This document shows positions 1-64,000 of a stretch of DNA of 64,000 nucleotides, piece after piece. The position numbers and the translations under genes were made by a program. Position 1 is the first letter of the stretch. Each line of letters starts with the position of its first letter. The notes under the pieces are model-generated. The model had not been told where the DNA came from and searched no databases. It saw only the letters and a program-made list of their open reading frames with translations. Origin of the DNA: Kudoa neothunni (Eukaryota > Animalia > Cnidaria); NCBI GenBank assembly GCA_964304625.1, contig OZ199840.1, forward strand, positions 2,778,787 through 2,842,786, in the 5' to 3' direction.

Positions 1-3000
1 TTTAAGATTGGCTGCATGGTATTGGTAAACGCCCTCATTAGTGGCGCCGTAGATGCAGACCTAAGAGTGCATTTAAGAAATGAATTTTCGCGATGTGGAA
101 TTATCAATTTGGTTGAGGTAATGCTATACTCAATTTTAACACTATATCAATCTAATTTTGACTGAAATATTTATAGCAACTAAAAGATCAACACAACGAA
201 AGACTCGATGTACAGATCGGCATTTTCGAAGAATCTATGGAGTCTGATGCTCAAGATATTCAAGCTAGATTCTTTGATATGCAAATCAGCTTCGAGTAAT
301 ATGATAAGTGAACACCCATTTTATAATTACTAATTTATAGCAATATGGAAGATGTTTATAAACTTCTACTCAATATGAATAGAAACACACCTAGTGAAAC
401 CTATCTACTCTCTATTCTTCAACATTTGCTGTTTATTCGAGCTGATGACTTTATAAGGTAATTGTAACAGTTATTATTTCTTTTTAATCTATATAATATT
501 CTTCATCGATTATAAATTAATTTTTGTTGGTAATCTAATAAGTTAGTTGTACATTTTATATTTTAAATTAATTTATTTGGGGTAACATTTATGGGTGACT
601 ATATAATGGATCATTTCATTTTATTATCTATCATTTTCTGTGTAGAATTGAATATTTCCGGTTGATTGAAGAAGTGGTCTCTCAAATCGTTTTGCAGAAA
701 AATGGAGTTGATCCTGATTTTTCATGCACCAAACTTAGCATTGATGTTGACCATCTCCTTGGTAAATCATCTCAATTATTTAAATATCCAAGCTTTTTAT
801 TTTACATGTGTAATATTGTAAAATTCTTTAGAGGAAATGTGCAATGCTGACCTCCTCGATCAAGCCATGATTCGGCTTAATAACGCTGATGCAAAACTGT
901 CCGCCGAAATAAATGAAAAACATGAATTGCAAGCAAAACTCAGCCTCCTTACAAAAGAATACGAAGAAAAAATTGAGGCATTAGAAAAGAAAAAAAAATT
1001 CATTGAACATCATGTATTTTTTTTCGCCAACCCCAATTTAAATTAATTACAACGCCTAGCTTACTTTAAAAAGCGACGCCCTTAGAAAAGCCGAAGATCA
1101 ACTAAAACTACCTCCTGATGCTAGAATCTCCCCTGATGAAAGACTCAAATTCATCAAAGAACTTCAAGCCAATATTTTCAAATCTCCAAAACCTGATCAA
1201 AAAGACAACATGATTAAAGATGTCCTTCAAATGCTTCATAACAACACCAAAGATTCTTTTATTCAAGATCTAAAAACAAAAATATCTTCATCAGCTCTCG
1301 AAGAAACTATCAAGTTCCTTGGTGCTGAACTCGAATCTAGAATTGTTCGATTCTTGACACTCAAAGACAACTTTGTCGATAAAGCTGTAAAGACCGAAGG
1401 ACAACCTCCTGCTTCTCTTTCCTCTGAGAATTCTGCTGTTCAACAAACCCTTCATATGACTCATTCGGAAATCGTCTCCTTAAAGACCACCCTCAAATCA
1501 CTCGAGGATCAACTCACTGAATATAAAAATAAACTAATACAGTCGCAGAACGAAATTGCAGCTCTACGGGGTGGCTATCCTATGCAAGTAGGTCCGGGTG
1601 GCTATCCAGCAGGAGCGGGTCCAGGAGGTCCTTCTGCAATACCAGGAGGCTATCCTGTAGGAGCGGGTCCAGGAGGTCCCTCTTTAATACCGGGAGGCTA
1701 TCCAGCAGGAGCTGGTCCAGGAGGTCCTTCTGCAATACCAGGAGGCTATCCTGTAGGAACGGGCCCAGGAGGTCCCTCTGCAATACCAGGAGGCTATCCT
1801 GTAGGAACGGGCCCAGGAGGTCCCTCTGCAATACCAGGAGGCTATCCTGTAGGAACGGGTCCAGGAGGTCCCTCTGCAATACCGGGAGGCTATCCTGTAG
1901 GAACGGGCCCAGGAGGTCCCTCTGCAATACCGGGAGGCTATCCTGTAGGAGCAGGCCCAGGAGGTCCCTCTGCAATACTGGGAGGCTATCCAGCAGGAGC
2001 AGGTCCAGGAGGTCCCTCTGCAGGTTCTGCAGCGCCGCCACCACCAGTACGAAGTGCAGCTCCACCACCGCCGCCACCAGTACGAAGTGCTGCTCCACCG
2101 CCACCTCCACCAGGCGCTGCTGTACCACCTCCACCCCAAAGCCCCAGGCGCCCCAGGCGCCCCCGGAGCCCCACCACCTCCGCCTGGTGCTCCAAGACCA
2201 CCAGGTGCCCCCAGACCTCCTGGCGCTCCTGTTCCTGCAGCTGGTCCAGTGAACCCCAAGAAGAAATACCAACCTCCTTTAACTACCAAACGTTTGAATT
2301 GGAACCAATTGAAATTGAACCAAGTTTTCGATAATAAGGAAGGTTTCTGGGCCAATACCAAAGAGGATGAACTTGAGAACAACGACATCTTCAAGAATAT
2401 TATTGAAACATTTGGTGTGAAGAAGTCTTTGAAGACAGTGGTGGCCGACGTTACCGCTCAGAGAAAGAAGACTAAGGATCCGAAGGTTCTTGACGGAAAA
2501 ACTGTTCAAAATCTTTCTATTTTCCTTGGGCGAATTAAATTAAGTTATGATGAGGTGAAAAAGAAATTCTTACAAGTTGACAAGACGTTTGTGACGGAGA
2601 ATTTGGTTGAAAGTTTCACGAAATTCATTCCCGCGTCAGAAATCAGAGCCATGCTGTTAGAGTTTAAAGATCAAAAGGATGAGCTACCTGACGCTGAGGT
2701 GTTTGTGTTAGCAATGTCTTCTGTGTCTCGTCTGGATCAACGTTTGAGCTCTCTTACATTGATGATGAAATTCCCTGAAATTATAAACGACGTGAAACCA
2801 CAACTCACCTATGTAATTGAAGCTTGTAAGGAAGTGAAAACGTCTGAAAAATTACATAAAGTTCTTAAAGTATTTTTTTAATTTATATACTAATACTTTT
2901 TGCTCATTGTTTATAATTTGTCCTAGTTGATTTTATTGTTTGGAAACTATATGAACGCTGGGTCACGTAACGAAAGAACTGTCGGATTTGATTTGCGTTT

Positions 3001-4258
3001 CTTAATTAAAGTAAGTTCAGGCTCATTGTGTGAATATAAATTAATGTTATTTCAATTGCATTAATAAATAGTTGAGAGACACAAAGACAACAGACAATCA
3101 AAGAAATTTCCTTCATTTCCTTGATGAAACTATGTTGAAGTCGTATCCTGACACTGTAGGCTTTGATCAGGATCTCTCGAACGCTGCGAATGCGTCTAAA
3201 GGTGACATTTATAAAATAAATCAATTTATAAACTTAAAATTTTTATTCAGTTTCTGCAGACGAGGTGCTAAAAGTCGTCAACAATCTTCAAACCACCATA
3301 CAGAAACTGGAAACTGAAGTCAAATTCCACGAGAAAGCTAAAGAGCAAAATCCAGATGATCTTTTTTACGACAAAGTCAACGTATATTCAATTAAGCAAT
3401 ATTGATGGAATATTTCCATGAACAAATAATTTTTTAGGAATTTCTATCTGATGCCAAACAGAAAGTGTTGGTTCTCACCGAAATGCATTCCACAATGAAA
3501 AGTTCATTCGAAGAGTTGGCCGACTATTTCTCTATTGATAAGGCCAAATTTCCAATGGATGAAGTCTTTGGTGTTTTTAGTAATTTTGTTGTTGACTTCC
3601 AAGTATGTCATCATGAACTTATTGTGCTGGAGAAACTCATTTTTAATGTATATTTTTCATAATGTAGAAAGCATCTATGGACAATAAACGAAGACGTGAA
3701 AAAGAAGAGCGTGATGCTAAGATGAAAGCTCTGAAAGTCGTCAACTATTTTATTTCGGCTGCAACTTATTAATTTGTGTTGGTGTGGGTATATAGGAAGC
3801 TGATGCCAAAAAACGAGCAAACAGAGCAAATCAAAGCGGTTCAGAAAACTCTCCTGGTGGTCAGGATATGGCTAAGAGGGGAGTTATTGATGGCCTACTT
3901 AGCTCATTGGAAACAGGTAAAGCCTTCAGAGGTAAGAAACCAGACGATGAAGATCCCAGTGCGTCGTCTGCTAACAACACTCCTGCGGTACTCCTAAAGA
4001 AAAGTAATTTGATTTTTGATTCACCATAATTCCAACTTCACATTTATCATTCTATAAATTTTTCTTCCGTTACAGTTAATCGAACTGAATTCTCGCTATT
4101 TAGAAGCCAATCCTGGAGTAAATTATCGCAAGGAAAAAACAAGAACTATGGGTAAAAAATCTGAAGCTCTTTTCTCAGCCATGATTAAAGAAATGAACAT
4201 GAACATTGGTGATGACAAAGGAAACGATGCTAACCAAACCGACGATATGGAATTTTGA
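1..4258 (+). CDS. DIAPH: Diaphanous-related formin (FH3/DD-coiled coil-FH1-FH2-DAD); multi-exon, 5' end outside window
   Basis: Spliced exons read GCMVLVNALISG..LRVHLRNEF, YLLSILQHLLFIR, EEVVSQIVLQKNGVDPDF (FH3); polyproline FH1 ~2030-2240; FH2 KRLNWNQL, VLDGKTVQNLSIFL, LLFGNYMNAGSRN, GFDLRFL..LRDTK; DAD-like GVIDGLLSSLETGKAFR near 3880-3930. One apparent frameshift near 2135. Stop is at ~4155 or 4258 depending on the last splice donor. Confidence 0.93.
1597..2028 (+). repeat. Nine 48-bp coding tandem repeats, GGYP(A/V)G(A/T)GPGGPSAIP, immediately before formin FH1
   Basis: Directly visible in ORF 1210..2334 and in the DNA (GGAGGCTATCCTGTAGGAACGGGCCCAGGAGGTCCCTCTGCAATACCA units). Confidence 0.97.
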
Positions 4259-5176
4259 TTGTAGATTATGTGGAGAATGTTCTCATCCAAGTGATGATTA
4301 TTTTCCTTGTGGATTCCGATAAATAGAGTTTTTTTCTAATAGTTATCATGATTGATTTTTTAACTTTTTCATGCAGTTTTGTAAATTTTTTTTCTTGGCG
4401 CACCCTCGAACTGTTTTCAAAAATTAGCACAAGCGTATTTATCCTTTTTCTGTTTTCAACCTAAAAAAATATATGTTGAATGTACATTTTTTCTTGCTCT
4501 TATTATTATATGTAATCTTATTAAATTTATATGCCTCAATAATTCAAGTTTGTCTATTTTTATCTATCTATTCATAATTTAACAATCGAAATATAATGAT
4601 TATTTATAATTAGATTTATTTTGTGGTTTCTATCGTCTTAAACATCGGAGTAGCACCTTTAGTAATATTCCGCGCTAATTGTTAATGAATGATTGTTTTT
4701 CTCAGAGTTGAAGTTAAAAATAGGGGTTTAAAAATATAAAATAGAAATATATATTTAGAAAAAGTGTGAGTTCACTTGGGATCCTAAAAATATAGTGAGC
4801 AACCGTTTTTCAGAAGCTTCGAAAGATTATAGCTTATTATTTTATTGTCTCAAGTCATATAGTATATTTTAGTAGCCCATGTGGGTAAAGAAATAAAATA
4901 TTTATTTAATTTTTATCGAGTAATCTATTTGAATTCAACAAAATTTTGTACATATTTACGATAGGATTTCTGTTTCCGTGAGGCAAAATATTCCACGATT
5001 TACCCCGAATATTAAATCGTGTTGGTGAATGAAACGACATAAAAATCTCCTCCTAACTTTCAACTTTAATTTTTCTCTTATTTTAAAGCAATGATATACA
5101 CTTTTTAACCAAGAAATAAAATTTTTAGTTATATGAGGCATATGCGACCATTATAGTCCGTGTCGTTGGTGAGGTG

Positions 5177-6145
5177 GATTAACGAAAATATACGTCGGGT
5201 CATGCAGAATTCGAACTTTCGTTTCTTTATTTCACCCAAAATTAAATACTTTTTTAAATATTCGCTTATCTATTTGTTGTACTAACAATTTCTCGCACAT
5301 CAAAGTAGAAAATTAATAAAAGGAATTCAACGTATATTTTTAAGGTATGTGATAATAACAACTTTCGAGCATGATTATTTAAATAATTTTTTACAACAAT
5401 ATAAATTTTACTTAGATTTGAATGATTTCATTAATTTTTAGAAGAATACTATTCTTCATCTGCATATTATTATCACACATGTTCTGTGATGTTTTCGGTT
5501 TTTAATAATCACTCCTTATTTTTAATAAAATTTATATTTTATTAATATAGTTTTATAATTTAAAAAAGTCAATATTTTTTAGTACTTAATTTATTTTTAT
5601 GTAGTTGTTTCCTGAAATTAAAAAAATATTCCACAAAAACTCGATATGACAAATGACACTTGTTTTTTTATAACTAATATTTTTTGTAATTTTTTAGTTG
5701 AAACTTTTCATCGATAAAAAAACAAATATTACAAATGAATAAGTCCTATTTGATATCAATAATTTATAATAAGTTAAGGAGTAAAAAATAACATATATTT
5801 ACAATCTCCCAATATTCAACATTAAATTAATAACAGATTTATTATATTTTTAGAAATTATTTTTAAAAGTTTCTAACCATTGTTTTATTAATAAAAGAAG
5901 TAATTACTACAGAAAATATATGAATTATTTCCCAACAAACATTCGTCAAACACAGCAAACAATAAATTTGGAATTTGAAACCGCGTGACACATGTAGAGG
6001 AGATATGATGCATAGTGAATACTGATTGATTCTTAAACGACCTATTATAATAATTAAACTGGAAGTTAACATTTTACAAAATTAAATCTCCAAATGTGTA
6101 TTAAGAATGAACCAACTAAATAATTACGTAGAGTTTCGTTAATCC
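5177..6145. mobile_element. Possible ~1 kb non-autonomous element bounded by an inverted repeat
   Basis: GGATTAACGAAAATATACGT (~5177) versus ACGTAGAGTTTCGTTAATCC (~6126-6145), 18/20 reverse-complement match; AT-rich non-coding interior; no clear TSD. Confidence 0.35.
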
Positions 6146-6773
6146 GTACTCGACTGCCGGTTATCATTAATAACTAAATTTAATTTGTCATTAGAACTTT
6201 AATTATCACAAAAATTTAATCAAACTAACGTGGGTTTTAATTTCTATGCATTTAATGTCATTTTAACAGTTAAACACAAGCAAATATTAATTAAGAGTAA
6301 ATAATCTACTACATTTAATTAATTACTATAAATAGTCATTTAAGCCTCTCATTCATCGCATTCTAAGTTTCAATCCATTTCGTTCTTTTTCTAAATTCTC
6401 CACACATAATAGCGTAAATGGATAAATGGAAACTGAATAATTCCCCCCGATTTTGATATCGATTGAGTTAAATTATTTGAACAGATTATATTCAAATTTA
6501 TAAAAATGAATCTTGATAATATAAATATAAGTTTAATTTTTCATTTTATATTTTCAGAAAATAGATCAATTTTTTGTAAGTTCGTTTATAAACAATTAAT
6601 TTGGCGCAAACCCAATTGTTCACCTTAGAACTCAAAGATTGAATATAAAAAATTAATAGACTCAACAAAAAGAAGTAAAGTTAATTGGATATTTTTTTAT
6701 TCTGAAAGAAATAATTAAGGAGACCATAAATTAGGTTTACTAAAATCATGTGGGCATGCGCACGTCGTTAAAA

Positions 6774-9406
6774 ATGAAAATCGACATAGATGGGCTCACT
6801 GTATTGTTTCCGTACGACTATATCTATCCTGAACAATATAGGTATATGCATGAGTTGAAAAGATGCCTTAGAGCTGGAGGAAGTTGCATTTTGGAAATGC
6901 CATCAGGCACAGGGAAAACTATTTCTTTGCTTGCTTTGTTGGTTGCCTATCTTCAACAATATCCTTTGGAATATTCAAAAATAGTCTATTGTTCAAGAAC
7001 AGTATCTGAGATTGATAGTGTGATGAACGAATTGAAGCACCTCTATAATTACTACGAAAAGCACGCTAAAACCAAAGTGCAATTGTTATCGTTGTGCCTA
7101 TCCTCTCGAAAAAACCTCTGTATAAATGAGGATGTGGTTGATAGTAGTGCGGATGCGTTTTTGGATGGAAGAGTGGTTGATTCGAAGTGTTATCAACTAA
7201 CCAGGAAAAAATGTCATTCATGTGTTAGCGACACCGTAACAAATAAACAAAAAACCAGTCATAATGGCACAGGGTATGACTTGAACGTAGATGAAATGAA
7301 AGAATGTGTTTATTTTGAAGTAAAATAGCTGCTAGTCTATCAAATGTGTAGATGTGAATATTTTTATAGACTTTTGATATTGAAAGTGAAGATTTCGTGT
7401 TGCCTTATGGAGTTTATTCGTTGGAAGATTTAAAAGCTCTGGGTAGAACCAAGAAATATTGCCCCTACTACACAGCAAGACACGCGATTTCTACCTGTCA
7501 AATTTTAGTTTACAGTTATTATTATTTATTGGACCCCAAAATTGCGCAAGTAGTTTCCAGAGAACTACCTTCTAATTGTGTGATTGTATTCGATGAAGCA
7601 CACAACATTGACAATGTTTGTATCGAGACTTTTAGCATAAAATTAACTCAAAAACATTTAAACGAGTCACGAGATAGTTTATTATATTTGGAGGGGTTGA
7701 TTAGTGAGATCCGATTGAAAGACAAAAATAAACTACTGGAGGAATATCACAAAATGTTAGATAACATTAAGATGCGTGTTGAAGACAACAAAAATGATCT
7801 CTATCTAACCAACCCCATTATTCCAGAGGATATTCTTGAAGAGTTGATTCCTGGTAGTATAAGAAAGGCTGACCATTTCGTCTCATTTATGAAACGGTTT
7901 GTGGAATTTTTGTGTTATAGGATGTCGTTGAAGAATGTCACAACCGAATATCCTTATCACTTCCTTAAAGATTTGTATGATAAAGTGATCGTTGAGATAA
8001 TGTGATATGACATTTATATGCGGTAGGTTTACATTGACCACCGACCAATGAGGTTGTGCTCGGAGCGTTTGCGCTCTCTTCTCGTCACTCTAGAATTGGA
8101 TGGATCATCAGAGTTGTGCTCATCACTTGGTGTTGTTGCTGATTTTGCGACAATAATCGGAACTTACCAACAAGGTTTCTCTATTATTGTCGAACCCTTT
8201 GATCAATCCACCCCTTCCATCATCAATCCAAAAATTTTGTTATGTTGCTTAGATGCCACCCTTGCCATAAAACCCATCTTCGATAGGTATCAATTGAATT
8301 TTACTTCCCAACAATAACAATCCAACTGTTGAACAGATTTAAAAGTGTCGTCATCACCAGTGGCACACTATCCCCCTTGGATATGTATCCTAAGTTGTTG
8401 AATTTCAATCCGCTTGTTGTCTCGTCTCTATCTATGTCATTGATAAGGCCCAGTTTGTGTCCTATTGTGGTTTCCCGGGGTGCAGACCAAGGCGTCATAT
8501 CTAGTCGCTTTGCCGACCGACAAGACATCAGTGTCACACGAAACTATGGGCTATTGATTGCCAATATTTGTGCCGTAGTACCGGATGGTGTGGTTTGTTT
8601 CTTCACCAGTTATCGCCATCTAGAGGTACTCTAACATTATTCGATTCATTTCATTTTGGTATATTTTTGATGATGATCTATATTTTTATGATACAGAGTT
8701 GTATGGCTATTTGGGATGATATGGGAATTCTTGCAAAAATACAAGCTCACAAATTGCTTTTCGTTGAAACCACAAACGTTGCCGAAACTTCGGTTGCTTT
8801 GGAAGCGTATAAGAAAGCTTGTCGAATTGGACGTGGTGGATGCTTCATATCGGTTGCTAGAGGAAAAGTTTCCGAGGGAATCGACTTTCATGGATTTTAC
8901 GGACGGGCAGTAATAGTACTCGGGGTGCCTTACGTTTTCACACAAAGTTATGCACTTAAAGCTCGTTTGGAGTATCTCAAAGAGAAGTAAATGCTACTGT
9001 CGTTTTATTATTTTCTTCAATTAAATTATTTAATAATTAATTTTGTAGATATGGCATTAATGAATCTGACTTTTTGACTTTCGATGCGATGAGACACACA
9101 GCTCAATGCTTGGGCAGAGTGATCCGCGGTAAGTCCGATTACGGTCTTATGATACTGGCCGACCAACGCTTCGCGAGAGCTGATCGAATCAGAAGACTCC
9201 CCAGTTGGATTAGGGAACATTTGTCACCACAGAACGTTGGTCTCTCTGTAGATGAAGCTGTAAATGTAGCTCGTCGGTTCTTCCATCACATGGGCCAACC
9301 CGTTGACAACATTAAACAACTTGGTCATTCTTTGCTTACGCCTGAGATTATTTCCTCAGAAAAATTTCAGAAATCATTCCGGCTATCTCTCACTACCAAT
9401 AACTAG
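6774..9406 (+). CDS. ERCC2: XPD/Rad3 Fe-S 5'-3' DNA helicase of TFIIH; 6 exons
   Basis: [22 protein letters not shown] start, EMPSGTGKT (motif I), [22 protein letters not shown] (DEAH), [53 protein letters not shown]; short GT-AG introns (e.g. 7985-8026). Confidence 0.98.
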
Positions 9407-11006
9407 TATTAGTAATCTAATTTGTCTCACCCATGTTTATATTGAACGAAATTGTAAATTTTGAAAAGTTTCCGATGCAGATCGATTTTTATTTACGCAG
9501 AATTGATTTTTTATGCTCTTTAATAAAATTGTTGCATATTATTAAATTAACTTAAACCAGAAGTAAATCTATAAGTTTTGTTGATGAAATTAATTACCTT
9601 TTCAATAGATTCTTAGTGATATTATTTTCTAATCATTTCATAATAAATTTTTTTGGATTTTCTCCAAATTGATATAAGTTTTTACTACATTGAATTAAAA
9701 TAAATTAACGCCTGGAATTAAAAAATTGGGGGTACATTTCAATTAAATCTGATGAATTGTTTCCTCCAAAGACTTGAAGGAAATATCTGAATCAATTTTA
9801 GGCTATTTGCAATTATAAATTAGACAAGGTGGTGTTTGAATAGTAAAAATAACTTAGTGTTGCCTAATTTTATGGCGTTTTGGATTAAGCGGCTCCTATC
9901 TCAATAAAAAATTGGAATCTAATCTTATTTGCGTCGTCATATTATAAAATGAAAAATAAAAGTTATATTGGCTTAAAACAATGTTGATACATGATTTCTC
10001 AAATTTTATGATCAGTAAATTCCGGAAATATTTTCAAAGAATACAAAAATTTATTTTACTTCAGATGAGTGAATGTTTTAGATAAAATCGATTTAAATTT
10101 ATAAATTTAATATTTTTTCAAATCTAAACTCTAATTTAATAATTTTAATGAGATCATTTTTTCCCGATTTTAGAACAGAAATAATTTTATCAAATTTTAG
10201 GAAGGGCCAAGGGATTAATTTAGAAGGAAATTTTGTTTTATTAACTAATGGTAATGTCTAGTCAAGTTTTTTTTTGTTTAAATCCAATATAAATTTTCAC
10301 CAATTATCAGAATAAAGGAATATTTTGAGATATTTTCATTTTTCGACATTTCTTGTGCAGTAGTGTTTATTTTTTCTGTTTAAAAATAAATCAAATATCT
10401 AGATTATATATTTATAGTTTTGATTTTTAGTTACCATCTGAAAAGTTTAGAAGAGTTTAATATAGGAACGTTATTGTATGATTCTGATTTATGGATTCCG
10501 GTTATTGCACGTTACTTAAATCATTACTTTTAAACCAAAAAATCTGGGTATTCATGAATTTAAAGAAAAATTCAATATTTATAAATTTTCTTATGTTTAT
10601 TTTTAAAATTTTCGAATAGGAAACAACTTTATATTATGAGTAATATCTATTCGAGTGTGGTAGAGTAAATAACGATTAATTTCTAATATGTAGAAAAAAT
10701 TTAATATTACAAATATCTGCCTCATTTTGTAATGTAATTTAATAGAAGTTTAATAAAGGTGAAAAATAGCCAGAAATTCTAAATAATTCATCATACGTCT
10801 CTAGGTAAATCTTAGATTTCATGGTAACCTTAATAAAATGAAATCCCCATTTATGATTTTCATATATTTTACCCAGTAATATTAAAATTTTTAAATTAAC
10901 AATTAAGTTGTATTTTAATAACAGAATAAATATATACTAATCAGAAAATTACGATATATTAAGAAATAGATTATCATATCAATTGTGTTTTAGATAGGCT
11001 ATTTAC

Positions 11007-11022
11007 CCGATACAAGTATCGG
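11007..11022. promoter_or_regulatory. Palindrome CCGATAC-AA-GTATCGG upstream of family copy A
   Basis: The same CGATAC-NN-GTATCG core lies ~55-75 bp upstream of the ATG in all five copies (B ~23682, C ~45879, D ~53627, E ~62758). Confidence 0.6.
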
Positions 11023-11078
11023 CTTATTATAGTATTCATTTATTAAGTTCTATTTGTTGGTTTCCTTTATCTTTCATT

Positions 11079-14000
11079 ATGGTTAAGGATAAATTTTTGA
11101 ATTCCCTCTTATGTATATAGTTTTTTCTTACCATTAATGAATCTTTATTAGGCATGCAAATCGCATTCTTTTGCGTGGTAGAGAATGCAACAGCGCCCGC
11201 TTCAGCCTCAACGTCTACTCCCTTAGCTATTCTAAATTATCAAATTGAATATGATAGTGCTACTTCCTCTAATGTAGTTAAGCATACACTTGGCGGAACA
11301 AGTTATGCTACAGGAAAATGTCGTATATTGAGGTCAAACGAAGCAGAAACTATACTCAACTCAAGTACTCCAGCTGATCTTAAAGAAATTTCAGAATGCC
11401 CTGGACGTGAAACTGCCGAAACCACAAAATGCATAATCGATTGCAATAGCCAAACAAGTAAAGTACCGTATAATAAACTTTCTCCTAGAACAAAATACAT
11501 GTATGTATACGTTGGTGCAGATGAGGCTGTTAAAATAGAGCAATATCCAAGAGGTGGAAAGGTGTTTGGTTTGGCCATACGTAATCTAAATAACTTTGAA
11601 TTGATAAATAATTTAATCAAATTTAGCATTATTGGTCAATCCTCAAGTATCGATCTCTATGGCTGCAGAAAAATTGAAACTCCTAACAAAAACTTGCTCC
11701 CCAGTTGCGTGCCCAATCCATTATAAAGACGCACAATTCAAGGGGGGTAATGCGGGGCAAACATGTGACGCAGAAAACACAGAGAATGATGTTGAATTTG
11801 ATTTATTGATTCCTCATTATGAGATGAGATGTGTGAATTATCCAAGTTTCTTTTATTATATGCCAAATGCATACATGAAGAAAAATATCGCTATTTATGA
11901 ACCTCAGTATTACGTAACAAAAAAGGCGGGAGTTGCTAATCAAGTTGTTCTTAAATTCACTGATTTAATGTTATCATCAGAGATATGTGTTTTCAGTATT
12001 AAGGACGGTAAAACTGAAGTAGCTAACTCCGCGTATGAATCGAAATGTGGAAATACTGAGGGAAAGTGTTACGCACCTTGTAAAAATGTTGAGCTTACTG
12101 TAACAGCAGAAAAAGAAATATATAATGTTCTAATTCAAACCAGGAATCACGATCTTTCAAAAACATCTGTTGATTTTGATGGATTTTCTCAAAAAAAATT
12201 TCGTAATTTATTTTAGTCAATAATTATAATTATTTTATTATAAATCTTATAGCGATATCTGAGACTGGAGATGGTTTATTATCTGTTTATACGAAACAAG
12301 GTTTAACGTTGGATGGGGGATTTTTAAATCCATCATCGGGAACTAAGTTCAATACATGCACTCTAAAACATTATCCTGCTGACAAAGTCAATCCTACATC
12401 TTCAACTACTTCATGTAACGCGGCCACTAAAAAGGATAGTAGTAGTAGTGGTAGTGAGAGTGGTGAATGCAAAACTGGTTGCGAAAAATTAGTAATTGAA
12501 CAACTATCACCAGGGAAACCATATATAATTGAAATTGAGTCCAGTGGCATAGCAGATTTAACTTCCTTCAAAGAACAAATACTTATAAGAACAAGTAATA
12601 ATTTGAAATTAAAAATAAACAAAACTAATAATCATTAAAAGATAATGAGGAGAACAAAAATTTCCAAGAAACTGCCCCTACTAAAACAGAATCAACAACT
12701 ACACTAACAGCTATTGGAGGTGCAGCTGAAGGCAATATGAAAGATCAACCAAATTGTGAATACTATTTAAGTCCAACTGGGAAAAACACATTTTACACCG
12801 CTAAATGTACTGAAACCAATCCCTGTAGAGGAAGATGTAGAGAATCAATAACTATTGTTGATCTTGAACCAAACACTTCTTACGACGTTAGGGTCATTGC
12901 TGATAAGGAGTACAAAGAACACATATATACAAATGTTTTAACTAGTATATATATATATATTAACTTATTCAACTCAATCTAGATCTGGCAACCTTGAGAA
13001 TAACTCAAAAATACACTGAGCAAGGATTGGAATTGAATGCACAATTGTCCAAAAAAGTCCCAGAAGCCATTTGCCATTATACAATCCAAATAAAAAAAGA
13101 TGATGAGTTTGAAGATGTTTACGTCTGCGAAGCATCACAGACACCGGCAGCTGCACCAGAAACTCAAAATACTCCACCAAGCTCACCAGCCGAATCCAAT
13201 TCTAATACCGACCAACCACAAACTGGTACTAGTCAAATTCAAAGTCTAAAATCAGAAATTAATAAATTAAAAATTGCAAGAGCTGAATCTAATACTCCTA
13301 CTGAAACTGAAACTGATACAGATGTCACTCCAATTACGACAGTCGATACAACTGCGAGCCCGGTCAATTCAAACACATGCTCCTCGTTTCCATTGTGCAG
13401 TTCTATTAAATTCGACGACTATGATGCAAATGAAGAGTATAAAGTGTCTATTACTGCAGTGGGAAAATCAGAGAGAAATGAAATTACTTTAGTAGCTAGT
13501 AAAAATATTTTCGATATTATTATTATATTAATATTTAAAATAAATAGCCGCTCCAAAGGGGAATCCCACAGAAAACGACAAAATAATATATGTGACCATA
13601 ACAAGGGATGGTGAATCATTTGTTATAGAAAACACCCTACCATCTAGTCTTAATGAAAAATCCAAATGTAAATGGGAATTACGTAACGCGAGTACCAAAT
13701 CGATAGCAATTATTAAAAAATGCATGAGACGAAATGACAATGGATGTAGAACGTACCCTTCATGCAAATCATTCACTATCAGTGGATTAGCAGATGGCAA
13801 TAATTATCACTTGACTGTGTACAGTTCTATCAATCCAACAATTTATGGGACAGCCACTATTGAGCAAGGTAAAGCATTGTTACTTCGAAAATAATTAAAA
13901 CTGTAAATTTTAGGAGCCAAAAGCAGTTCCAGGTTTATTAATTAATATTTTTAAAATAAATAAATAAATTTTTAGTTCTAAAACCATGGTCATGTATTAA

Positions 14001-14114
14001 TTTATTGTGTTTTTACAATTTAACTGGTATTGTTTTAGAATAATTGCAGTAGCCGCTATTGGAGCTATGATCATGGGTGCTATTGGTTTCGTGGTTTTCA
14101 AGAAGAAAAAATAA
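11079..14114 (+). CDS. Family copy A: Cys-rich FN3-like repeat type-I membrane protein, ~877 aa, 10 exons
   Basis: Exons 11079-11112, 11152-11580, 11627-12202, 12253-12594, 12642-12944, 12983-13498, 13548-13868, 13914-13932, 13976-13993, 14039-14114 splice in frame with GT-AG introns. N-terminus MVKDKFLNSLLCMQIAFFCVVENA is signal-peptide-like; C-terminus MVIIIAVAAIGAMIMGAIGFVVFKKKK*. Confidence 0.9.
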
Positions 14115-14797
14115 ACGCCCTTATTTACGAATTATTGCCCTAAAATCCAACTATAGAAATTTAGATTATTTTTCTAATGGTGTGATATTTATGAAAATTT
14201 TTTAATTTGTCGACAATTAAAATTTATTGATACTTAATCAAATAAAAATATTTTATCTTTGATGTGTTCCAACGTTATTATAAAATTTGATTGGGATGAT
14301 ATGACTCGGATAAAAATGTGGGATTGTTAATAAATTTTAAAATTTTTTTATAATTATTTGAAATTGCTAAAACTTAATGAAATATAATAAACGAATAATA
14401 TTCATTTTGTTAAACGACTTAGTTAAATAAAATATATCTATCGAAAAATAGTTGTAAACGTTGATTAATCTTCCAAATATTTGGATGTTGTATTCGGTTA
14501 CTTTTATAAATTATACACTAAATAACGGTACTGAAATTTATGTGAAATATAAATATCTGAAAAACTAGATAACAAGATATGATTAATATTTTTTTTCTGT
14601 TTATTAAAAAAATGAGCTCAACGGCTTGTGTATTGGCATCTAGGATTTTCAACACTAATCAATGCAAACTCATTTCTTGGGAACTATAATTATGGTTTTA
14701 GTACTTATTCCAGTTTTTAATGAAATCTTGGGCTATTTAAAAGCTAATGTTATGTGGAAAATATTAATAAATAAATTAATTATTGGGTTACTTAACA

Positions 14798-15031
14798 CAG
14801 TGGGTGACCAGTTTTTCGCACTGTCGACTCGTTTGTACTTTCAACAAAAAGTAGATTTATGCTGCATTGTTTTTTTTAAAAAGATATACCATATTTTTTT
14901 ATAATAGAATGTATCAAATTAATAAAACAAATTTTAATTTATATTTGCTATTTTACGTGCTTTTCTTAATGGCCAGTTTTTCGTACATTTTTCAATACTT
15001 GTGGAGGTTACAAACGAGTGGTCACCTACTG
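14798..15031. mobile_element. ~234-bp MITE, Tc1/mariner-pogo type (TA target)
   Basis: TIRs CAGTGGGTGACCA ... TGGTCACCTACTG followed by TA; the twin copy at 58784-59018 is flanked by TA on both sides. Confidence 0.8.
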
Positions 15032-15864
15032 TACTAAAATTATTTTCCAAAAATCCCTTAGAATCATTTTGCATCTACGTTCAAATCTGGATATAGCGTG
15101 GTTATAAAGTTGGACACCGATTTTATAAATTTTTGAATCACTTAAGTTCGTAATCAATTTTACTTTATTTTGCAATAACACATACGGAGGAAAAATGTTT
15201 TCAAGTCTAATGTTCTCCGATATCGAGTTTCCTTCATATGGCGTGACATTTTAAGTTTGGTAACTGGGTTAGCGCGAGTTCGGAATTATCAAGAAAAAGT
15301 TCAGTATTGACGAAAAATGTGAAGCGATAGAATTTTTGTAAATTTATAAAAGTAATCATTTAGGGGAAAACATAAAAACTTTAAAATTTAACGTATACGG
15401 TATATTTATTTCTCTAGCATACTTGAAAATTAATCAAGATTGGCGAATTGTGATTTTCCTGGCAAAAAAAAGTTGCGTTTTGAAAATTTTAAGATTCGGA
15501 TGCTAAAGTGTATAATTTAGGCTCCAAATTAAGACATTTAGATTGATCAATTATTGCTAATGTTATTATGAAAATAGTCGCCTTAACACTGTAGAGTGTG
15601 ATCTTAACAGTCTTGGTACACGTATAGGCTGACTTTGTAGATTAAATATTTTGATCACAAATTTTTCTTTTGCATTAAGAATTTTTTATATTAAATTAAT
15701 ATTAAAATTATATACAATTTGAAATTTATTTTTTTTAAATAAATAAATAATTGACTATAATTTAAAGTCTTTTTAATGCGCCCGCTAAAATATGGGAAAT
15801 GGAAAGTTATTTAAATTAACCGATTCGTACATTGGTTACGCGCAAAAAAAAAGAACACGAAATA

Positions 15865-18205
15865 CAGTATTTCAAAAAACTTGGATGCAACCATGTTGTA
15901 TTAAAATAGATAAATTATAATAAACGCATATAGGTAATAGTTTACTATTTCTTCCATATTTAGACATATTGGGTGGTATGACTTTGCGTGATTAGAATAA
16001 TATTGTAGTTGGACTGATGTTATTTCATTAGGTTCATTAAAGACGGCCTTCCATTTATTCCTCCATTTTTGTGGATGATTGATTTTTTGGTGAAAAATTC
16101 CACGATAAGATTAATCCTTTGGACCCCGAATTTAATTCAGCGACTGAAAAAATTTTGTTTGCTCATTCTGTTAAATTTTAAATAATTCTATATAAAATAT
16201 CCAAAAATTGGAGAAGTCATTTTAAAAATTAAAGATACACAAAAGGTGCCAAATGGTAACATTGGGACGCGGCTTATTTCAATATGCGGGAGTGCGACTG
16301 TGCTTGTTTTTATGTTACTTTGTTTTTAACCAAGAAGTTACTCTTCCACCATCAGAAATGAAATATTAAATTATTCGTTATATTTTTGATAGTCCAAAAA
16401 GCAGTTTCTGTTTTTATTGAGGTACAAAGAAATATTACACTTAATGCAAATATGTTCAAATAAGTGAAATATTCAAATATAATATCTTCAACTTATTCAG
16501 AAATATCAGCTGTTTCAATGCCATTGTTTATTTAATTTTTCGCGTTTATTGTCTAATTTAAGCGGTAGTCATCTTACTCCCCATCATTAGAACTGTATTC
16601 GGATACAATGCCATCATATTGACTACACAAAATGGAATCCGATTCCAGTCCAACGTCTGATTTGTTCCCATCTGGTAACAATATGATTCTTTAAAAGTAT
16701 GCTCTATTCTTTCTTCCCCACTGACCTATTCATTATCCATTCCAAAGAATATAAGCACATTTAAATCAAGGGTCGAACGTTGTCGTGTGACGACGTTCAC
16801 TGTACCCGCTGGCCCAATATTGCCGTGTGGCAACATTGATTAATCTGCCCCTATAGTATTCATACCAAAACATATTTTCATGTTAGATTAATATTTAGAA
16901 TAAACTTATTTAATACTATACTTATATATTTTTTAATTTTACTGAAACCTCAAAATTCCAAGTTCAATTACAGGATACTTTTAGCCTTTTTTTATACTTG
17001 CCGTAGAGTTAGATATTCATCTGTATTTCCCTTGATATAAAACATAAAAAGTTTTGTAATTCATTTATATAAAATCAAATAAACATTAACTATATTATTA
17101 TAATAAAGATAGATTTAAAAATGTAATTACATGGTTAAAACACTCACAAAAGTAAAATGTTTCCATTTGGCAACATAGGGGTTTAAAGGATTAAGGGATG
17201 GTTCATACGAAAGAAGAAACAAAAGTTTGTGGTCTTTTGAATCTAGTTTCCGTCGAATAAGGTCGGTTTTATTGAACCTTACACCGCTCGTAATTAATAG
17301 CTCACTTTGAATTATATAATCAGTAAAATCATTAAGAAGTTTCTCTATTAAAATCTCGAAAAATTGCTGTTTCACAATACCATTTGTCAGCTGAAACGTC
17401 TAAACTTTATCAGAGCAAACATAGGCAACCAATACGATGTTATTAGAGCGAACACTTTTTACTTTCATGTTCAAGTGCGAACCTGAAACCGACCTTCCAA
17501 ATAATGTTCGTCTCATATAAAGCGAGAAGCCAGACTCATCAATGTAAATTACAGGAAAATGGAGTGGTTTAGATTCCAGTTATTTTGGAACTTAATTAAT
17601 AAATATAACATATACCTTTAATTAATTAAAACAATTTTTGCGTTTCGATATGCAATCCTGAGAATTCCACGCAATTGGTACAATTGAAATATTGTTGAGG
17701 GCGTAATGGAACTGGCTCAAAGAGTTATCAATAATATGTCTAGAAACGCCGATATTATGTTCTTGTAGGTTTTTGGCGATTGAATCTAATGTGATTGTGC
17801 AATCTTCATTCACTAAGCTTTGGATATTGTGATTTGTGGACGGTTGTCAATCTTGATCTCCAGTCCCCAGCTCTTCTTAGAAATGCATTCTTCGTCGGCC
17901 GACTTCATCGTCATCCTCGAATTCTTTTAAAAAACCATGAGATCGTTGATTTGAAGACTCCAACCGTTTTTTTTTTCGATTTAAACATGAGTGCAATTTT
18001 CCTTGATATCCTTCAAAATAGTTTAACTAACGCCATACACTTTCGGTAACCTATGATAGTTTGTTTCGTTGTGTCTTCTAAAAAAATATACTTTCTTTTA
18101 GTGACATAAAGCTGTGATGAATTATGATCCGACATGGTTATTTGTAATAACGCGAACCAGTTTAATTTTGATCTGACGTTGTTGCATTTAGGTCTTGAAA
18201 TATTG
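15865..18205 (-). mobile_element. Decayed IS630/Tc1-family transposon, interrupted by a piggyBac derivative
   Basis: TA-flanked imperfect TIRs CAGTATTTCAAAAAACTTGGATGCAAC / GTTGCATTTAGGTCTTGAAATATTG; minus-strand remnants VNEDCTITLDSIA (HTH), PVIYIDESGF (first catalytic D) and LLSYEPSLN|LIVEFF (PYSPxLNPIE motif split by the insertion). Confidence 0.82.
16115..17190 (-). mobile_element. Non-autonomous piggyBac derivative inserted at TTAA inside the Tc1 transposase
   Basis: TTAA on both sides (16111-14, 17191-94), TIRs TCCTTTGGACCCC / GGGGTTTAAAGGA; the twin copy retains a piggyBac C-terminal Cys-rich remnant CIKCNVHFCLNKNRKCF. Confidence 0.8.
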
Positions 18206-18959
18206 TATAGTCGTCAACCAATTTTTTACAACTTATTTAATGTCGCTTAATTTTAATTTTAAATGTTCCTGATATTTATATAAACAAGTATATTCAACTC
18301 AATGACATTTTTTCAAGAATTGGTTGTAAAGAATGCAAAACATACATCCAAATTCACGTGACTTGCCGATTTTTCACATTTTTTTCTCATTGTCTGGAGG
18401 GGATTGGGTGAATGGGTTATCTGCTATATTTAAGGAGCAATATAGGATCATGCAAGTCACTAAAATCGCCACTCTATTTTTGAAGTCAAAGTGACGATTT
18501 AAAATATTGCTTTGATATTCGCGCTTAAAATTTAAAATTCATCATCATCTGAATCATTGGAATCTCGATATCTTTCGTCATCCGATTCTGCCTCAATATT
18601 TTTAGTGTTGGGAGAATCCTGCCTGTCCATTAGCACAATCTGCCCGGAATTATTCGCACGCAGAAAGACAATCATCTCTGTTATTGTCGTTCCGTTTCCT
18701 TATGTCCAAAAACAATGTTAAAATCCATTCGAACTAACTATCGGAAGTTCTCAAACCCTATTGTCCATTATAATATCCACGTGAAGATTATTGTGTTTTT
18801 TGGTATATATAATCATTGCTTAATTAAATATCACATTAAATATTTAATTTGTTTTGATACTTATTTTTTCAAATGTTAAAAAGATTAATTATAGTGTGAA
18901 ATTAATAAAGAATAACTAACTATTTCATATTTCACATAGCTGTTAGTTAGATTTATTAA

Positions 18960-21501
18960 CCTTAAAAGTAAACTGGGGTCCCTTTGGACCCAAACGAGAT
19001 TGCCACCTCGTTTTCTCAGTCGTTATATAATTACTAGAATTTAAACTCCTTCAATTCCCGTAAAACATGATTATCTGTAAAGGAATAGATTTATTGGAAT
19101 TTTCATCCGTCATAGCAATTTTTATAACAAAAACACCTTCGGAGTATAATTGGGATCCATTTGGACCACATTTTTTTTGATATTTTAAAAGCATATTATT
19201 TATATTAATTTTCAGATGGAAATTGGCATTAAAAATATTTTACATACCAAAATCTAATAAACAATTTTATGTCGCGCATACGTGAGTGTGCAAGTTTCTG
19301 TTGTGAGAGTATGGATTTCTTCTTAGGAAATAGCGAGGAGAGTATTGACACTAATGAATCTGAAACACAGGACCTAGTGGATTTGAAAGAGAGTGTCAGC
19401 AATGAGAAGAAAGAAAATCTTGTGCGTGATAAAAATAACGATTCGCTTGTAGACAAAAATAACTGTCTATGAAGTGTAATAAAATCAAAAAAACTAACGT
19501 GGCTGCAGAAAATAAAATGAATTTTCTTCGAGGTGTGACTGTGTACGCCACTCAAAAGATCTCTAGTATTGTATGATGTTTTCATCATTTCTTCCCAATA
19601 GAAATAGTGGAACAAACAATTAAGTATGCCAATCAATGTGGTAAGAATCATTATGGTAATAAATGGAGAGATGTTGAAGTCGATGAAATGCATGGTTTTA
19701 TTGGCTGTTTATTGTACGTGGCAATCCATAAGGATAGACAAGACGCTATTATTGACATGTTTAGTTGTGACGAAAGTAGGAAAATATACAAATATTTTTT
19801 TTCCTTGTACATATTCAGGCAATTAACAAGAGCATCCCACATTGATAATGCAGAATCTAGGAAGGAACGGCGGTAGCACGAACAATTTTGCCCAATTAGA
19901 GAAATATGGGACATTTGGGTCAACGTGGCGAAAAAATGTAATAACCCCGGAGAGAATGTACGTCTTGATGAGCAATTGGCTTATTTTAGCCGATTATAAA
20001 AAATAAGCTAGCAAATTATGGCTTAAAATTTTTCCTATTGGTTGATCCAGCATCTTCATATGTGTTAAATATTGATGCTTACGTCGACAAAAAATGTCTT
20101 TTAGATATGATATCAAAATTTATGATGTGGGGAAAAATTTTGCATTAAAATTAACTGAAAATTTGGTCAACTTAGGATGCAATTTGGTGTGTGATAATTA
20201 TTTTACTTCTATTCCTTTGGCTGAAAAGTTACTTAAAAGAACAATGACATTACTCGGTATCATCTGAATAAAAAAGCGAGATATTCCTCCATTTCTCCTC
20301 CCCGATAGAAAAACTCCTGTCAACGAATCGAAGTTTATTTTTAGAGACAAAAAATGTTAGTTTCGTTTTTGGAAAAAAACCAGTGTTACTTTTATCTATT
20401 TTGTACCCCAACACATCTATTTCTAGGGAATCCCCACATAAACCTGAGGTCATCTTAGAGTATAACGCTGCCAGAGGAGGCGTCGATACAGTTGACCGCA
20501 TGCTGGCCTCTGTCTCCGTCGGAAGATTTGCCAGACGATTGCCTTTGATTTTTTTTATAATATGGTCGGCATATCTCTGATAAATGCCTTTGTTGTTTAA
20601 AAAGAAATATTCAACGATCCTAGTATCAAACGGCGCAATTTCTTTAAAAAAGTAGCATATGAGCTATGCGAACCATTGAGATGCAAAAACAATCCAAATA
20701 TCCAACTAGCCACGAAGGAAGTAACCCTAAGCATGAAATCTCCAAAAAAGAATATCATTGATCGTAACCCTAAAAATTGATGTGTTTTATGTAGTCGAGA
20801 CAAAGATAAAAAAACATTTAAAATGCAAGCTCTGTGAGGTTCCATGCTGCAAACAACATGCAATATATGTTTGTACCAATTTCTTACCGTATTTTTCTCA
20901 AATATAATGAATTACTTATTCTTTCTATTTGATACTGATTCAAGTTATTTGCCATTTTTTATTGTACTGTCATGGAAATAATATGATTGTCCAAATTTAA
21001 AATTATTTGCAAACCATTTAATTTATTGGTTACGTGATTTTTAAATTGTCCTATTTTCATTTTGATAATGAAAGAAAAATTATATTTATAGGGATTTACT
21101 AATTATATTCGTTTGCAATCCATAGTAGATTTGATAGCTTTTCGCGTAGAGCTTAATTGAAATTCGTGATTCTATCATTAAAATAAATTTCAGCCCATTT
21201 TATTTATTTTTAATAATAATTTAAACAGATATATTATGTGTTTATGGAGTTATTAACGAATTCTAGTAACAGTCATTTTAAAATAATCAGTCGTAATATT
21301 TATGAAGGAACAATGCACGTAGACGCACGCGCCGGTGAAAACAAGACGTGAAATTATTAACGAAAAGAACACTTTTTAAAATTAAAATTTTACAGATTGA
21401 TAAAAAACTATATTATTCAATGAAATGATAAAATAAAATCTAGGGTCAAAATGAACCCCAATTATACTCCGAGGGGATCTGCCTAATTGTTACTTAGAAG
21501 G
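18960..21501 (+). mobile_element. Full-length but decayed piggyBac transposon (PGBD4-like transposase pseudogene)
   Basis: TTAA at 18956-59 and 21502-05; ends CCTTAAAAGTA / TACTTAGAAGG; internal IR pair at ~19136 and ~21445-21476; fragments WRDVEVDEMHGFIG, GENVRLDEQL, LVCDNYFTSIPLAEKL, KPEVILEYNAARGGVDTVD and a C-terminal Cys-rich region, broken by stops and frameshifts. Confidence 0.92.
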
Positions 21502-21505
21502 TTAA

Positions 21506-21780
21506 CTTTATTGTTGGAATTGACTGGCAGTTTCAACAAGGTAAATGAGTTCATGTGTGAACAATCACTTTTGAGGATTTGTTCGTTATTAGAAAAAACC
21601 CTCTCGGGGCTCGAGTTGTCGGTATATCTCAAAAAAATAACTGTTACCAACTTTCTTAGATTTCGATATTTAGAATCTTCCAATAGTCTAAGGCGAGGGT
21701 GATAAGTTCGTGTTCGCTCTCAAGACTTCAAATTTTTTGAACGAACGAAATTGCCATCCTTCTTAGAAATAATCTCCACA
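21506..21780 (-). mobile_element. hAT transposase C-terminal dimerisation-domain remnant
   Basis: KYRNLRKLVTVIFLRYTDNSSPERVFS resembles the hATC motif YPxLxxLAxxxLSxPxxSxxxERxFS; abuts the piggyBac TTAA. Confidence 0.6.
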
Positions 21781-23752
21781 ATATGTAACCAAACTTTAGA
21801 ATATTATATAATTAATAAATTGTTTTTTTATTTCAAATTTTTTGCTTTATTTTTGCTGCAATATTAACTTTCACACACGGCTTGAATAGGATGCCGAATA
21901 ATAAATTTAACTTTTGATCGTACGTCCGGCGAGATTTCGCCAGACAAGAGTTATCTGCGTTTTAAGCTATGGTAGGTCATTTGAATACTAAATAAAGAAA
22001 TTGGAATTACTTTTCTACAACAGAAACTGCTAAAAATATACATACAGGGAAGGTTTGCATCCATCTTAACCTTGTTCCATGGAATGATTTTAATAGATAT
22101 ATAATTAATTTTCTGTCAATCTGTAAAAACTCTAATGTTAAATTTATAACCATTTTACAAAATATAATCATAATTAAAGATTAATAATTTTTTTCACAAC
22201 GGAGTAATTTACTAAAAACAAACACATTCAAAAAAAATATGTAAATTTTATTTGACATTTTTATATTTATTATACGCAGAAAAGTTAATTTAAAAATAAA
22301 TTTTTGTTCAATATTTAAATTAAGGTAAAAAAGGAAACCCTCATAAACGATAAGAAAAGTTTATATTAATGCCTACATTAGATGACGTGATGTTTAACAT
22401 AAGATATGGTGGTGCAAATTTTGAGTTTAAATATAAACTGATAAATATTCATATCTGAAAGTCAGAAAGAATTATCTCAATCAATTTTGGATCAATTGTA
22501 ATTTCAAATAAATCAACATGGTATTAGAATAGTAAATATAGTTTTGTATTGTCTAATTTTAGGGAATTTTAGAATGAGCGGCTTTTAACTCATTCAAAAA
22601 TTGGAATTTACTCTTAAAATGTATCATTTTATTATCAAGTGAAAATTTAAGTTCTTTAGCTTATAAAGTTAGCAATACATGAATTCTCAAATTTGAGAAT
22701 TAATTAATTTAGGAAATATCTTTAATAACTATAAAATTAGTTTAAGCTGCAAATGATGGTAAACTTTAAAAAAATAGTTTAAGTTAATGATTATAATATT
22801 TTTCAAATAAATAACCTAATTTACCAATGAATCAAATCTTGTTTTTTGATTTCTGTTTTAGGTCGGAAATAATTATATTAACTTTTAGGAAAGATCAATT
22901 AATTTACTTTGAAAAACATTTTGTTTTATTGGCTAAATATTATATTTAGCTCGAATTTTTTATATGAAGTCCAAAAATCTCTTGTTAAAATATCCGAATG
23001 ATGGAATATTTTAAGTTATTTTCTTGTATTAGATTTCACGAGTATTTTTGTGTAATCTCACTTATATAATTTTAAGTGAAATATCCAAAATTAAAATTTA
23101 AAGGATTGATTTTGTATTACATTTTGTAAGGTTAAGAAGAGTTTAATAAAGACACATTATTGTACGATGCTGATTTATGAATTTCGGTTATTTAACGTTA
23201 CGTAAATAACTTCATTTTTAACCAAAAAATCGTTTTTCTATTTTTTATGTTGAAAAGTTATTGTTATTATGTTAATTTATAAAATTTCTTAATAGGAATT
23301 ATCTTCGTATTATCACCAATATCTATTTGAGTGTGGTAGAGATAATAAAGATTGATTTCTAATATGTATAAAAAATGTAATAATACAAATATCTGATCTA
23401 TTTTGTAATGAAATTCAATAGAAAATTGATATAGATAAAAATGGCTTCAAATTCTAAAGAATCCATCATACGTCATCAGGTAAACCTTGGATTTCATGGT
23501 AATCTTAATAAAATGAAATCCACTCTTATGATTTTCATATTTTGTATCTCGTATTATTAAAATTTCTAAATTAATAATTAGGTTGTATTTTAATAATAAA
23601 AAAATATAAACTAATCAGAAAATTAAAATCAATGAAGAATTGGATTAATAAATCAATTGTCTTTTAGATAGGCTATTTACCCGATACGAGTATCGACTTA
23701 TTATAGTATTCATTTATTCAGTATTATTGGTTGTTTCGTTTTACCTTTCATT

Positions 23753-26700
23753 ATGGTTAAGTATAAATTTTTGAATTGCCTCTTATGTATATAGTGTTTT
23801 ATTACCGATAATGAGTCTTTATTAGTCATTCAAATCGCATTTCTTTGTACGATGGAAAATGCAACGGCGCCCTCTTCTCCATCAATGTCTACTCCATTAG
23901 CTACGCTGAATTATCAAATTGAATATGATAGTTCTACTACCTCCAATTTAGTTAAGCATACACTTGGTGGAACACATTATGCTACAGGAAAATGTCGTAT
24001 ATTGAAGTCAAACGAAGCAGCAAACATGGGTGGTTCGACAACAGCAGCGGCGTATCAAGAAATATCAAGCTGCCCTGGATATATTACCGATAGTAGTAAC
24101 ACAAACTGTGTAATTTCTTGTGACAGTCAGAATAACAAAGTTCCATATAATAAACTTTCACCACGGACAAAATATATATACGTATATGATAATAATGATT
24201 TCGACACTGCTAAAGCAGATTATCCTAAAGGTGGAAAAGTGTTTGGTTTGGCCACACGTAATCCAAGTATCTTTAAAGCAATAAATTATATCATAAAATT
24301 TAGCATTATTGGTCAATCCTCAAGTAACAATCTCTACCAATGCTGATAGATTGAAACTCCTAACAAAAACTTGCTCCCCAGTTGCGTGCCCAATCCATTA
24401 TAAAGACGCACAATTCAAGGGGGGTATTGCGGGGCAAACATGCGATACAGGAAGCACAGAGAATGATGTTGAATTTGACCTATTGATTCCTCATTATGAG
24501 ATGAGATGTGTGAATTATCCAAGTTTCTTTTATTATATGCCAAATGCATACATGAAGAAAAATATGGCTATTTATGAACCTCAGTATTACGTAACAAAAA
24601 AGGAGGGAGCTGCTAATCAAGTTATTCTTAAATTCACAGATTTAATGTTATCGTCAGAGATATGCGTTTTCAGTATTAAGGACGGTAAAACTGGTGCAGC
24701 TAACTCCGCGTATGAATCGAAATGTGGAAATACTGCGGGAAAGTGTTACGCACCTTGTAAAAATGTTGAGCTTACTGTAACAGCAGAAAAAGAAATATAT
24801 AATGTTCTAATTCAAACCAGGAATCACGATCTTTCAAAAACATCTGCTGATTTTGATGGATTTTCCCAAAATAAATTTCGTAATTTATTTTAGTCAATAA
24901 TTATAATTATTTTATTATAAATCTTATAGCGATATATGAGACTGGTGATGGTTTGTTGTCTGCTTATACCAAAAATGGTGTATCTTTTGATGGTACATTA
25001 TTAAACCCCTCTGCAAGTACAGGTACCAAGTTTTCTACGTGCACGTTAAAGCATTACCCTGCTGACAAAGTCAAACACACGCCTTCAACTACTTCATGTA
25101 ACGCGGCCACTAAAAAGAATAGTAGTAGTAGCAGTAGTAGTAGTAGTAGCAGCAGCAGTAGCAGTAGCAGCAGTAGCAGTAGCAGCAGTAGCAGTAGCAG
25201 CAGTAGCAGTAGTAGCAGTGGCAGCAGTAGCAGTAGTAGTAGTAGTAGTGAGGGTGGTGAATGCAAAACTGGTTGCGAAAAATTAGTAATTGAAGGACTA
25301 TCTCCAGGGAAACCATATATTATCGAAATTGAACCTAATGGAATCGCAGATCCAGCTTCTTTCAAAGAACAAATACTTATAAGGACAAGTAATAACTAAA
25401 AATTTAATATTAACTTAACTAATAATATTTACAAGATAATGAGGTGAATAAAAATTTTCAAGCAACCGCCCCTACTAAAACAGAATCAACAACTACACTA
25501 ACAGCTATTGGAGGCGAAGCAGAGACAAATAAAAATAATGAGCCAAACTGTGAATACTATTTAAGTCCAACTGGGAAAAACACATTTTACACCGCTAAAT
25601 GTACTGAAACCAATCCCTGCAGAGGGAGATGTAGAGAATCAATAACTATTGTTGATCTTGAACCAAACACTTCTTACGACGTTAGGGTCATTGCTGATAA
25701 GGAGTACAAAGAACACATATATACAAATGTTTTAACTAGTATATATATATATATATATATATATTAATTTATTCAACTCAATCTAGATCTGGCAACCTTG
25801 AGAATAACTCAAAAATACACTGAACAAGGATTGGAATTGAATGCACAATTGTCCAAAAAAGTCCCAGAAGCCATTTGCCATTATACAATCCAAATAAAAA
25901 CAGATGAAAGGTTTGAAGATGTTTACGTCTGCGAAGCATCACAGACACCAGCAGCTGCGCCAGAAACTCAAAATACTCCACCAAGCTCACCAGTCGACTC
26001 CAATTCTAATCCCGAGCAAGAACAAACTGGTACTAGTCAAATTCAAAGTCTAAAATCAGAAGTTAATGGATTAAAAATTGCAAGAGCTGAATCTAATACC
26101 CCTACTGAAACTGATACAAATGTTGCCCCAGCTACAACAGTCGATACAACTGCGAGCCCGGCCAATACAAATACATGCTCCTCATTTCCATTGTGCAGTT
26201 CTATTAAATTCAACGACTATGATGCAAATGAAGAGTATAAAGTGTCTATTACTGCAGTGGGAAAATCAGAGCGAAATGAAATTACTTTAGTAGCTAGTAA
26301 AAATATTTTCAATATTATTATTATATTTAAAATAAATAGCTGCTCCAAAGGGGAATCCAACAGAAAACGACAAAATAATATATGTGACCATAACAAGGGA
26401 TGGTGAATCATTTGTTATAGAAAACACCCTACCATCTAGTCTCAATGAAAAATCCAAATGTAAGTGGGAATTACGTAACGCGAGTACCAAATCGATAGCA
26501 ATTATTAAAAAATGCATGAGACGAAATGACAATGGATGTAGAACGTACCCTTCATGCAAATCATTCACTATCAGTGGATTAGCAGATGGCAACAATTATC
26601 ACTTGACTGTGTACAGTTCCACCGATAAAACAGTTTATGGGACGGCTACGATTGAGCAAGGTAAAGCATTATTACTTCGAAAATAATTTAAATTGTAACT

Positions 26701-26908
26701 TTTTAGGAGCCAAAAGCAGTTCAAGGTTTATTAATTAATATTTTTAACATAAATAAATTTTACATTTAGTTCTAAAACCATGGTCATGTATTAATTTATT
26801 GTGTTTTTACAATTTAACTGGTATTGTTTTAGAATAATTGCAGTAGCCGCTATTGGAGCTATGATCATGGGTGCTATTGGTTTCGTGGTTTTCAAGAAGA
26901 AAAAATAA
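23753..26908 (+). CDS. Family copy B, 10 exons, apparently intact, with poly-Ser expansion
   Basis: Same exon/intron structure as A; start MVKYKFLNCLLFIQIAFLCTMENA; ends GFVVFKKKK* at 26908. Confidence 0.9.
25121..25249 (+). repeat. (AGT/AGC)n coding microsatellite, ~43 codons of poly-Ser with one Gly
   Basis: Directly visible; copy A has only SSSSGS at the homologous site. Confidence 0.97.
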
Positions 26909-28149
26909 ACGCCCTTATTTACGAATTATTACCCTAAAATCCAACTATAGAAATTTATATTATTTTTCTAATGGTGTGATATTTATGAATTGTCGATAAT
27001 TCAAATTTATCCATACTAGATAAAATAAAAATATTTTATCTTAGATGTGTTCCAACGTTATTATAAAACTTGATAGGGATGATATGACTCGGATAAAAAT
27101 GTGGGATTGTTAATAAACTTTTAAAATTTTTTTATAATTATTAGAAATTGCTAAAACATAATGAAATATGATATACGCATAATATTTATTTTGTTAAACG
27201 AATAAATTATATTAAATTGAATATATTTATCGAATAATAGTTGTAAACGTTGATTAATCTCCTAAATATTTAGATGTTGTATTCGGTTACTTTTTTAAAC
27301 TATACACTACATAACGATACTGAAATTGATGTCAAATATTAATATTATAAAAATTAGATAACGAGATATGATGAATATTCTGATGTTTTAAAAAAAATGA
27401 GCTCGACTGCTTGTGTATTGGTATCTAGGATTTCCAAAATTTTGCAGTAAACGCAAACTCACTGACTTAGGAACCATCATAGTGATTTTAGTATTTATTC
27501 CAGTTTTTAATGAAATTTTTGGCTATTTAAAACCTTAAGTTAGATGGAAAATATTAATAAATAAATCAAAAAATTAATTAATTATAGGGTTACTTAATCC
27601 CAAAATTAATTTAAAAAAATATCTCAACATAATCGTTTGCAGCTATAAATCTCACACTTAAGTTTTTTAAGTATATTGACTTATTGAATTCTGCAAGAAC
27701 GCTTCAAAGTGTTCTGATCGTTCCTGAGTCAAGATTCGATCTTTGTATTTTGATTCAGTTTATAACTACATTCTACATTTCATTTGGCGATTTTTGTTGT
27801 AGTTAAACTATAAACGTAAATTATAAATAGTTATTCCAACCAAATTAAACGAAAGTGACAATATGACATGTTGCATAATTAATGCAGAATGGTTATAAGA
27901 AGACGAATTTTAAACTTATTCAAGATATCAAAAACAACATTAATAGAAAATTAAGGTACTTTAAAAATAATGAAAACATTGAGTAAACCACTACAGCGCA
28001 GAAATATTTTAGTCAACTTACGAAACCCTCTGTACGTAGTGTAGATATAATATTTTGATATAACATAGCAAAAGACAATGACAGAGTCTTATATTGAATA
28101 TGGTAAACACACGATTGATTTCTACATCGTAGAACATATTACAGTAAGG

Positions 28150-29050
28150 TATCGGTATAGGGAGGGTTTTTAAAAATGAATAGTAATTTATCACGCAATA
28201 CTGAGGGGATCGAGTATGCGCGTTATTATATTTTTTCATGGAAAAGAGTCAATTTTTTATCTTTTTTCCAGGCCGTATAATTTTATATAAAGTGTTCAAT
28301 TAGGATTGGTGTGAAATAATTAGGATAGATTTTCAAATTGAATGGTTATCCAATAGTATTTATGACCGCTTTTACGTCACATTTCGTAATTATTTGACTT
28401 TCTCGATGAAAATCAGCGTCAACGTTGCATTTTGTTGATCTTGCGACATTTATATAAGGTTAACTGTACATTTCTTCATGTATAACTTTGACTTACGTCA
28501 ATTCCACGATCTCATTCGCGTTGGTATGTAGCAATAGAATAAAATTGAACCGACTGCATTACATACCATAAATTATTGTTTTTTCTGTATGACTAATATT
28601 TACATTAAATTCGTCATAGTTTATGTTTAAAAATGTCTTCCTAAATTAATCGCGCGATTTGATATATCGGATATTTCTCGAAACAATTTCAATAGTTAGC
28701 TCGTCACCATTTCCCACGTTGCCTTTAAAGTGCGAAGACGCTTAAAGACAGTATATTTAAAAATTTTCGTAGAATCATTAAATAGAAACTGATTAACGAA
28801 TGATTTCCTACACTTTGACTTCAAATCATGTGTGGTTTGAAAATCTATTGATTTGGTGCCACTAGTATTCTTAGGAAGAAAGCACATTTCGATATAATTA
28901 AATTGATCAAGAATGAGATGTGTTTTTCCTTTTTATTCATTAAACTGCCTATCTATGTTTTTAACAATTTCAAAGAACAAAGCTGCGGACGTCCAGCTAT
29001 TTTTTTGAAAAAGATAATTTACTGGGAGATTAGTGACACCGTATAAAACG
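28150..29050 (-). mobile_element. Tigger/pogo (TIGD-like) transposase relic
   Basis: Minus strand SWTSAALFFEIVKNIDRQF..HLILDQF..EMCFLPKNTS..LKSKCRK..LKATWEMVTS resembles DDE_1 motifs AWMT / LLxDN / FLPxNTT / AWxxV; boundaries approximate. Confidence 0.6.
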
Positions 29051-30639
29051 GGGTGACTCTCTTTTTCGAGAATTTCATTCCCTTCAAATCGATTTTATTT
29101 TATAGTGTTATATGTTCATTTGCACAACTGTTCGTAGTTGAAAGCAATCTTGTCAAAATTAATAATTTATACATTTTTTCGTCCCCGAAAATCTACAGAA
29201 ACCTTTTAGATCCATTCAAATACATTATCCATATCGGCATTCACAACCCCACCATACAATATAATGTTCTTCGAACAGTAATGAAACTTGAAATTTAGAA
29301 GCAAATCATTATTGAAGAAAATGATTAATCAATAGATTTCAGCGTTATATTATACAGATGCATTAAAAAATAACCGATAATTATCCAATGATTAAAAAAT
29401 TTTTCGCCCCAAAATATAATAAAAATTTGAATAAAAACCAAAATTTTTTAGACGATTTAAAAATATATCGCCCCATTATACCATTAGGAACTTAGATGCT
29501 TTTGAATTCAATAAAAATAAACGTCATATTTCCTCAATACAATCAATGTTATTCTATAACAATCTAAATAGAAAACCTAAATTGAAGTCCTGCATCTTCT
29601 CAGTTAATCCGTATAAATAAATCATAACATCATAAGAGAAGTGATTTCCGCGAATGCAAAGAAAACCAGACTCAACAATAAAGGGTGCCAAATTCATAAC
29701 ATTTTCTTCTATTTAAAGATTCTAAAATTAAGTATCAACGTTTGTTCAAATAATTTTTAAATTTATTTTACTTGAGTTATACCACGTAAACAGGAAAATG
29801 AGCCGGCCATGACAACATTAAATTCTTAGATAATATTAAATTCTTAAATTTAAAATAGAGAATTAATGATTCCAGAATTAAATAGATAAAATGAAAGCAG
29901 TATTAGAATGCATTCAGAAAAAATCCGTTATATCATTATATTACTCATAAAGGATGTGTATGATAAGTAAAATCGTCAAAGACCGTATAAAATAATGTTC
30001 AAAAAGTAGATTCTTTCAATATTTAGTTATATACGAAACAAATATACATCTGTTATCGACATTATATAAATTTTCGGGTATAATCATCAAATAAAACGAA
30101 ATATCCCCATAAAATAAACGCTACAATAAACTACAAGCCATTATGATAGAAAATAAGTTTTCATTTTATTTGTACAAATATATCGGGAATTAAACGTAAA
30201 GCAATCACAAATGTCCTTCCAATATGGCGGATAATTCCAAAAATCAACAAATAAGATTAAAAAAACGAAGCAAACCCCCAAGTTTCCCCTTTTTAAAAGA
30301 AAGGTGCATTTTATATTCCCGAAAATTAACATATAATTTTAAGGCAGCGGCTATTGGCACGATAAAATTTAATCCTAATCCATGTGTACGCATACGGATT
30401 TTTTAATCTCAACAACCATTTAAAAGCGGTTCATAGATTTAATATTTTAAAATAAGTTATATTTAATTATAGTCAAGACGAGTGTCAACTGAATATTATT
30501 TAACATCCCAATAGCCCCTTCATAATTAATTTCAACTAATTCTTTACAACTAAATCACAACTTTAACTCAATTACAAATTTTACAAGAATTTTAACCTTC
30601 AACTTTATCAAGAAAGGAAGTAAAACTTCATTTTTTTAT

Positions 30640-31120
30640 TTGAACATTTTAACTTTGTGAGTGTTTTAATCATATAATTACATTTTTAAATACATCTATA
30701 TTATAATAATATAAATAATGTTTATTTGATTTTATAAAAATGAATTATGAAAATTTGTTTGTTTTATATCATGAACAATATAGATGAATATCTAATTCTA
30801 CGGCAAATATAAAAAAGACTAAAAGTATCCTGCAATTAAATTTAGAATTTTGAGCTTTCAGTAAAACTAAAAAACATACACATACACATACATTAATAAG
30901 TTTATTCTAAAAATGAATCTAAGAATAAAATATAATTTGATTCGTATACTATAAGGGACAGATTAATCCTTGTTGCCATTTGACACCATGTGTGTATCTT
31001 TCAAATTTTTGAAATAACTGCTCTAATTTTAGGATATTTTATATAAAATTATTTAAAATTAAACATAATGAGCGAAAAATATTTTTTGGTCACTGAATTA
31101 AATTCGTAGTTCAAGGGGTT
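30640..31120 (+). mobile_element. Internally deleted third copy of the piggyBac derivative at 16115-17190 / 56537-57637
   Basis: Matches both ends of that element (AGATGAATATCTAATTCTACGGCAA...; CACTGAATTAAATTCG..TTCAAGGGG), with the middle removed at TGTTGCCA. Confidence 0.75.
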
Positions 31121-31287
31121 ACTTATAAAAGTATGGAATTAGTTCCAAAAGAAAGCGCACATTTCAATATATAACAAAAACTAGTTGTGACAATTAAAGA
31201 ACAGAGATATATAATACCACCAAGTGCCATTTGATTTGTTTATAAAGCAAAATTTTAGCTAATATCATTTGACCGCATCTCAATTAA

Positions 31288-31539
31288 CCCTCAGAGGACA
31301 GTCTTGGGTTTCAAGAGCCCTCCTTTCCGTTATTTTTAAAATAAATTTTATTAATAAATTTGTTGTATTTTATGTATTTTTGACAGAATTTCGCCTAATT
31401 AAAAATAAATATTACTTATCGACTAATGTAATAAAATGGGAAAAAATTCCGACGAAATTACTCAAAATGTAACCAACTACTAACTTAACAACAAAATGAT
31501 ATAAAGGTGTAGCATAGGGCTATGGTTGTCCTCAAAGGG
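31288..31539. mobile_element. ~250-bp TTAA-type MITE upstream of Chk1
   Basis: TTAA-CCCTCAGAGGACA ... TGTCCTCAAAGGG-T-TTAA. Confidence 0.65.
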
Positions 31540-31963
31540 TTTAAATAACCTTAACTTCAATTAAGCATAACTTTAAGTGTATTTGTATTTATCACCAGCA
31601 TTAATAAAGCTATAAAAAAAGAATATACACAGCCAATTTATAATTTTAAAAAAACTTGATGGTAACGTAGATTATCCACAGCAACTTCAAATAAGCTTCG
31701 AGTATTTATCGGATTATAGTTAAAGCTTTCCTATGATTAAAAATCATGTTGACTTAATCTGATTAGCGGAACAATTAAAATAAATTTATATATTAAATCC
31801 GGATTAGTAATAAACTAAACTATTAATCAAAAATAAAAAGGAATATTCAAACGAACTGCTAAGTTTTTTGTTTATTGCGGAAAAGGGGTTGGTAATGGAT
31901 GTTTTGCGCGCATATCATTGTTGATTGTCATTAGTGTGCTTATCAACAGCAAACTAATTGGTT

Positions 31964-34162
31964 ATGCTGGAAGAACATTTTTATGGTAATTGGTATTTTA
32001 TTGACAACCTGGGTGAAGGTTCATTTGGAAAGTAATATCCTTTCGAACGCACAGGCGAATCACTCACACACGATTGGATTTTAGTGTGAGATTGGCTAAA
32101 GACAAAGAAACCAACGATTTGGTAGCAGTTAAAATAGTTGATCTCTCGAAAATTAAGGAGATCAAAGATATTGAAAGGGAGGTGATCATATTAAATTTGA
32201 ACACACAAGAAATTCCAATATTTTTCATTTAGATATGTATTCTAAAATTGATTAATCATAGCAGAATTGTTCGTTATTATGGTCATCGCAAAGAATCTAC
32301 GCTTTACTATATATTTTTTGAATACCTCACAGGCGGAGAATTATTTAATTGGATAGGTATGGGATTGTGGTAGTTCTTCGAATACCACTAAAATATTTAA
32401 TATAATCGCACGATTATATTCTTGATAACTATAGATCCTGGTTATCCTATGGAGAATTCTCTTTGTTTCAGATTTTCATCTCAAATATTAGAGGCTATAG
32501 TAATCAGTTTCAACAAGTGTTGAGGTTGTAATATGTTGTTTAGAATTATTTGCATTTAGTTGGAGTAGCACACAGAGATCTAAAATTAGAAAACGTCCTT
32601 TTGGATGAAAATAGTAACTTTAATTGGCGAAAAAATTTATTCAATATAAAAATAATTTAAATTATTATTTTAGATAATGTTAAATTGATCGATTTTGGAT
32701 TGTCAACAATATTCCGATATAAAGGGAAAGAACGTTTTCTTGCTAAGATGTGTGGTTCAATGCCTTATACAGCTCCCGAGATTCTGTTATCAAAAGAATA
32801 TCGTGCCCAACCAGCCGATATATGGTCATTTGGAGTGATATTATTTGCACTATTTACTGGCGGTGATTATCTTCATTTGGCTGTTATCAATCAACTCCAA
32901 ATATTATGAGTATTATTTTAGAGTTGCCATGGGATGCAGCTACTGACGAGTCTGCGGAATTTCGTCGTTTTAAAGTTGGCCAGCAACCTGCGGAATCTTG
33001 GGGTCGTTTAGATCAATATAAGCTAGGTTTAGATTTTCATTTAATTTTAAGGCGAGTTTTATTATACTTGATTAGATTTAATTACGCATTTATTTTGCGT
33101 AAGTCCAATTCAACGCTACACATACAAAGATGTGTGTGAGAGTTCGTGGTACAGATTGTGAGTTTTTGTTTGGATTTAAATGCACCTATTAATTTTGATT
33201 TATTAAGCTCCCAAAAGATGGAATCCAACATAGGTAAATATATGTGCGCTTGTAATTACACAATGCTAATTATTTTTCTGAGTATAGCAATTGCAACAAC
33301 ACAATCTAGTGGAGATATTAACAGTTCGAAGTATTTTATTCTCGAATAGACTAGCCTGAATTAGAGTTATTGAATTAATTTATTATGTTACAGGTATGTG
33401 ACAAATAGTCAAGCGCCTAGCAATCCAAGTAGCGGCGGAGTCACTACATGTCTATCTCAGATGAATCCAACTACTGAATCGATTTCACTACTTTCCAATC
33501 ATAGTCGATTCCCCAAGCAGAACGACATTGGAAATAATGCAGTGGATGCATTTTCTCAACCTATCAAGGCTGATGATTTGGTGGTGAGCCAAATGACCCA
33601 GGCCACTCAAACTTGTCAATCTACCCAGGTAAATTCTCATCGACTTTATAAGTGTTATCGCATTTCAATATATATTAATTTGAAATATGTAGAAAACGAT
33701 CTTGAACAATGTGGCTAGAAAAATGACTCGTTTCTATGTCAAAAATGCTTCGGATGAATTTCTCAAACAAAGCATTGTGGAAATTCTCGACAGTTATGTG
33801 CTACAATGGACACTTTTAAATGAATTTGGCGTATGGATTATATTCATTTATTATGACTTTGCCTAATTGATTAACTATTTTATTAAGTTTTCTGTAAATG
33901 CGATCGATCGTCGTCGAAATCCATTGAATTTTAAAATCGAACTTCGACCTGTGTCATTACCGCCCTTAACATCTTCGAGCGAAACTAATCCGCCACCAGA
34001 TAGCATTATTTTGGTGAATATAAAAAGAAACAAAGTAAATTAAATATGAAATTTACAAAATTGATTAACCTATTATAGGGTGATGGAATCGAATTTAAAA
34101 AATTCTATCGACACATCAAGAATGACCTCAATCGATTGGTTACATGTGTGGATGTGATTTAG
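31964..34162 (+). CDS. CHEK1: Checkpoint kinase 1; many short exons
   Basis: WYFIDNLGEGSFG, VAVKIVD, EYLTGGELF, HRDLKLEN, IDFGLSTIFRYKGKERFLAKMCGSMPYTAPE, YRAQPADIWSFG, GELPWD, SQ cluster (TNSQ, AFSQP), KA1-like tail ARKMTRFYV and GDGIEFKKFY. Confidence 0.95.
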
Positions 34163-34256
34163 GTTTAGACTGTTTTCAATTTGTCAGCTTAGTTATTGTT
34201 TGTAAGTGTTTATTTGAGAGAGTCATTTTTTATAATTCAACCCATAAAAGTAAAAA

Positions 34257-37200
34257 CTAAACAGTTGTGCTCGTAATAGTATAATTTTTTGGGTTGTTGA
34301 GAGTGGACGAATAGAAACCGTTTTGGTCGATTCGAGAAGCAAGCGAATTGTTATTGAGTTCGTTGGAGAGGGGTTTATCGTCACGGAGTAGTTTGATTAA
34401 CTTAACAAGCGATTGTGTTATTTTGGCATCATACTCAACTAATTGTTTCCTATGGTTAGTATAAAAAGATTGATAACTCTCGGGTGGTTGATCCTCAAAA
34501 ATAGCCATTTGAGAAGAGCAGAATTCCTCACTCAATGATAAAATGGCAAATATCCGCTAAAATACAATCAAGCTTACAAACAATAACAGACTCTATGTCT
34601 TACTTCAATTAGATATTCGTTGTTAAGCAAAAATCCGGCTATACACTGAGCAAGGAAGTAACCGTGGTACTGTATAACTTGGTCAACATTTCTGACCTAT
34701 ATAAAAAGATTAAAAATTTGAAACTACTTAAAAATATGAGTTAGATGTTAGTGTAGTTACAATATTCTCATAAATAGAAAAAACTTCCTATTTTATCAAA
34801 AATATTTATAGAATATATTACGATAACACGTAAAAATAAATTGTATAATTTAAAATGGTGATATGTCTAATGTTCCAGTCTCCATTTTAACATTAAATTC
34901 TCTAAAATTATTTTTAAATTTTTCTTAAATCAATAAAAATTATTGTAACAACTAGAAACTATTTTTTGAAAAATATTCAAAATATAGCGTCATGGAGATG
35001 TAATTATTTTCTCTTATTCATGTAAATTTTAAACGTAAAATAGGCATGACAAAGTTAAACATGTTTACATATTGTGAGTCAAGTTAAAATAAATGATAAT
35101 TTTTACTAATATAAACAACTATTGAAGAATTATTAACTGAATTATGTTATTAGAATGGGCGAAATGCTTACTTAGATGGTATATTTTAGATTCAGAAGAA
35201 TGGTTGCTTAAATTAGATATAACAGTGATTTTAGTTTATACGAAAAGCTTAATTATGATAAATGTAGCATGTGGATTATGAATGTTGTAATCCACATGTT
35301 TAATATATTAAATTAATATTTTTATTAAGGTAATTAAAGCGAAATTTAACGTTAAAAATAAGAAATAATAAAATTTAATTTATTATATTCATATAATTCT
35401 ATTCATATGAGTGGTGATAAAATGAATATGATTTTTTATTATTAAGGTGGATAAATATTGCAATGACACATGCGAAAACCATACGCTGTTTTTAAAGTTG
35501 CGTCACAATGATACAACACTTGAAGATATGAATAAATAAACATATTTAAAATTAAACTTTATGATTATAAAACTTTTAGTTCATTACTATTAAAATAACA
35601 AAATAACTACTCAGGCTTTAGATAATTTATTGATATGTCGAAATCAACGCCATAAACTTGATTTGAACGCAAAAGAAATTGTAAAAATATCTTGGGAAAA
35701 TTCAAGACTAATTTTAAGAAGTACTCAGTGCGATGCATGCGCAATGGAGAAATACAATGAAACCACGTTACATTATGAACACGAAATTTTAACTTTCTTA
35801 ATATTAAATGGCAAGTTTTTCAATATTTGACTAAGTTTAATTTTAATATTTTAAAGATAATAGATGCTTCGAAAATTAAAGAATATCATTCTACGGAAGT
35901 AATAATAATTAAAAACACTAAATATTATAATAATTTTTAGTAAAAAATTACATTGATTGGGAAAAATTAGTGGTAAATATTAAATTAAGTAATTTCTTGC
36001 GCATGCGAATAATTTAAGTTCCGCCGTTTATATTCCAAAAATGCGCGTAAAATATAAAGGAAATAAATTTGAATAAAATTTCTAATTTCCGAAATGAACA
36101 AATTTTCAAATAATTGAGAGATATCTTATCCGTAACAATTATTTCAGTAACAATTAAGTAATTTAAAATTAATGCAGCAGATAATAATTGAAAGTAGTTT
36201 AAAAAAAGGATTAGTCAAAGTTATGGGGAATCTTAATATATTAACGCACGCGCACTTTATTTATTTCTACCCGCTCAAATTTTTCAACTTGATAAATAAC
36301 ACATGTATCAATTTTTGAATTACTCACAATTTTTATTCAACCAAATGTATTTAAATAAATTAATCAATTTTTAGTCCAAGATCTACCTGAACAATCCTAC
36401 AAAAATAAAAAATATTTTATTTAAAACACATACAATTAAATTTAATTAAATTAAATCAAGTTAAATTAAAATAAAATAAAGTATTGAGAGATTTAACACG
36501 AAATTTAATTGTTAATACAAATAACGCGCAGTGTATTACATTTGCTAGATGATACTCCAGATTTTGCCAGTTGGGTTCGATCACTTCGAAGGCTAAATAA
36601 TACTCAAAAGTCTGTATGAAATGAAGCATTTTATTGTTGACAGAGAGCAGCATTTTGTAGAACATGAACCTAAACAAAAAAATGATAAAAGTGAGAAGAT
36701 ATCAATAATTAAAATTAACTACTCTTGAGGTGTATGGTAGGATTTATTGAATTGTTGCTGCACACATTTTTCCCACAATCTAAAAACAACTTCATCGTCA
36801 AATTTATACCCATTTGAAATACTTGGTGTGAAGTCGTTCGACTCTTTTGACCAAAAAAATCAGCCTAAAAAGCATCTGGTATTTTATCAAGGATTTTCTA
36901 TCCACCACCAACGACAAAGGCCAAGCAACATCAAAGTTGAAACTAAAGGCCTCGTAGCCGAATACGGGAGTGTCGAGTGTTTTGGATTTGTCATCCCAGT
37001 TGGTGCCGATTGACCTGGCCATACTGTTTATACTGGATAGTTGAGTTCGGAGACTAGTAGGAAGTAGAACCACTCTACAGATTGAAACATTCTTATATGA
37101 AGACATAAATAAATCAATCCGACTTGAGGTCATCCTTATGGGGGTCACTGGCACACACACTTAACGAAAGTGCGATTTCAACAGAAGATTCCAAACGATG

Positions 37201-40200
37201 AATATTAACGTCTATTTGGCAATTTGTAATTATAGCATCACTCACAACAACTAACCATGAATAATTTTTTCGAGTTCATTCCCCAAATTATCCATTAACA
37301 GCACGTAAAAATCTCCTTGGTCGAACATAAAATAATGTTTCAACGATCTAATATATTAATTTTTTAAGTCATACATTAGTTACATTTAAATTTATGTGAC
37401 TATTGGCTTGTATGTTTAAAATTTTTCTACTTATTTTTATTGTATTTACCTTATTTATTATCACTCCTACTTAATTAATTAAAATTAATTTTTTTAAATA
37501 TATGTTGAGATGAATAAATTCCTCGTATTTTAATATTTTAGCCGCCATCCGATGATTAACCTTCGAAATAGAGTGGGGTAGATTTCTACCCCAAGTGAAT
37601 TTTGCCAACAATACTATAGTGTATAAATGGAACATAACTCCTCTAAATTGTTCGTAATCTTTTATCGTTACGAAAACTTTCAGAATAATGAGTTGAAATT
37701 TTTTTTATCACATATCAAAAAAGTTAATGTAAAAACACCTCTCAAATAAAATTATTTAAAATATTAATACATGCGATTTTTAATAATTTAAGAAAATTCT
37801 ATCGAGTAAATAATGAATAAATAACGAAACACCATACACGCGATGCCAACACGCATGCGCTCATAGATTAAGCATGTTGTTCTCTCATTATTTTTACACC
37901 AGTTATCCAATATACGACGACTTTTTATCAGTTTGCTTATTTCTACATAGTAGAAATAAACATCCCAAAACACATGTGAAAATTGTAAATCAATATTCCT
38001 AATTTGGTATTATGGAGAACATTAAAAAGAGATATAGTATAATTGTTCAACCTTTTGACAAGTTTTGTGTTTTAGAAAGAAATTGAAAACGTATATAATA
38101 ACTTATTTGTGAAATAAGCACTGTTTTCCATCATTTTATGTTTATGCGCAGTTTTACATTGCGACGTTTAAAATAAGAAACATTAATTGTCAGCTGTTAT
38201 AAATCTTGAATTAAATGTTAAAACTAAAAAATCGCGTAAATACACCTATTAATACAATCATACTCCCTGGAAATGTAACAAACATTATATGCGCGCATGC
38301 GTACATATAATATAACTTCAATAATTTGTTATTTATTCGAAAGTTCCGCATCATTTGTCAATAAATGTTAACTTTTATTTGGAAGGTGTAAAAATTTCAG
38401 CTACTTAAAAAATAAATACATCGGATGCTACATGGAATGAGTTAGAGTTTTTTTAACGAAATAGACATTTATCGGCAAAATGGTAGTTTAAATAGGGAAG
38501 TTCGATCAAATATACTTCGAAAACTTAGTCAAGCATACTTAATTTTAAGTCTCCACGAGCTCACCTATGCATTAAAAGCTGTTTTAATTCTGTTAAACTT
38601 TGAATTTCACATATATTCATAAAATTTATCTTTCTTCTTTTAATTAAATTTTTAAAAATAATATTTAATTTTAATCCTTTTTTGGATGTTTTAAATCCGC
38701 CGTAAAGAAGCAGATGTAATATCGCATTTTCTTTAAGAATTCTTGTCGTATCGCTCGATTTAGCGCTTATTTGTTTGAAGTGATTAAAATGTCATCACTT
38801 CAAAGTATAACGTTTGGCGAACTTAACGACTTCTGGAAAATTTAAACGCATTAGATGAAAGTTCAACGGATAAATTGAGTAATGAGCATATTTATTCAAA
38901 AATTCATAGTGATAAAATTGATATTTGTAATCCCTGGCTCCAGGAGTCCACGGTGATCCGCAGAGGGTTAATTAGATTCTAAAATTACAATTCAAAGTTT
39001 ATATATTCGATACAATACTTAATAATCGAGGAAAATCAATTCAATCAGATAAAAATGATTTCAAATTATAAATTTAATTTTAAAAAATATTAAGCCAACA
39101 AAATTAAAACTCTACAAAGTTTAGCAAATAAAAAGAATATTTTTTCAAATTTATAACGACCACTTTATACATACAGTATGTTTAATAAACATTCACGCAC
39201 GCGCGAAAATCTCGATATAGATAATACTTATGAAATTTAATCAGAAATAACGCAATAATTTTTGTAATCCATTAAGTAATTGTGATTAATAAAAACTTAA
39301 TATTTAAAAAATGTGAATTTTACGAATATTTATCTTCAAATTAACTGCAAACAATTTAAGCCAATAGTCAAACTTGAACAAATTAACCTCAAATATGGCA
39401 ATAATTTCTTCTCTTGGACCAACAACTGCAACAAACACGCACTAGCTTGATTGTGTGCATTTTCCACAATCGCCATGCAGGAACTGTATTCCTTGGTGAG
39501 TTGAATGGGTGAATTTGCATTTGTTTCACAGTCGAAATTTTTATCTACGCAATATTGTTCATATCAACGCGCCAATCAAAATAACCAACCAAACTGTCTT
39601 ATAACGTTTATATATTTTCCTGTGGATAGTATTTTATCTGCAATCTATCAAACAACAATAATTTAAATTAAATCAAATTAAATAATTAAATTAAATCCAA
39701 GTGGACTTATGTAAAGATAAGCATATATATATATATATATATATATATACAGGTTGAAGAAAGGATGGCGTTTTAGCCGAAGACAACACGTATTTCTTCT
39801 CCCAAAACACATCATTCAACTCATCTTCGACATTATTCACAGTGACATCATTACTCTCAACCATAAACTTTTGTTAATATTAATTTTAGCGAGTTAAAAA
39901 TTTAAAGACCTCATCATAGGGATCATAGATTAATCCTTCGTGTATCCACTTTTGAAGAGATTCAAAAAATGGTGCGCACGCTTTATCAAGTAAATAAGTG
40001 AACAGTTCATTCGATATCCCCGCGCTATAATTATTAATGTGATTACACGCGTGAAATCATGTGCGCGACGTTTACCACTGAGAAAGTTGATAGGATTCGT
40101 AAAGAATATCGATCACTTTTTGAGCGGTTAAAGCTCCCTATTATATATTCAAAATGTCGCGCGCGCACACATTTGAATTTATACTTTGGACAATTGTTTA

Positions 40201-42037
40201 CATAACCGTTCCAGTGGTTGCAACTGATTAATGCAGCTGTGCGCATGTGTGGCCAAACATTGCAGCGTTAGTTGTTTCTAATTATGCTTTGCTTACAATT
40301 CGCAAAACCACCAAACAACTAACTTCTTTGTGCTGGCTTTCCAACTCACAAATATATGCCATATACTCCCTGAGTAAAGTTTCAATTGCTTCAGATAACG
40401 CCTGCGCAACTCGACCCTCGTAAAGTGGAGACACATCTAGACGCACGCACAGTTTAAATTTCAATTCAATTTTCAACAATATTGAAATTACCATTTATAA
40501 AACTGGATATAGTTTGAAAAGATCCCACCAACGGAATCACACTTGATACTAGCTCTTTAATAGACATGTCTATTAAATATACAAGTGTTAAATGAGCCTG
40601 AGAGGAGATAATTAATTACCATACGAACTCGAAATTTTTAAAACCCAAGCATTGTTTTCATTGAACAGATGAATAAATTTGCCTTGTATTCCCTGTGTAA
40701 TAAAAAAAATAAGATGTTGAGAGATTAATAGAAATAGGCACTATAAAAAGAAATAATAAGTCTTCAATTGCCATTATTTCTTGAATATTGATATCCACGT
40801 CTTTAAGTTGTTGCTTTAATATTGTCTATATATATTTAGATATATATATAATTTAATAATGAGTAAAATAATTAAATGCTCTAACAAGCGAGAATATAAT
40901 ACATTTGGGGTATTTCCCAAATAAAGTTGCTCTTCATCATCAAATTCTATCAACTGATATTTCATGTATTTTCTCGCCATAAACCATGCAGGCAACTTTG
41001 GCATTTGCGTATGCTCGTGGGCATCGTCATGTTGTTGTTGATCGTCGCCCATTTTGATAGAGATATTCAATCTAGACATTTCTCTATCAATAGTGGTGGT
41101 TGAGGTGCGAGACAATTTAGGTCTGTAATGATGAATGGATGAATCTCTCGATTGAATTTTAGTCTCAACTTGTGTGGAGCTGAATGTCTGCTCTTGATGA
41201 CCTCCACTCTTAGAAATAGAAGACTCTTGCAGTGGAATAGTGTCTTCAGATTCTGGGATTTGCTTGGAATCCATAACCACTTAACACTTTTCTAAGTGGA
41301 ATTTGGATGTTGATAATGAAGAAAAGTGTGAATTAATTAATGAATCGAATTACGACTGCTCACGATACTAGAATCTTAAACTAACAAACTCACCTTTATT
41401 AGAGGTGTAGATTTTTTATATCGTTTCCATGATTGGTTGGCGTCAATTTCAATACCATTCACATCGTTAGGGTGATGCTCTGTTGTTATAGGAAGTGTCG
41501 CAGATGGAATATTTTGTTGAAGATTGACTACCGCATTTGTTCGATTGTTAGTTGAGTTGTTGTTGCGATGTTCGTCATCCAACTCACTGCCCAGAACGTA
41601 CAACAAATGCGGCTGATTTTGTATGTTCGATAGAAAATAAATCAACAAATTCGCGTAATGAATACTATATCGAGATCATTGTTAGAGGAGCTTAATGTCC
41701 AAAAATTACTCATCAACCAACAATTCTCGATACACACGACGCAACTCCTTTTTATTGATCTCTCCTTTGGAACACAAACAGTTTATTGAATCACCCACCA
41801 AGTCCTTGTATTTATATTTTATGATATTAAAGCATTGCGAAATATCTGCAGTTACCACATCGTAAGTAAATGTACCAACATTCTCCAAAAGAATGTCAGT
41901 ATATGTGGTCGAATCTGGCCCTCCATCCAATCTTAATTAACTTATAATAATGCAGTTTGGTTTAAGTACTGCAAATTTGAAATTAGACTGTCTACAAGAG
42001 TTTGAATTTCCTCTCTTATCACCTCACTACTTACCAT
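34257..42037 (-). CDS. TUBGCP2: Gamma-tubulin complex component 2 (Spc97/GCP2); multi-exon with two ~2 kb introns
   Basis: Start [140 protein letters not shown] are typical of GCP2. Confidence 0.93.
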
Positions 42038-42808
42038 TGGTGCAATTTTACAATAAGCTTGGGCCTGCGCACAAGGCGGGTTTATAGATTAGTTTAGTTT
42101 GTGTAGGTACTAATTCAATTTTTAGATGAAATATATATATTATTGATTGAGAGAATTTTTTTGAATATCTAATGTTTCGATTGAGATGTATTTTGATTGT
42201 AAATTTTTGTTATACGTTCTTATATTTGTTGAGTTTCTGTTTAATATTTTTTTTGAAGGTGTATTTGGAAAATATGAACTTAATTTTAAGGTCATTTATG
42301 CGTGTTCAGGGAAGATTAATAAATTCATTAACTTTAATATTGAGATATGAAGGGGACGGATTAAATATAGTTGAACTTTCCAGATTATTTATGAAATTTA
42401 AAAAATTATTTTCATAAATATAATTAGTTAAGGGGATAATTGATAGATACAGCGTTGAATATAACAAGGAGAAATAAAATAAAGGTCTATTATAAAATGA
42501 TAATTATGTTCTTATCAGTTTTGTTAGTATATTTATATTGAGGTGATTAATTATAATTAATATTTCTTAGATTGATTATAATTTTTAGGACGAACTTTAG
42601 GATTTTGATATTTTATACCTTAGTGGTATTATAATCACGTGAGGAAGAGAAATATTCATAAAAGACTAAAAATTTAATTATACTATATTATTAAAAAACA
42701 ATATTAGTTATTTTAAAATAAAAATGTTTTGAAAATATAACACTATTGGCTATATAGTCTAAATTTCTATAGTTGGATTTTAAGGTAATAATTCGTAAAT
42801 GTGGGCGT

Positions 42809-45800
42809 TTATTTTTTCTTCTTGAAAACCACGAAACCAATAGCACCCATGATCATAGCTCCAATAGTCGCCACTGCAATTATTCTAAAACAATATTAGT
42901 TAAATTGTAGGAACATAATAAAGTAATACATGACCATGGTTTTAGAACTAAATGAAAAATTTATTTATTTTAAAAATATTAATTAATAAACCTTGAACTG
43001 CTTTTGGCTCCTAAAAGTTACAGTTTTAATTATTTTCGAAGTAATAATGTTTTACCTTGCTCAATAGTGGCAGTCCCATAAATTGTTGGATTGATAGAAC
43101 TGTACACAGTCAAGTGATAATTGTTGCCATCTGCTAATCCACTGATAGTGAATGATTTGCATGAAGGGTACGTTCTACACCCATTGTCATTTCGTCTCAT
43201 GCATTTTTTAATAATTGCAATCGATTTTGTACTCGCGTTACGTAATTCCCACTTACATTTGGATTTTTCATTAAGACTAGATGGTAGGGTGTTTTCTATA
43301 ACAAATGATTCACCATCCCTTGTTATGGTCACATATATTATTTTGTCGTTTTCTGTGGGATTCCCCTTTGGAGCAGCTATTTATTTTAAATATAATAATA
43401 ATATCGAAAATATTTTTACTAGCTACTAAAGTAATTTCATTTCTCTCTGATTTTCCCACTGCAGTAATAGACACTTTATACTCTTCATTTGCATCATAGT
43501 CGTTGAATTTAATAGAACTGCACAATGGAAATGAGGAGCATGTGTTTGTATTGGCCGAGCTCGCAGTTGTATCGACTGTCGTAGTTGGAGTGACATCTGT
43601 ATCAGTTTCAGTTTGAGTAATAGATTCAGCTCTTGCAATTTTTAATTCATTAATTTCTGATTTTAGACTTTGAATTTTACTGGTACTAGTTGGTTGTTGG
43701 TCGGGGTTAGAATTGGAGTCGGCTGGTGAGCTTGGTGGAGTATTTTGAGTTTCTGGCACAGCTGCCGTGTCTGTGATGCTTCGCAGACGTAAACATCTTC
43801 AAACCTCTCATCTTTTTTTATTTGGATAGTATAATGGCAAATGGCTTCTGGGACTTTTTTGGACAATTGTGCATTTAATTCCAATCCTTGTTCAGTGTAT
43901 TTTTGAGTTATTCTCAAGGTTGCCAGATCTAGATTGAGTTGAATAAGTTAATATTTTGATATATATACTCGTCGTAACATTTTCATATATGTGTTCCTTG
44001 TAATCCTTATCAGCAATGACCTTAACGTCGTAAGAAGTATTTGGTTCAAGATCAACAATAGTTATTGATTCTCTACATCTTCCTCTACAGGGATTGGTTT
44101 CAGTACATTTAGCGGTGTAAAATGTATTTTTCCCAGTTGGACTTATGTAATACTCACAGTTTGGCTCATCTTTCTTATCAGTTCTTGCCGTATCTCCAAT
44201 AGCTGTTAGTATAGTTGTTGATTCTGTTTTAGTAGGGGCGGCTGCTTGAAAACTTTTATTATCCTCATTATCTTGTAAATATTATTAGTTAAGTTAATAT
44301 TAAATTATTAGTTATTACTTGTTCTTATAAGTATTTTTTCTTTGAAGGAAGCTGGATCTGTTATACCAGATTCAATTTCGATGATGTATGGTTTCCCTGC
44401 AGACAGCCCTTCAATTACTAGTTTTTCGCAACCAGTTTTGCATTCGGCGCCGCTGCCATTATCAGTCTTTTTAGTGGCCGTGCTACATTTAGTGATTGAT
44501 GCAGCGTGTTTAATTTTGTCAGCAGAGTAGTGCTTGAGCGTACAGGTAGAAAATGTGGTCCCAGACCCTTGTTTTAAAAATGTTCCGTCAAAAGATACAC
44601 CTTGCTTGGTATAATCTGACAATAATACGTTTTCAGTCTCGGATATTGCTAAATAATTTATAAGTTAACACCGAATTAAATAAATTACGAAATTTATTTT
44701 GAGAAAACCCATCTAATTCACTAATAGAAATTTTTGAAAGATCGTGATTTCTGGTTTGAATTAGAACATTATATATTTCTTTTTCTGCAGTTAGAGTAAG
44801 CTCAACGTCTTTGCATGGTGCGTAACACTTTCCTGCAGTATTTCCACACTTTGATTCAAAGGCATCACCCGATGCTGCACTTTTAGCGTCCTTAATACCA
44901 AAAACACAAATCTCAGACGATAATGATAAATCTGTGAATTTAAGACCAACTTGATTAGGAGCTCCTGTCTTTTTAATCACATAATACTGAGGCTCGTAAA
45001 TGGCCATGTTATCCTTCATATATACATTTGGCATATTATAGAAAAAGCTTGGATAATTCACACATCTTATTTCGTAATGAGGAACCAATAAGTCAAATTC
45101 AACGTCGTTATCTCTGTTGTCCTCGTCACATGTTCCTCCAGCGGTACCCGCCTTGAATTGTGCGTCTTTGTAATGGATGGGACATGCAACTGGAGGGCAA
45201 GTTTTTGATAGTAGTTTCAATTTTTGGTCATTTTTAGAGATTTTAACCTGAGGATTTACCAATAATGCTAATTTAAATAACTAAAATTATTTATTTAAAG
45301 TTAATTAGATTACGTATTGCCAAACCAAACACTTTTCCACCTTTTGGATAAGTCGCCACATTAGCAGCGTTCTCTTCAGTATTATCATATACATATATAT
45401 ATTTTGTTCGTGGGGTAAGTTTATCATAAGGAACTTTACTACCTTGACTATTGCATGCAATTACGCATTTGTTATTATTATTGGTAACATATCCAGGGCA
45501 CTCAGTTATTTCTCCATACGCGGCTGCTTCTGTCGATCCACCCACGTTTGCTGCTGTATTGGATATCAGTATACGACACTTTTTTCCATCGCCATAGCTT
45601 GATCCGACAAGTATATGTTTTACTTTATTTGATTTACTGTCATTATCGTATTCAATTAGGTATTTGAGTGTGGCTGTGGGAGTAGAAGTAGCTGTAGATT
45701 CAGGCACTGTTGCATTTTTAATCATACAAAAGAATGCGATTTGAATGACTAATAAAAATTCATGATTGATAATAAGAAAATAAATACATAAGAGGCAATG

Positions 45801-45821
45801 CAAAAATTTATCCATAGTCAT
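42809..45821 (-). CDS. Family copy C; apparent 1-bp deletion frameshift in exon 6 (pseudogene or sequencing error)
   Basis: Same 10-exon layout; GCTGCCGTGTCTG at ~43765 versus GCTGCCGGTGTCTG in D and E splits the exon-6 ORF (43663..43917 / 43310..43759). Confidence 0.82.
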
Positions 45822-46168
45822 ACTAAAAGGTAAAATAAAACAACAAATAGTACTGAATAAATGAATACTATAATTAGCCGATACATGTATCGAATAAAAA
45901 ACCTATTGAAACGACGATATACTTAAAGTCTTAATTCTTATTTACTATTAAATTAATAATTATGAATTTAATATAGTTATTAAAATGCTGAAAATTGCAA
46001 ATTGAAACAATTATTTTATTATATAGCTCAAACAAATTCGATAATACTTATTATCTCTTGTTCAATCCGCCATAATAAAGGCAAAGAAAAAATTAATGGG
46101 TGGAACCAACTCTTACTGGATTAAATAATGAGTTAAATAATGTTAAACTTCATAAACGATATTTACAT

Positions 46169-46176
46169 TGACGTCA
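46169..46176. promoter_or_regulatory. Canonical CRE palindrome TGACGTCA upstream of copy C (also at 63048-63055 upstream of E)
   Basis: TTACATTGACGTCATGTAAGGTCATCC is identical in the upstream regions of C and E. Confidence 0.4.
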
Positions 46177-46699
46177 TGTAAGGTCATCCCAGGTATAAAT
46201 AATATGAATAATTGGTAAAAATATTTATTCTTCTTCATTACGAATAAATAATCATCTAGATAAATATAAATGTTGGCAGTGTCTATTGGCCCGAACAAAT
46301 TGTTTTATTTAATTATCGAGCTTTTTATTATAGTAAATCTATTTTGTCTGACATAAAACAACTTGAAATTGTTTACGTAATTTTATTTTCGAAGCATATC
46401 GGACAAAAATATTTTGTATAATGTAATAAGGTTTCGATTAAATGGTCCGAAAAAACTCATTTTATTGAGTTTATGAGTTATTTATTCAAATGAACATTCT
46501 TAGTTGTAATTTAACATTTAATTATCTAAGTAATTAAAATTTTAAATTTTAATAGTGTTAATTTTATGGTAACGCGCGTTAATTTTATTGTATTTATCCC
46601 TTAATGGTGCAATACAAAATTATTCTGAAAAAATGTAAGATTTTTCATAAGAACACAATAAAGATAAAGTATGCAGTTGTTATTTTTCAAGATATTTGG

Positions 46700-47115
46700 T
46701 TATAATAAAAGAAAAAGTTTTTGAAAGATTTGTTCAATTTATGTTCACACAAATCGTACAGAAAGATGAATCGACGATGGATAATTATACAGAAGCAACT
46801 ACTGAGAAATGCAATTGTCCCTTCCGTCTTTGCATGGAACTGCCATGTCGTCACATTTTCTAGGTGTGGAAAAAACAAAACCTACCTCTTTTTGATAAAT
46901 TTTTGTGCTTTAAGAGATGGACAAGGGAGTATTTTGTTGAAAATTCTGAACTGGCCGATGTTTATGAAACAAATAATAGTTCATCAGAGAATGGTTTGAT
47001 TGCTATAAATTCATTACCAAAAACTATTGTCTATTTAGAGAATAGAAAATTTAATGAAGCTACTAAATTGATGGAAGATGTAGCCGCAAGAATTTCAGAA
47101 AAAAACTGGATCTGA
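46700..47115 (+). mobile_element. MULE transposase C-terminal (SWIM zinc finger) relic
   Basis: EKCNCPFRLCMELPCRHIF*VWKKQNLPLFD..KRWT fits the CxC..LPCRH SWIM motif, with an in-frame stop. Confidence 0.7.
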
Positions 47116-47595
47116 TTATGAATATTGGATCAATAAACTGGATGATCATAATAATTTTAATCCAGTTAAAGTTTTAAAACATAATTGTTTTTTGCAAAAA
47201 TATTAATCAGGAAAATGAAAACACATTCCACATGTCAAAAATTTCATTCAATAATTCCTATACTCGAAATCATATCGGCCATTGTATTTCTAATCTGAAG
47301 AAATATTAGGTGTAGACAACAATTAAAAACCAGTTCCTATGTAAAGCTAAAATGATTTATGATATTTCTTATTAGATTACTGCGACTCCAACATTATTGC
47401 GAGACAATTATTACAATGTAATTTGTATCCGAGCGATACTACAGAACGTTAGCTTGAAATAATGACAAAATATTGTTTTTTAGTATTGAAAATCCAAATC
47501 AAAATACTCTTGAATATGAAATAAGTCATAAATACATATTAATCATGCATTTATCAATTAAAAACTGTTTCATCAATGATCATTGTAACCTTATG

Positions 47596-50420
47596 TACCG
47601 TAAACAATCGCGTATTATAGGTTGCATCCAAATTTTTGGCGTGTAAATTGGGGGTTTTCAATAGACCTACAGATCGGTCGTTCTGGAATTTTAGATGTTG
47701 AACGCCATCCATAAAAATAAATATTCTGTTGTATTTAGCTTCATTTAAAAAATCTTCTTGTAAATATTGGAATGCTTTTAAGATAACTACAAACTACACG
47801 ACTATAAACATAATTAAAATAAAAGATTTTATTTCTTTATAATATGATCAGTTACTATTAAAAGTCAGCAGAACTGGACCCCGAGAATTCATCATCATTA
47901 TTATCATTATTTTCAGGATTCACCAAAAGTTGGTCGTTTGATATTATAATGCCATGAGTGACCATATCACAATACATTCAAACCCGGATTATCCAAAAAA
48001 TTTGGGACGGCTATTTTCTTTCCGGATGGCGAGGTTCCAGTTAACCGAATATAAACAACATCGTTAGCGCGCATTTTTTTATTATTTACTAAGTAAAATA
48101 CTTTAATTTTTTCTACTCTAATGTAAAATGTTGACATATCTATTAACTAAGAATAAGAAGCTTGATTTAAAGGAAAAATAGTACATAATAATGGCAGTTT
48201 TTATACGTCTACAGAGGAGTAACCTACTTTTTTAAATAATAGATAGTTAATTTTTGTTTATTATATCTCTAGGCATGTGCTTAGATATAGTAAAAATTAA
48301 TATAAGAATTTGATGCATAATTTAGGGTTTAAAAGATAAATTTATTAATAAATAATCTAGAAATAATTTTGTTTCAAATATTGCATGGTATATATGCTAT
48401 ATTGTATGTCGTACAGTGATGGGTGCTACTTTTATTCAAAAATGTGATTAACAGTTCCTCCGGTTTGGGGATAATCGAACATTCATCGACACATTCATAT
48501 CAATAAAATCCAACTAAACTTTAAAATTTCTTCCGAATAACGAGATTTCCGGATAATCGAGGTTCGGCTGTATTAATTCAGCTCAACGTCAGTTATGCTA
48601 GTTGTAATATTTTAATCATAAAACTCACTTTTCTTCATGCACGAGTTTGGAGTACTTATGTCGGTATTTCCGTCCTCTATCTCCTTTATACTTGAGAGAG
48701 ACAATTCTTTATACAGAATATAACTTTCATTTCCGTCTATAATATCGAAGTTTTCACATTTTTTGAATCATTTAATTATCAAAATATTCGAAAAATTATC
48801 TAAGGCATTTTTACCCATCCCACAACTAAGCGCGATTCAGGTTTCTTAATTGTATCATTTTTAGTGGTGGGTTTTTTATCAGATATCATCCAAGAATGCC
48901 ATTATTTTCGAGTCTAATCTTTGAGTGGATCAATGATTAACACATCAGAAGTCTGTAACACAGAGGTACAGCACCTAGGAATGACCAATTTATTTTTTTA
49001 AATTCCTGTAGCATAGCATTGACAGACTCATGGCCATAGATTCTAAACACATCCCATATTAGGAAACTTTAAGGGCTAAGAAAACTCCTGCTTTTTTCAT
49101 CCATACTTCACCAAACCAAAATTTAGTTAGATTTTCATCCATTCATCGTTTAGGATGTATTTTTACAATAACACCTAACAGAAAGATTCCTTTGGTATTT
49201 TCTTTCATTTAAAGATAATTATTAGACAAAGTTTTTTTACATCAGCTTGACAAGCTAATACAACAATAAAATACTGTCTCTCGTGCTCTTATGTTTTCAA
49301 AACAACAATTTTCCGATCCTGTCAATCGTAGTGTTTCCCGGTATACCAATATACTTCGGAGTATCGCCTATGTTCGCAATGTTTGTTTGTAAAAATCATA
49401 CATTTTGCACTCTTTCGACATAAACAATAAAATATGTACTTCTTCATCAATTACTTCCGACAGCTTTTGTATAATGTAAATTTTTTGCCGTTGTTCTAAC
49501 CCAAACCTACTAGTAAATCTATTACAACACTCTGGTGAAGACATGGATTGAGGGATGTTGTATATTGGGCTAACTGAAAAGCTATGGTTCTTATTGAAAG
49601 TCTTGTCATAATAGGCCCATATTACATTAATTCCAAAACTCATTCAAGCAATTCATTTTTAATTTTTTTATATTGAGATACTAAAAATCTGGCTTACTTG
49701 TTCGGTTTTGGTATTTCTTTAAGATTATCTTTTCGCTTTCTCCATCGTCTTATTAACTCTCGTGAAACTCCAATCTCTTTTCTCACAAATCTAAATTCAT
49801 GTTTCTCTGCATGGCATACCATTTTTAATTCATAACTGTCTTATTGACTCTTTGTTTACCCATGACAAGGATTTACAAGTATCAAAGACGAGTGCTCAAA
49901 TTATCGTAAAGTTCTCTTTGATCCAAATGTAAAGAGTTTTGTGATAGTACTGATAAAGAATATTAAATATGATCATAATTTTGTTACGAAACTGATTCAT
50001 TACATTTGTTCTACAGAATGTTACAATCAGACATACACGGAACTTGTAAACGTAACCAATCAACGTGTAAAGAAAGAATCAAATATGTTACTCTATACAT
50101 AATATAGATGCCTTAATTTCGGTTGTGAGCAGTGTGAGATATAAAAGGATTTTAAATGAATATATTACTAGTAACATCAGATTTAACATAACGCTGTGGA
50201 TCGGTAGGATCACTTCATATTCAATTTGTGCAGAGGTAACCTTACCAATGCTTAACGAACTCAATCTGATACTTGAATCTAAGTATACGCACACTTATAG
50301 TAACATTTCGGGAAAAGCTCCTGTAAATCTTCAAAGTATGGCCGGTAAATAGATCGCGCCCTTATTTTGTGACGAAATTTTTGGTAAAAAGTTTGCGACC
50401 AAAACGAGATTATATACAAT
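47596..50420 (-). mobile_element. Decayed pogo-like (POGK-type) transposon
   Basis: Minus strand 48750-49860: HAEKHEFRFVRKEIGVSRELIRRWRK (N-terminal HTH), GVIVKIHPKR*MDE, IPRCCTSVLQTSDVLIIDPLK (DDE); candidate degenerate TIRs TACCGTAAACAATCGCG (~47596) and ~50390-50420. Boundaries are uncertain. Confidence 0.65.
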
Positions 50421-50566
50421 AAATATTAAATCATATTTTTTGATTTGAACATTTAATAATTTGAATTATTGATAAATAAAAGCGTGGTTAAAAATATTGG
50501 AGCATAAATTAAATAATCGAAATTTCTCTAACTAGATAGTAGGGAAAAATTCGTATATATGAGCGT

Positions 50567-53500
50567 TTATTTTTTCTTCTTGAAAACCACGAATCCAATA
50601 GCACCCATGATCAAAGCTCCAATAGCCGCTACTGCAATGATTCTAAAACAATATCAGTTAAATTATAAAAAAACAATAAATTAATACATGACCATGGTTT
50701 TAGAACTAAATACAAAATTTATTTATGTTAAAAATATTAATTAATAAACCTTGAACTGCTTTTGGCTCCTAAAAGTTACAATTTAAATTATTTTCGAAGT
50801 AATAATGCTTTACCTTGCTCAATAGTGGCAGTCCCATAAATTGTTGGATTGATAGAACTGTACACAGTCAAGTGATAATTGTTGCCATCTGCTAATCCAC
50901 TGATAGTGAATGATTTGCATGAAGGATACGTTCTACACCCATTGTCATTTCGTCTCATGCATTTTTTAATAATTGCAATCGATTTTGTACTCGCGTTACG
51001 TAATTCCCACTTACATTTGGATTTTTCATTAAGACTAGATGGTAGGGTGTTTTCTATAACAAATGATTCACCATCCCTTGTTATGGTCACATATATTATT
51101 TTGTCGTTTTCTGTGGGATTCCCCTTTGGAGCAGCTATTTATTTTAAATATAATAATAATATCGAAAATATTTTTACTAGCTACTAAAGTAATTTCATTT
51201 CTCTCTGATTTTCCCACTGCAGTAATAGACACTTTATACTCTTCATTTGCATCATAGTCGTTGAATTTAATAGAACTGCACAATGGAAATGAGGAGCATG
51301 TGTTTGAATTGACCGGGCTCGCAGTTGTATCAACTGTTGTAGCTGGGGCAACATTTGTGTCAGTTTCTGTTTGAGTAATAGATTCAGCTCTTGCAATTTT
51401 TAATTCATTAATTTCTGATTTTAGACTTCGAACTTGACTAGTACCAGTTTGTGGTTGTTCGGGATTAGGACTGGATTCGGCTGGTGAGCTTGGTGGAGTA
51501 TTCTGAGTTTCTGGCACAGCTGCCGGTGTCTGTGATGCTTCGCAGACGTAAATATTTTCAAACCTTTCATCTTTTTTTATTTGGATAGTATAATGGCAAA
51601 TGGCTTCTGGGACTTTTTTGGACAATTGTGCATTTAATTCTAATCCTTGTTCAGTGTATTTTTGAGTTATTTTCAAGGTTGCCAGATCTAGATTGAGTCA
51701 ATAAGTTAACTTTTTGAGAAATATACTCGTCGTAACATTTTCATATATGTGTTCCTTGTAATCCTTATCAGAAATGACCTTAACGTCGTAAGAAGTATTT
51801 GGTTCAAGATCAACAATAGTTATTGATTCTCTACATCTTCCTCTACAGGGGTTAGTTTCAGTACATTTAGCGGTGTAAAATGTATTTTTCCCGGCTGGAC
51901 TTATATAATACTCACAGTTTGGTTCATCTTTCTTATCAGTTTCTGCCGTACCTCCAATAGCTGTTAGTATAGTTGTTGATTCAGTTTTAGTAGGGGCGGT
52001 TGCTTGAAAATTTTTGTCATCATTTTTCTCTTTGAAAATTATTAGTTATTGAGAGTTATTTTTCAGTTATTACCTGTCCTTATAAGTATTTGTTCTTTGA
52101 AAGAAGCTGGATCTGCGATTCCATTAGGTTCAATTTCGATAATATATGGTTTTCCCGGAGATAGTCCTCTAATTTCTACTTTCGTGCAATCATTTTTACA
52201 AACTTCAGGTTCATTCTCCCCGTTATTCTTCTTGCAATTCGTTTCATTGGAAGTAGTTGGCTTAATTGTATCAGCAGCATAATGCTTTATAGTACAAATA
52301 GTGCTAGATGTTCCTGACGTCGGTTTAAACAGGACAGTATCTAATTTTACACCCTCCTTTGTGAAATCGGACAATAAACCACCTCCAGTTTCAGATATAG
52401 CTAAAAATTTCTAATAAAATAATTTTTGGTTAAAATAAATTACGAAATTTATTTTGGGAAAATCCATCAAAATCAGCAGATGTTTTTGAAAGATCGTGAT
52501 TCCTGGTTTGAATTAGAATCTTATATATTTCTTTTTCTGTAGTTACAGCAAGCTCAACATTTTTACAAGGTGTATAACATTGTCCCGCAGTATTTCCACA
52601 CTTCGATTCGTACGCGGTGCTAGCTGCTGAATTTTTACCGTCCTTAATACTGAAAACGCAAATTTCAGATGATAATGATAAATCTGTGAACTTAAGGCGA
52701 ACTTGCTTATCGGATCCTGCCTTTTTTGTTACGTAATACTGAGGTTCATAAATAGCGATATTTTTCTTCATATATGCATTTGGCATATAATAAAAGAAAC
52801 TTGGATAATTCAAGCATCTCATCTCATAATGAGGGATAAATAAGCTAAAATCTACAATATTCGCATTGGAATTTGTCACACATGAATCTCCTTTTGAACC
52901 AACCGCGAATTTGGCGTCTTTGTAGAAAATAGGACAATCAACCTGTGAGCAAGTCTTATGTACGAACTTCAGTTTTTCAGCATTCGTAGAGATTATTACT
53001 TGAGGATTGACCAATAATGCTAAATAAAACGGATAAATTTATTCGATATTAATTATTTTTCTTACGTATTGCCAAACCGAACACTTTTCCACCTTTAGGA
53101 TAATCTGCTTTAGCAGTGTCGAAATCATTATTATCATATACGTATATATATTTTGTCCTTGGAGAGAGTTTATCATATGGAACTTTGCTATTCTGACTGT
53201 CACAAGAAATTACACAGTTTGTGTTACTACTATCAGTAATATATCCCGGGCAGCTTGATATTTCTTGATACGCCGCTGCTGTTGTCGAACCACCCATGTT
53301 TGCTGCTTCGTTTGACTTCAATATACGACATTTTCCTGTAGCATAATGTGTTCCACCAAGTGTATGCTTAACTAAATTGGAGGTAGTAGAACTATCATAT
53401 TCAATTTGATAATTCAGCGTAGCTAATGGAGTAGACATTGATGGAGAAGAGGGCGCCGTTGCATTTTCCATCGTACAAAGAAATGCGATTTGAATGACTA

Positions 53501-53570
53501 ATAAAGACTCATTATCGGTAATAAAACACTATATACATAAGAGGCAATTCAAAAATTTATACTTAACCAT
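50567..53570 (-). CDS. Family copy D, 10 exons, apparently intact
   Basis: ORFs 53049..53471, 52430..53014, 52063..52374, 51068..51676, 50788..51090 plus micro-exons and a terminal IIAVAAIGALIMGAIGFVVFKKKK*. Confidence 0.9.
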
Positions 53571-54485
53571 AATGAAAGATAAAGCAAATCAACAAATAGA
53601 ATTTAATAAATGAATACTCTAATAAGCCGATACTTGTATCGGGTAAATAGCCTATCTAAAAAACGATTGATATAATAATCTAATTCTTAATATATTGTAA
53701 TTTTCTGATTAATATATATTTACTTTGTTATTAAAATACAGCTTAATTATTAATTTAAAAATTTTAATAATACCAGATACAAAATATGAACATCATATGA
53801 GTGGATTTCATTGGATTAAGATTACCATGAAATCTAAGATTTAACTAGTGAAGTATGATGAATTATTTAGAATTTATAACTATTTTTCATCTTTATTAAT
53901 CTTCTCTTAAATTACATTACAGAATTGGGCAGATATTTGTAAAATTACATTTTTTCTACATATTATTAGAAATCAAACTTTATTTTCTCTACGACATTCT
54001 TTTATTAACCCTCCGGAGCACGCGTTGGGTCTTTTAGACCCCACGTGATTCTAATATTGCTATAACATTTTTTTAACTTAAAGCTAACGACTAGTAATTA
54101 ATCCTATTCGCATATTTTTTGACGAACATTACGTTGATTTAAAAGATCGAAGTGGCTGTATCTCAGGTACTTGATAATCCGGTCGGCCTCAGGCTATATC
54201 TCTAAAACTACTCAATATTGTTTTTCCATATTCCACATATCATCTAATGTTTATCTAACATAATTTTTTGTATATTTCTGAAAAATTAAAAAAAATTATT
54301 TTTTCCTTGTGTGACCATACACAGTCCAACAGCAGCTGGGTACGATTCTTTATTTTTTTAACATAATTTCATCAATTAACATCATTATACACAAAATGTA
54401 GAAATAATAATAAATTTCTGAGTTATCTATAACTTGGGTGCGCAATTTTTCTTTCTAATTAGCGTGGCACGGAATGAGTTCAAAT

Positions 54486-55191
54486 ATGTTTGCAATTGGA
54501 AAACGGTTTCATTCTTTCGAGGAACTCGATAATGCTATAAAAAATTACGGAGTCAAACTTTTGCAATCTTTATAAATATCAAGCGAGGACTATTTCGAAT
54601 ATTCGAAATAGAATTACAAAATCAATTAACCAATCTCTGCGGTATTATGAAATTACATATCGTTGTATTTTCAGTGGCAAGAATAAAACAAAATCCGATG
54701 GAATTAGAAACAAACCGACATTAAAGGGAAACTGCCCCTTGGTTTTATCTCTTAGGACCTCTGTTGATGGTGTAGCACTTGAAGTACGTTCTAGTATATT
54801 AGAACATAATCATGATTTAAGTGCAGTGCTATATCGAAATCTCCCAAAACAACGAAAAATTGACCTAAATGACCCAAATCTCGTGGAATTAATTCACCTT
54901 AGGGCCAATAAAAAATTAATTCAAAATAAAATTTACAATGAAACGGGTTAAAACATCCGTTTGAAATCTATCCACAATATTAGAGCAAACAAAGACTCAT
55001 TCTGTGATAACCTATGTGTAATAGAGAAAATGTTGAAAGAAAATTTCAAATGTTACGTTAAGATTTTATATGATAAACATAAAGTCGTTAATGGAATTTT
55101 TTTCACTGACCACAAAATGAAATCATTTTTGGAATTTTATCCTGAGGTTATGTTCGTTGATGCAACTTATAAACTCCTTAATTCAAGGTAA
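54486..55191 (+). mobile_element. MULE (FAR1/ZSWIM3-like) transposase N-terminal relic
   Basis: FAIGKRFHSFEELD..YYEITYRC..KGNCP..EHNHDLS (FAR1/WRKY-like) and FYPEVMFVDATYKL (first MULE catalytic D); contains stops and frameshifts; cut off at the inverted-duplication boundary. Confidence 0.8.
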
Positions 55192-55544
55192 ATTTTGAAA
55201 ACGGATGAATAATTTTAAATTTTGAGCGTGTATATCAAAGCAATGTTTTAAATCGTCATTTTAATTTCAAAAATAAAGTGGCGATTTGTAGTGACTAGCA
55301 TGATGTTATATTGCTCCTTGAATAAGGCAGATAACCCACTTGCTCAATCCCTTCCAGGTAATGGAAAAAAATGTGAAAAATCGATAAGTCACGTGAATTT
55401 TGATATATATTTTGGATTCCTTACAGTCAATTCTTTGAAAAAATATCATTGAGTTGAATATATTTGTTTGTATAAACATCAGGAACATTTAAAATTAATA
55501 TTAAGCAACTTTACAAAAGTCGTGAAAAATTGGTGCTGATTGTA

Positions 55545-57904
55545 CAATATTTCAAGACCTAAATGCAACAACGTCAGATCAAAATTAAACTGGTTCGCGT
55601 TATTACAAATAACCGTGTCGGATCATAAATCATCACAGCTTTGTGTCGCTAAAAGAAAATATATTTTTTTAGACCACACAACGAAACAAATTATCATAGG
55701 TTACCGAAAGTATATGGTGTTAGTTAAACTATTGTGAAGAATATCAAGGAATATTTCACTCATGTTTAAATCGAAAAAAACGGTATGTGTCCTCAAATCA
55801 ACGATCTCATGGTTTTTTAAAAGGATTCAAGGATGACGATGAAGAATGCATTTCTAAGAAGAGCTGGGGGCAGGAGATCAAGATTGACGACCTTCCACAA
55901 ATCACATATACAAAGTTTCGTGAATGAAGAGTGCACATTTACATTAGATTCAATCGCCAAAAACTTACAAGAACATAATATCGGTGTTTCTAAACAGAAT
56001 ATTTCTCTCTTTGAGTCAGTTCTATTACACCCTCAACAAAATTTCAATTGTACCGATTGCGAGGAATTCTCAGGATTGCATATCGAAACGTAGAAATTGT
56101 TTTAATTAATTAAAATTATATATTATATTTATTAGTTAAGTTCTACAATAACTGTAATCTAAACCACTTCATTTTCCTGTAATTTACATTGATGAGTCTG
56201 GCTTCTCGCTTTATATGAGACGAACATTATTTGGAAGGTCACTTTCAGGTTCGTTCTTGAATCAGAAACTAAAAAGTGTTCGCTCCAAAAACATCGTATT
56301 GGTTTCCTCTATTTGCTCTGATAAAGTTTAGGCATTTCAACTGGCAAATAGTATCGTGAAGCAGGAATTTTTTGATATTTTAATAGAAAATTTAATGATT
56401 TGACTAATTATGTAATTCAAAGTGAGCTATTAATTACGAGCGGTGTAGGGTTCAATAAAACAGACTTTATTCGACAGAAACTAGATTCAAAGGGCCGCAA
56501 GCTTTTGTTCCTTCTTTCATATGAATCATCCCTTAACCATTTGAACCTCAATGTTGCCAAATAGAAACATTTGAATGTTGTGAGCGTTTTAACATTTAAA
56601 TTAAATTTTTTAAATCTATCTTTATTATAATAATATAGTTAATGTTGATTTGACTTGACATGACTTGATTTTATATAAACGAATTATAAAACTTTGTATG
56701 TTGTTTATTAAGAGCAATACAGATGAATATCTAACTCTACGACAAGTATAAAAAAGGCTAAAGGTATCATGCAATTGAACTTGGAAATTTGAGGTTTCAA
56801 TAAAATTAAAAAATATACATATATACTATTAAATACGTTTATTCTAAAGATTAATCTAAGAAAAAAATATGTTTTGATACGTATATTATATGGACAGATT
56901 AATCCACGTTGTCACACGGCAACATTGGGTCAGCGGTTATAGTGGGCATTGTCACACGACAACGTTCGACCCTTGATTTAAGTGTGCTTATATTCTTTGG
57001 AATGGATTCTGAATAGGTAGGAGTAGGAGGAATAAACAGAGCATACTTTTAAAAAATCACATTATTACCAGATGGGAAGAAATCATACGTTAGACTGGAA
57101 TTGGATTCCATTTTGTATAGTCATATGATGGTATTGTATCCGAATACAGTTCTAACGATGGGGAGTAGACCACTGCTTAAATTAGACGATGAATGCGAAA
57201 AATTAAATAAACAATGGCATTGCAAAAACTGATATTTTTGAATAAGTTGAAGATATTATATTTGAATGTTTCCCTTATTTCAACCGATTTTTCAATGATA
57301 GATTATTTGAACATATTTGTATTAAGTGTAACGTCCATTTTTGCCTCAATAAAAACAGAAAATGCTTTCTGGACTGTTTAAATTGTAATCAATAATTAAA
57401 TTTTTCATTTCTTATGGTAAATGAGTAATTTCTTGGTTAAAAACAAACACATGTGCACTCCTACACATTGAAATATGCACCGTCCCAATGTTGCCATTTG
57501 GCACCATGTGTGTATCTTTTTAACTTTTGAAATGACTTCTCCGATTTTTGAATATTTTATATAAAATTATTCATAATTAAATAGAATACGCAAAAAAATT
57601 TTGTTCTGTCACTGAATTAAATTCGGGATTCAAAGGGTTAATCGCATCGTGGAATTTTTCACCAAAAAATCAATCATCCACTAAAAAGAGGAATAAATGG
57701 AAGCTGTCTTGAATGATCCCAATGAAATAACATCGGTCCAATTACAATATTATTCCAATCACGCATCCGTGATTCCTCCCAATATGTCTAAATATGGAAG
57801 AAGTAGAAAACAAATACTTATATGCGTTTATTTTAATTTATCTTTTTGAATACAACATGGTTTCATTTTATTTCGACGCTGTTGCATCTTAGTTTGAAAT
57901 ACTG
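55545..57904 (+). mobile_element. Second copy of the decayed IS630/Tc1 element, with the same nested piggyBac derivative (56537-57637)
   Basis: TA-flanked TIRs CAATATTTCAAGACCTAAATGCAAC / GTTGCATCTTAGTTTGAAATACTG; IYIDESGF at ~56180; insert bounded by TTAA-CCATTTGAACC and GGATTCAAAGGG-TTAA. Confidence 0.82.
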
Positions 57905-58783
57905 TATTTCGTGTTCTTTTTTTGTGCGCGTAACCAATGTACGAATCGGTTAATTTAAATAACTTTTCATTTCCCATATTTTAGCGGGCGCATTAAAAAG
58001 ACTTTAAATTATGGTCAATTATTTATTTATTTAAAAAAATAAATTTCAAATTGTATATAATTTTAATATTAATTTAATATAAAAAATTCTTAATGCAAAA
58101 GAAAAATTTGTGATCAAAATATTTAATCTACAAAGTCAGCCTATACGTGTACCAAGACTGTTAAGATCACATTCTAATGTGTTAAGGCGACAATTTTCAT
58201 AATAACATAAGCAATAATTGATCAACTTAAATTCCTTAATTTGGAACCTCAATTATACACTATAGCATTCGAAACCTTAAAATATTCAAAACTCAACTCT
58301 CTTTTTTTTGGGGGAAAATCGCAATTCGCCAATCTTGATTAATTTTCAAGTATAGCATCCAACGACAAATGACTTTTTCATTCTTATAAATATTCTAGAA
58401 AAATAAAATATACCGTATACGTTAAATTTTAAAGTTTTTGTGTTTTTCCCTATAACATATAAATTTACAAAAATTCTATTGCCTCACATTTTTCGTCAAT
58501 ACTGAATAGTTCCTTGATAATTCCGAACCCTCGCTAACCCAGTCACCAAACATAAAATGCCACGCCATATGAAGGAAACTCGATATCGGAGAACATTAGA
58601 CTTGAAAACATTTTTAAACATTTTTCCTCCGTATGTGTTATTGCAAAAAAAGTAAAATTAACTACGAACTTTGGTGAGTCTAAAATTTATAAAATCGAGG
58701 TCAAAATTTATAATCACGTTATATCCAATTTTGAACGTAGATGCAAAATGATTTTAGGGGACTTTTTGAAAATAATTTTAGTA

Positions 58784-59018
58784 CAGTAGGTGACCACTCG
58801 TTTGTAATCTCCACGAGTATTGAAAAATGTACGAAAAATTGGTCATTAAGAAAAGCACGTAAAAATAGCAAATGTAAATTAAAATTCGTTTTATTAACTT
58901 GATACATTCCATTATAAAAAAATACGGTATATCTTTTTAAAAAAATTAATGCAGCATAAATCTACTTTTTGTTGAAAGTACAAACGAGTCGACAGTGCGA
59001 AAAACTGGTCACCCACTG
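58784..59018. mobile_element. Second copy of the ~234-bp TA-flanked MITE
   Basis: TA-CAGTAGGTGACCA ... TGGTCACCCACTG-TA. Confidence 0.82.
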
Positions 59019-59694
59019 TACTAAGTATTCCTATAATTAATAAAATTTTTTGGAATTTTTAATTCAATTTAGATTTTTAAATAGTCCAAAGTTTCGTTGG
59101 AAACTGGAATAAATGTTAAAACCACAATTATAGTTCCCAAGAAATGAGCTTGCATTGATTAGAATGCTGAAAATCTTAGATACCAATGTAAAAGCCATTA
59201 AGCTCATTTTTAATAAACATCAGATCATTCATCACATCTCGTTATCTAATTTTTATAATATTAATATTTCATATGAATTTCAGTATCGTTATTTAGTTTA
59301 TAATTTATAAAAGTAACTGAATACAACATCTAAATATTTAGGAGGTTAATCAATGTTTACAACTATTATTCGATAAATATATTCAATTTAATATAATTAA
59401 TTCGTTTAACAAAATAAATATTATGCGTATATCATATTTCATTATGTTTTAGCAATTTCTAATAATTATAAAAAAATTTTAAAAGTTTATTAACAATCAT
59501 ACATTTTTATCCGAGTCATATCATCCCTATCAAGTTTTATAATAACGTTGGAACACATCTAAGATAAAATATTTTTATTTTATTAAGTATCAATAAATTT
59601 TAATTATCGACAATTCATAAATATCACATCATTAGTTAAAAAATATAACTTTCTATAGTTAGATTTTAGGGTAATAATTCGTAAATAAGGGCGT

Positions 59695-62600
59695 TTATTT
59701 TTTCTTCTTGAAAACCACGAAACCAATAGCACCCATGATCATAGCTCCAATAGCGGCTACTGCAATTATTCTAAAACAATACCAGTTAAATTGTAAGAAC
59801 ACAATAAATTAATACATGACCATGGTTTTAGAACTAAATACAAAATTTATTTATGTTAAAAATATTAATTAATAAACCTTGAACTGCTTTTGGCTCCTAA
59901 AAGTTACAATTTAAATTATTTTCGAAGTAATAATGCTTTACCTTGCTCAATAGTGGCAGTCCCATAAATTGTTGGATTGATAGAACTGTACACAGTCAAG
60001 TGATAATTGTTGCCATCTGCTAATCCACTGATAGTGAATGATTTGCATGAAGGGTACGTTCTACACCCATTGTCATTTCGTCTCATGCATTTTTTAATAA
60101 TTGCTATCGATTTTGTACTCGCGTTACGTAATTCCCACTTACATTGGATTTTTCATTAAGACTAGATGGTAGGGTGTTTTCTATAACAAATGATTCACCA
60201 TCCCTTGTTATGGTCACATATATTATTTTGTCGTTTTCTGTGGGATTCCCCTTTGGAGCAGCTATTTATTTTAAATATAATAATAATATCGAAAATATTT
60301 TTACTAGCTACTAAAGTAATTTCATTTCGCTCTGATTTTCCCACTGCAATAATAGACACTTTATACTCTTCATTTGCATCATAGTCGTTGAATTTAATAG
60401 AACTGCACAATGGAAATGAGGAGCATGTGTTTGTATTGGCCGGGCTCGCAGTTGTATCGACTGTCGTAATTGGAGTGACATCTGTATCAGTTTCAGTTTG
60501 GGTATTAGATTCAGATCGTGCAATTTTTAATTCATTAATTTCTGATTTTAGACTTTTACTTTGAATAATGTCAGTTTGTTCTTGGTCGGGATTAGGACTG
60601 GATTCGGCTGGTGAGCTTGGTGGAGTATTTTGAGTTTCTGGCGCAGCTGCCGGTGTCTGTGATGCTTCGCAGACGTAAACATCTTCAAACCTTTCATCTT
60701 TTTTTATTTGGATTGTATAATGACAAATGGCTTCTGGGACTTTTTTGGACAATTGTGCATTTAATTCTAATCCTTGTTCAGTGTATTTTTGAGTTATTTT
60801 CAAGGTTGCCAGATCTAGATTGAGTTGAATAAGTTAATATTTTGATATATATACTCGTCGTAACATTTTCATATATGTGTTCCTTGTAATCCTTATCAGA
60901 AATGACCTTAACGTCGTAAGAAGTGTTTGGTTCAAGACCAACAATAGTTATTGATTCTCTACATCTTCCTCTACAGGGATTGGTTTCAGCACATTTAGCG
61001 GTGTAAAATGTATTCTTCCCAACTGGACTTACGTAGTATTCACAGTTTGGTTCTTCATTTTTATTTTCCTTTGCGTCGCCTCCAATAGCTGTGAGTGTAG
61101 TTGTTGATTCAGTTTTAGTAGGGGCGGTTGCTTGAAAATTTTTGTCATCATTTTTCTCTTTGAAAATTATTAGTTATTGAGAGTTATTTTTCAGTTATTA
61201 CCTGTCCTTATAAGTATTTGTTCGTTTAAAGTAGTTGGATTGCTGCCACCAGTTAATGCGATTTCAAGAATATAAGGTTTTCCTGCAGTTAATTCTTCAA
61301 TTACTAATTTTTCGCAGCTAGTTTTACAATTATTATTACTACTTCTGTAATTTGCGCCACATTGAGTGATAGATGGATCTTTTTTAATATTGTCAGCTGG
61401 GTAATGTTTTAAAGTGCAACCAGTAAACTGTGTGCCTGACCCTGGCTTAAAAACTGCTGCGTCAAAAGATACACCTTTATTGGTATAATCGGACAATAAA
61501 CCGTTTCCAGTCTCCAATATCGCTAATTATTAAATATATAATCGTATCAAATTTAATATGATACCAAATTTTTTTTGAGAAAATCCATCTAAATCACCAA
61601 TAGAAGTCTTTGAAAGGTCGTGATGTCTGGTTTGGATTAAGACGCTGTAAACATCTTTTGTTGCAGTCAGAGTAAGCTCAACATCTTTGCATGGTGCGTA
61701 ACATTTTCCATCCTGATTTCCACAGTTTGATTCGAATTGTTTGCTATTTCCTGCAGATGTACCATCTTTAATACCAAAAACACAGATCTCAGATGATAAC
61801 GTTAAATCTGTGAATTTAAGACCAACTTGATTAGGAGCTCCTGTCTTTTTAGTCACATAATACTGAGGCTCATAAATGGCCATGTTATCCTTCATATATG
61901 CATTTGGCATATTATAGAAAAAGCTTGGATAATTCCCACATCTTATTTCGTAATGAGGAACCAATAAGTCAAATTCAACGTCATTATTTGTGTTGTCCTC
62001 ATCACATGTTGTTCCTACGTTACCCCCCTTGAATTGTGCGTCTTTATAGTGAATAGGGCACACAACTGGAGGACAAGTTTTAGTCAAGAGTATTAGTTTT
62101 TTGCTCCCATCAACAGATATTTTTGCTTGTGGATTTACCAACAACGCTAAATTTAAAGATGATTTATCGAATAAAAATTATTTAAATTACGTATGGCCAA
62201 ACCAAATACTTTTCCGCCTTTGGGATATGTGCCCTCTTTGACAATGGTCTCATTAATATTATCATATACATATATGTATTTTGTTCGCGGGGTGAGTTTA
62301 TTATATGTTACTTTACTAGCTTGACTATTGCAATCTATCACGCATTTAGTGTTACTATTAGTACTATCGTACCCGGGACAGTTTTCGATTTCTTCTAAGC
62401 CAGCTGCTGACGTTGAACCGAAACTGTTTGCGGATGCGTTGGATATCAATATACGACACTTTTTTCCATCGCCATAACTTGATCCGTCAAGTATATGTTT
62501 CACTTTATTAGATTTGCTCTCATCATCGTACTCAATTTGGTATTTGAGTGTAGCTGTGGGAGTAGAAGTAGCTGTAGATTTAGGCACTGTTGCATTTTTA

Positions 62601-62700
62601 ATCATACAAAAGAATGCGATTTGCATGACTATAAAAATTCATGATTGATAATAAAAAAATAGATACATAAGAGGCAAAGCAAAAATTTATCTTTAACCAT
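59695..62700 (-). CDS. Family copy E; apparent 1-bp deletion frameshift in exon 7 (pseudogene or sequencing error)
   Basis: Same layout; start MVKDKFLLCLLFMQIAFFCMIKNA; TTACATTGGA at ~60144 versus TTACATTTGGA in C and D, and the 100-aa exon-7 ORF is missing from the track. Confidence 0.82.
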
Positions 62701-64000
62701 TATAAAAGGTAAAGAAAAACAACAAATTGGACTGAATAAATGAATACTATAATAAGCCGATACATGTATCGAATAAAAAGCCTATTGAAACGACTATATA
62801 CTTAAAGTCTTAATTCTTATTTACTATTAAATTAATAATTATGAATTTAATATAGATATTAAAATGCTGAAAATTGCAACTTGATACAATTATTTTATTA
62901 TATAGCTCAAATAAATTCGATAATACTTATTATCTCTTGTTCACTCCGCCATAATAAATCCAAGGAAAAAATTAATCGATTGGACCAACCATTAGTGGAT
63001 TCACAAACGAGTTAAACAATGTTAAACTTCATGAACGATATTTACATTGACGTCATGTAAGGTCATCCTAGGTATAAATAATATGAATAATTGGTAAAAA
63101 TATTTATTCGTATTCATTACGAATAAATCAATCATCTAGATAGATACAAATGTTAGACGACACGTATTAAATTTGTGTATCAATATTGAGATCATTATAA
63201 ATTTTGAATTTTTTTACTGTAAACATTATTTTCATTAAATATATTTGTAACAACCTATAATATTAAGTAATTATAGATCAACATTTTGCAAACTTTATTT
63301 CTAACCATCATGCATACAAGATAAAGTAATTTAGTCATATTTTTCCTTACAAGAATTAATTATGGTCGCGACTTTGGTTTTTGGGGATTACTTTTATAAT
63401 ATTTTGATTAATTATATCCATAAGTATTTTTGAAAAAATTATATAGCCAGAAATGGAAGAAACCCAATTTTTATGGAAATATCAAAGTATTGTCGTATGG
63501 TTGGAAAATAAAAATGAAGTTGTTTATCGGTTCCTATTTAATCTTGCGATTTCCGACGTTTTTATATGCACATATAATAACTTCCATGATATTCTATCAT
63601 AATTTTTCCTTTTATATTAATTCCATTTTTATAAATATAAATTGAATTTTACTTTAATTGAGATGGTTAACATTATTTCACAATCCGTTCATACATTGAC
63701 CTAAATATTATGGTCTAATTTATTTGTCACATCACATTCCAGGTATTGTTCCAATTATACTTTAAAGCTATTTAAAGTGTTACTATATCGAGCTCTTTTA
63801 TATTCGAAAAATAATTATATTTTTTTAAGAAATCCCATTAAAAGATCAATAACCTAGATGATCAAAATAACTTTAATCAAGATAAAGCTTTAAAACATTA
63901 TTTTCAAATTTATGCGTACAAAATAGCGTTTCCATTTTAAATAAAATTGTGGTAATTATAAAGCCTGTGACACATGAAAAACACCCCTTCCGAATCCTTT

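Follow-up and report, generated by a model that had tools for sequence, protein, structure and literature searches.

A 64,000-nt stretch of the Kudoa neothunni genome (GCA_964304625.1, contig OZ199840.1, positions 2,778,787 to 2,842,786; hereafter the window) contains five related genes for Cys-rich membrane proteins, here called copies A to E, with divergent N-terminal and nearly identical C-terminal regions. Do these genes form a variant surface antigen system, with a variable tip on a constant base, as the original prediction proposed? We addressed this question by establishing the gene structures, the size of the family, the predicted fold of its modules, and the pattern of recombination and selection among its members.

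Gene structure of the five paralogues

Self-BLASTN and a MAFFT alignment resolved five copies in the window, and projection of a single exon model onto each of them yielded 10 exons per copy (Table 1). All introns are GT-AG and 38-50 nt long, and exons 2-7 are all phase 1-1. Three copies have open reading frames, whereas C and E each carry a 1-bp deletion. Each copy encodes a signal-peptide-like N-terminus (MVKDK followed by 16 hydrophobic residues), six 4-Cys FN3-like modules, one orphan Cys-rich domain, a TM helix, and a KKKK stop. The signal peptide and the TM helix were judged from hydrophobicity only, and the sole 19-residue hydrophobic window lies at the C-terminus, directly before the KKKK stop. 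Two micro-exons of 19 and 18 nt are needed to keep the frame, and their splice sites and lengths are conserved in distant paralogues. The splice model rests on sequence alone, as three RNA runs (X10-X12) held no parasite reads and gave zero reads on the window, which is no test of expression. Contigs of sequencing run X1 show no indel at the frameshift of copy C, with depth over the site, and thus do not contradict it. However, X1 is probably the sample from which the assembly was derived, and this evidence is not independent.

The observation behind the original prediction, namely five 10-exon paralogues with this layout and two frameshifted members, is therefore confirmed. Its variable loop peptides are present in exon 2. 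Exon 7 is 97-100% identical among the copies, and the TM exon is nearly so. Two details require correction. The S/T/P-rich segment is not a stalk but an insertion of about 75 aa in the Cys2-Cys3 loop of the exon-6 module, and copy B carries a poly-Ser expansion in the same loop of exon 4. Exon 3, listed among the strongly variable exons, is 75-91% identical among the copies.

Table 1. Positions of the five paralogues and their features within the 64,000-nt window.
Feature	Position	Strand	Description
Copy A	11079-14114	+	Intact, 877 aa; exons 11079-11112, 11152-11580, 11627-12202, 12253-12594, 12642-12944, 12983-13498, 13548-13868, 13914-13932, 13976-13993, 14039-14114
Copy B	23753-26908	+	Intact, 915 aa; exon 2 D-like, exons 3-4 A-like
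Poly-Ser expansion, copy B	25120-25249		130 nt, Cys2-Cys3 loop of exon 4
Copy C	42809-45821	-	Same layout; 1-bp deletion in exon 6 after base 43768, otherwise open
Copy D	50567-53570	-	Intact, 871 aa
Copy E	59695-62700	-	Same layout; 1-bp deletion in exon 7 after base 60146, inside an AAA run
Exon 2, copy A	11154-11579	+	Membrane-distal tip module; four invariant Cys, three hypervariable loops between conserved beta-strand motifs
Exon 3, copy A	11629-12201	+	First half an orphan Cys-rich, aromatic-rich domain; second half a 4-Cys FN3-like module; the most conserved part of the family
Exon 7, copy A	13550-13867	+	Membrane-proximal 4-Cys FN3-like module
Micro-exons and TM exon, copy A	13914-14114	+	Two micro-exons (19 and 18 nt), then the TM exon ending in KKKK-stop
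Palindrome, copy A	11008-11021		CGATAC-NN-GTATCG, 58-71 nt upstream of the ATG
Palindrome, copy B	23682-23695		Same element
Palindrome, copy C	45879-45892		Same element
Palindrome, copy D	53628-53641		Same element
Palindrome, copy E	62758-62771		Same element

Family size and genomic distribution

The family is far larger than the five copies first noticed. It comprises at least 150 members, and perhaps 300-400. An exon-7 query returned 315 candidates, of which 150, the maximum scored per query, gave hits all at E<=1.3e-19. For exon 2, the 150 scored hits of 257 candidates all reached E<=4e-10. An exon-3 profile gave 150 scored hits of 440 candidates, all at E<=2e-73, and 147 of these were free of stops. 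About one exon-7 hit in eight (about 13%) carries a stop, indicating that part of the family is decaying. The assembly spans 40.26 Mb in contigs of 17.15, 12.04, and 11.05 Mb plus an 18-kb piece (N50 12.0 Mb), with a TAAACC telomere at one end only. Hits lie on all three chromosomes, mostly in arrays, with 28 in the first 0.46 Mb of the chromosome contig here called C3. One array lies within 35 kb of a contig end, although the only assembled telomere is more than 1 Mb from the nearest member found. The compact genome is that of a metazoan, as supported by the presence of a nuclear-receptor zf-C4 domain, and the animal is a parasite. The published description of the genome (Weber et al. 2025, PMC12239612) does not mention the family, and the family appears to be undescribed.

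The architecture is conserved beyond the window. All ten distant paralogues retrieved have the same module order, although exon 4 was undetected in two and the base module was doubled in one. A TM helix followed by a KKKRD, KKKN, KKKND, RKRN, or RKKLFYKEL tail was found in eight of them. The tail is therefore short and basic, but its sequence is not fixed across the family. Relatives outside this genome, located in AT-rich contigs from other samples, have the same exon 5-6-7 order.

Predicted fold of the modules

The exon-7 and exon-2 modules are predicted to adopt a seven-stranded beta-sandwich of FN3 topology. The AF2 model of exon 7 (pLDDT 88) returned mostly FN3 domains among its top Foldseek hits, including those of PTPRF, fibronectin, titin, and sDscam, at TM 0.5-0.63. 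The tip model of exon 2 (pLDDT 79) gave best VIA matches to FN3 and cytokine-receptor domains, namely those of IFNAR1, IL-20R, the prolactin receptor, and RIM-BP, at Z 5-6.7. These scores are moderate. At the sequence level, the exon-7 profile reached long canonical FN3-array proteins at E 1e-13 to 1e-7 with 5-13 matched stretches, for example, an Argonauta hians hypothetical protein made of FN3 repeats. In contrast, no module reached the Pfam fn3 (PF00041) gathering cut-off. Exon 5 scored best, at 19.3 bits against a cut-off of 25, and the other exons gave nothing. Exon 2 has no Pfam match, and exon 3, whose alignment contains 34 invariant columns, has no PDB, Pfam, or Atlas match. The statement in the original prediction that no homologue could be recognised is half right: no curated Pfam match or solved-structure sequence match was found for the exons tested, but the modules have an FN3-like fold and the exon-7 profile reaches canonical FN3 arrays. 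Homology between modules is weak, with hmmsearch E-values of 3e-4 to 0.3 in a small set and an hhalign E-value of 0.17 for tip against base.

Mosaicism, homogenisation, and selection

The five copies are segmental mosaics in which the nearest neighbour changes along the gene. Copies B and D pair in exons 1-2 (95-100% nucleotide identity), and A and B pair in exons 3-4 (91-99%). These are followed by B-C and D-E, then by C-D, and finally by a region in which all copies are 97-100% identical. The 3' half, introns included, has been homogenised by gene conversion (dS 0.02-0.15 against 0.4-1.4). In exons 6-7, dS is 0.015-0.16 and introns 6-9 are nearly identical, whereas in exons 2-4 dS is 0.43-1.45 and the introns are diverged. 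The contrast between tip and base mainly reflects divergence age rather than diversifying against purifying selection, and it holds only locally. Across the family, exon 7 is 40-70% identical to copy A and exon 2 is 30-58%, while exon 3, next to the tip, is as conserved as exon 7.

Selection along the gene had been set as a test of the original prediction, and no positive selection was found. Omega for the tip is 0.30-0.33, with 0.19 in the core, whereas the loops reach only 0.74-0.92 even though they were chosen for being variable. No partition and no 15-codon window in exons 2-4 exceeds a dN/dS of 1. At individual sites, 0 of about 140 are significant in the subfamily and 3 are marginal (uncorrected p about 0.05) in 42 sequences, none remaining significant after correction, although counting methods are weak at this divergence. 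Exon 7 has dN=0 among A, C, D, and E. With omega at 0.18-0.33, it is unlikely that the arrays are cargo of a mobile element without selection on the coding sequence.

Interpretation

The reading offered by the original prediction is partly supported. The most probable explanation, which we hold with moderate confidence, is that the five genes belong to a lineage-specific, massively expanded family of putative type-I membrane glycoproteins in a myxozoan parasite. In this view, each protein is a rod of FN3-like modules, each stapled by four cysteines (C1-x17-26-C2-x6-84-C3-x4-6-C4) and sitting on its own phase-1 exon, with the orphan domain of exon 3 in addition. The rod would be anchored by one TM helix with a tail of only 4-5 basic residues, so it could carry no signalling function of its own, and it may form part of the outer coat or adhesin layer at the interface with the host. 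The repertoire would diversify through tandem and segmental duplication, and through segmental gene conversion or unequal crossing-over that reshuffles module exons among neighbours while homogenising the 3' half. Near-neutral drift and length change in three loops of each module, including Ser/Thr/Pro-rich (probably O-glycosylated) insertions in the Cys2-Cys3 loop, would contribute further. Gene structure, family size, predicted fold class, mosaicism, and the selection pattern are established by the analysis, whereas surface location, glycosylation, and a host-facing role are inferences drawn from sequence without transcript, protein, or localisation evidence. The source paper reports that few host RNA reads mapped to the parasite (PMC12239612).

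A true antigenic-variation system remains a hypothesis that we regard as possible but unlikely. Here, one or a few of several hundred genes would be expressed at a time, switching and mosaic formation by segmental gene conversion would allow evasion of fish antibodies, and frameshifted copies would serve as donor pseudogenes. The large repertoire in arrays, the mosaics, the pseudogene fraction (2 of 5 copies in the window), the hypervariable loops on a fixed Cys scaffold, and a subfamily-specific upstream palindrome agree with this scenario. Antigenic variation is also reported phenomenologically in some myxozoans (preprint 10.64898/2026.02.11.705288). On the other hand, no excess of non-synonymous change was detected and the assembled telomere is distant from any member found. 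Moreover, the fish stage of Kudoa lives inside muscle fibres, where pressure from antibodies is not obvious. In the most far-reaching and more doubtful form of this idea, the family would be the long-sought molecular basis of antigenic variation or immune evasion in histozoic myxozoans. An archive of 300-400 FN3-like coat genes would supply mosaic tips assembled by exon-scale gene conversion, and subfamily-specific palindromic promoter elements would allow one subset to be expressed at a time.

Less likely still, the proteins may be parasite-internal adhesion or recognition molecules serving the cell-within-cell organisation of myxozoans, sporogenesis, or self/non-self recognition between plasmodia, by analogy with the Ig-like Alr genes of Hydractinia. 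Myxozoans are cnidarians, and the architecture matches in its tandem arrays, one domain per exon, a distal domain among the most variable, and a single TM helix. The strong conservation of exon 3 would suit a common binding partner. However, several hundred copies is far more than adhesion inside a few-celled organism seems to need, and the 4-5-residue tail has no signalling motifs, whereas Alr proteins have long tails. Retention in the ER or early secretory pathway is very unlikely: although KKKK, KKKRD, KKKND, and KKKN have Lys at -3 and -4 and fit the COPI di-lysine (KKxx) consensus (PMC3521961), the motif begins 0-1 residues after the TM helix against a minimum of five in endogenous COPI cargo (PMC3521961), RKRN and RKKLFYKEL do not fit, and hundreds of rapidly diverging ER residents with mucin-like loops would be without precedent.

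Comparison with known systems

Canonical FN3 ectodomain proteins, such as receptor tyrosine phosphatases (PTPRF/LAR), cytokine receptors, sDscam, and titin, share the predicted beta-sandwich, a Trp in the second strand, a Tyr-x-Leu-x-Val motif late in the domain, and one module per phase-1 exon. The present family differs in its four invariant cysteines per module, which ordinary FN3 domains lack, in long Cys2-Cys3 loop insertions, in the absence of a cytoplasmic domain, and in the orphan domain of exon 3.

The proposed analogy with Giardia and diplomonad VSPs, which extends to 18 VSP-like genes reported in Sphaerospora molnari (preprint 10.64898/2026.02.11.705288), holds for the signal peptide, the Cys-containing ectodomain, the single TM helix with a very short basic tail, the large repertoire, and the parasite host. 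It fails on composition. VSPs contain more than 5-10% Cys with many CXXC/CXC motifs, whereas copy A contains 30 Cys in 877 aa (3.4%), with 0 CXXC, 0 CXC, and 4 CXXXC. The modules are FN3-like rather than EGF/furin-like, and the tail is neither CRGKA nor the reported [KR]X[KR]XK[KR] as a fixed signature.

The closest functional model for the favoured explanation is provided by the Toxoplasma SRS (SAG1-related) and apicomplexan 6-Cys families. These comprise over a hundred genes in tandem arrays encoding disulfide-stapled beta-sandwich surface modules in a tissue-dwelling intracellular parasite, and they are used for attachment and immune modulation with stage-specific rather than clonally switched expression. 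SRS proteins, however, are GPI-anchored with one or two domains of a different fold, and no sequence or structural match to them was seen in our searches. The Hydractinia Alr complex is a cnidarian family of single-pass proteins with tandem Ig-like domains that sequence searches miss, one domain per exon, a variable distal domain, and tandem clustering. It has V-set/I-set-like domains, long cytoplasmic tails with signalling motifs, and tens rather than hundreds of genes.

Mosaic-forming antigen archives (Trypanosoma brucei VSG, Anaplasma msp2, Plasmodium var) likewise combine segmental gene conversion between paralogues, pseudogenes, and arrays. Those systems have defined expression sites and proven switching, neither of which is shown here, and the genes of this family have 9 introns and their own conserved upstream regions.

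A palindrome upstream of the closest relatives

Each of the five copies is preceded by the palindrome listed in Table 1, which is conserved despite a dS of about 1 in the adjacent exon. The pattern occurs at 16 sites in the genome against 1 for the control pattern. All of them lie on C3, nearly all upstream of the closest relatives of these genes, and the element is absent upstream of 10 distant paralogues.

Gene Structure and Coding Capacity

A self-comparison and a five-way alignment resolved five paralogous units, A and B on the plus strand and C, D and E on the minus strand. The five-copy arrangement described in the original prediction is therefore borne out. A single model of ten exons fits all five units, with every intron of the GT-AG type and 38-50 nt long, and with exons 2-7 all in phase 1-1. 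Copies A, B and D are open (877, 915 and 871 aa), whereas C lacks one base in exon 6 and E lacks one base in exon 7. A 22-nt intron within exon 2 was considered and rejected, because the real intron 2 is a 46-nt GT-AG interval conserved in position in all copies. The two micro-exons (19 and 18 nt) are required for the reading frame. In seven distant paralogues the first is conserved in sequence and the second in length and splice sites, while the introns around them are not conserved.

The N-terminus (MVKDK followed by a 16-residue hydrophobic stretch) looks like a signal peptide. The only strongly hydrophobic 19-mer lies at the C-terminus and is followed by KKKK-stop. The spliced coding sequence was built only to check frame, length and composition, and every database search and structure prediction reported here used single exons.

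The Kudoa neothunni Genome

The assembly comprises 40,260,978 bases in four pieces of 17.15, 12.04 and 11.05 Mb plus about 18 kb, and the GC content of the window is about 30%. Weber, Paulini and Blaxter 2025 (PMC12239612) describe a Kudoa neothunni genome of 40.2 Mb assembled from yellowfin-tuna HiFi reads at about 7x coverage, with three chromosomes plus a circular mitochondrial genome, an N50 of 12.0 Mb, a GC content of 30.4%, a median intron of 49 bp and a TAAACC telomere at one end. The present analysis likewise found (TAAACC)n at only one chromosome end. Annotation in that study relied on protein hints only, and 45.6% of the assembly was classed as repeats. The paper does not contain the word "surface" and describes no such family. 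Domain searches detected nuclear-receptor zf-C4 zinc fingers, whereas no Wnt, innexin or nematode cuticle-collagen N domain was found. A nematode origin and a free-living metazoan with a full developmental gene set were considered and rejected. The negatives are weak, since the control searches also returned nothing.

Predicted Modular Architecture

Cysteine positions and alignments reveal a repeated pattern, C1-x17-26-C2-x6-84-C3-x4-6-C4, in exon 2, in the second half of exon 3, and in exons 4, 5, 6 and 7. This gives six modules, each ending in an L-x-P/D-x-x-x-Y-x-hydrophobic strand motif. The exon-7 module was modeled with pLDDT 88, and most of its best Foldseek matches are FN3 domains (PTPRF, fibronectin, titin, sDscam and monobodies). 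The tip module (exon 2) was modeled with pLDDT 79. Foldseek returned nothing for it at E<=0.001, although VIA-align gave FN3 and cytokine-receptor domains at moderate Z of 5-6.7. Pfam searches of all exons yielded only a sub-threshold fn3 hit in exon 5 and chance hits such as Neuraminidase and Pur_ac_phosph_N. Similarity between modules is weak, and profile-profile comparisons of tip against base and of exon 3 against base were not significant, so a common origin is plausible but not proven.

The S/T/P-rich segment is an insertion of about 75 residues in the C2-C3 loop of the exon-6 module. Copy B carries a 130-nt (AGC/AGT)n expansion in the same loop of exon 4. The first half of exon 3 differs from the modules in its Cys pattern and has an aromatic-rich invariant core. 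Searches with exon 3 gave no PDB profile hit, no Pfam match, no Atlas lead (best 0.77), nothing in a word search of 5.8 billion proteins within the length window, and nothing in JGI metagenome contigs.

Family Size and Distribution

Genome-wide searches with three exons each returned 150 scored hits from a longer list of candidates, so these counts represent lower bounds. Each gene of the window gives one hit per query. The family therefore has at least 150 members and plausibly 250-440.

Genome searches with exon queries; scoring was limited to 150 hits per query
Query	Scored hits	Candidates	Weakest scored E
Exon 7	150	315	1.3e-19
Exon 2	150	257	4e-10
Exon 3 profile	150	440	2e-73

Of the 150 scored exon-3 hits, 147 have no stop, whereas about 13% of the exon-7 hits contain one. 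The scored exon-7 hits are distributed over the three chromosome contigs (29 on C1, 39 on C2 and 82 on C3), mostly in arrays, with 28 in the first 0.46 Mb of C3. All ten distant members retrieved have the same exon order, and TM helices with short basic tails (KKKRD, KKKND, KKKN, RKRN or RKKLFYKEL) were found in eight of them. One of the ten has a duplicated base module, and two lack a detectable exon 4.

Outside this genome, the exon-7 profile finds 25 proteins among 1.84 billion representatives. At least eleven of the short ones, from ENA and Logan assemblies, are clear homologs, and one contig of 24% GC carries exons 5, 6 and 7 in the same order. The longer hits are ordinary FN3 arrays. Hence, the family exists in related organisms but has no named or annotated member in the collections searched. 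Literature searches for a described myxozoan FN3 family found none.

Segmental Mosaicism and Homogenization

The original prediction described a variable tip on a constant base. Within the window this pattern is real, but its cause is mainly the age of divergence. In exons 2-4, dS is 0.43-1.45 (except in recently converted pairs) and dN/dS is 0.16-0.50, and introns 2-3 differ at 8-20 of about 46 sites, except in the recently converted A-B pair. In exons 6-7, by contrast, dS is 0.015-0.16, exon 7 has dN = 0 among A, C, D and E, and introns 6-9 are nearly identical.

Nearest neighbors switch along the gene. Copies B and D pair (95-100%) from the 5' flank through exon 2, and A and B pair (91-99%) through exons 3-4. 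The closest pairs are then B-C and D-E, followed by C-D, after which all copies are 97-100% identical, with A=B=E at the TM exon. The copies are thus segmental mosaics with a homogenized 3' half. Family-wide, mean identity to copy A is about 42% for exon 2, 55% for exon 3, 46% for exon 4, 53% for exon 5, 38% for exon 6 and 54% for exon 7. The base is not constant at this scale, and the module next to the tip is as conserved as the base.

Selection

No 15-codon window in exons 2-4 exceeds a pN/pS of 1, with loops giving 0.5-0.9 and strand cores 0.1-0.2. Only the mucin-like insert of exon 6 exceeds that value, on few changes. Maximum-likelihood codon models of exon 2 gave an overall omega of 0.33 in 17 close paralogs (core 0.19, loops 0.92) and of 0.30 in 42 paralogs (core 0.18, loops 0.74). 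The loops were chosen because they vary, which biases their omega upward. A parsimony count identified no site with a significant non-synonymous excess in the subfamily and three marginal ones (uncorrected p about 0.05) in the large set, against 24 and 54 sites under purifying selection, respectively. The genes are therefore under selection to stay coding, with near-neutral loops. Although saturation and recombination limit these tests, diversifying selection is not shown.

Upstream Elements and Sequencing Evidence

All five copies carry the palindrome CGATAC-NN-GTATCG 58-71 nt upstream of the ATG. The genome has 16 exact sites against one for the control pattern, all on C3 and nearly all beside the closest relatives of these genes. 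Ten distant members lack the element upstream, which rules it out as a family-wide promoter. It represents a subfamily-specific candidate binding site for a dimeric factor.

The sequencing runs identified carry the label of what is probably the host. Contigs of run X1 cover copy C without indels, which does not contradict its frameshift, although X1 is probably the assembly's own sample. Three metatranscriptomic runs (X10-X12) gave zero reads on the stretch, which does not amount to a test of expression.

Interpretation and Relevance

The best-supported reading is a lineage-specific, very large family of type-I membrane glycoproteins. In this view, each protein is a rod of disulfide-stapled FN3-like modules with mucin-like loop insertions and no cytoplasmic domain. 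The family would be diversified by duplication, exon-scale conversion and loop drift, and it most likely forms part of the parasite surface facing the host. The gene structure, family size, mosaicism and selection pattern emerge from the analysis itself, as does the fold class at the level of structure prediction, whereas glycosylation, surface location and the host-facing role are inferred.

The interpretation offered in the original prediction is only partly supported. Antigenic variation in the strict sense is possible and would fit reports of antigenic change in other myxozoans, but it is unsupported by the selection tests and stays a hypothesis with regard to expression. The VSP-like genes reported in Sphaerospora molnari (preprint) are a different kind of protein, with CXXC-rich ectodomains. 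The KKxx-like tail raises the possibility of ER retrieval, which is considered unlikely because the motif starts at the membrane, whereas known COPI cargo has at least five spacer residues (PMC3521961).

Myxozoans are economically important fish parasites whose host-interface molecules are almost unknown, and Kudoa species spoil tuna, salmon and flounder flesh. If the counts hold, this family would amount to some 3-8% of the 5,316 genes predicted for this genome. It seems to have escaped annotation, possibly because gene models were built from protein hints and nearly half of the assembly was classed as repeats, a reason that is itself inferred. The family provides concrete candidates for the parasite coat, for diagnostics and vaccines, and for testing whether animals can evolve protozoan-style variant-antigen archives. 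It is also a clean example of exon-per-module shuffling and concerted evolution in an extremely reduced animal genome, and it contains an orphan, highly conserved Cys-rich domain in exon 3.

Genomic Features

Coordinates of features within the window and at other loci of the assembly (C1, C2 and C3, chromosome contigs; L063, L064, L065 and L067, other loci examined)
Feature	Location	Strand	Observation
Formin gene	window 1210-2881	+	FH2 domain at E 3e-41; upstream part contains 96-nt tandem repeats (1594-2022)
XPD/ERCC2-type helicase gene	window 6750-9406	+	Multi-exon; DEAD_2, HBB and Helicase_C_2 domains spread over four ORF pieces
Intron 2 of copy A	window 11581-11626	+	46-nt GT-AG interval
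Repeated fragments	window 16105-17161		Recur at about 30.6-31.1 kb and 56.6-57.6 kb
Decayed piggyBac-type transposase	window 19229-20600		DDE_Tnp_1_7, E 2e-6; between copies A and B
Exon of a gamma-tubulin complex component	window 36804-37160	-	GCP C-terminal domain, E 6e-12; between the plus-strand pair and the minus-strand trio of family genes
1-bp deletion in copy C	after window base 43768	-	Exon 6
1-bp deletion in copy E	after window base 60146	-	Exon 7
Segmental duplicate of the A-B gene pair	C3:34695-50400		2.75 Mb away near the contig start; same 12.65-kb spacing and same palindromes; the A-like copy there has a stop in exon 2
Telomere array	C2:12039536-12040069		Only (TAAACC)n telomere array in the assembly, at the end of C2; nearest family members found about 1.1 Mb away
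Family member L063	C1:13257600-13262400	-	Two tandem exon-7-like base modules and a longer tail (RKKLFYKEL); shows that module number varies within the family
Cluster of about ten exon-7 hits	C2:7.95-8.15 Mb		Most with a single in-frame TGA inside the match; could be a pseudogene subfamily, an extra intron or a shared lesion spread by conversion
GTATTCAT-like motif	window 11030-11045 and upstream regions in L064, L065 and L067		Recurs just upstream of the start codon in close and some distant members; possible core promoter element of the family

What the first reader, a model, noticed from the sequence alone, without database searches (positions are those of the whole stretch)
11152..62626. 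Patchwork (mosaic) relationships among copies indicate segmental exchange
The nearest neighbour changes by segment. Exon 2: B and D are almost identical (about 3 aa differences); C and E share the first ~60 aa, then C resembles B (AANVGGSTEAAAY vs AANMGGSTTAAAY). Exon 3: A~B and C~E, while D has a unique first third (FVHKTCSQVDCPIFYKD). End of exon 4: B=D (EPNGIADPASF). Intron 4: B~C and D=E. End of exon 5: A=B (EYKEHIYTNVLT) versus C=D=E (DYKEHIYENVTT). End of exon 7: B alone has STDKTVY. No single tree fits, which implies gene conversion or recombination that generates combinatorial diversity, including between opposite-strand copies ~30 kb apart.
Basis: seen in the sequence. Interest (0 to 1): 0.88.

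Follow-up and report, generated by a model that had tools for sequence, protein, structure and literature searches.

The report
Mosaic surface-protein genes of fish parasite
Five copies of an apparently undescribed membrane-protein gene, part of a family of at least 150 copies in a fish-parasitic cnidarian (probably Kudoa neothunni), have traded short stretches of DNA with each other, so each copy is a patchwork, which makes the family a candidate for how these parasites vary their surface.

Summary
The mosaic is real. Five intact-looking 10-exon paralogs (A, B on +; C, D, E on -) encode a signal peptide, six exons of 4-Cys FN3-like modules, a membrane helix and a KKKK tail. Every segment claim checks out. 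Per-segment trees reject each other, and identical tracts (median ~100 nt) exceed permutation nulls. The 499-nt B=D tract between opposite-strand copies 29 kb apart has unrelated flanks on both sides, and short-read contigs of one sample branch exactly at both ends, so it is not a long-read chimera. Tracts mostly end inside exons, so this is not exon shuffling. Best reading: recurrent ectopic gene conversion plus unequal crossover. It homogenises the membrane-proximal half (dS ~0.1-0.2) and reshuffles old variants in the distal half (dS ~0.6); overall dN/dS is 0.2-0.4. The family has at least 150 (likely 300-500) members on all three chromosomes and no named homologue. The organism is inferred to be Kudoa neothunni. 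Antigenic variation is plausible but untested: no RNA data, and every copy keeps its own first exon. The scan noted the same pattern at other clusters of this genome.

The parts
11079..14113 (+). Copy A: 10 exons (11079-11112, 11152-11580, 11627-12202, 12253-12594, 12642-12944, 12983-13498, 13548-13868, 13914-13932, 13976-13993, 14039-stop), 877 aa, open
   Evidence: All introns GT-AG, 38-50 nt; exons 2-7 are phase 1 to phase 1
23753..26907 (+). Copy B, open; long poly-Ser microsatellite in exon 4 (~25120-25240)
42810..45821 (-). Copy C; 1-nt deletion in exon 6 at ~43767 (in a 2-base run; true break or consensus error not resolved)
50568..53570 (-). Copy D, open; several D-specific stretches confirmed without differences in short-read contigs
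59696..62700 (-). Copy E; 1-nt deletion in exon 7 at ~60145 (in a 3-base run; true break or consensus error not resolved)
23745..24243 (+). B side of the 499-nt B=D tract (8 nt before ATG to near the end of exon 2), 492/499 identical
53080..53578 (-). D side of the B=D tract; upstream of it D is mostly closer to A than to B, downstream D-specific; a short-read contig starts and ends at exactly these two positions
51983..52092 (-). D side of the D=E tract over the end of exon 4, intron 4 and the start of exon 5 (E: 61111-61220)
   Evidence: 31 consecutive polymorphic sites, null 99% = 10; top-ranked
61111..61220 (-). E side of the D=E tract
11674..12169 (+). A side of the A~B exon 3 block (B: 24351-24846), 93-98% identical
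25315..25384 (+). B side of the B=D tract at the end of exon 4 (D: 52078-52147)
   Evidence: 27 consecutive polymorphic sites
52856..52976 (-). First third of D exon 3: related to the cluster at C3:5.0 Mb (83%) rather than to neighbours (57-62%); older long-range exchange or retained ancestral patch
11008..11021 (+). 14-nt palindrome ~60-70 nt upstream of the ATG; also at 23682, 45879, 53628, 62758, one per copy: every copy keeps its own upstream element and exon 1
   Evidence: 5 matches versus 0.05 expected; the exact matches genome-wide (about 15 sites) lie at positions just upstream of copies of this subfamily
14039..14113 (+). Exon 10: hydrophobic helix and four-lysine tail, nearly invariant in all five
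   Evidence: peak 19-residue hydropathy 2.6

Best explanation
A-E are members of a large, lineage-specific family of single-pass membrane proteins built from 4-cysteine FN3-like modules. Because the copies share long homology, recombinational repair sometimes uses a paralog as template and overwrites a stretch of about 50-500 nt (ectopic gene conversion), in either orientation and across tens of kb; unequal crossover changes copy number in the array. Shown: patchwork ancestry, tract sizes, ends inside exons, both ends of one tract in independent reads, the 5'-to-3' gradient. Inferred: conversion as the molecular route (a tract with two ends between inverted copies fits conversion better than single crossover, which would invert the interval between B and D). 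Inferred with less support: the proteins sit on the parasite surface, and the distal loops stay diverse because host recognition favours a varied repertoire, while the stalk and anchor are homogenised.
For: Permutation tests (PHI-like 0.34 versus 0.495 +/- 0.007; incompatibility rises from 0.31 under 25 nt to 0.55 over 800 nt). AU tests: among 19 copies each of 7 segments rejects the other six trees (p <= 0.0034). 68 globally significant identical tracts in 50 pairs, median 98 nt; 128 of 136 ends lie in exons. B=D tract bounded on both sides and matched by contig ends at 53080 and 53578. Same slot, different gene: a second block at C3:34-67 kb is 99-100% identical to window 10637-42200, yet its copy at the C position is a different mosaic, 91.7% identical. 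dS 0.61-0.68 in exons 2-4, 0.09-0.21 in exons 6-10; introns follow. Amino-acid variation clusters in loops between conserved Cys strands. At least 150 copies.
Against: No donor direction could be fixed. Overall dN/dS 0.2-0.43; pN exceeds pS in only a few 12-codon windows. No RNA run holds the gene. A KKxx-type tail can also mean ER retrieval (own knowledge). Fold models are low confidence (pLDDT 52 and 61). Only copy D was laid on reads, and all four runs come from one sample.
Confidence: 0.8

Rival explanations
1. Dedicated antigenic-variation system: one or few copies are expressed at a time and conversion from the other copies rebuilds the expressed coat during an infection, as in trypanosome VSG, Babesia ves or Pneumocystis msg.
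For: Hundreds of copies, signal peptide plus anchor, variable distal loops on a constant stalk, mosaic at a 100-nt scale, a shared upstream palindrome; antigenic variation is reported for myxozoans with unknown mechanism (bioRxiv 10.64898/2026.02.11.705288).
Against: Every copy has its own upstream element and exon 1, so no promoter-less archive or single expression site is visible; this cluster lies 2.8 Mb inside an 11-Mb chromosome; no overall positive selection; Kudoa spore-forming stages develop inside muscle cells (PMC8481699). No expression evidence.
Confidence: 0.3
2. Neutral by-product: ordinary concerted and birth-and-death evolution of a tandem family; the patchwork has no selected role and the family serves adhesion, nutrient binding or self/stage recognition.
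For: Synonymous sites and introns show the same gradient as replacement sites; purifying selection overall; some copies look broken; any large homologous array converts (established knowledge). Not exclusive with the best explanation's mechanism, only with its adaptive step.
Against: Deep variants (dS ~0.6) persist in the distal exons although exchange there is frequent; family size is extreme for a genome with 5,316 predicted genes (PMC12239612).
Confidence: 0.4
3. Exon (domain) shuffling: symmetric phase-1 exons are swapped whole between copies.
For: Exons 2-7 are all phase 1 to phase 1.
Against: Only 8 of 136 tract ends lie in introns (6%, versus 9% of polymorphic sites); median tract is a third of an exon or less. 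Module order is the same in all 30 loci examined and in a distant homologue.
Confidence: 0.05
4. Assembly artefact: low-coverage consensus mixes reads from paralogs, haplotypes or co-infecting genotypes.
For: The likely source assembly was built from ~7x HiFi reads by a meta-assembler (PMC12239612); the duplicate of A carries 27 small indels in 4.2 kb; a 200-N gap lies 3.6 kb past the window end.
Against: Tracts are far shorter than HiFi reads; A and B are assembled twice with the same mosaic; short-read contigs confirm D-specific stretches with zero differences and branch exactly at both ends of the B=D tract.
Confidence: 0.05

Closest known systems
Mosaic variant-surface-antigen families (Pneumocystis msg, PMC10622565; Babesia ves, PMC7485966; trypanosome VSG)
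   Same: Large paralogous surface family, segmental mosaics, variable outer part on a conserved anchor.
   Different: Animal parasite; FN3-like modules in intron-rich genes; each copy has its own first exon and upstream element; clusters all along chromosomes; exclusive expression and switching untested.
Hydractinia Alr allorecognition family (PMC9546547, PMC3276163)
   Same: [quoted passage not shown]
   Different: Alr has V- and I-set Ig domains, one FN3-like fold, and tails that often carry ITAM/ITIM motifs; here ~7 four-Cys modules, a four-lysine tail and several times more copies. No sequence link found.
Variant-specific surface proteins (VSP) of diplomonads and Sphaerospora molnari (bioRxiv 10.64898/2026.02.11.705288)
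   Same: Signal peptide, large ectodomain, one TM helix, short basic tail.
   Different: VSPs have >10% Cys and >5 CxC/CxxC motifs; this protein has 3.5% Cys and none.
Sea urchin Sp185/333 (SpTransformer) cluster (PMC5103432, seen)
   Same: Invertebrate clustered family with near-identical segmental duplicates and an unstable array.
   Different: Host immune effector family; no shared sequence or domain tested.

Membership tests
Ectopic (interlocus) gene conversion in a multigene family | Segments have conflicting trees | tested here: met
   AU tests
Ectopic (interlocus) gene conversion in a multigene family | Identical tracts longer than column permutation allows | tested here: met
Ectopic (interlocus) gene conversion in a multigene family | Tract bounded on both sides by non-donor sequence | tested here: met
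   B=D 499 nt, D=E ~110-130 nt
Ectopic (interlocus) gene conversion in a multigene family | Non-reciprocal transfer with known donor and recipient | tested here: inconclusive
   One genome, no outgroup haplotypes; direction not fixed
Antigenic-variation systems (VSG/ves/msg type) | Large family with surface-protein anatomy and variable distal part | tested here: met
   (surface location predicted, not observed)
Antigenic-variation systems (VSG/ves/msg type) | Silent archive lacking promoter or leader, feeding an expression site | tested here: not met
   All five copies keep exon 1 and the upstream palindrome; the wider family was not checked
Antigenic-variation systems (VSG/ves/msg type) | Mutually exclusive expression and switching | not testable with these tools
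   No RNA run holds the gene
Antigenic-variation systems (VSG/ves/msg type) | Diversifying selection on exposed sites | tested here: inconclusive
   dN/dS 0.2-0.43 per exon; pN>pS in few loop windows
Diplomonad / S. molnari VSP | >10% Cys and >5 CxC or CxxC motifs | tested here: not met
   3.5% Cys, zero motifs (definition)
Diplomonad / S. molnari VSP | Single TM helix with short basic tail | tested here: met
Hydractinia Alr | Cytoplasmic tail, often with ITAM/ITIM | tested here: not met
   Tail is four lysines, no tyrosine
Hydractinia Alr | [quoted passage not shown] | tested here: inconclusive
   Low-confidence models of exons 2 and 3 match FN3-type receptor domains best; no Alr model compared directly
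Fibronectin type III domain (PF00041) | Reaches the Pfam gathering score, or FN3 beta-sandwich fold | tested here: inconclusive
   Exon 5: 19 bits versus cut-off 25, 12 of 17 members at E<0.01; NCAM2 FN3 at E 0.001; exon 3 model best hit IFNAR1 E 5.8e-4; exon 2 Z 6.3, rmsd 3.9 over 101 residues

The most novel reading that the evidence does not exclude
Kudoa and related myxozoans carry a recombination-driven variant surface coat: several hundred FN3-like genes, missed by annotation, that are shuffled by gene conversion and expressed one or a few at a time, a protist-style antigenic-variation system evolved in an animal parasite.
Probability: 0.27. Interest if true: 0.87.

Novelty: new member of a known kind. 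Interest (0 to 1): 0.62.

Why it matters
The mechanism (conversion among paralogs) is textbook; the family appears not to be described. It has at least 150 and probably 300-500 copies in a 40-Mb genome credited with ~5,300 genes, no named homologue among 1.84 billion representatives, and distant relatives with the same module order in other samples. Myxozoans damage farmed and wild fish and their antigenic variation has no known molecular basis, so this gives a concrete, testable candidate. It also matters for vaccine design: the homogenised membrane-proximal exons 6-7 are the constant part, the distal loops the variable part.

Tried and rejected
Sphaerospora molnari as source: same size but 40 contigs and 7 chromosomes, rejected in favour of K. 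neothunni. XPD search to name the organism gave only ~49% hits. Word-based homolog search with exon 3 found nothing; Atlas feature and fold searches gave only weak rows. The weak Pfam neuraminidase hit on exon 2 (19 bits, cut-off 27) is treated as chance. Profile-profile comparison between exons 2, 3 and 5 found no significant similarity, so the shared module rests on Cys spacing and weak fold matches. The organisms behind the distant homologues could not be named; the SNF5 neighbour test was inconclusive. All database searches were done exon by exon, by reference; the joined spliced model was never searched or folded (it was translated once in a script, only to check splice phases of copy A). 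C and E were translated as they stand, without repair.
Full report
1. What is there. A self-comparison of the window finds five ~3.2-kb copies at 80-92% identity: A and B on +, C, D and E on -. Alignment and exon projection give one 10-exon model with GT-AG introns of 38-50 nt in A and the same splice sites in all five. Copy A reads 877 aa: a likely signal peptide split over exons 1-2, six exons (2-7) that are all phase 1 to phase 1 and carry four-cysteine modules (exon 3 carries two), two micro-exons of 19 and 18 nt, and a last exon with a hydrophobic helix and four lysines before the stop. C and E each lack one base in a short run (about 43767 and 60145); whether these are true breaks or consensus errors is open.

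2. All seven segment claims are in the translations. Among the five copies, adjacent informative sites share a split 112 times against 50.4 +/- 5.8 in 20,000 permutations, and B/D agree at 130 consecutive polymorphic sites against a 99% null of 19. With 19 copies from the genome, each of seven segments rejects the trees of the other six (AU p <= 0.0034; with five copies alone many but not all contrasts are significant). Site incompatibility rises with distance from 0.31 to 0.55, and a PHI-like statistic is 0.34 against 0.495 +/- 0.007.

3. Shape of the exchange. In exons 2-5 there are 68 globally significant identical tracts among 50 pairs, median 98 nt, quartiles 78-130; 128 of 136 ends lie inside exons, so whole-exon swapping is not the mode (tracts are not independent events). 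The clearest case is B 23745-24243 against D 53578-53080: 492 of 499 identical, opposite strands, 29 kb apart, with D mostly closer to A than to B upstream and D-specific downstream. A tract with two ends between inverted copies fits conversion better than a single crossover (inference). D's 'unique' exon 3 start is 83% identical to a cluster 2.2 Mb away and 57-62% to its neighbours, while exon 6 of D is 93-94% to neighbours and 75% to that cluster: older long-range exchange, or an ancestral patch that escaped overwriting.

4. Not an assembly chimera, at least at D. Short-read contigs from four runs of one 2021 sample were laid on 50300-54300. D-specific stretches are matched without differences (52123-52460, 52640-52748, 52783-53109, 53632-54201). 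One contig runs from 53080 to 53578, the exact ends of the B=D tract, at about twice the depth of the unique pieces, and its seven differences are the seven B alleles; the contig 52783-53109 joins the last 30 nt of the shared tract to D's own continuation. A and B are also assembled a second time with the same mosaic. The D=E tract and copies C and E were not confirmed in reads.

5. A natural comparison. Window 10637 to about 43000 recurs at C3:34.3-66.7 kb at 99-100% identity, including a gamma-tubulin-complex gene. The flank is nearly identical up to about 42200, then the copy in the C slot is a different mosaic (91.7%) and is followed by nine more copies instead of D and E. The block starts with many single-base indels and the window's own contig ends in a 200-N gap 3.6 kb past the window. 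I read it as the second haplotype placed at the chromosome end (about 60%) or a recent duplication (about 40%); either way the same slot holds different mosaics, and tracts are shared freely between the two arrays.

6. What the exchange does. Among 15 close copies dS is 0.64, 0.61 and 0.68 in exons 2-4, 0.29 in exon 5 and 0.09-0.21 in exons 6, 7 and 10; introns fall from 0.22-0.33 to 0.03-0.12. So the membrane-proximal half is homogenised and the distal half keeps old variants that are recombined. dN/dS is 0.20-0.43 per exon; variable residues cluster in loops, and pN passes pS only in a few windows of exons 4, 6 and 7. Selection for diversity is therefore suggested by the layout but not shown.

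7. The family and the organism. The genome is 40.26 Mb in four contigs, three of them over 11 Mb. This fits Kudoa neothunni, a myxozoan from tuna muscle: 40.2 Mb, three chromosomes, GC 30.4%, introns ~49 nt, ~7x HiFi, 5,316 predicted genes, few parasite RNA reads (PMC12239612). The name is an inference (about 85%). That paper does not mention a surface family, and three literature searches found no description. A profile of exon 3 finds only 15 proteins among 1.84 billion representatives, all unnamed Logan or ENA contigs, from at least five samples with GC 0.17-0.39; one keeps the order of exons 2-6 at 32-43% identity. Their hosts could not be named; myxozoan origin is a guess. The fold is FN3-like on weak but concordant evidence, below Pfam's cut-off.

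8. Mechanism. Shown: patchwork ancestry, sub-exon tracts, exchange across strands, homogenised stalk, variable tip, very large family. Inferred: ectopic gene conversion with unequal crossover (0.8). Function: a surface repertoire facing the host is the most likely role, but a dedicated switching system is only 0.3, because each copy keeps its own exon 1 and upstream palindrome, the cluster is internal, and no RNA run holds the gene. A neutral by-product of a large adhesion or recognition family is about as likely for the adaptive question (0.4). The KKKK end could also act as an ER-retrieval signal (own knowledge).

9. Comparison. It works like the mosaic archives of Pneumocystis msg, Babesia ves and trypanosome VSG, and like sequence donation among Hydractinia Alr loci (PMC3276163), but it fails membership tests for VSP (3.5% Cys, no CxxC) and for Alr (no signalling tail), and shows no promoter-less archive in the five copies.

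10. Verdict. Observation confirmed; mechanism known; family apparently new and unusually large. First-stage notes record the same patchwork at other clusters of this genome, which widens the scope but is not independent support. Searches were run exon by exon by reference; the joined model was left out of all searches and folds. Interest 0.62.

Noticed in passing
window 10637-43000 versus G000:C3:34323-66715: A 32-kb block recurs at 99-100% identity near the start of the same chromosome, with an indel-rich start; probable unpurged second haplotype or very recent duplication.
   Followed up: partly
window ~25120-25240 (copy B exon 4): AGT/AGC microsatellite encoding a ~40-residue serine run; the duplicate copy is 15 nt shorter, so it varies by slippage.
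   Followed up: partly
window 11008, 23682, 45879, 53628, 62758: 14-nt palindrome upstream of every copy; exact matches genome-wide (about 15 sites) fall only at this subfamily, so other subfamilies use another or a diverged element.
   Followed up: partly
window 1210-3317: Formin (FH2, E 2.7e-41) whose proline-rich region starts with a Gly-Pro-Gly-Gly tandem repeat.
   Followed up: no
window 6750-9406: XPD/ERCC2 helicase gene directly upstream of copy A; single copy, not part of the duplicated block.
   Followed up: partly
window ~33000-37200 (-): Gamma-tubulin complex component gene (PF04130) sits inside the array between B and C.
   Followed up: no
L031:3644-3843, L022:1301-1500, L039:9042-9241: 200-N scaffold gaps; one lies 3.6 kb past the window, so the array may continue, and one cuts the copy at C3:116 kb.
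   Followed up: partly
window 55204-59600 versus 14200-18546; C3:174-179 kb versus window 18866-23500: Long flanks, including repeat remnants, are shared between oppositely oriented end copies, pointing to inverted duplication at the origin of the array.
   Followed up: no
L047:169-1026: In one distant homologue exons 2 and 3 read as one open frame, suggesting that intron is absent there.
   Followed up: no
G000:C3:183-460 kb, C1:16.3-16.9 Mb, C2:9.8-10.9 Mb, C2:7.9-8.2 Mb: Dense clusters of more distant family members (48-60% identity), some near chromosome ends.
   Followed up: no
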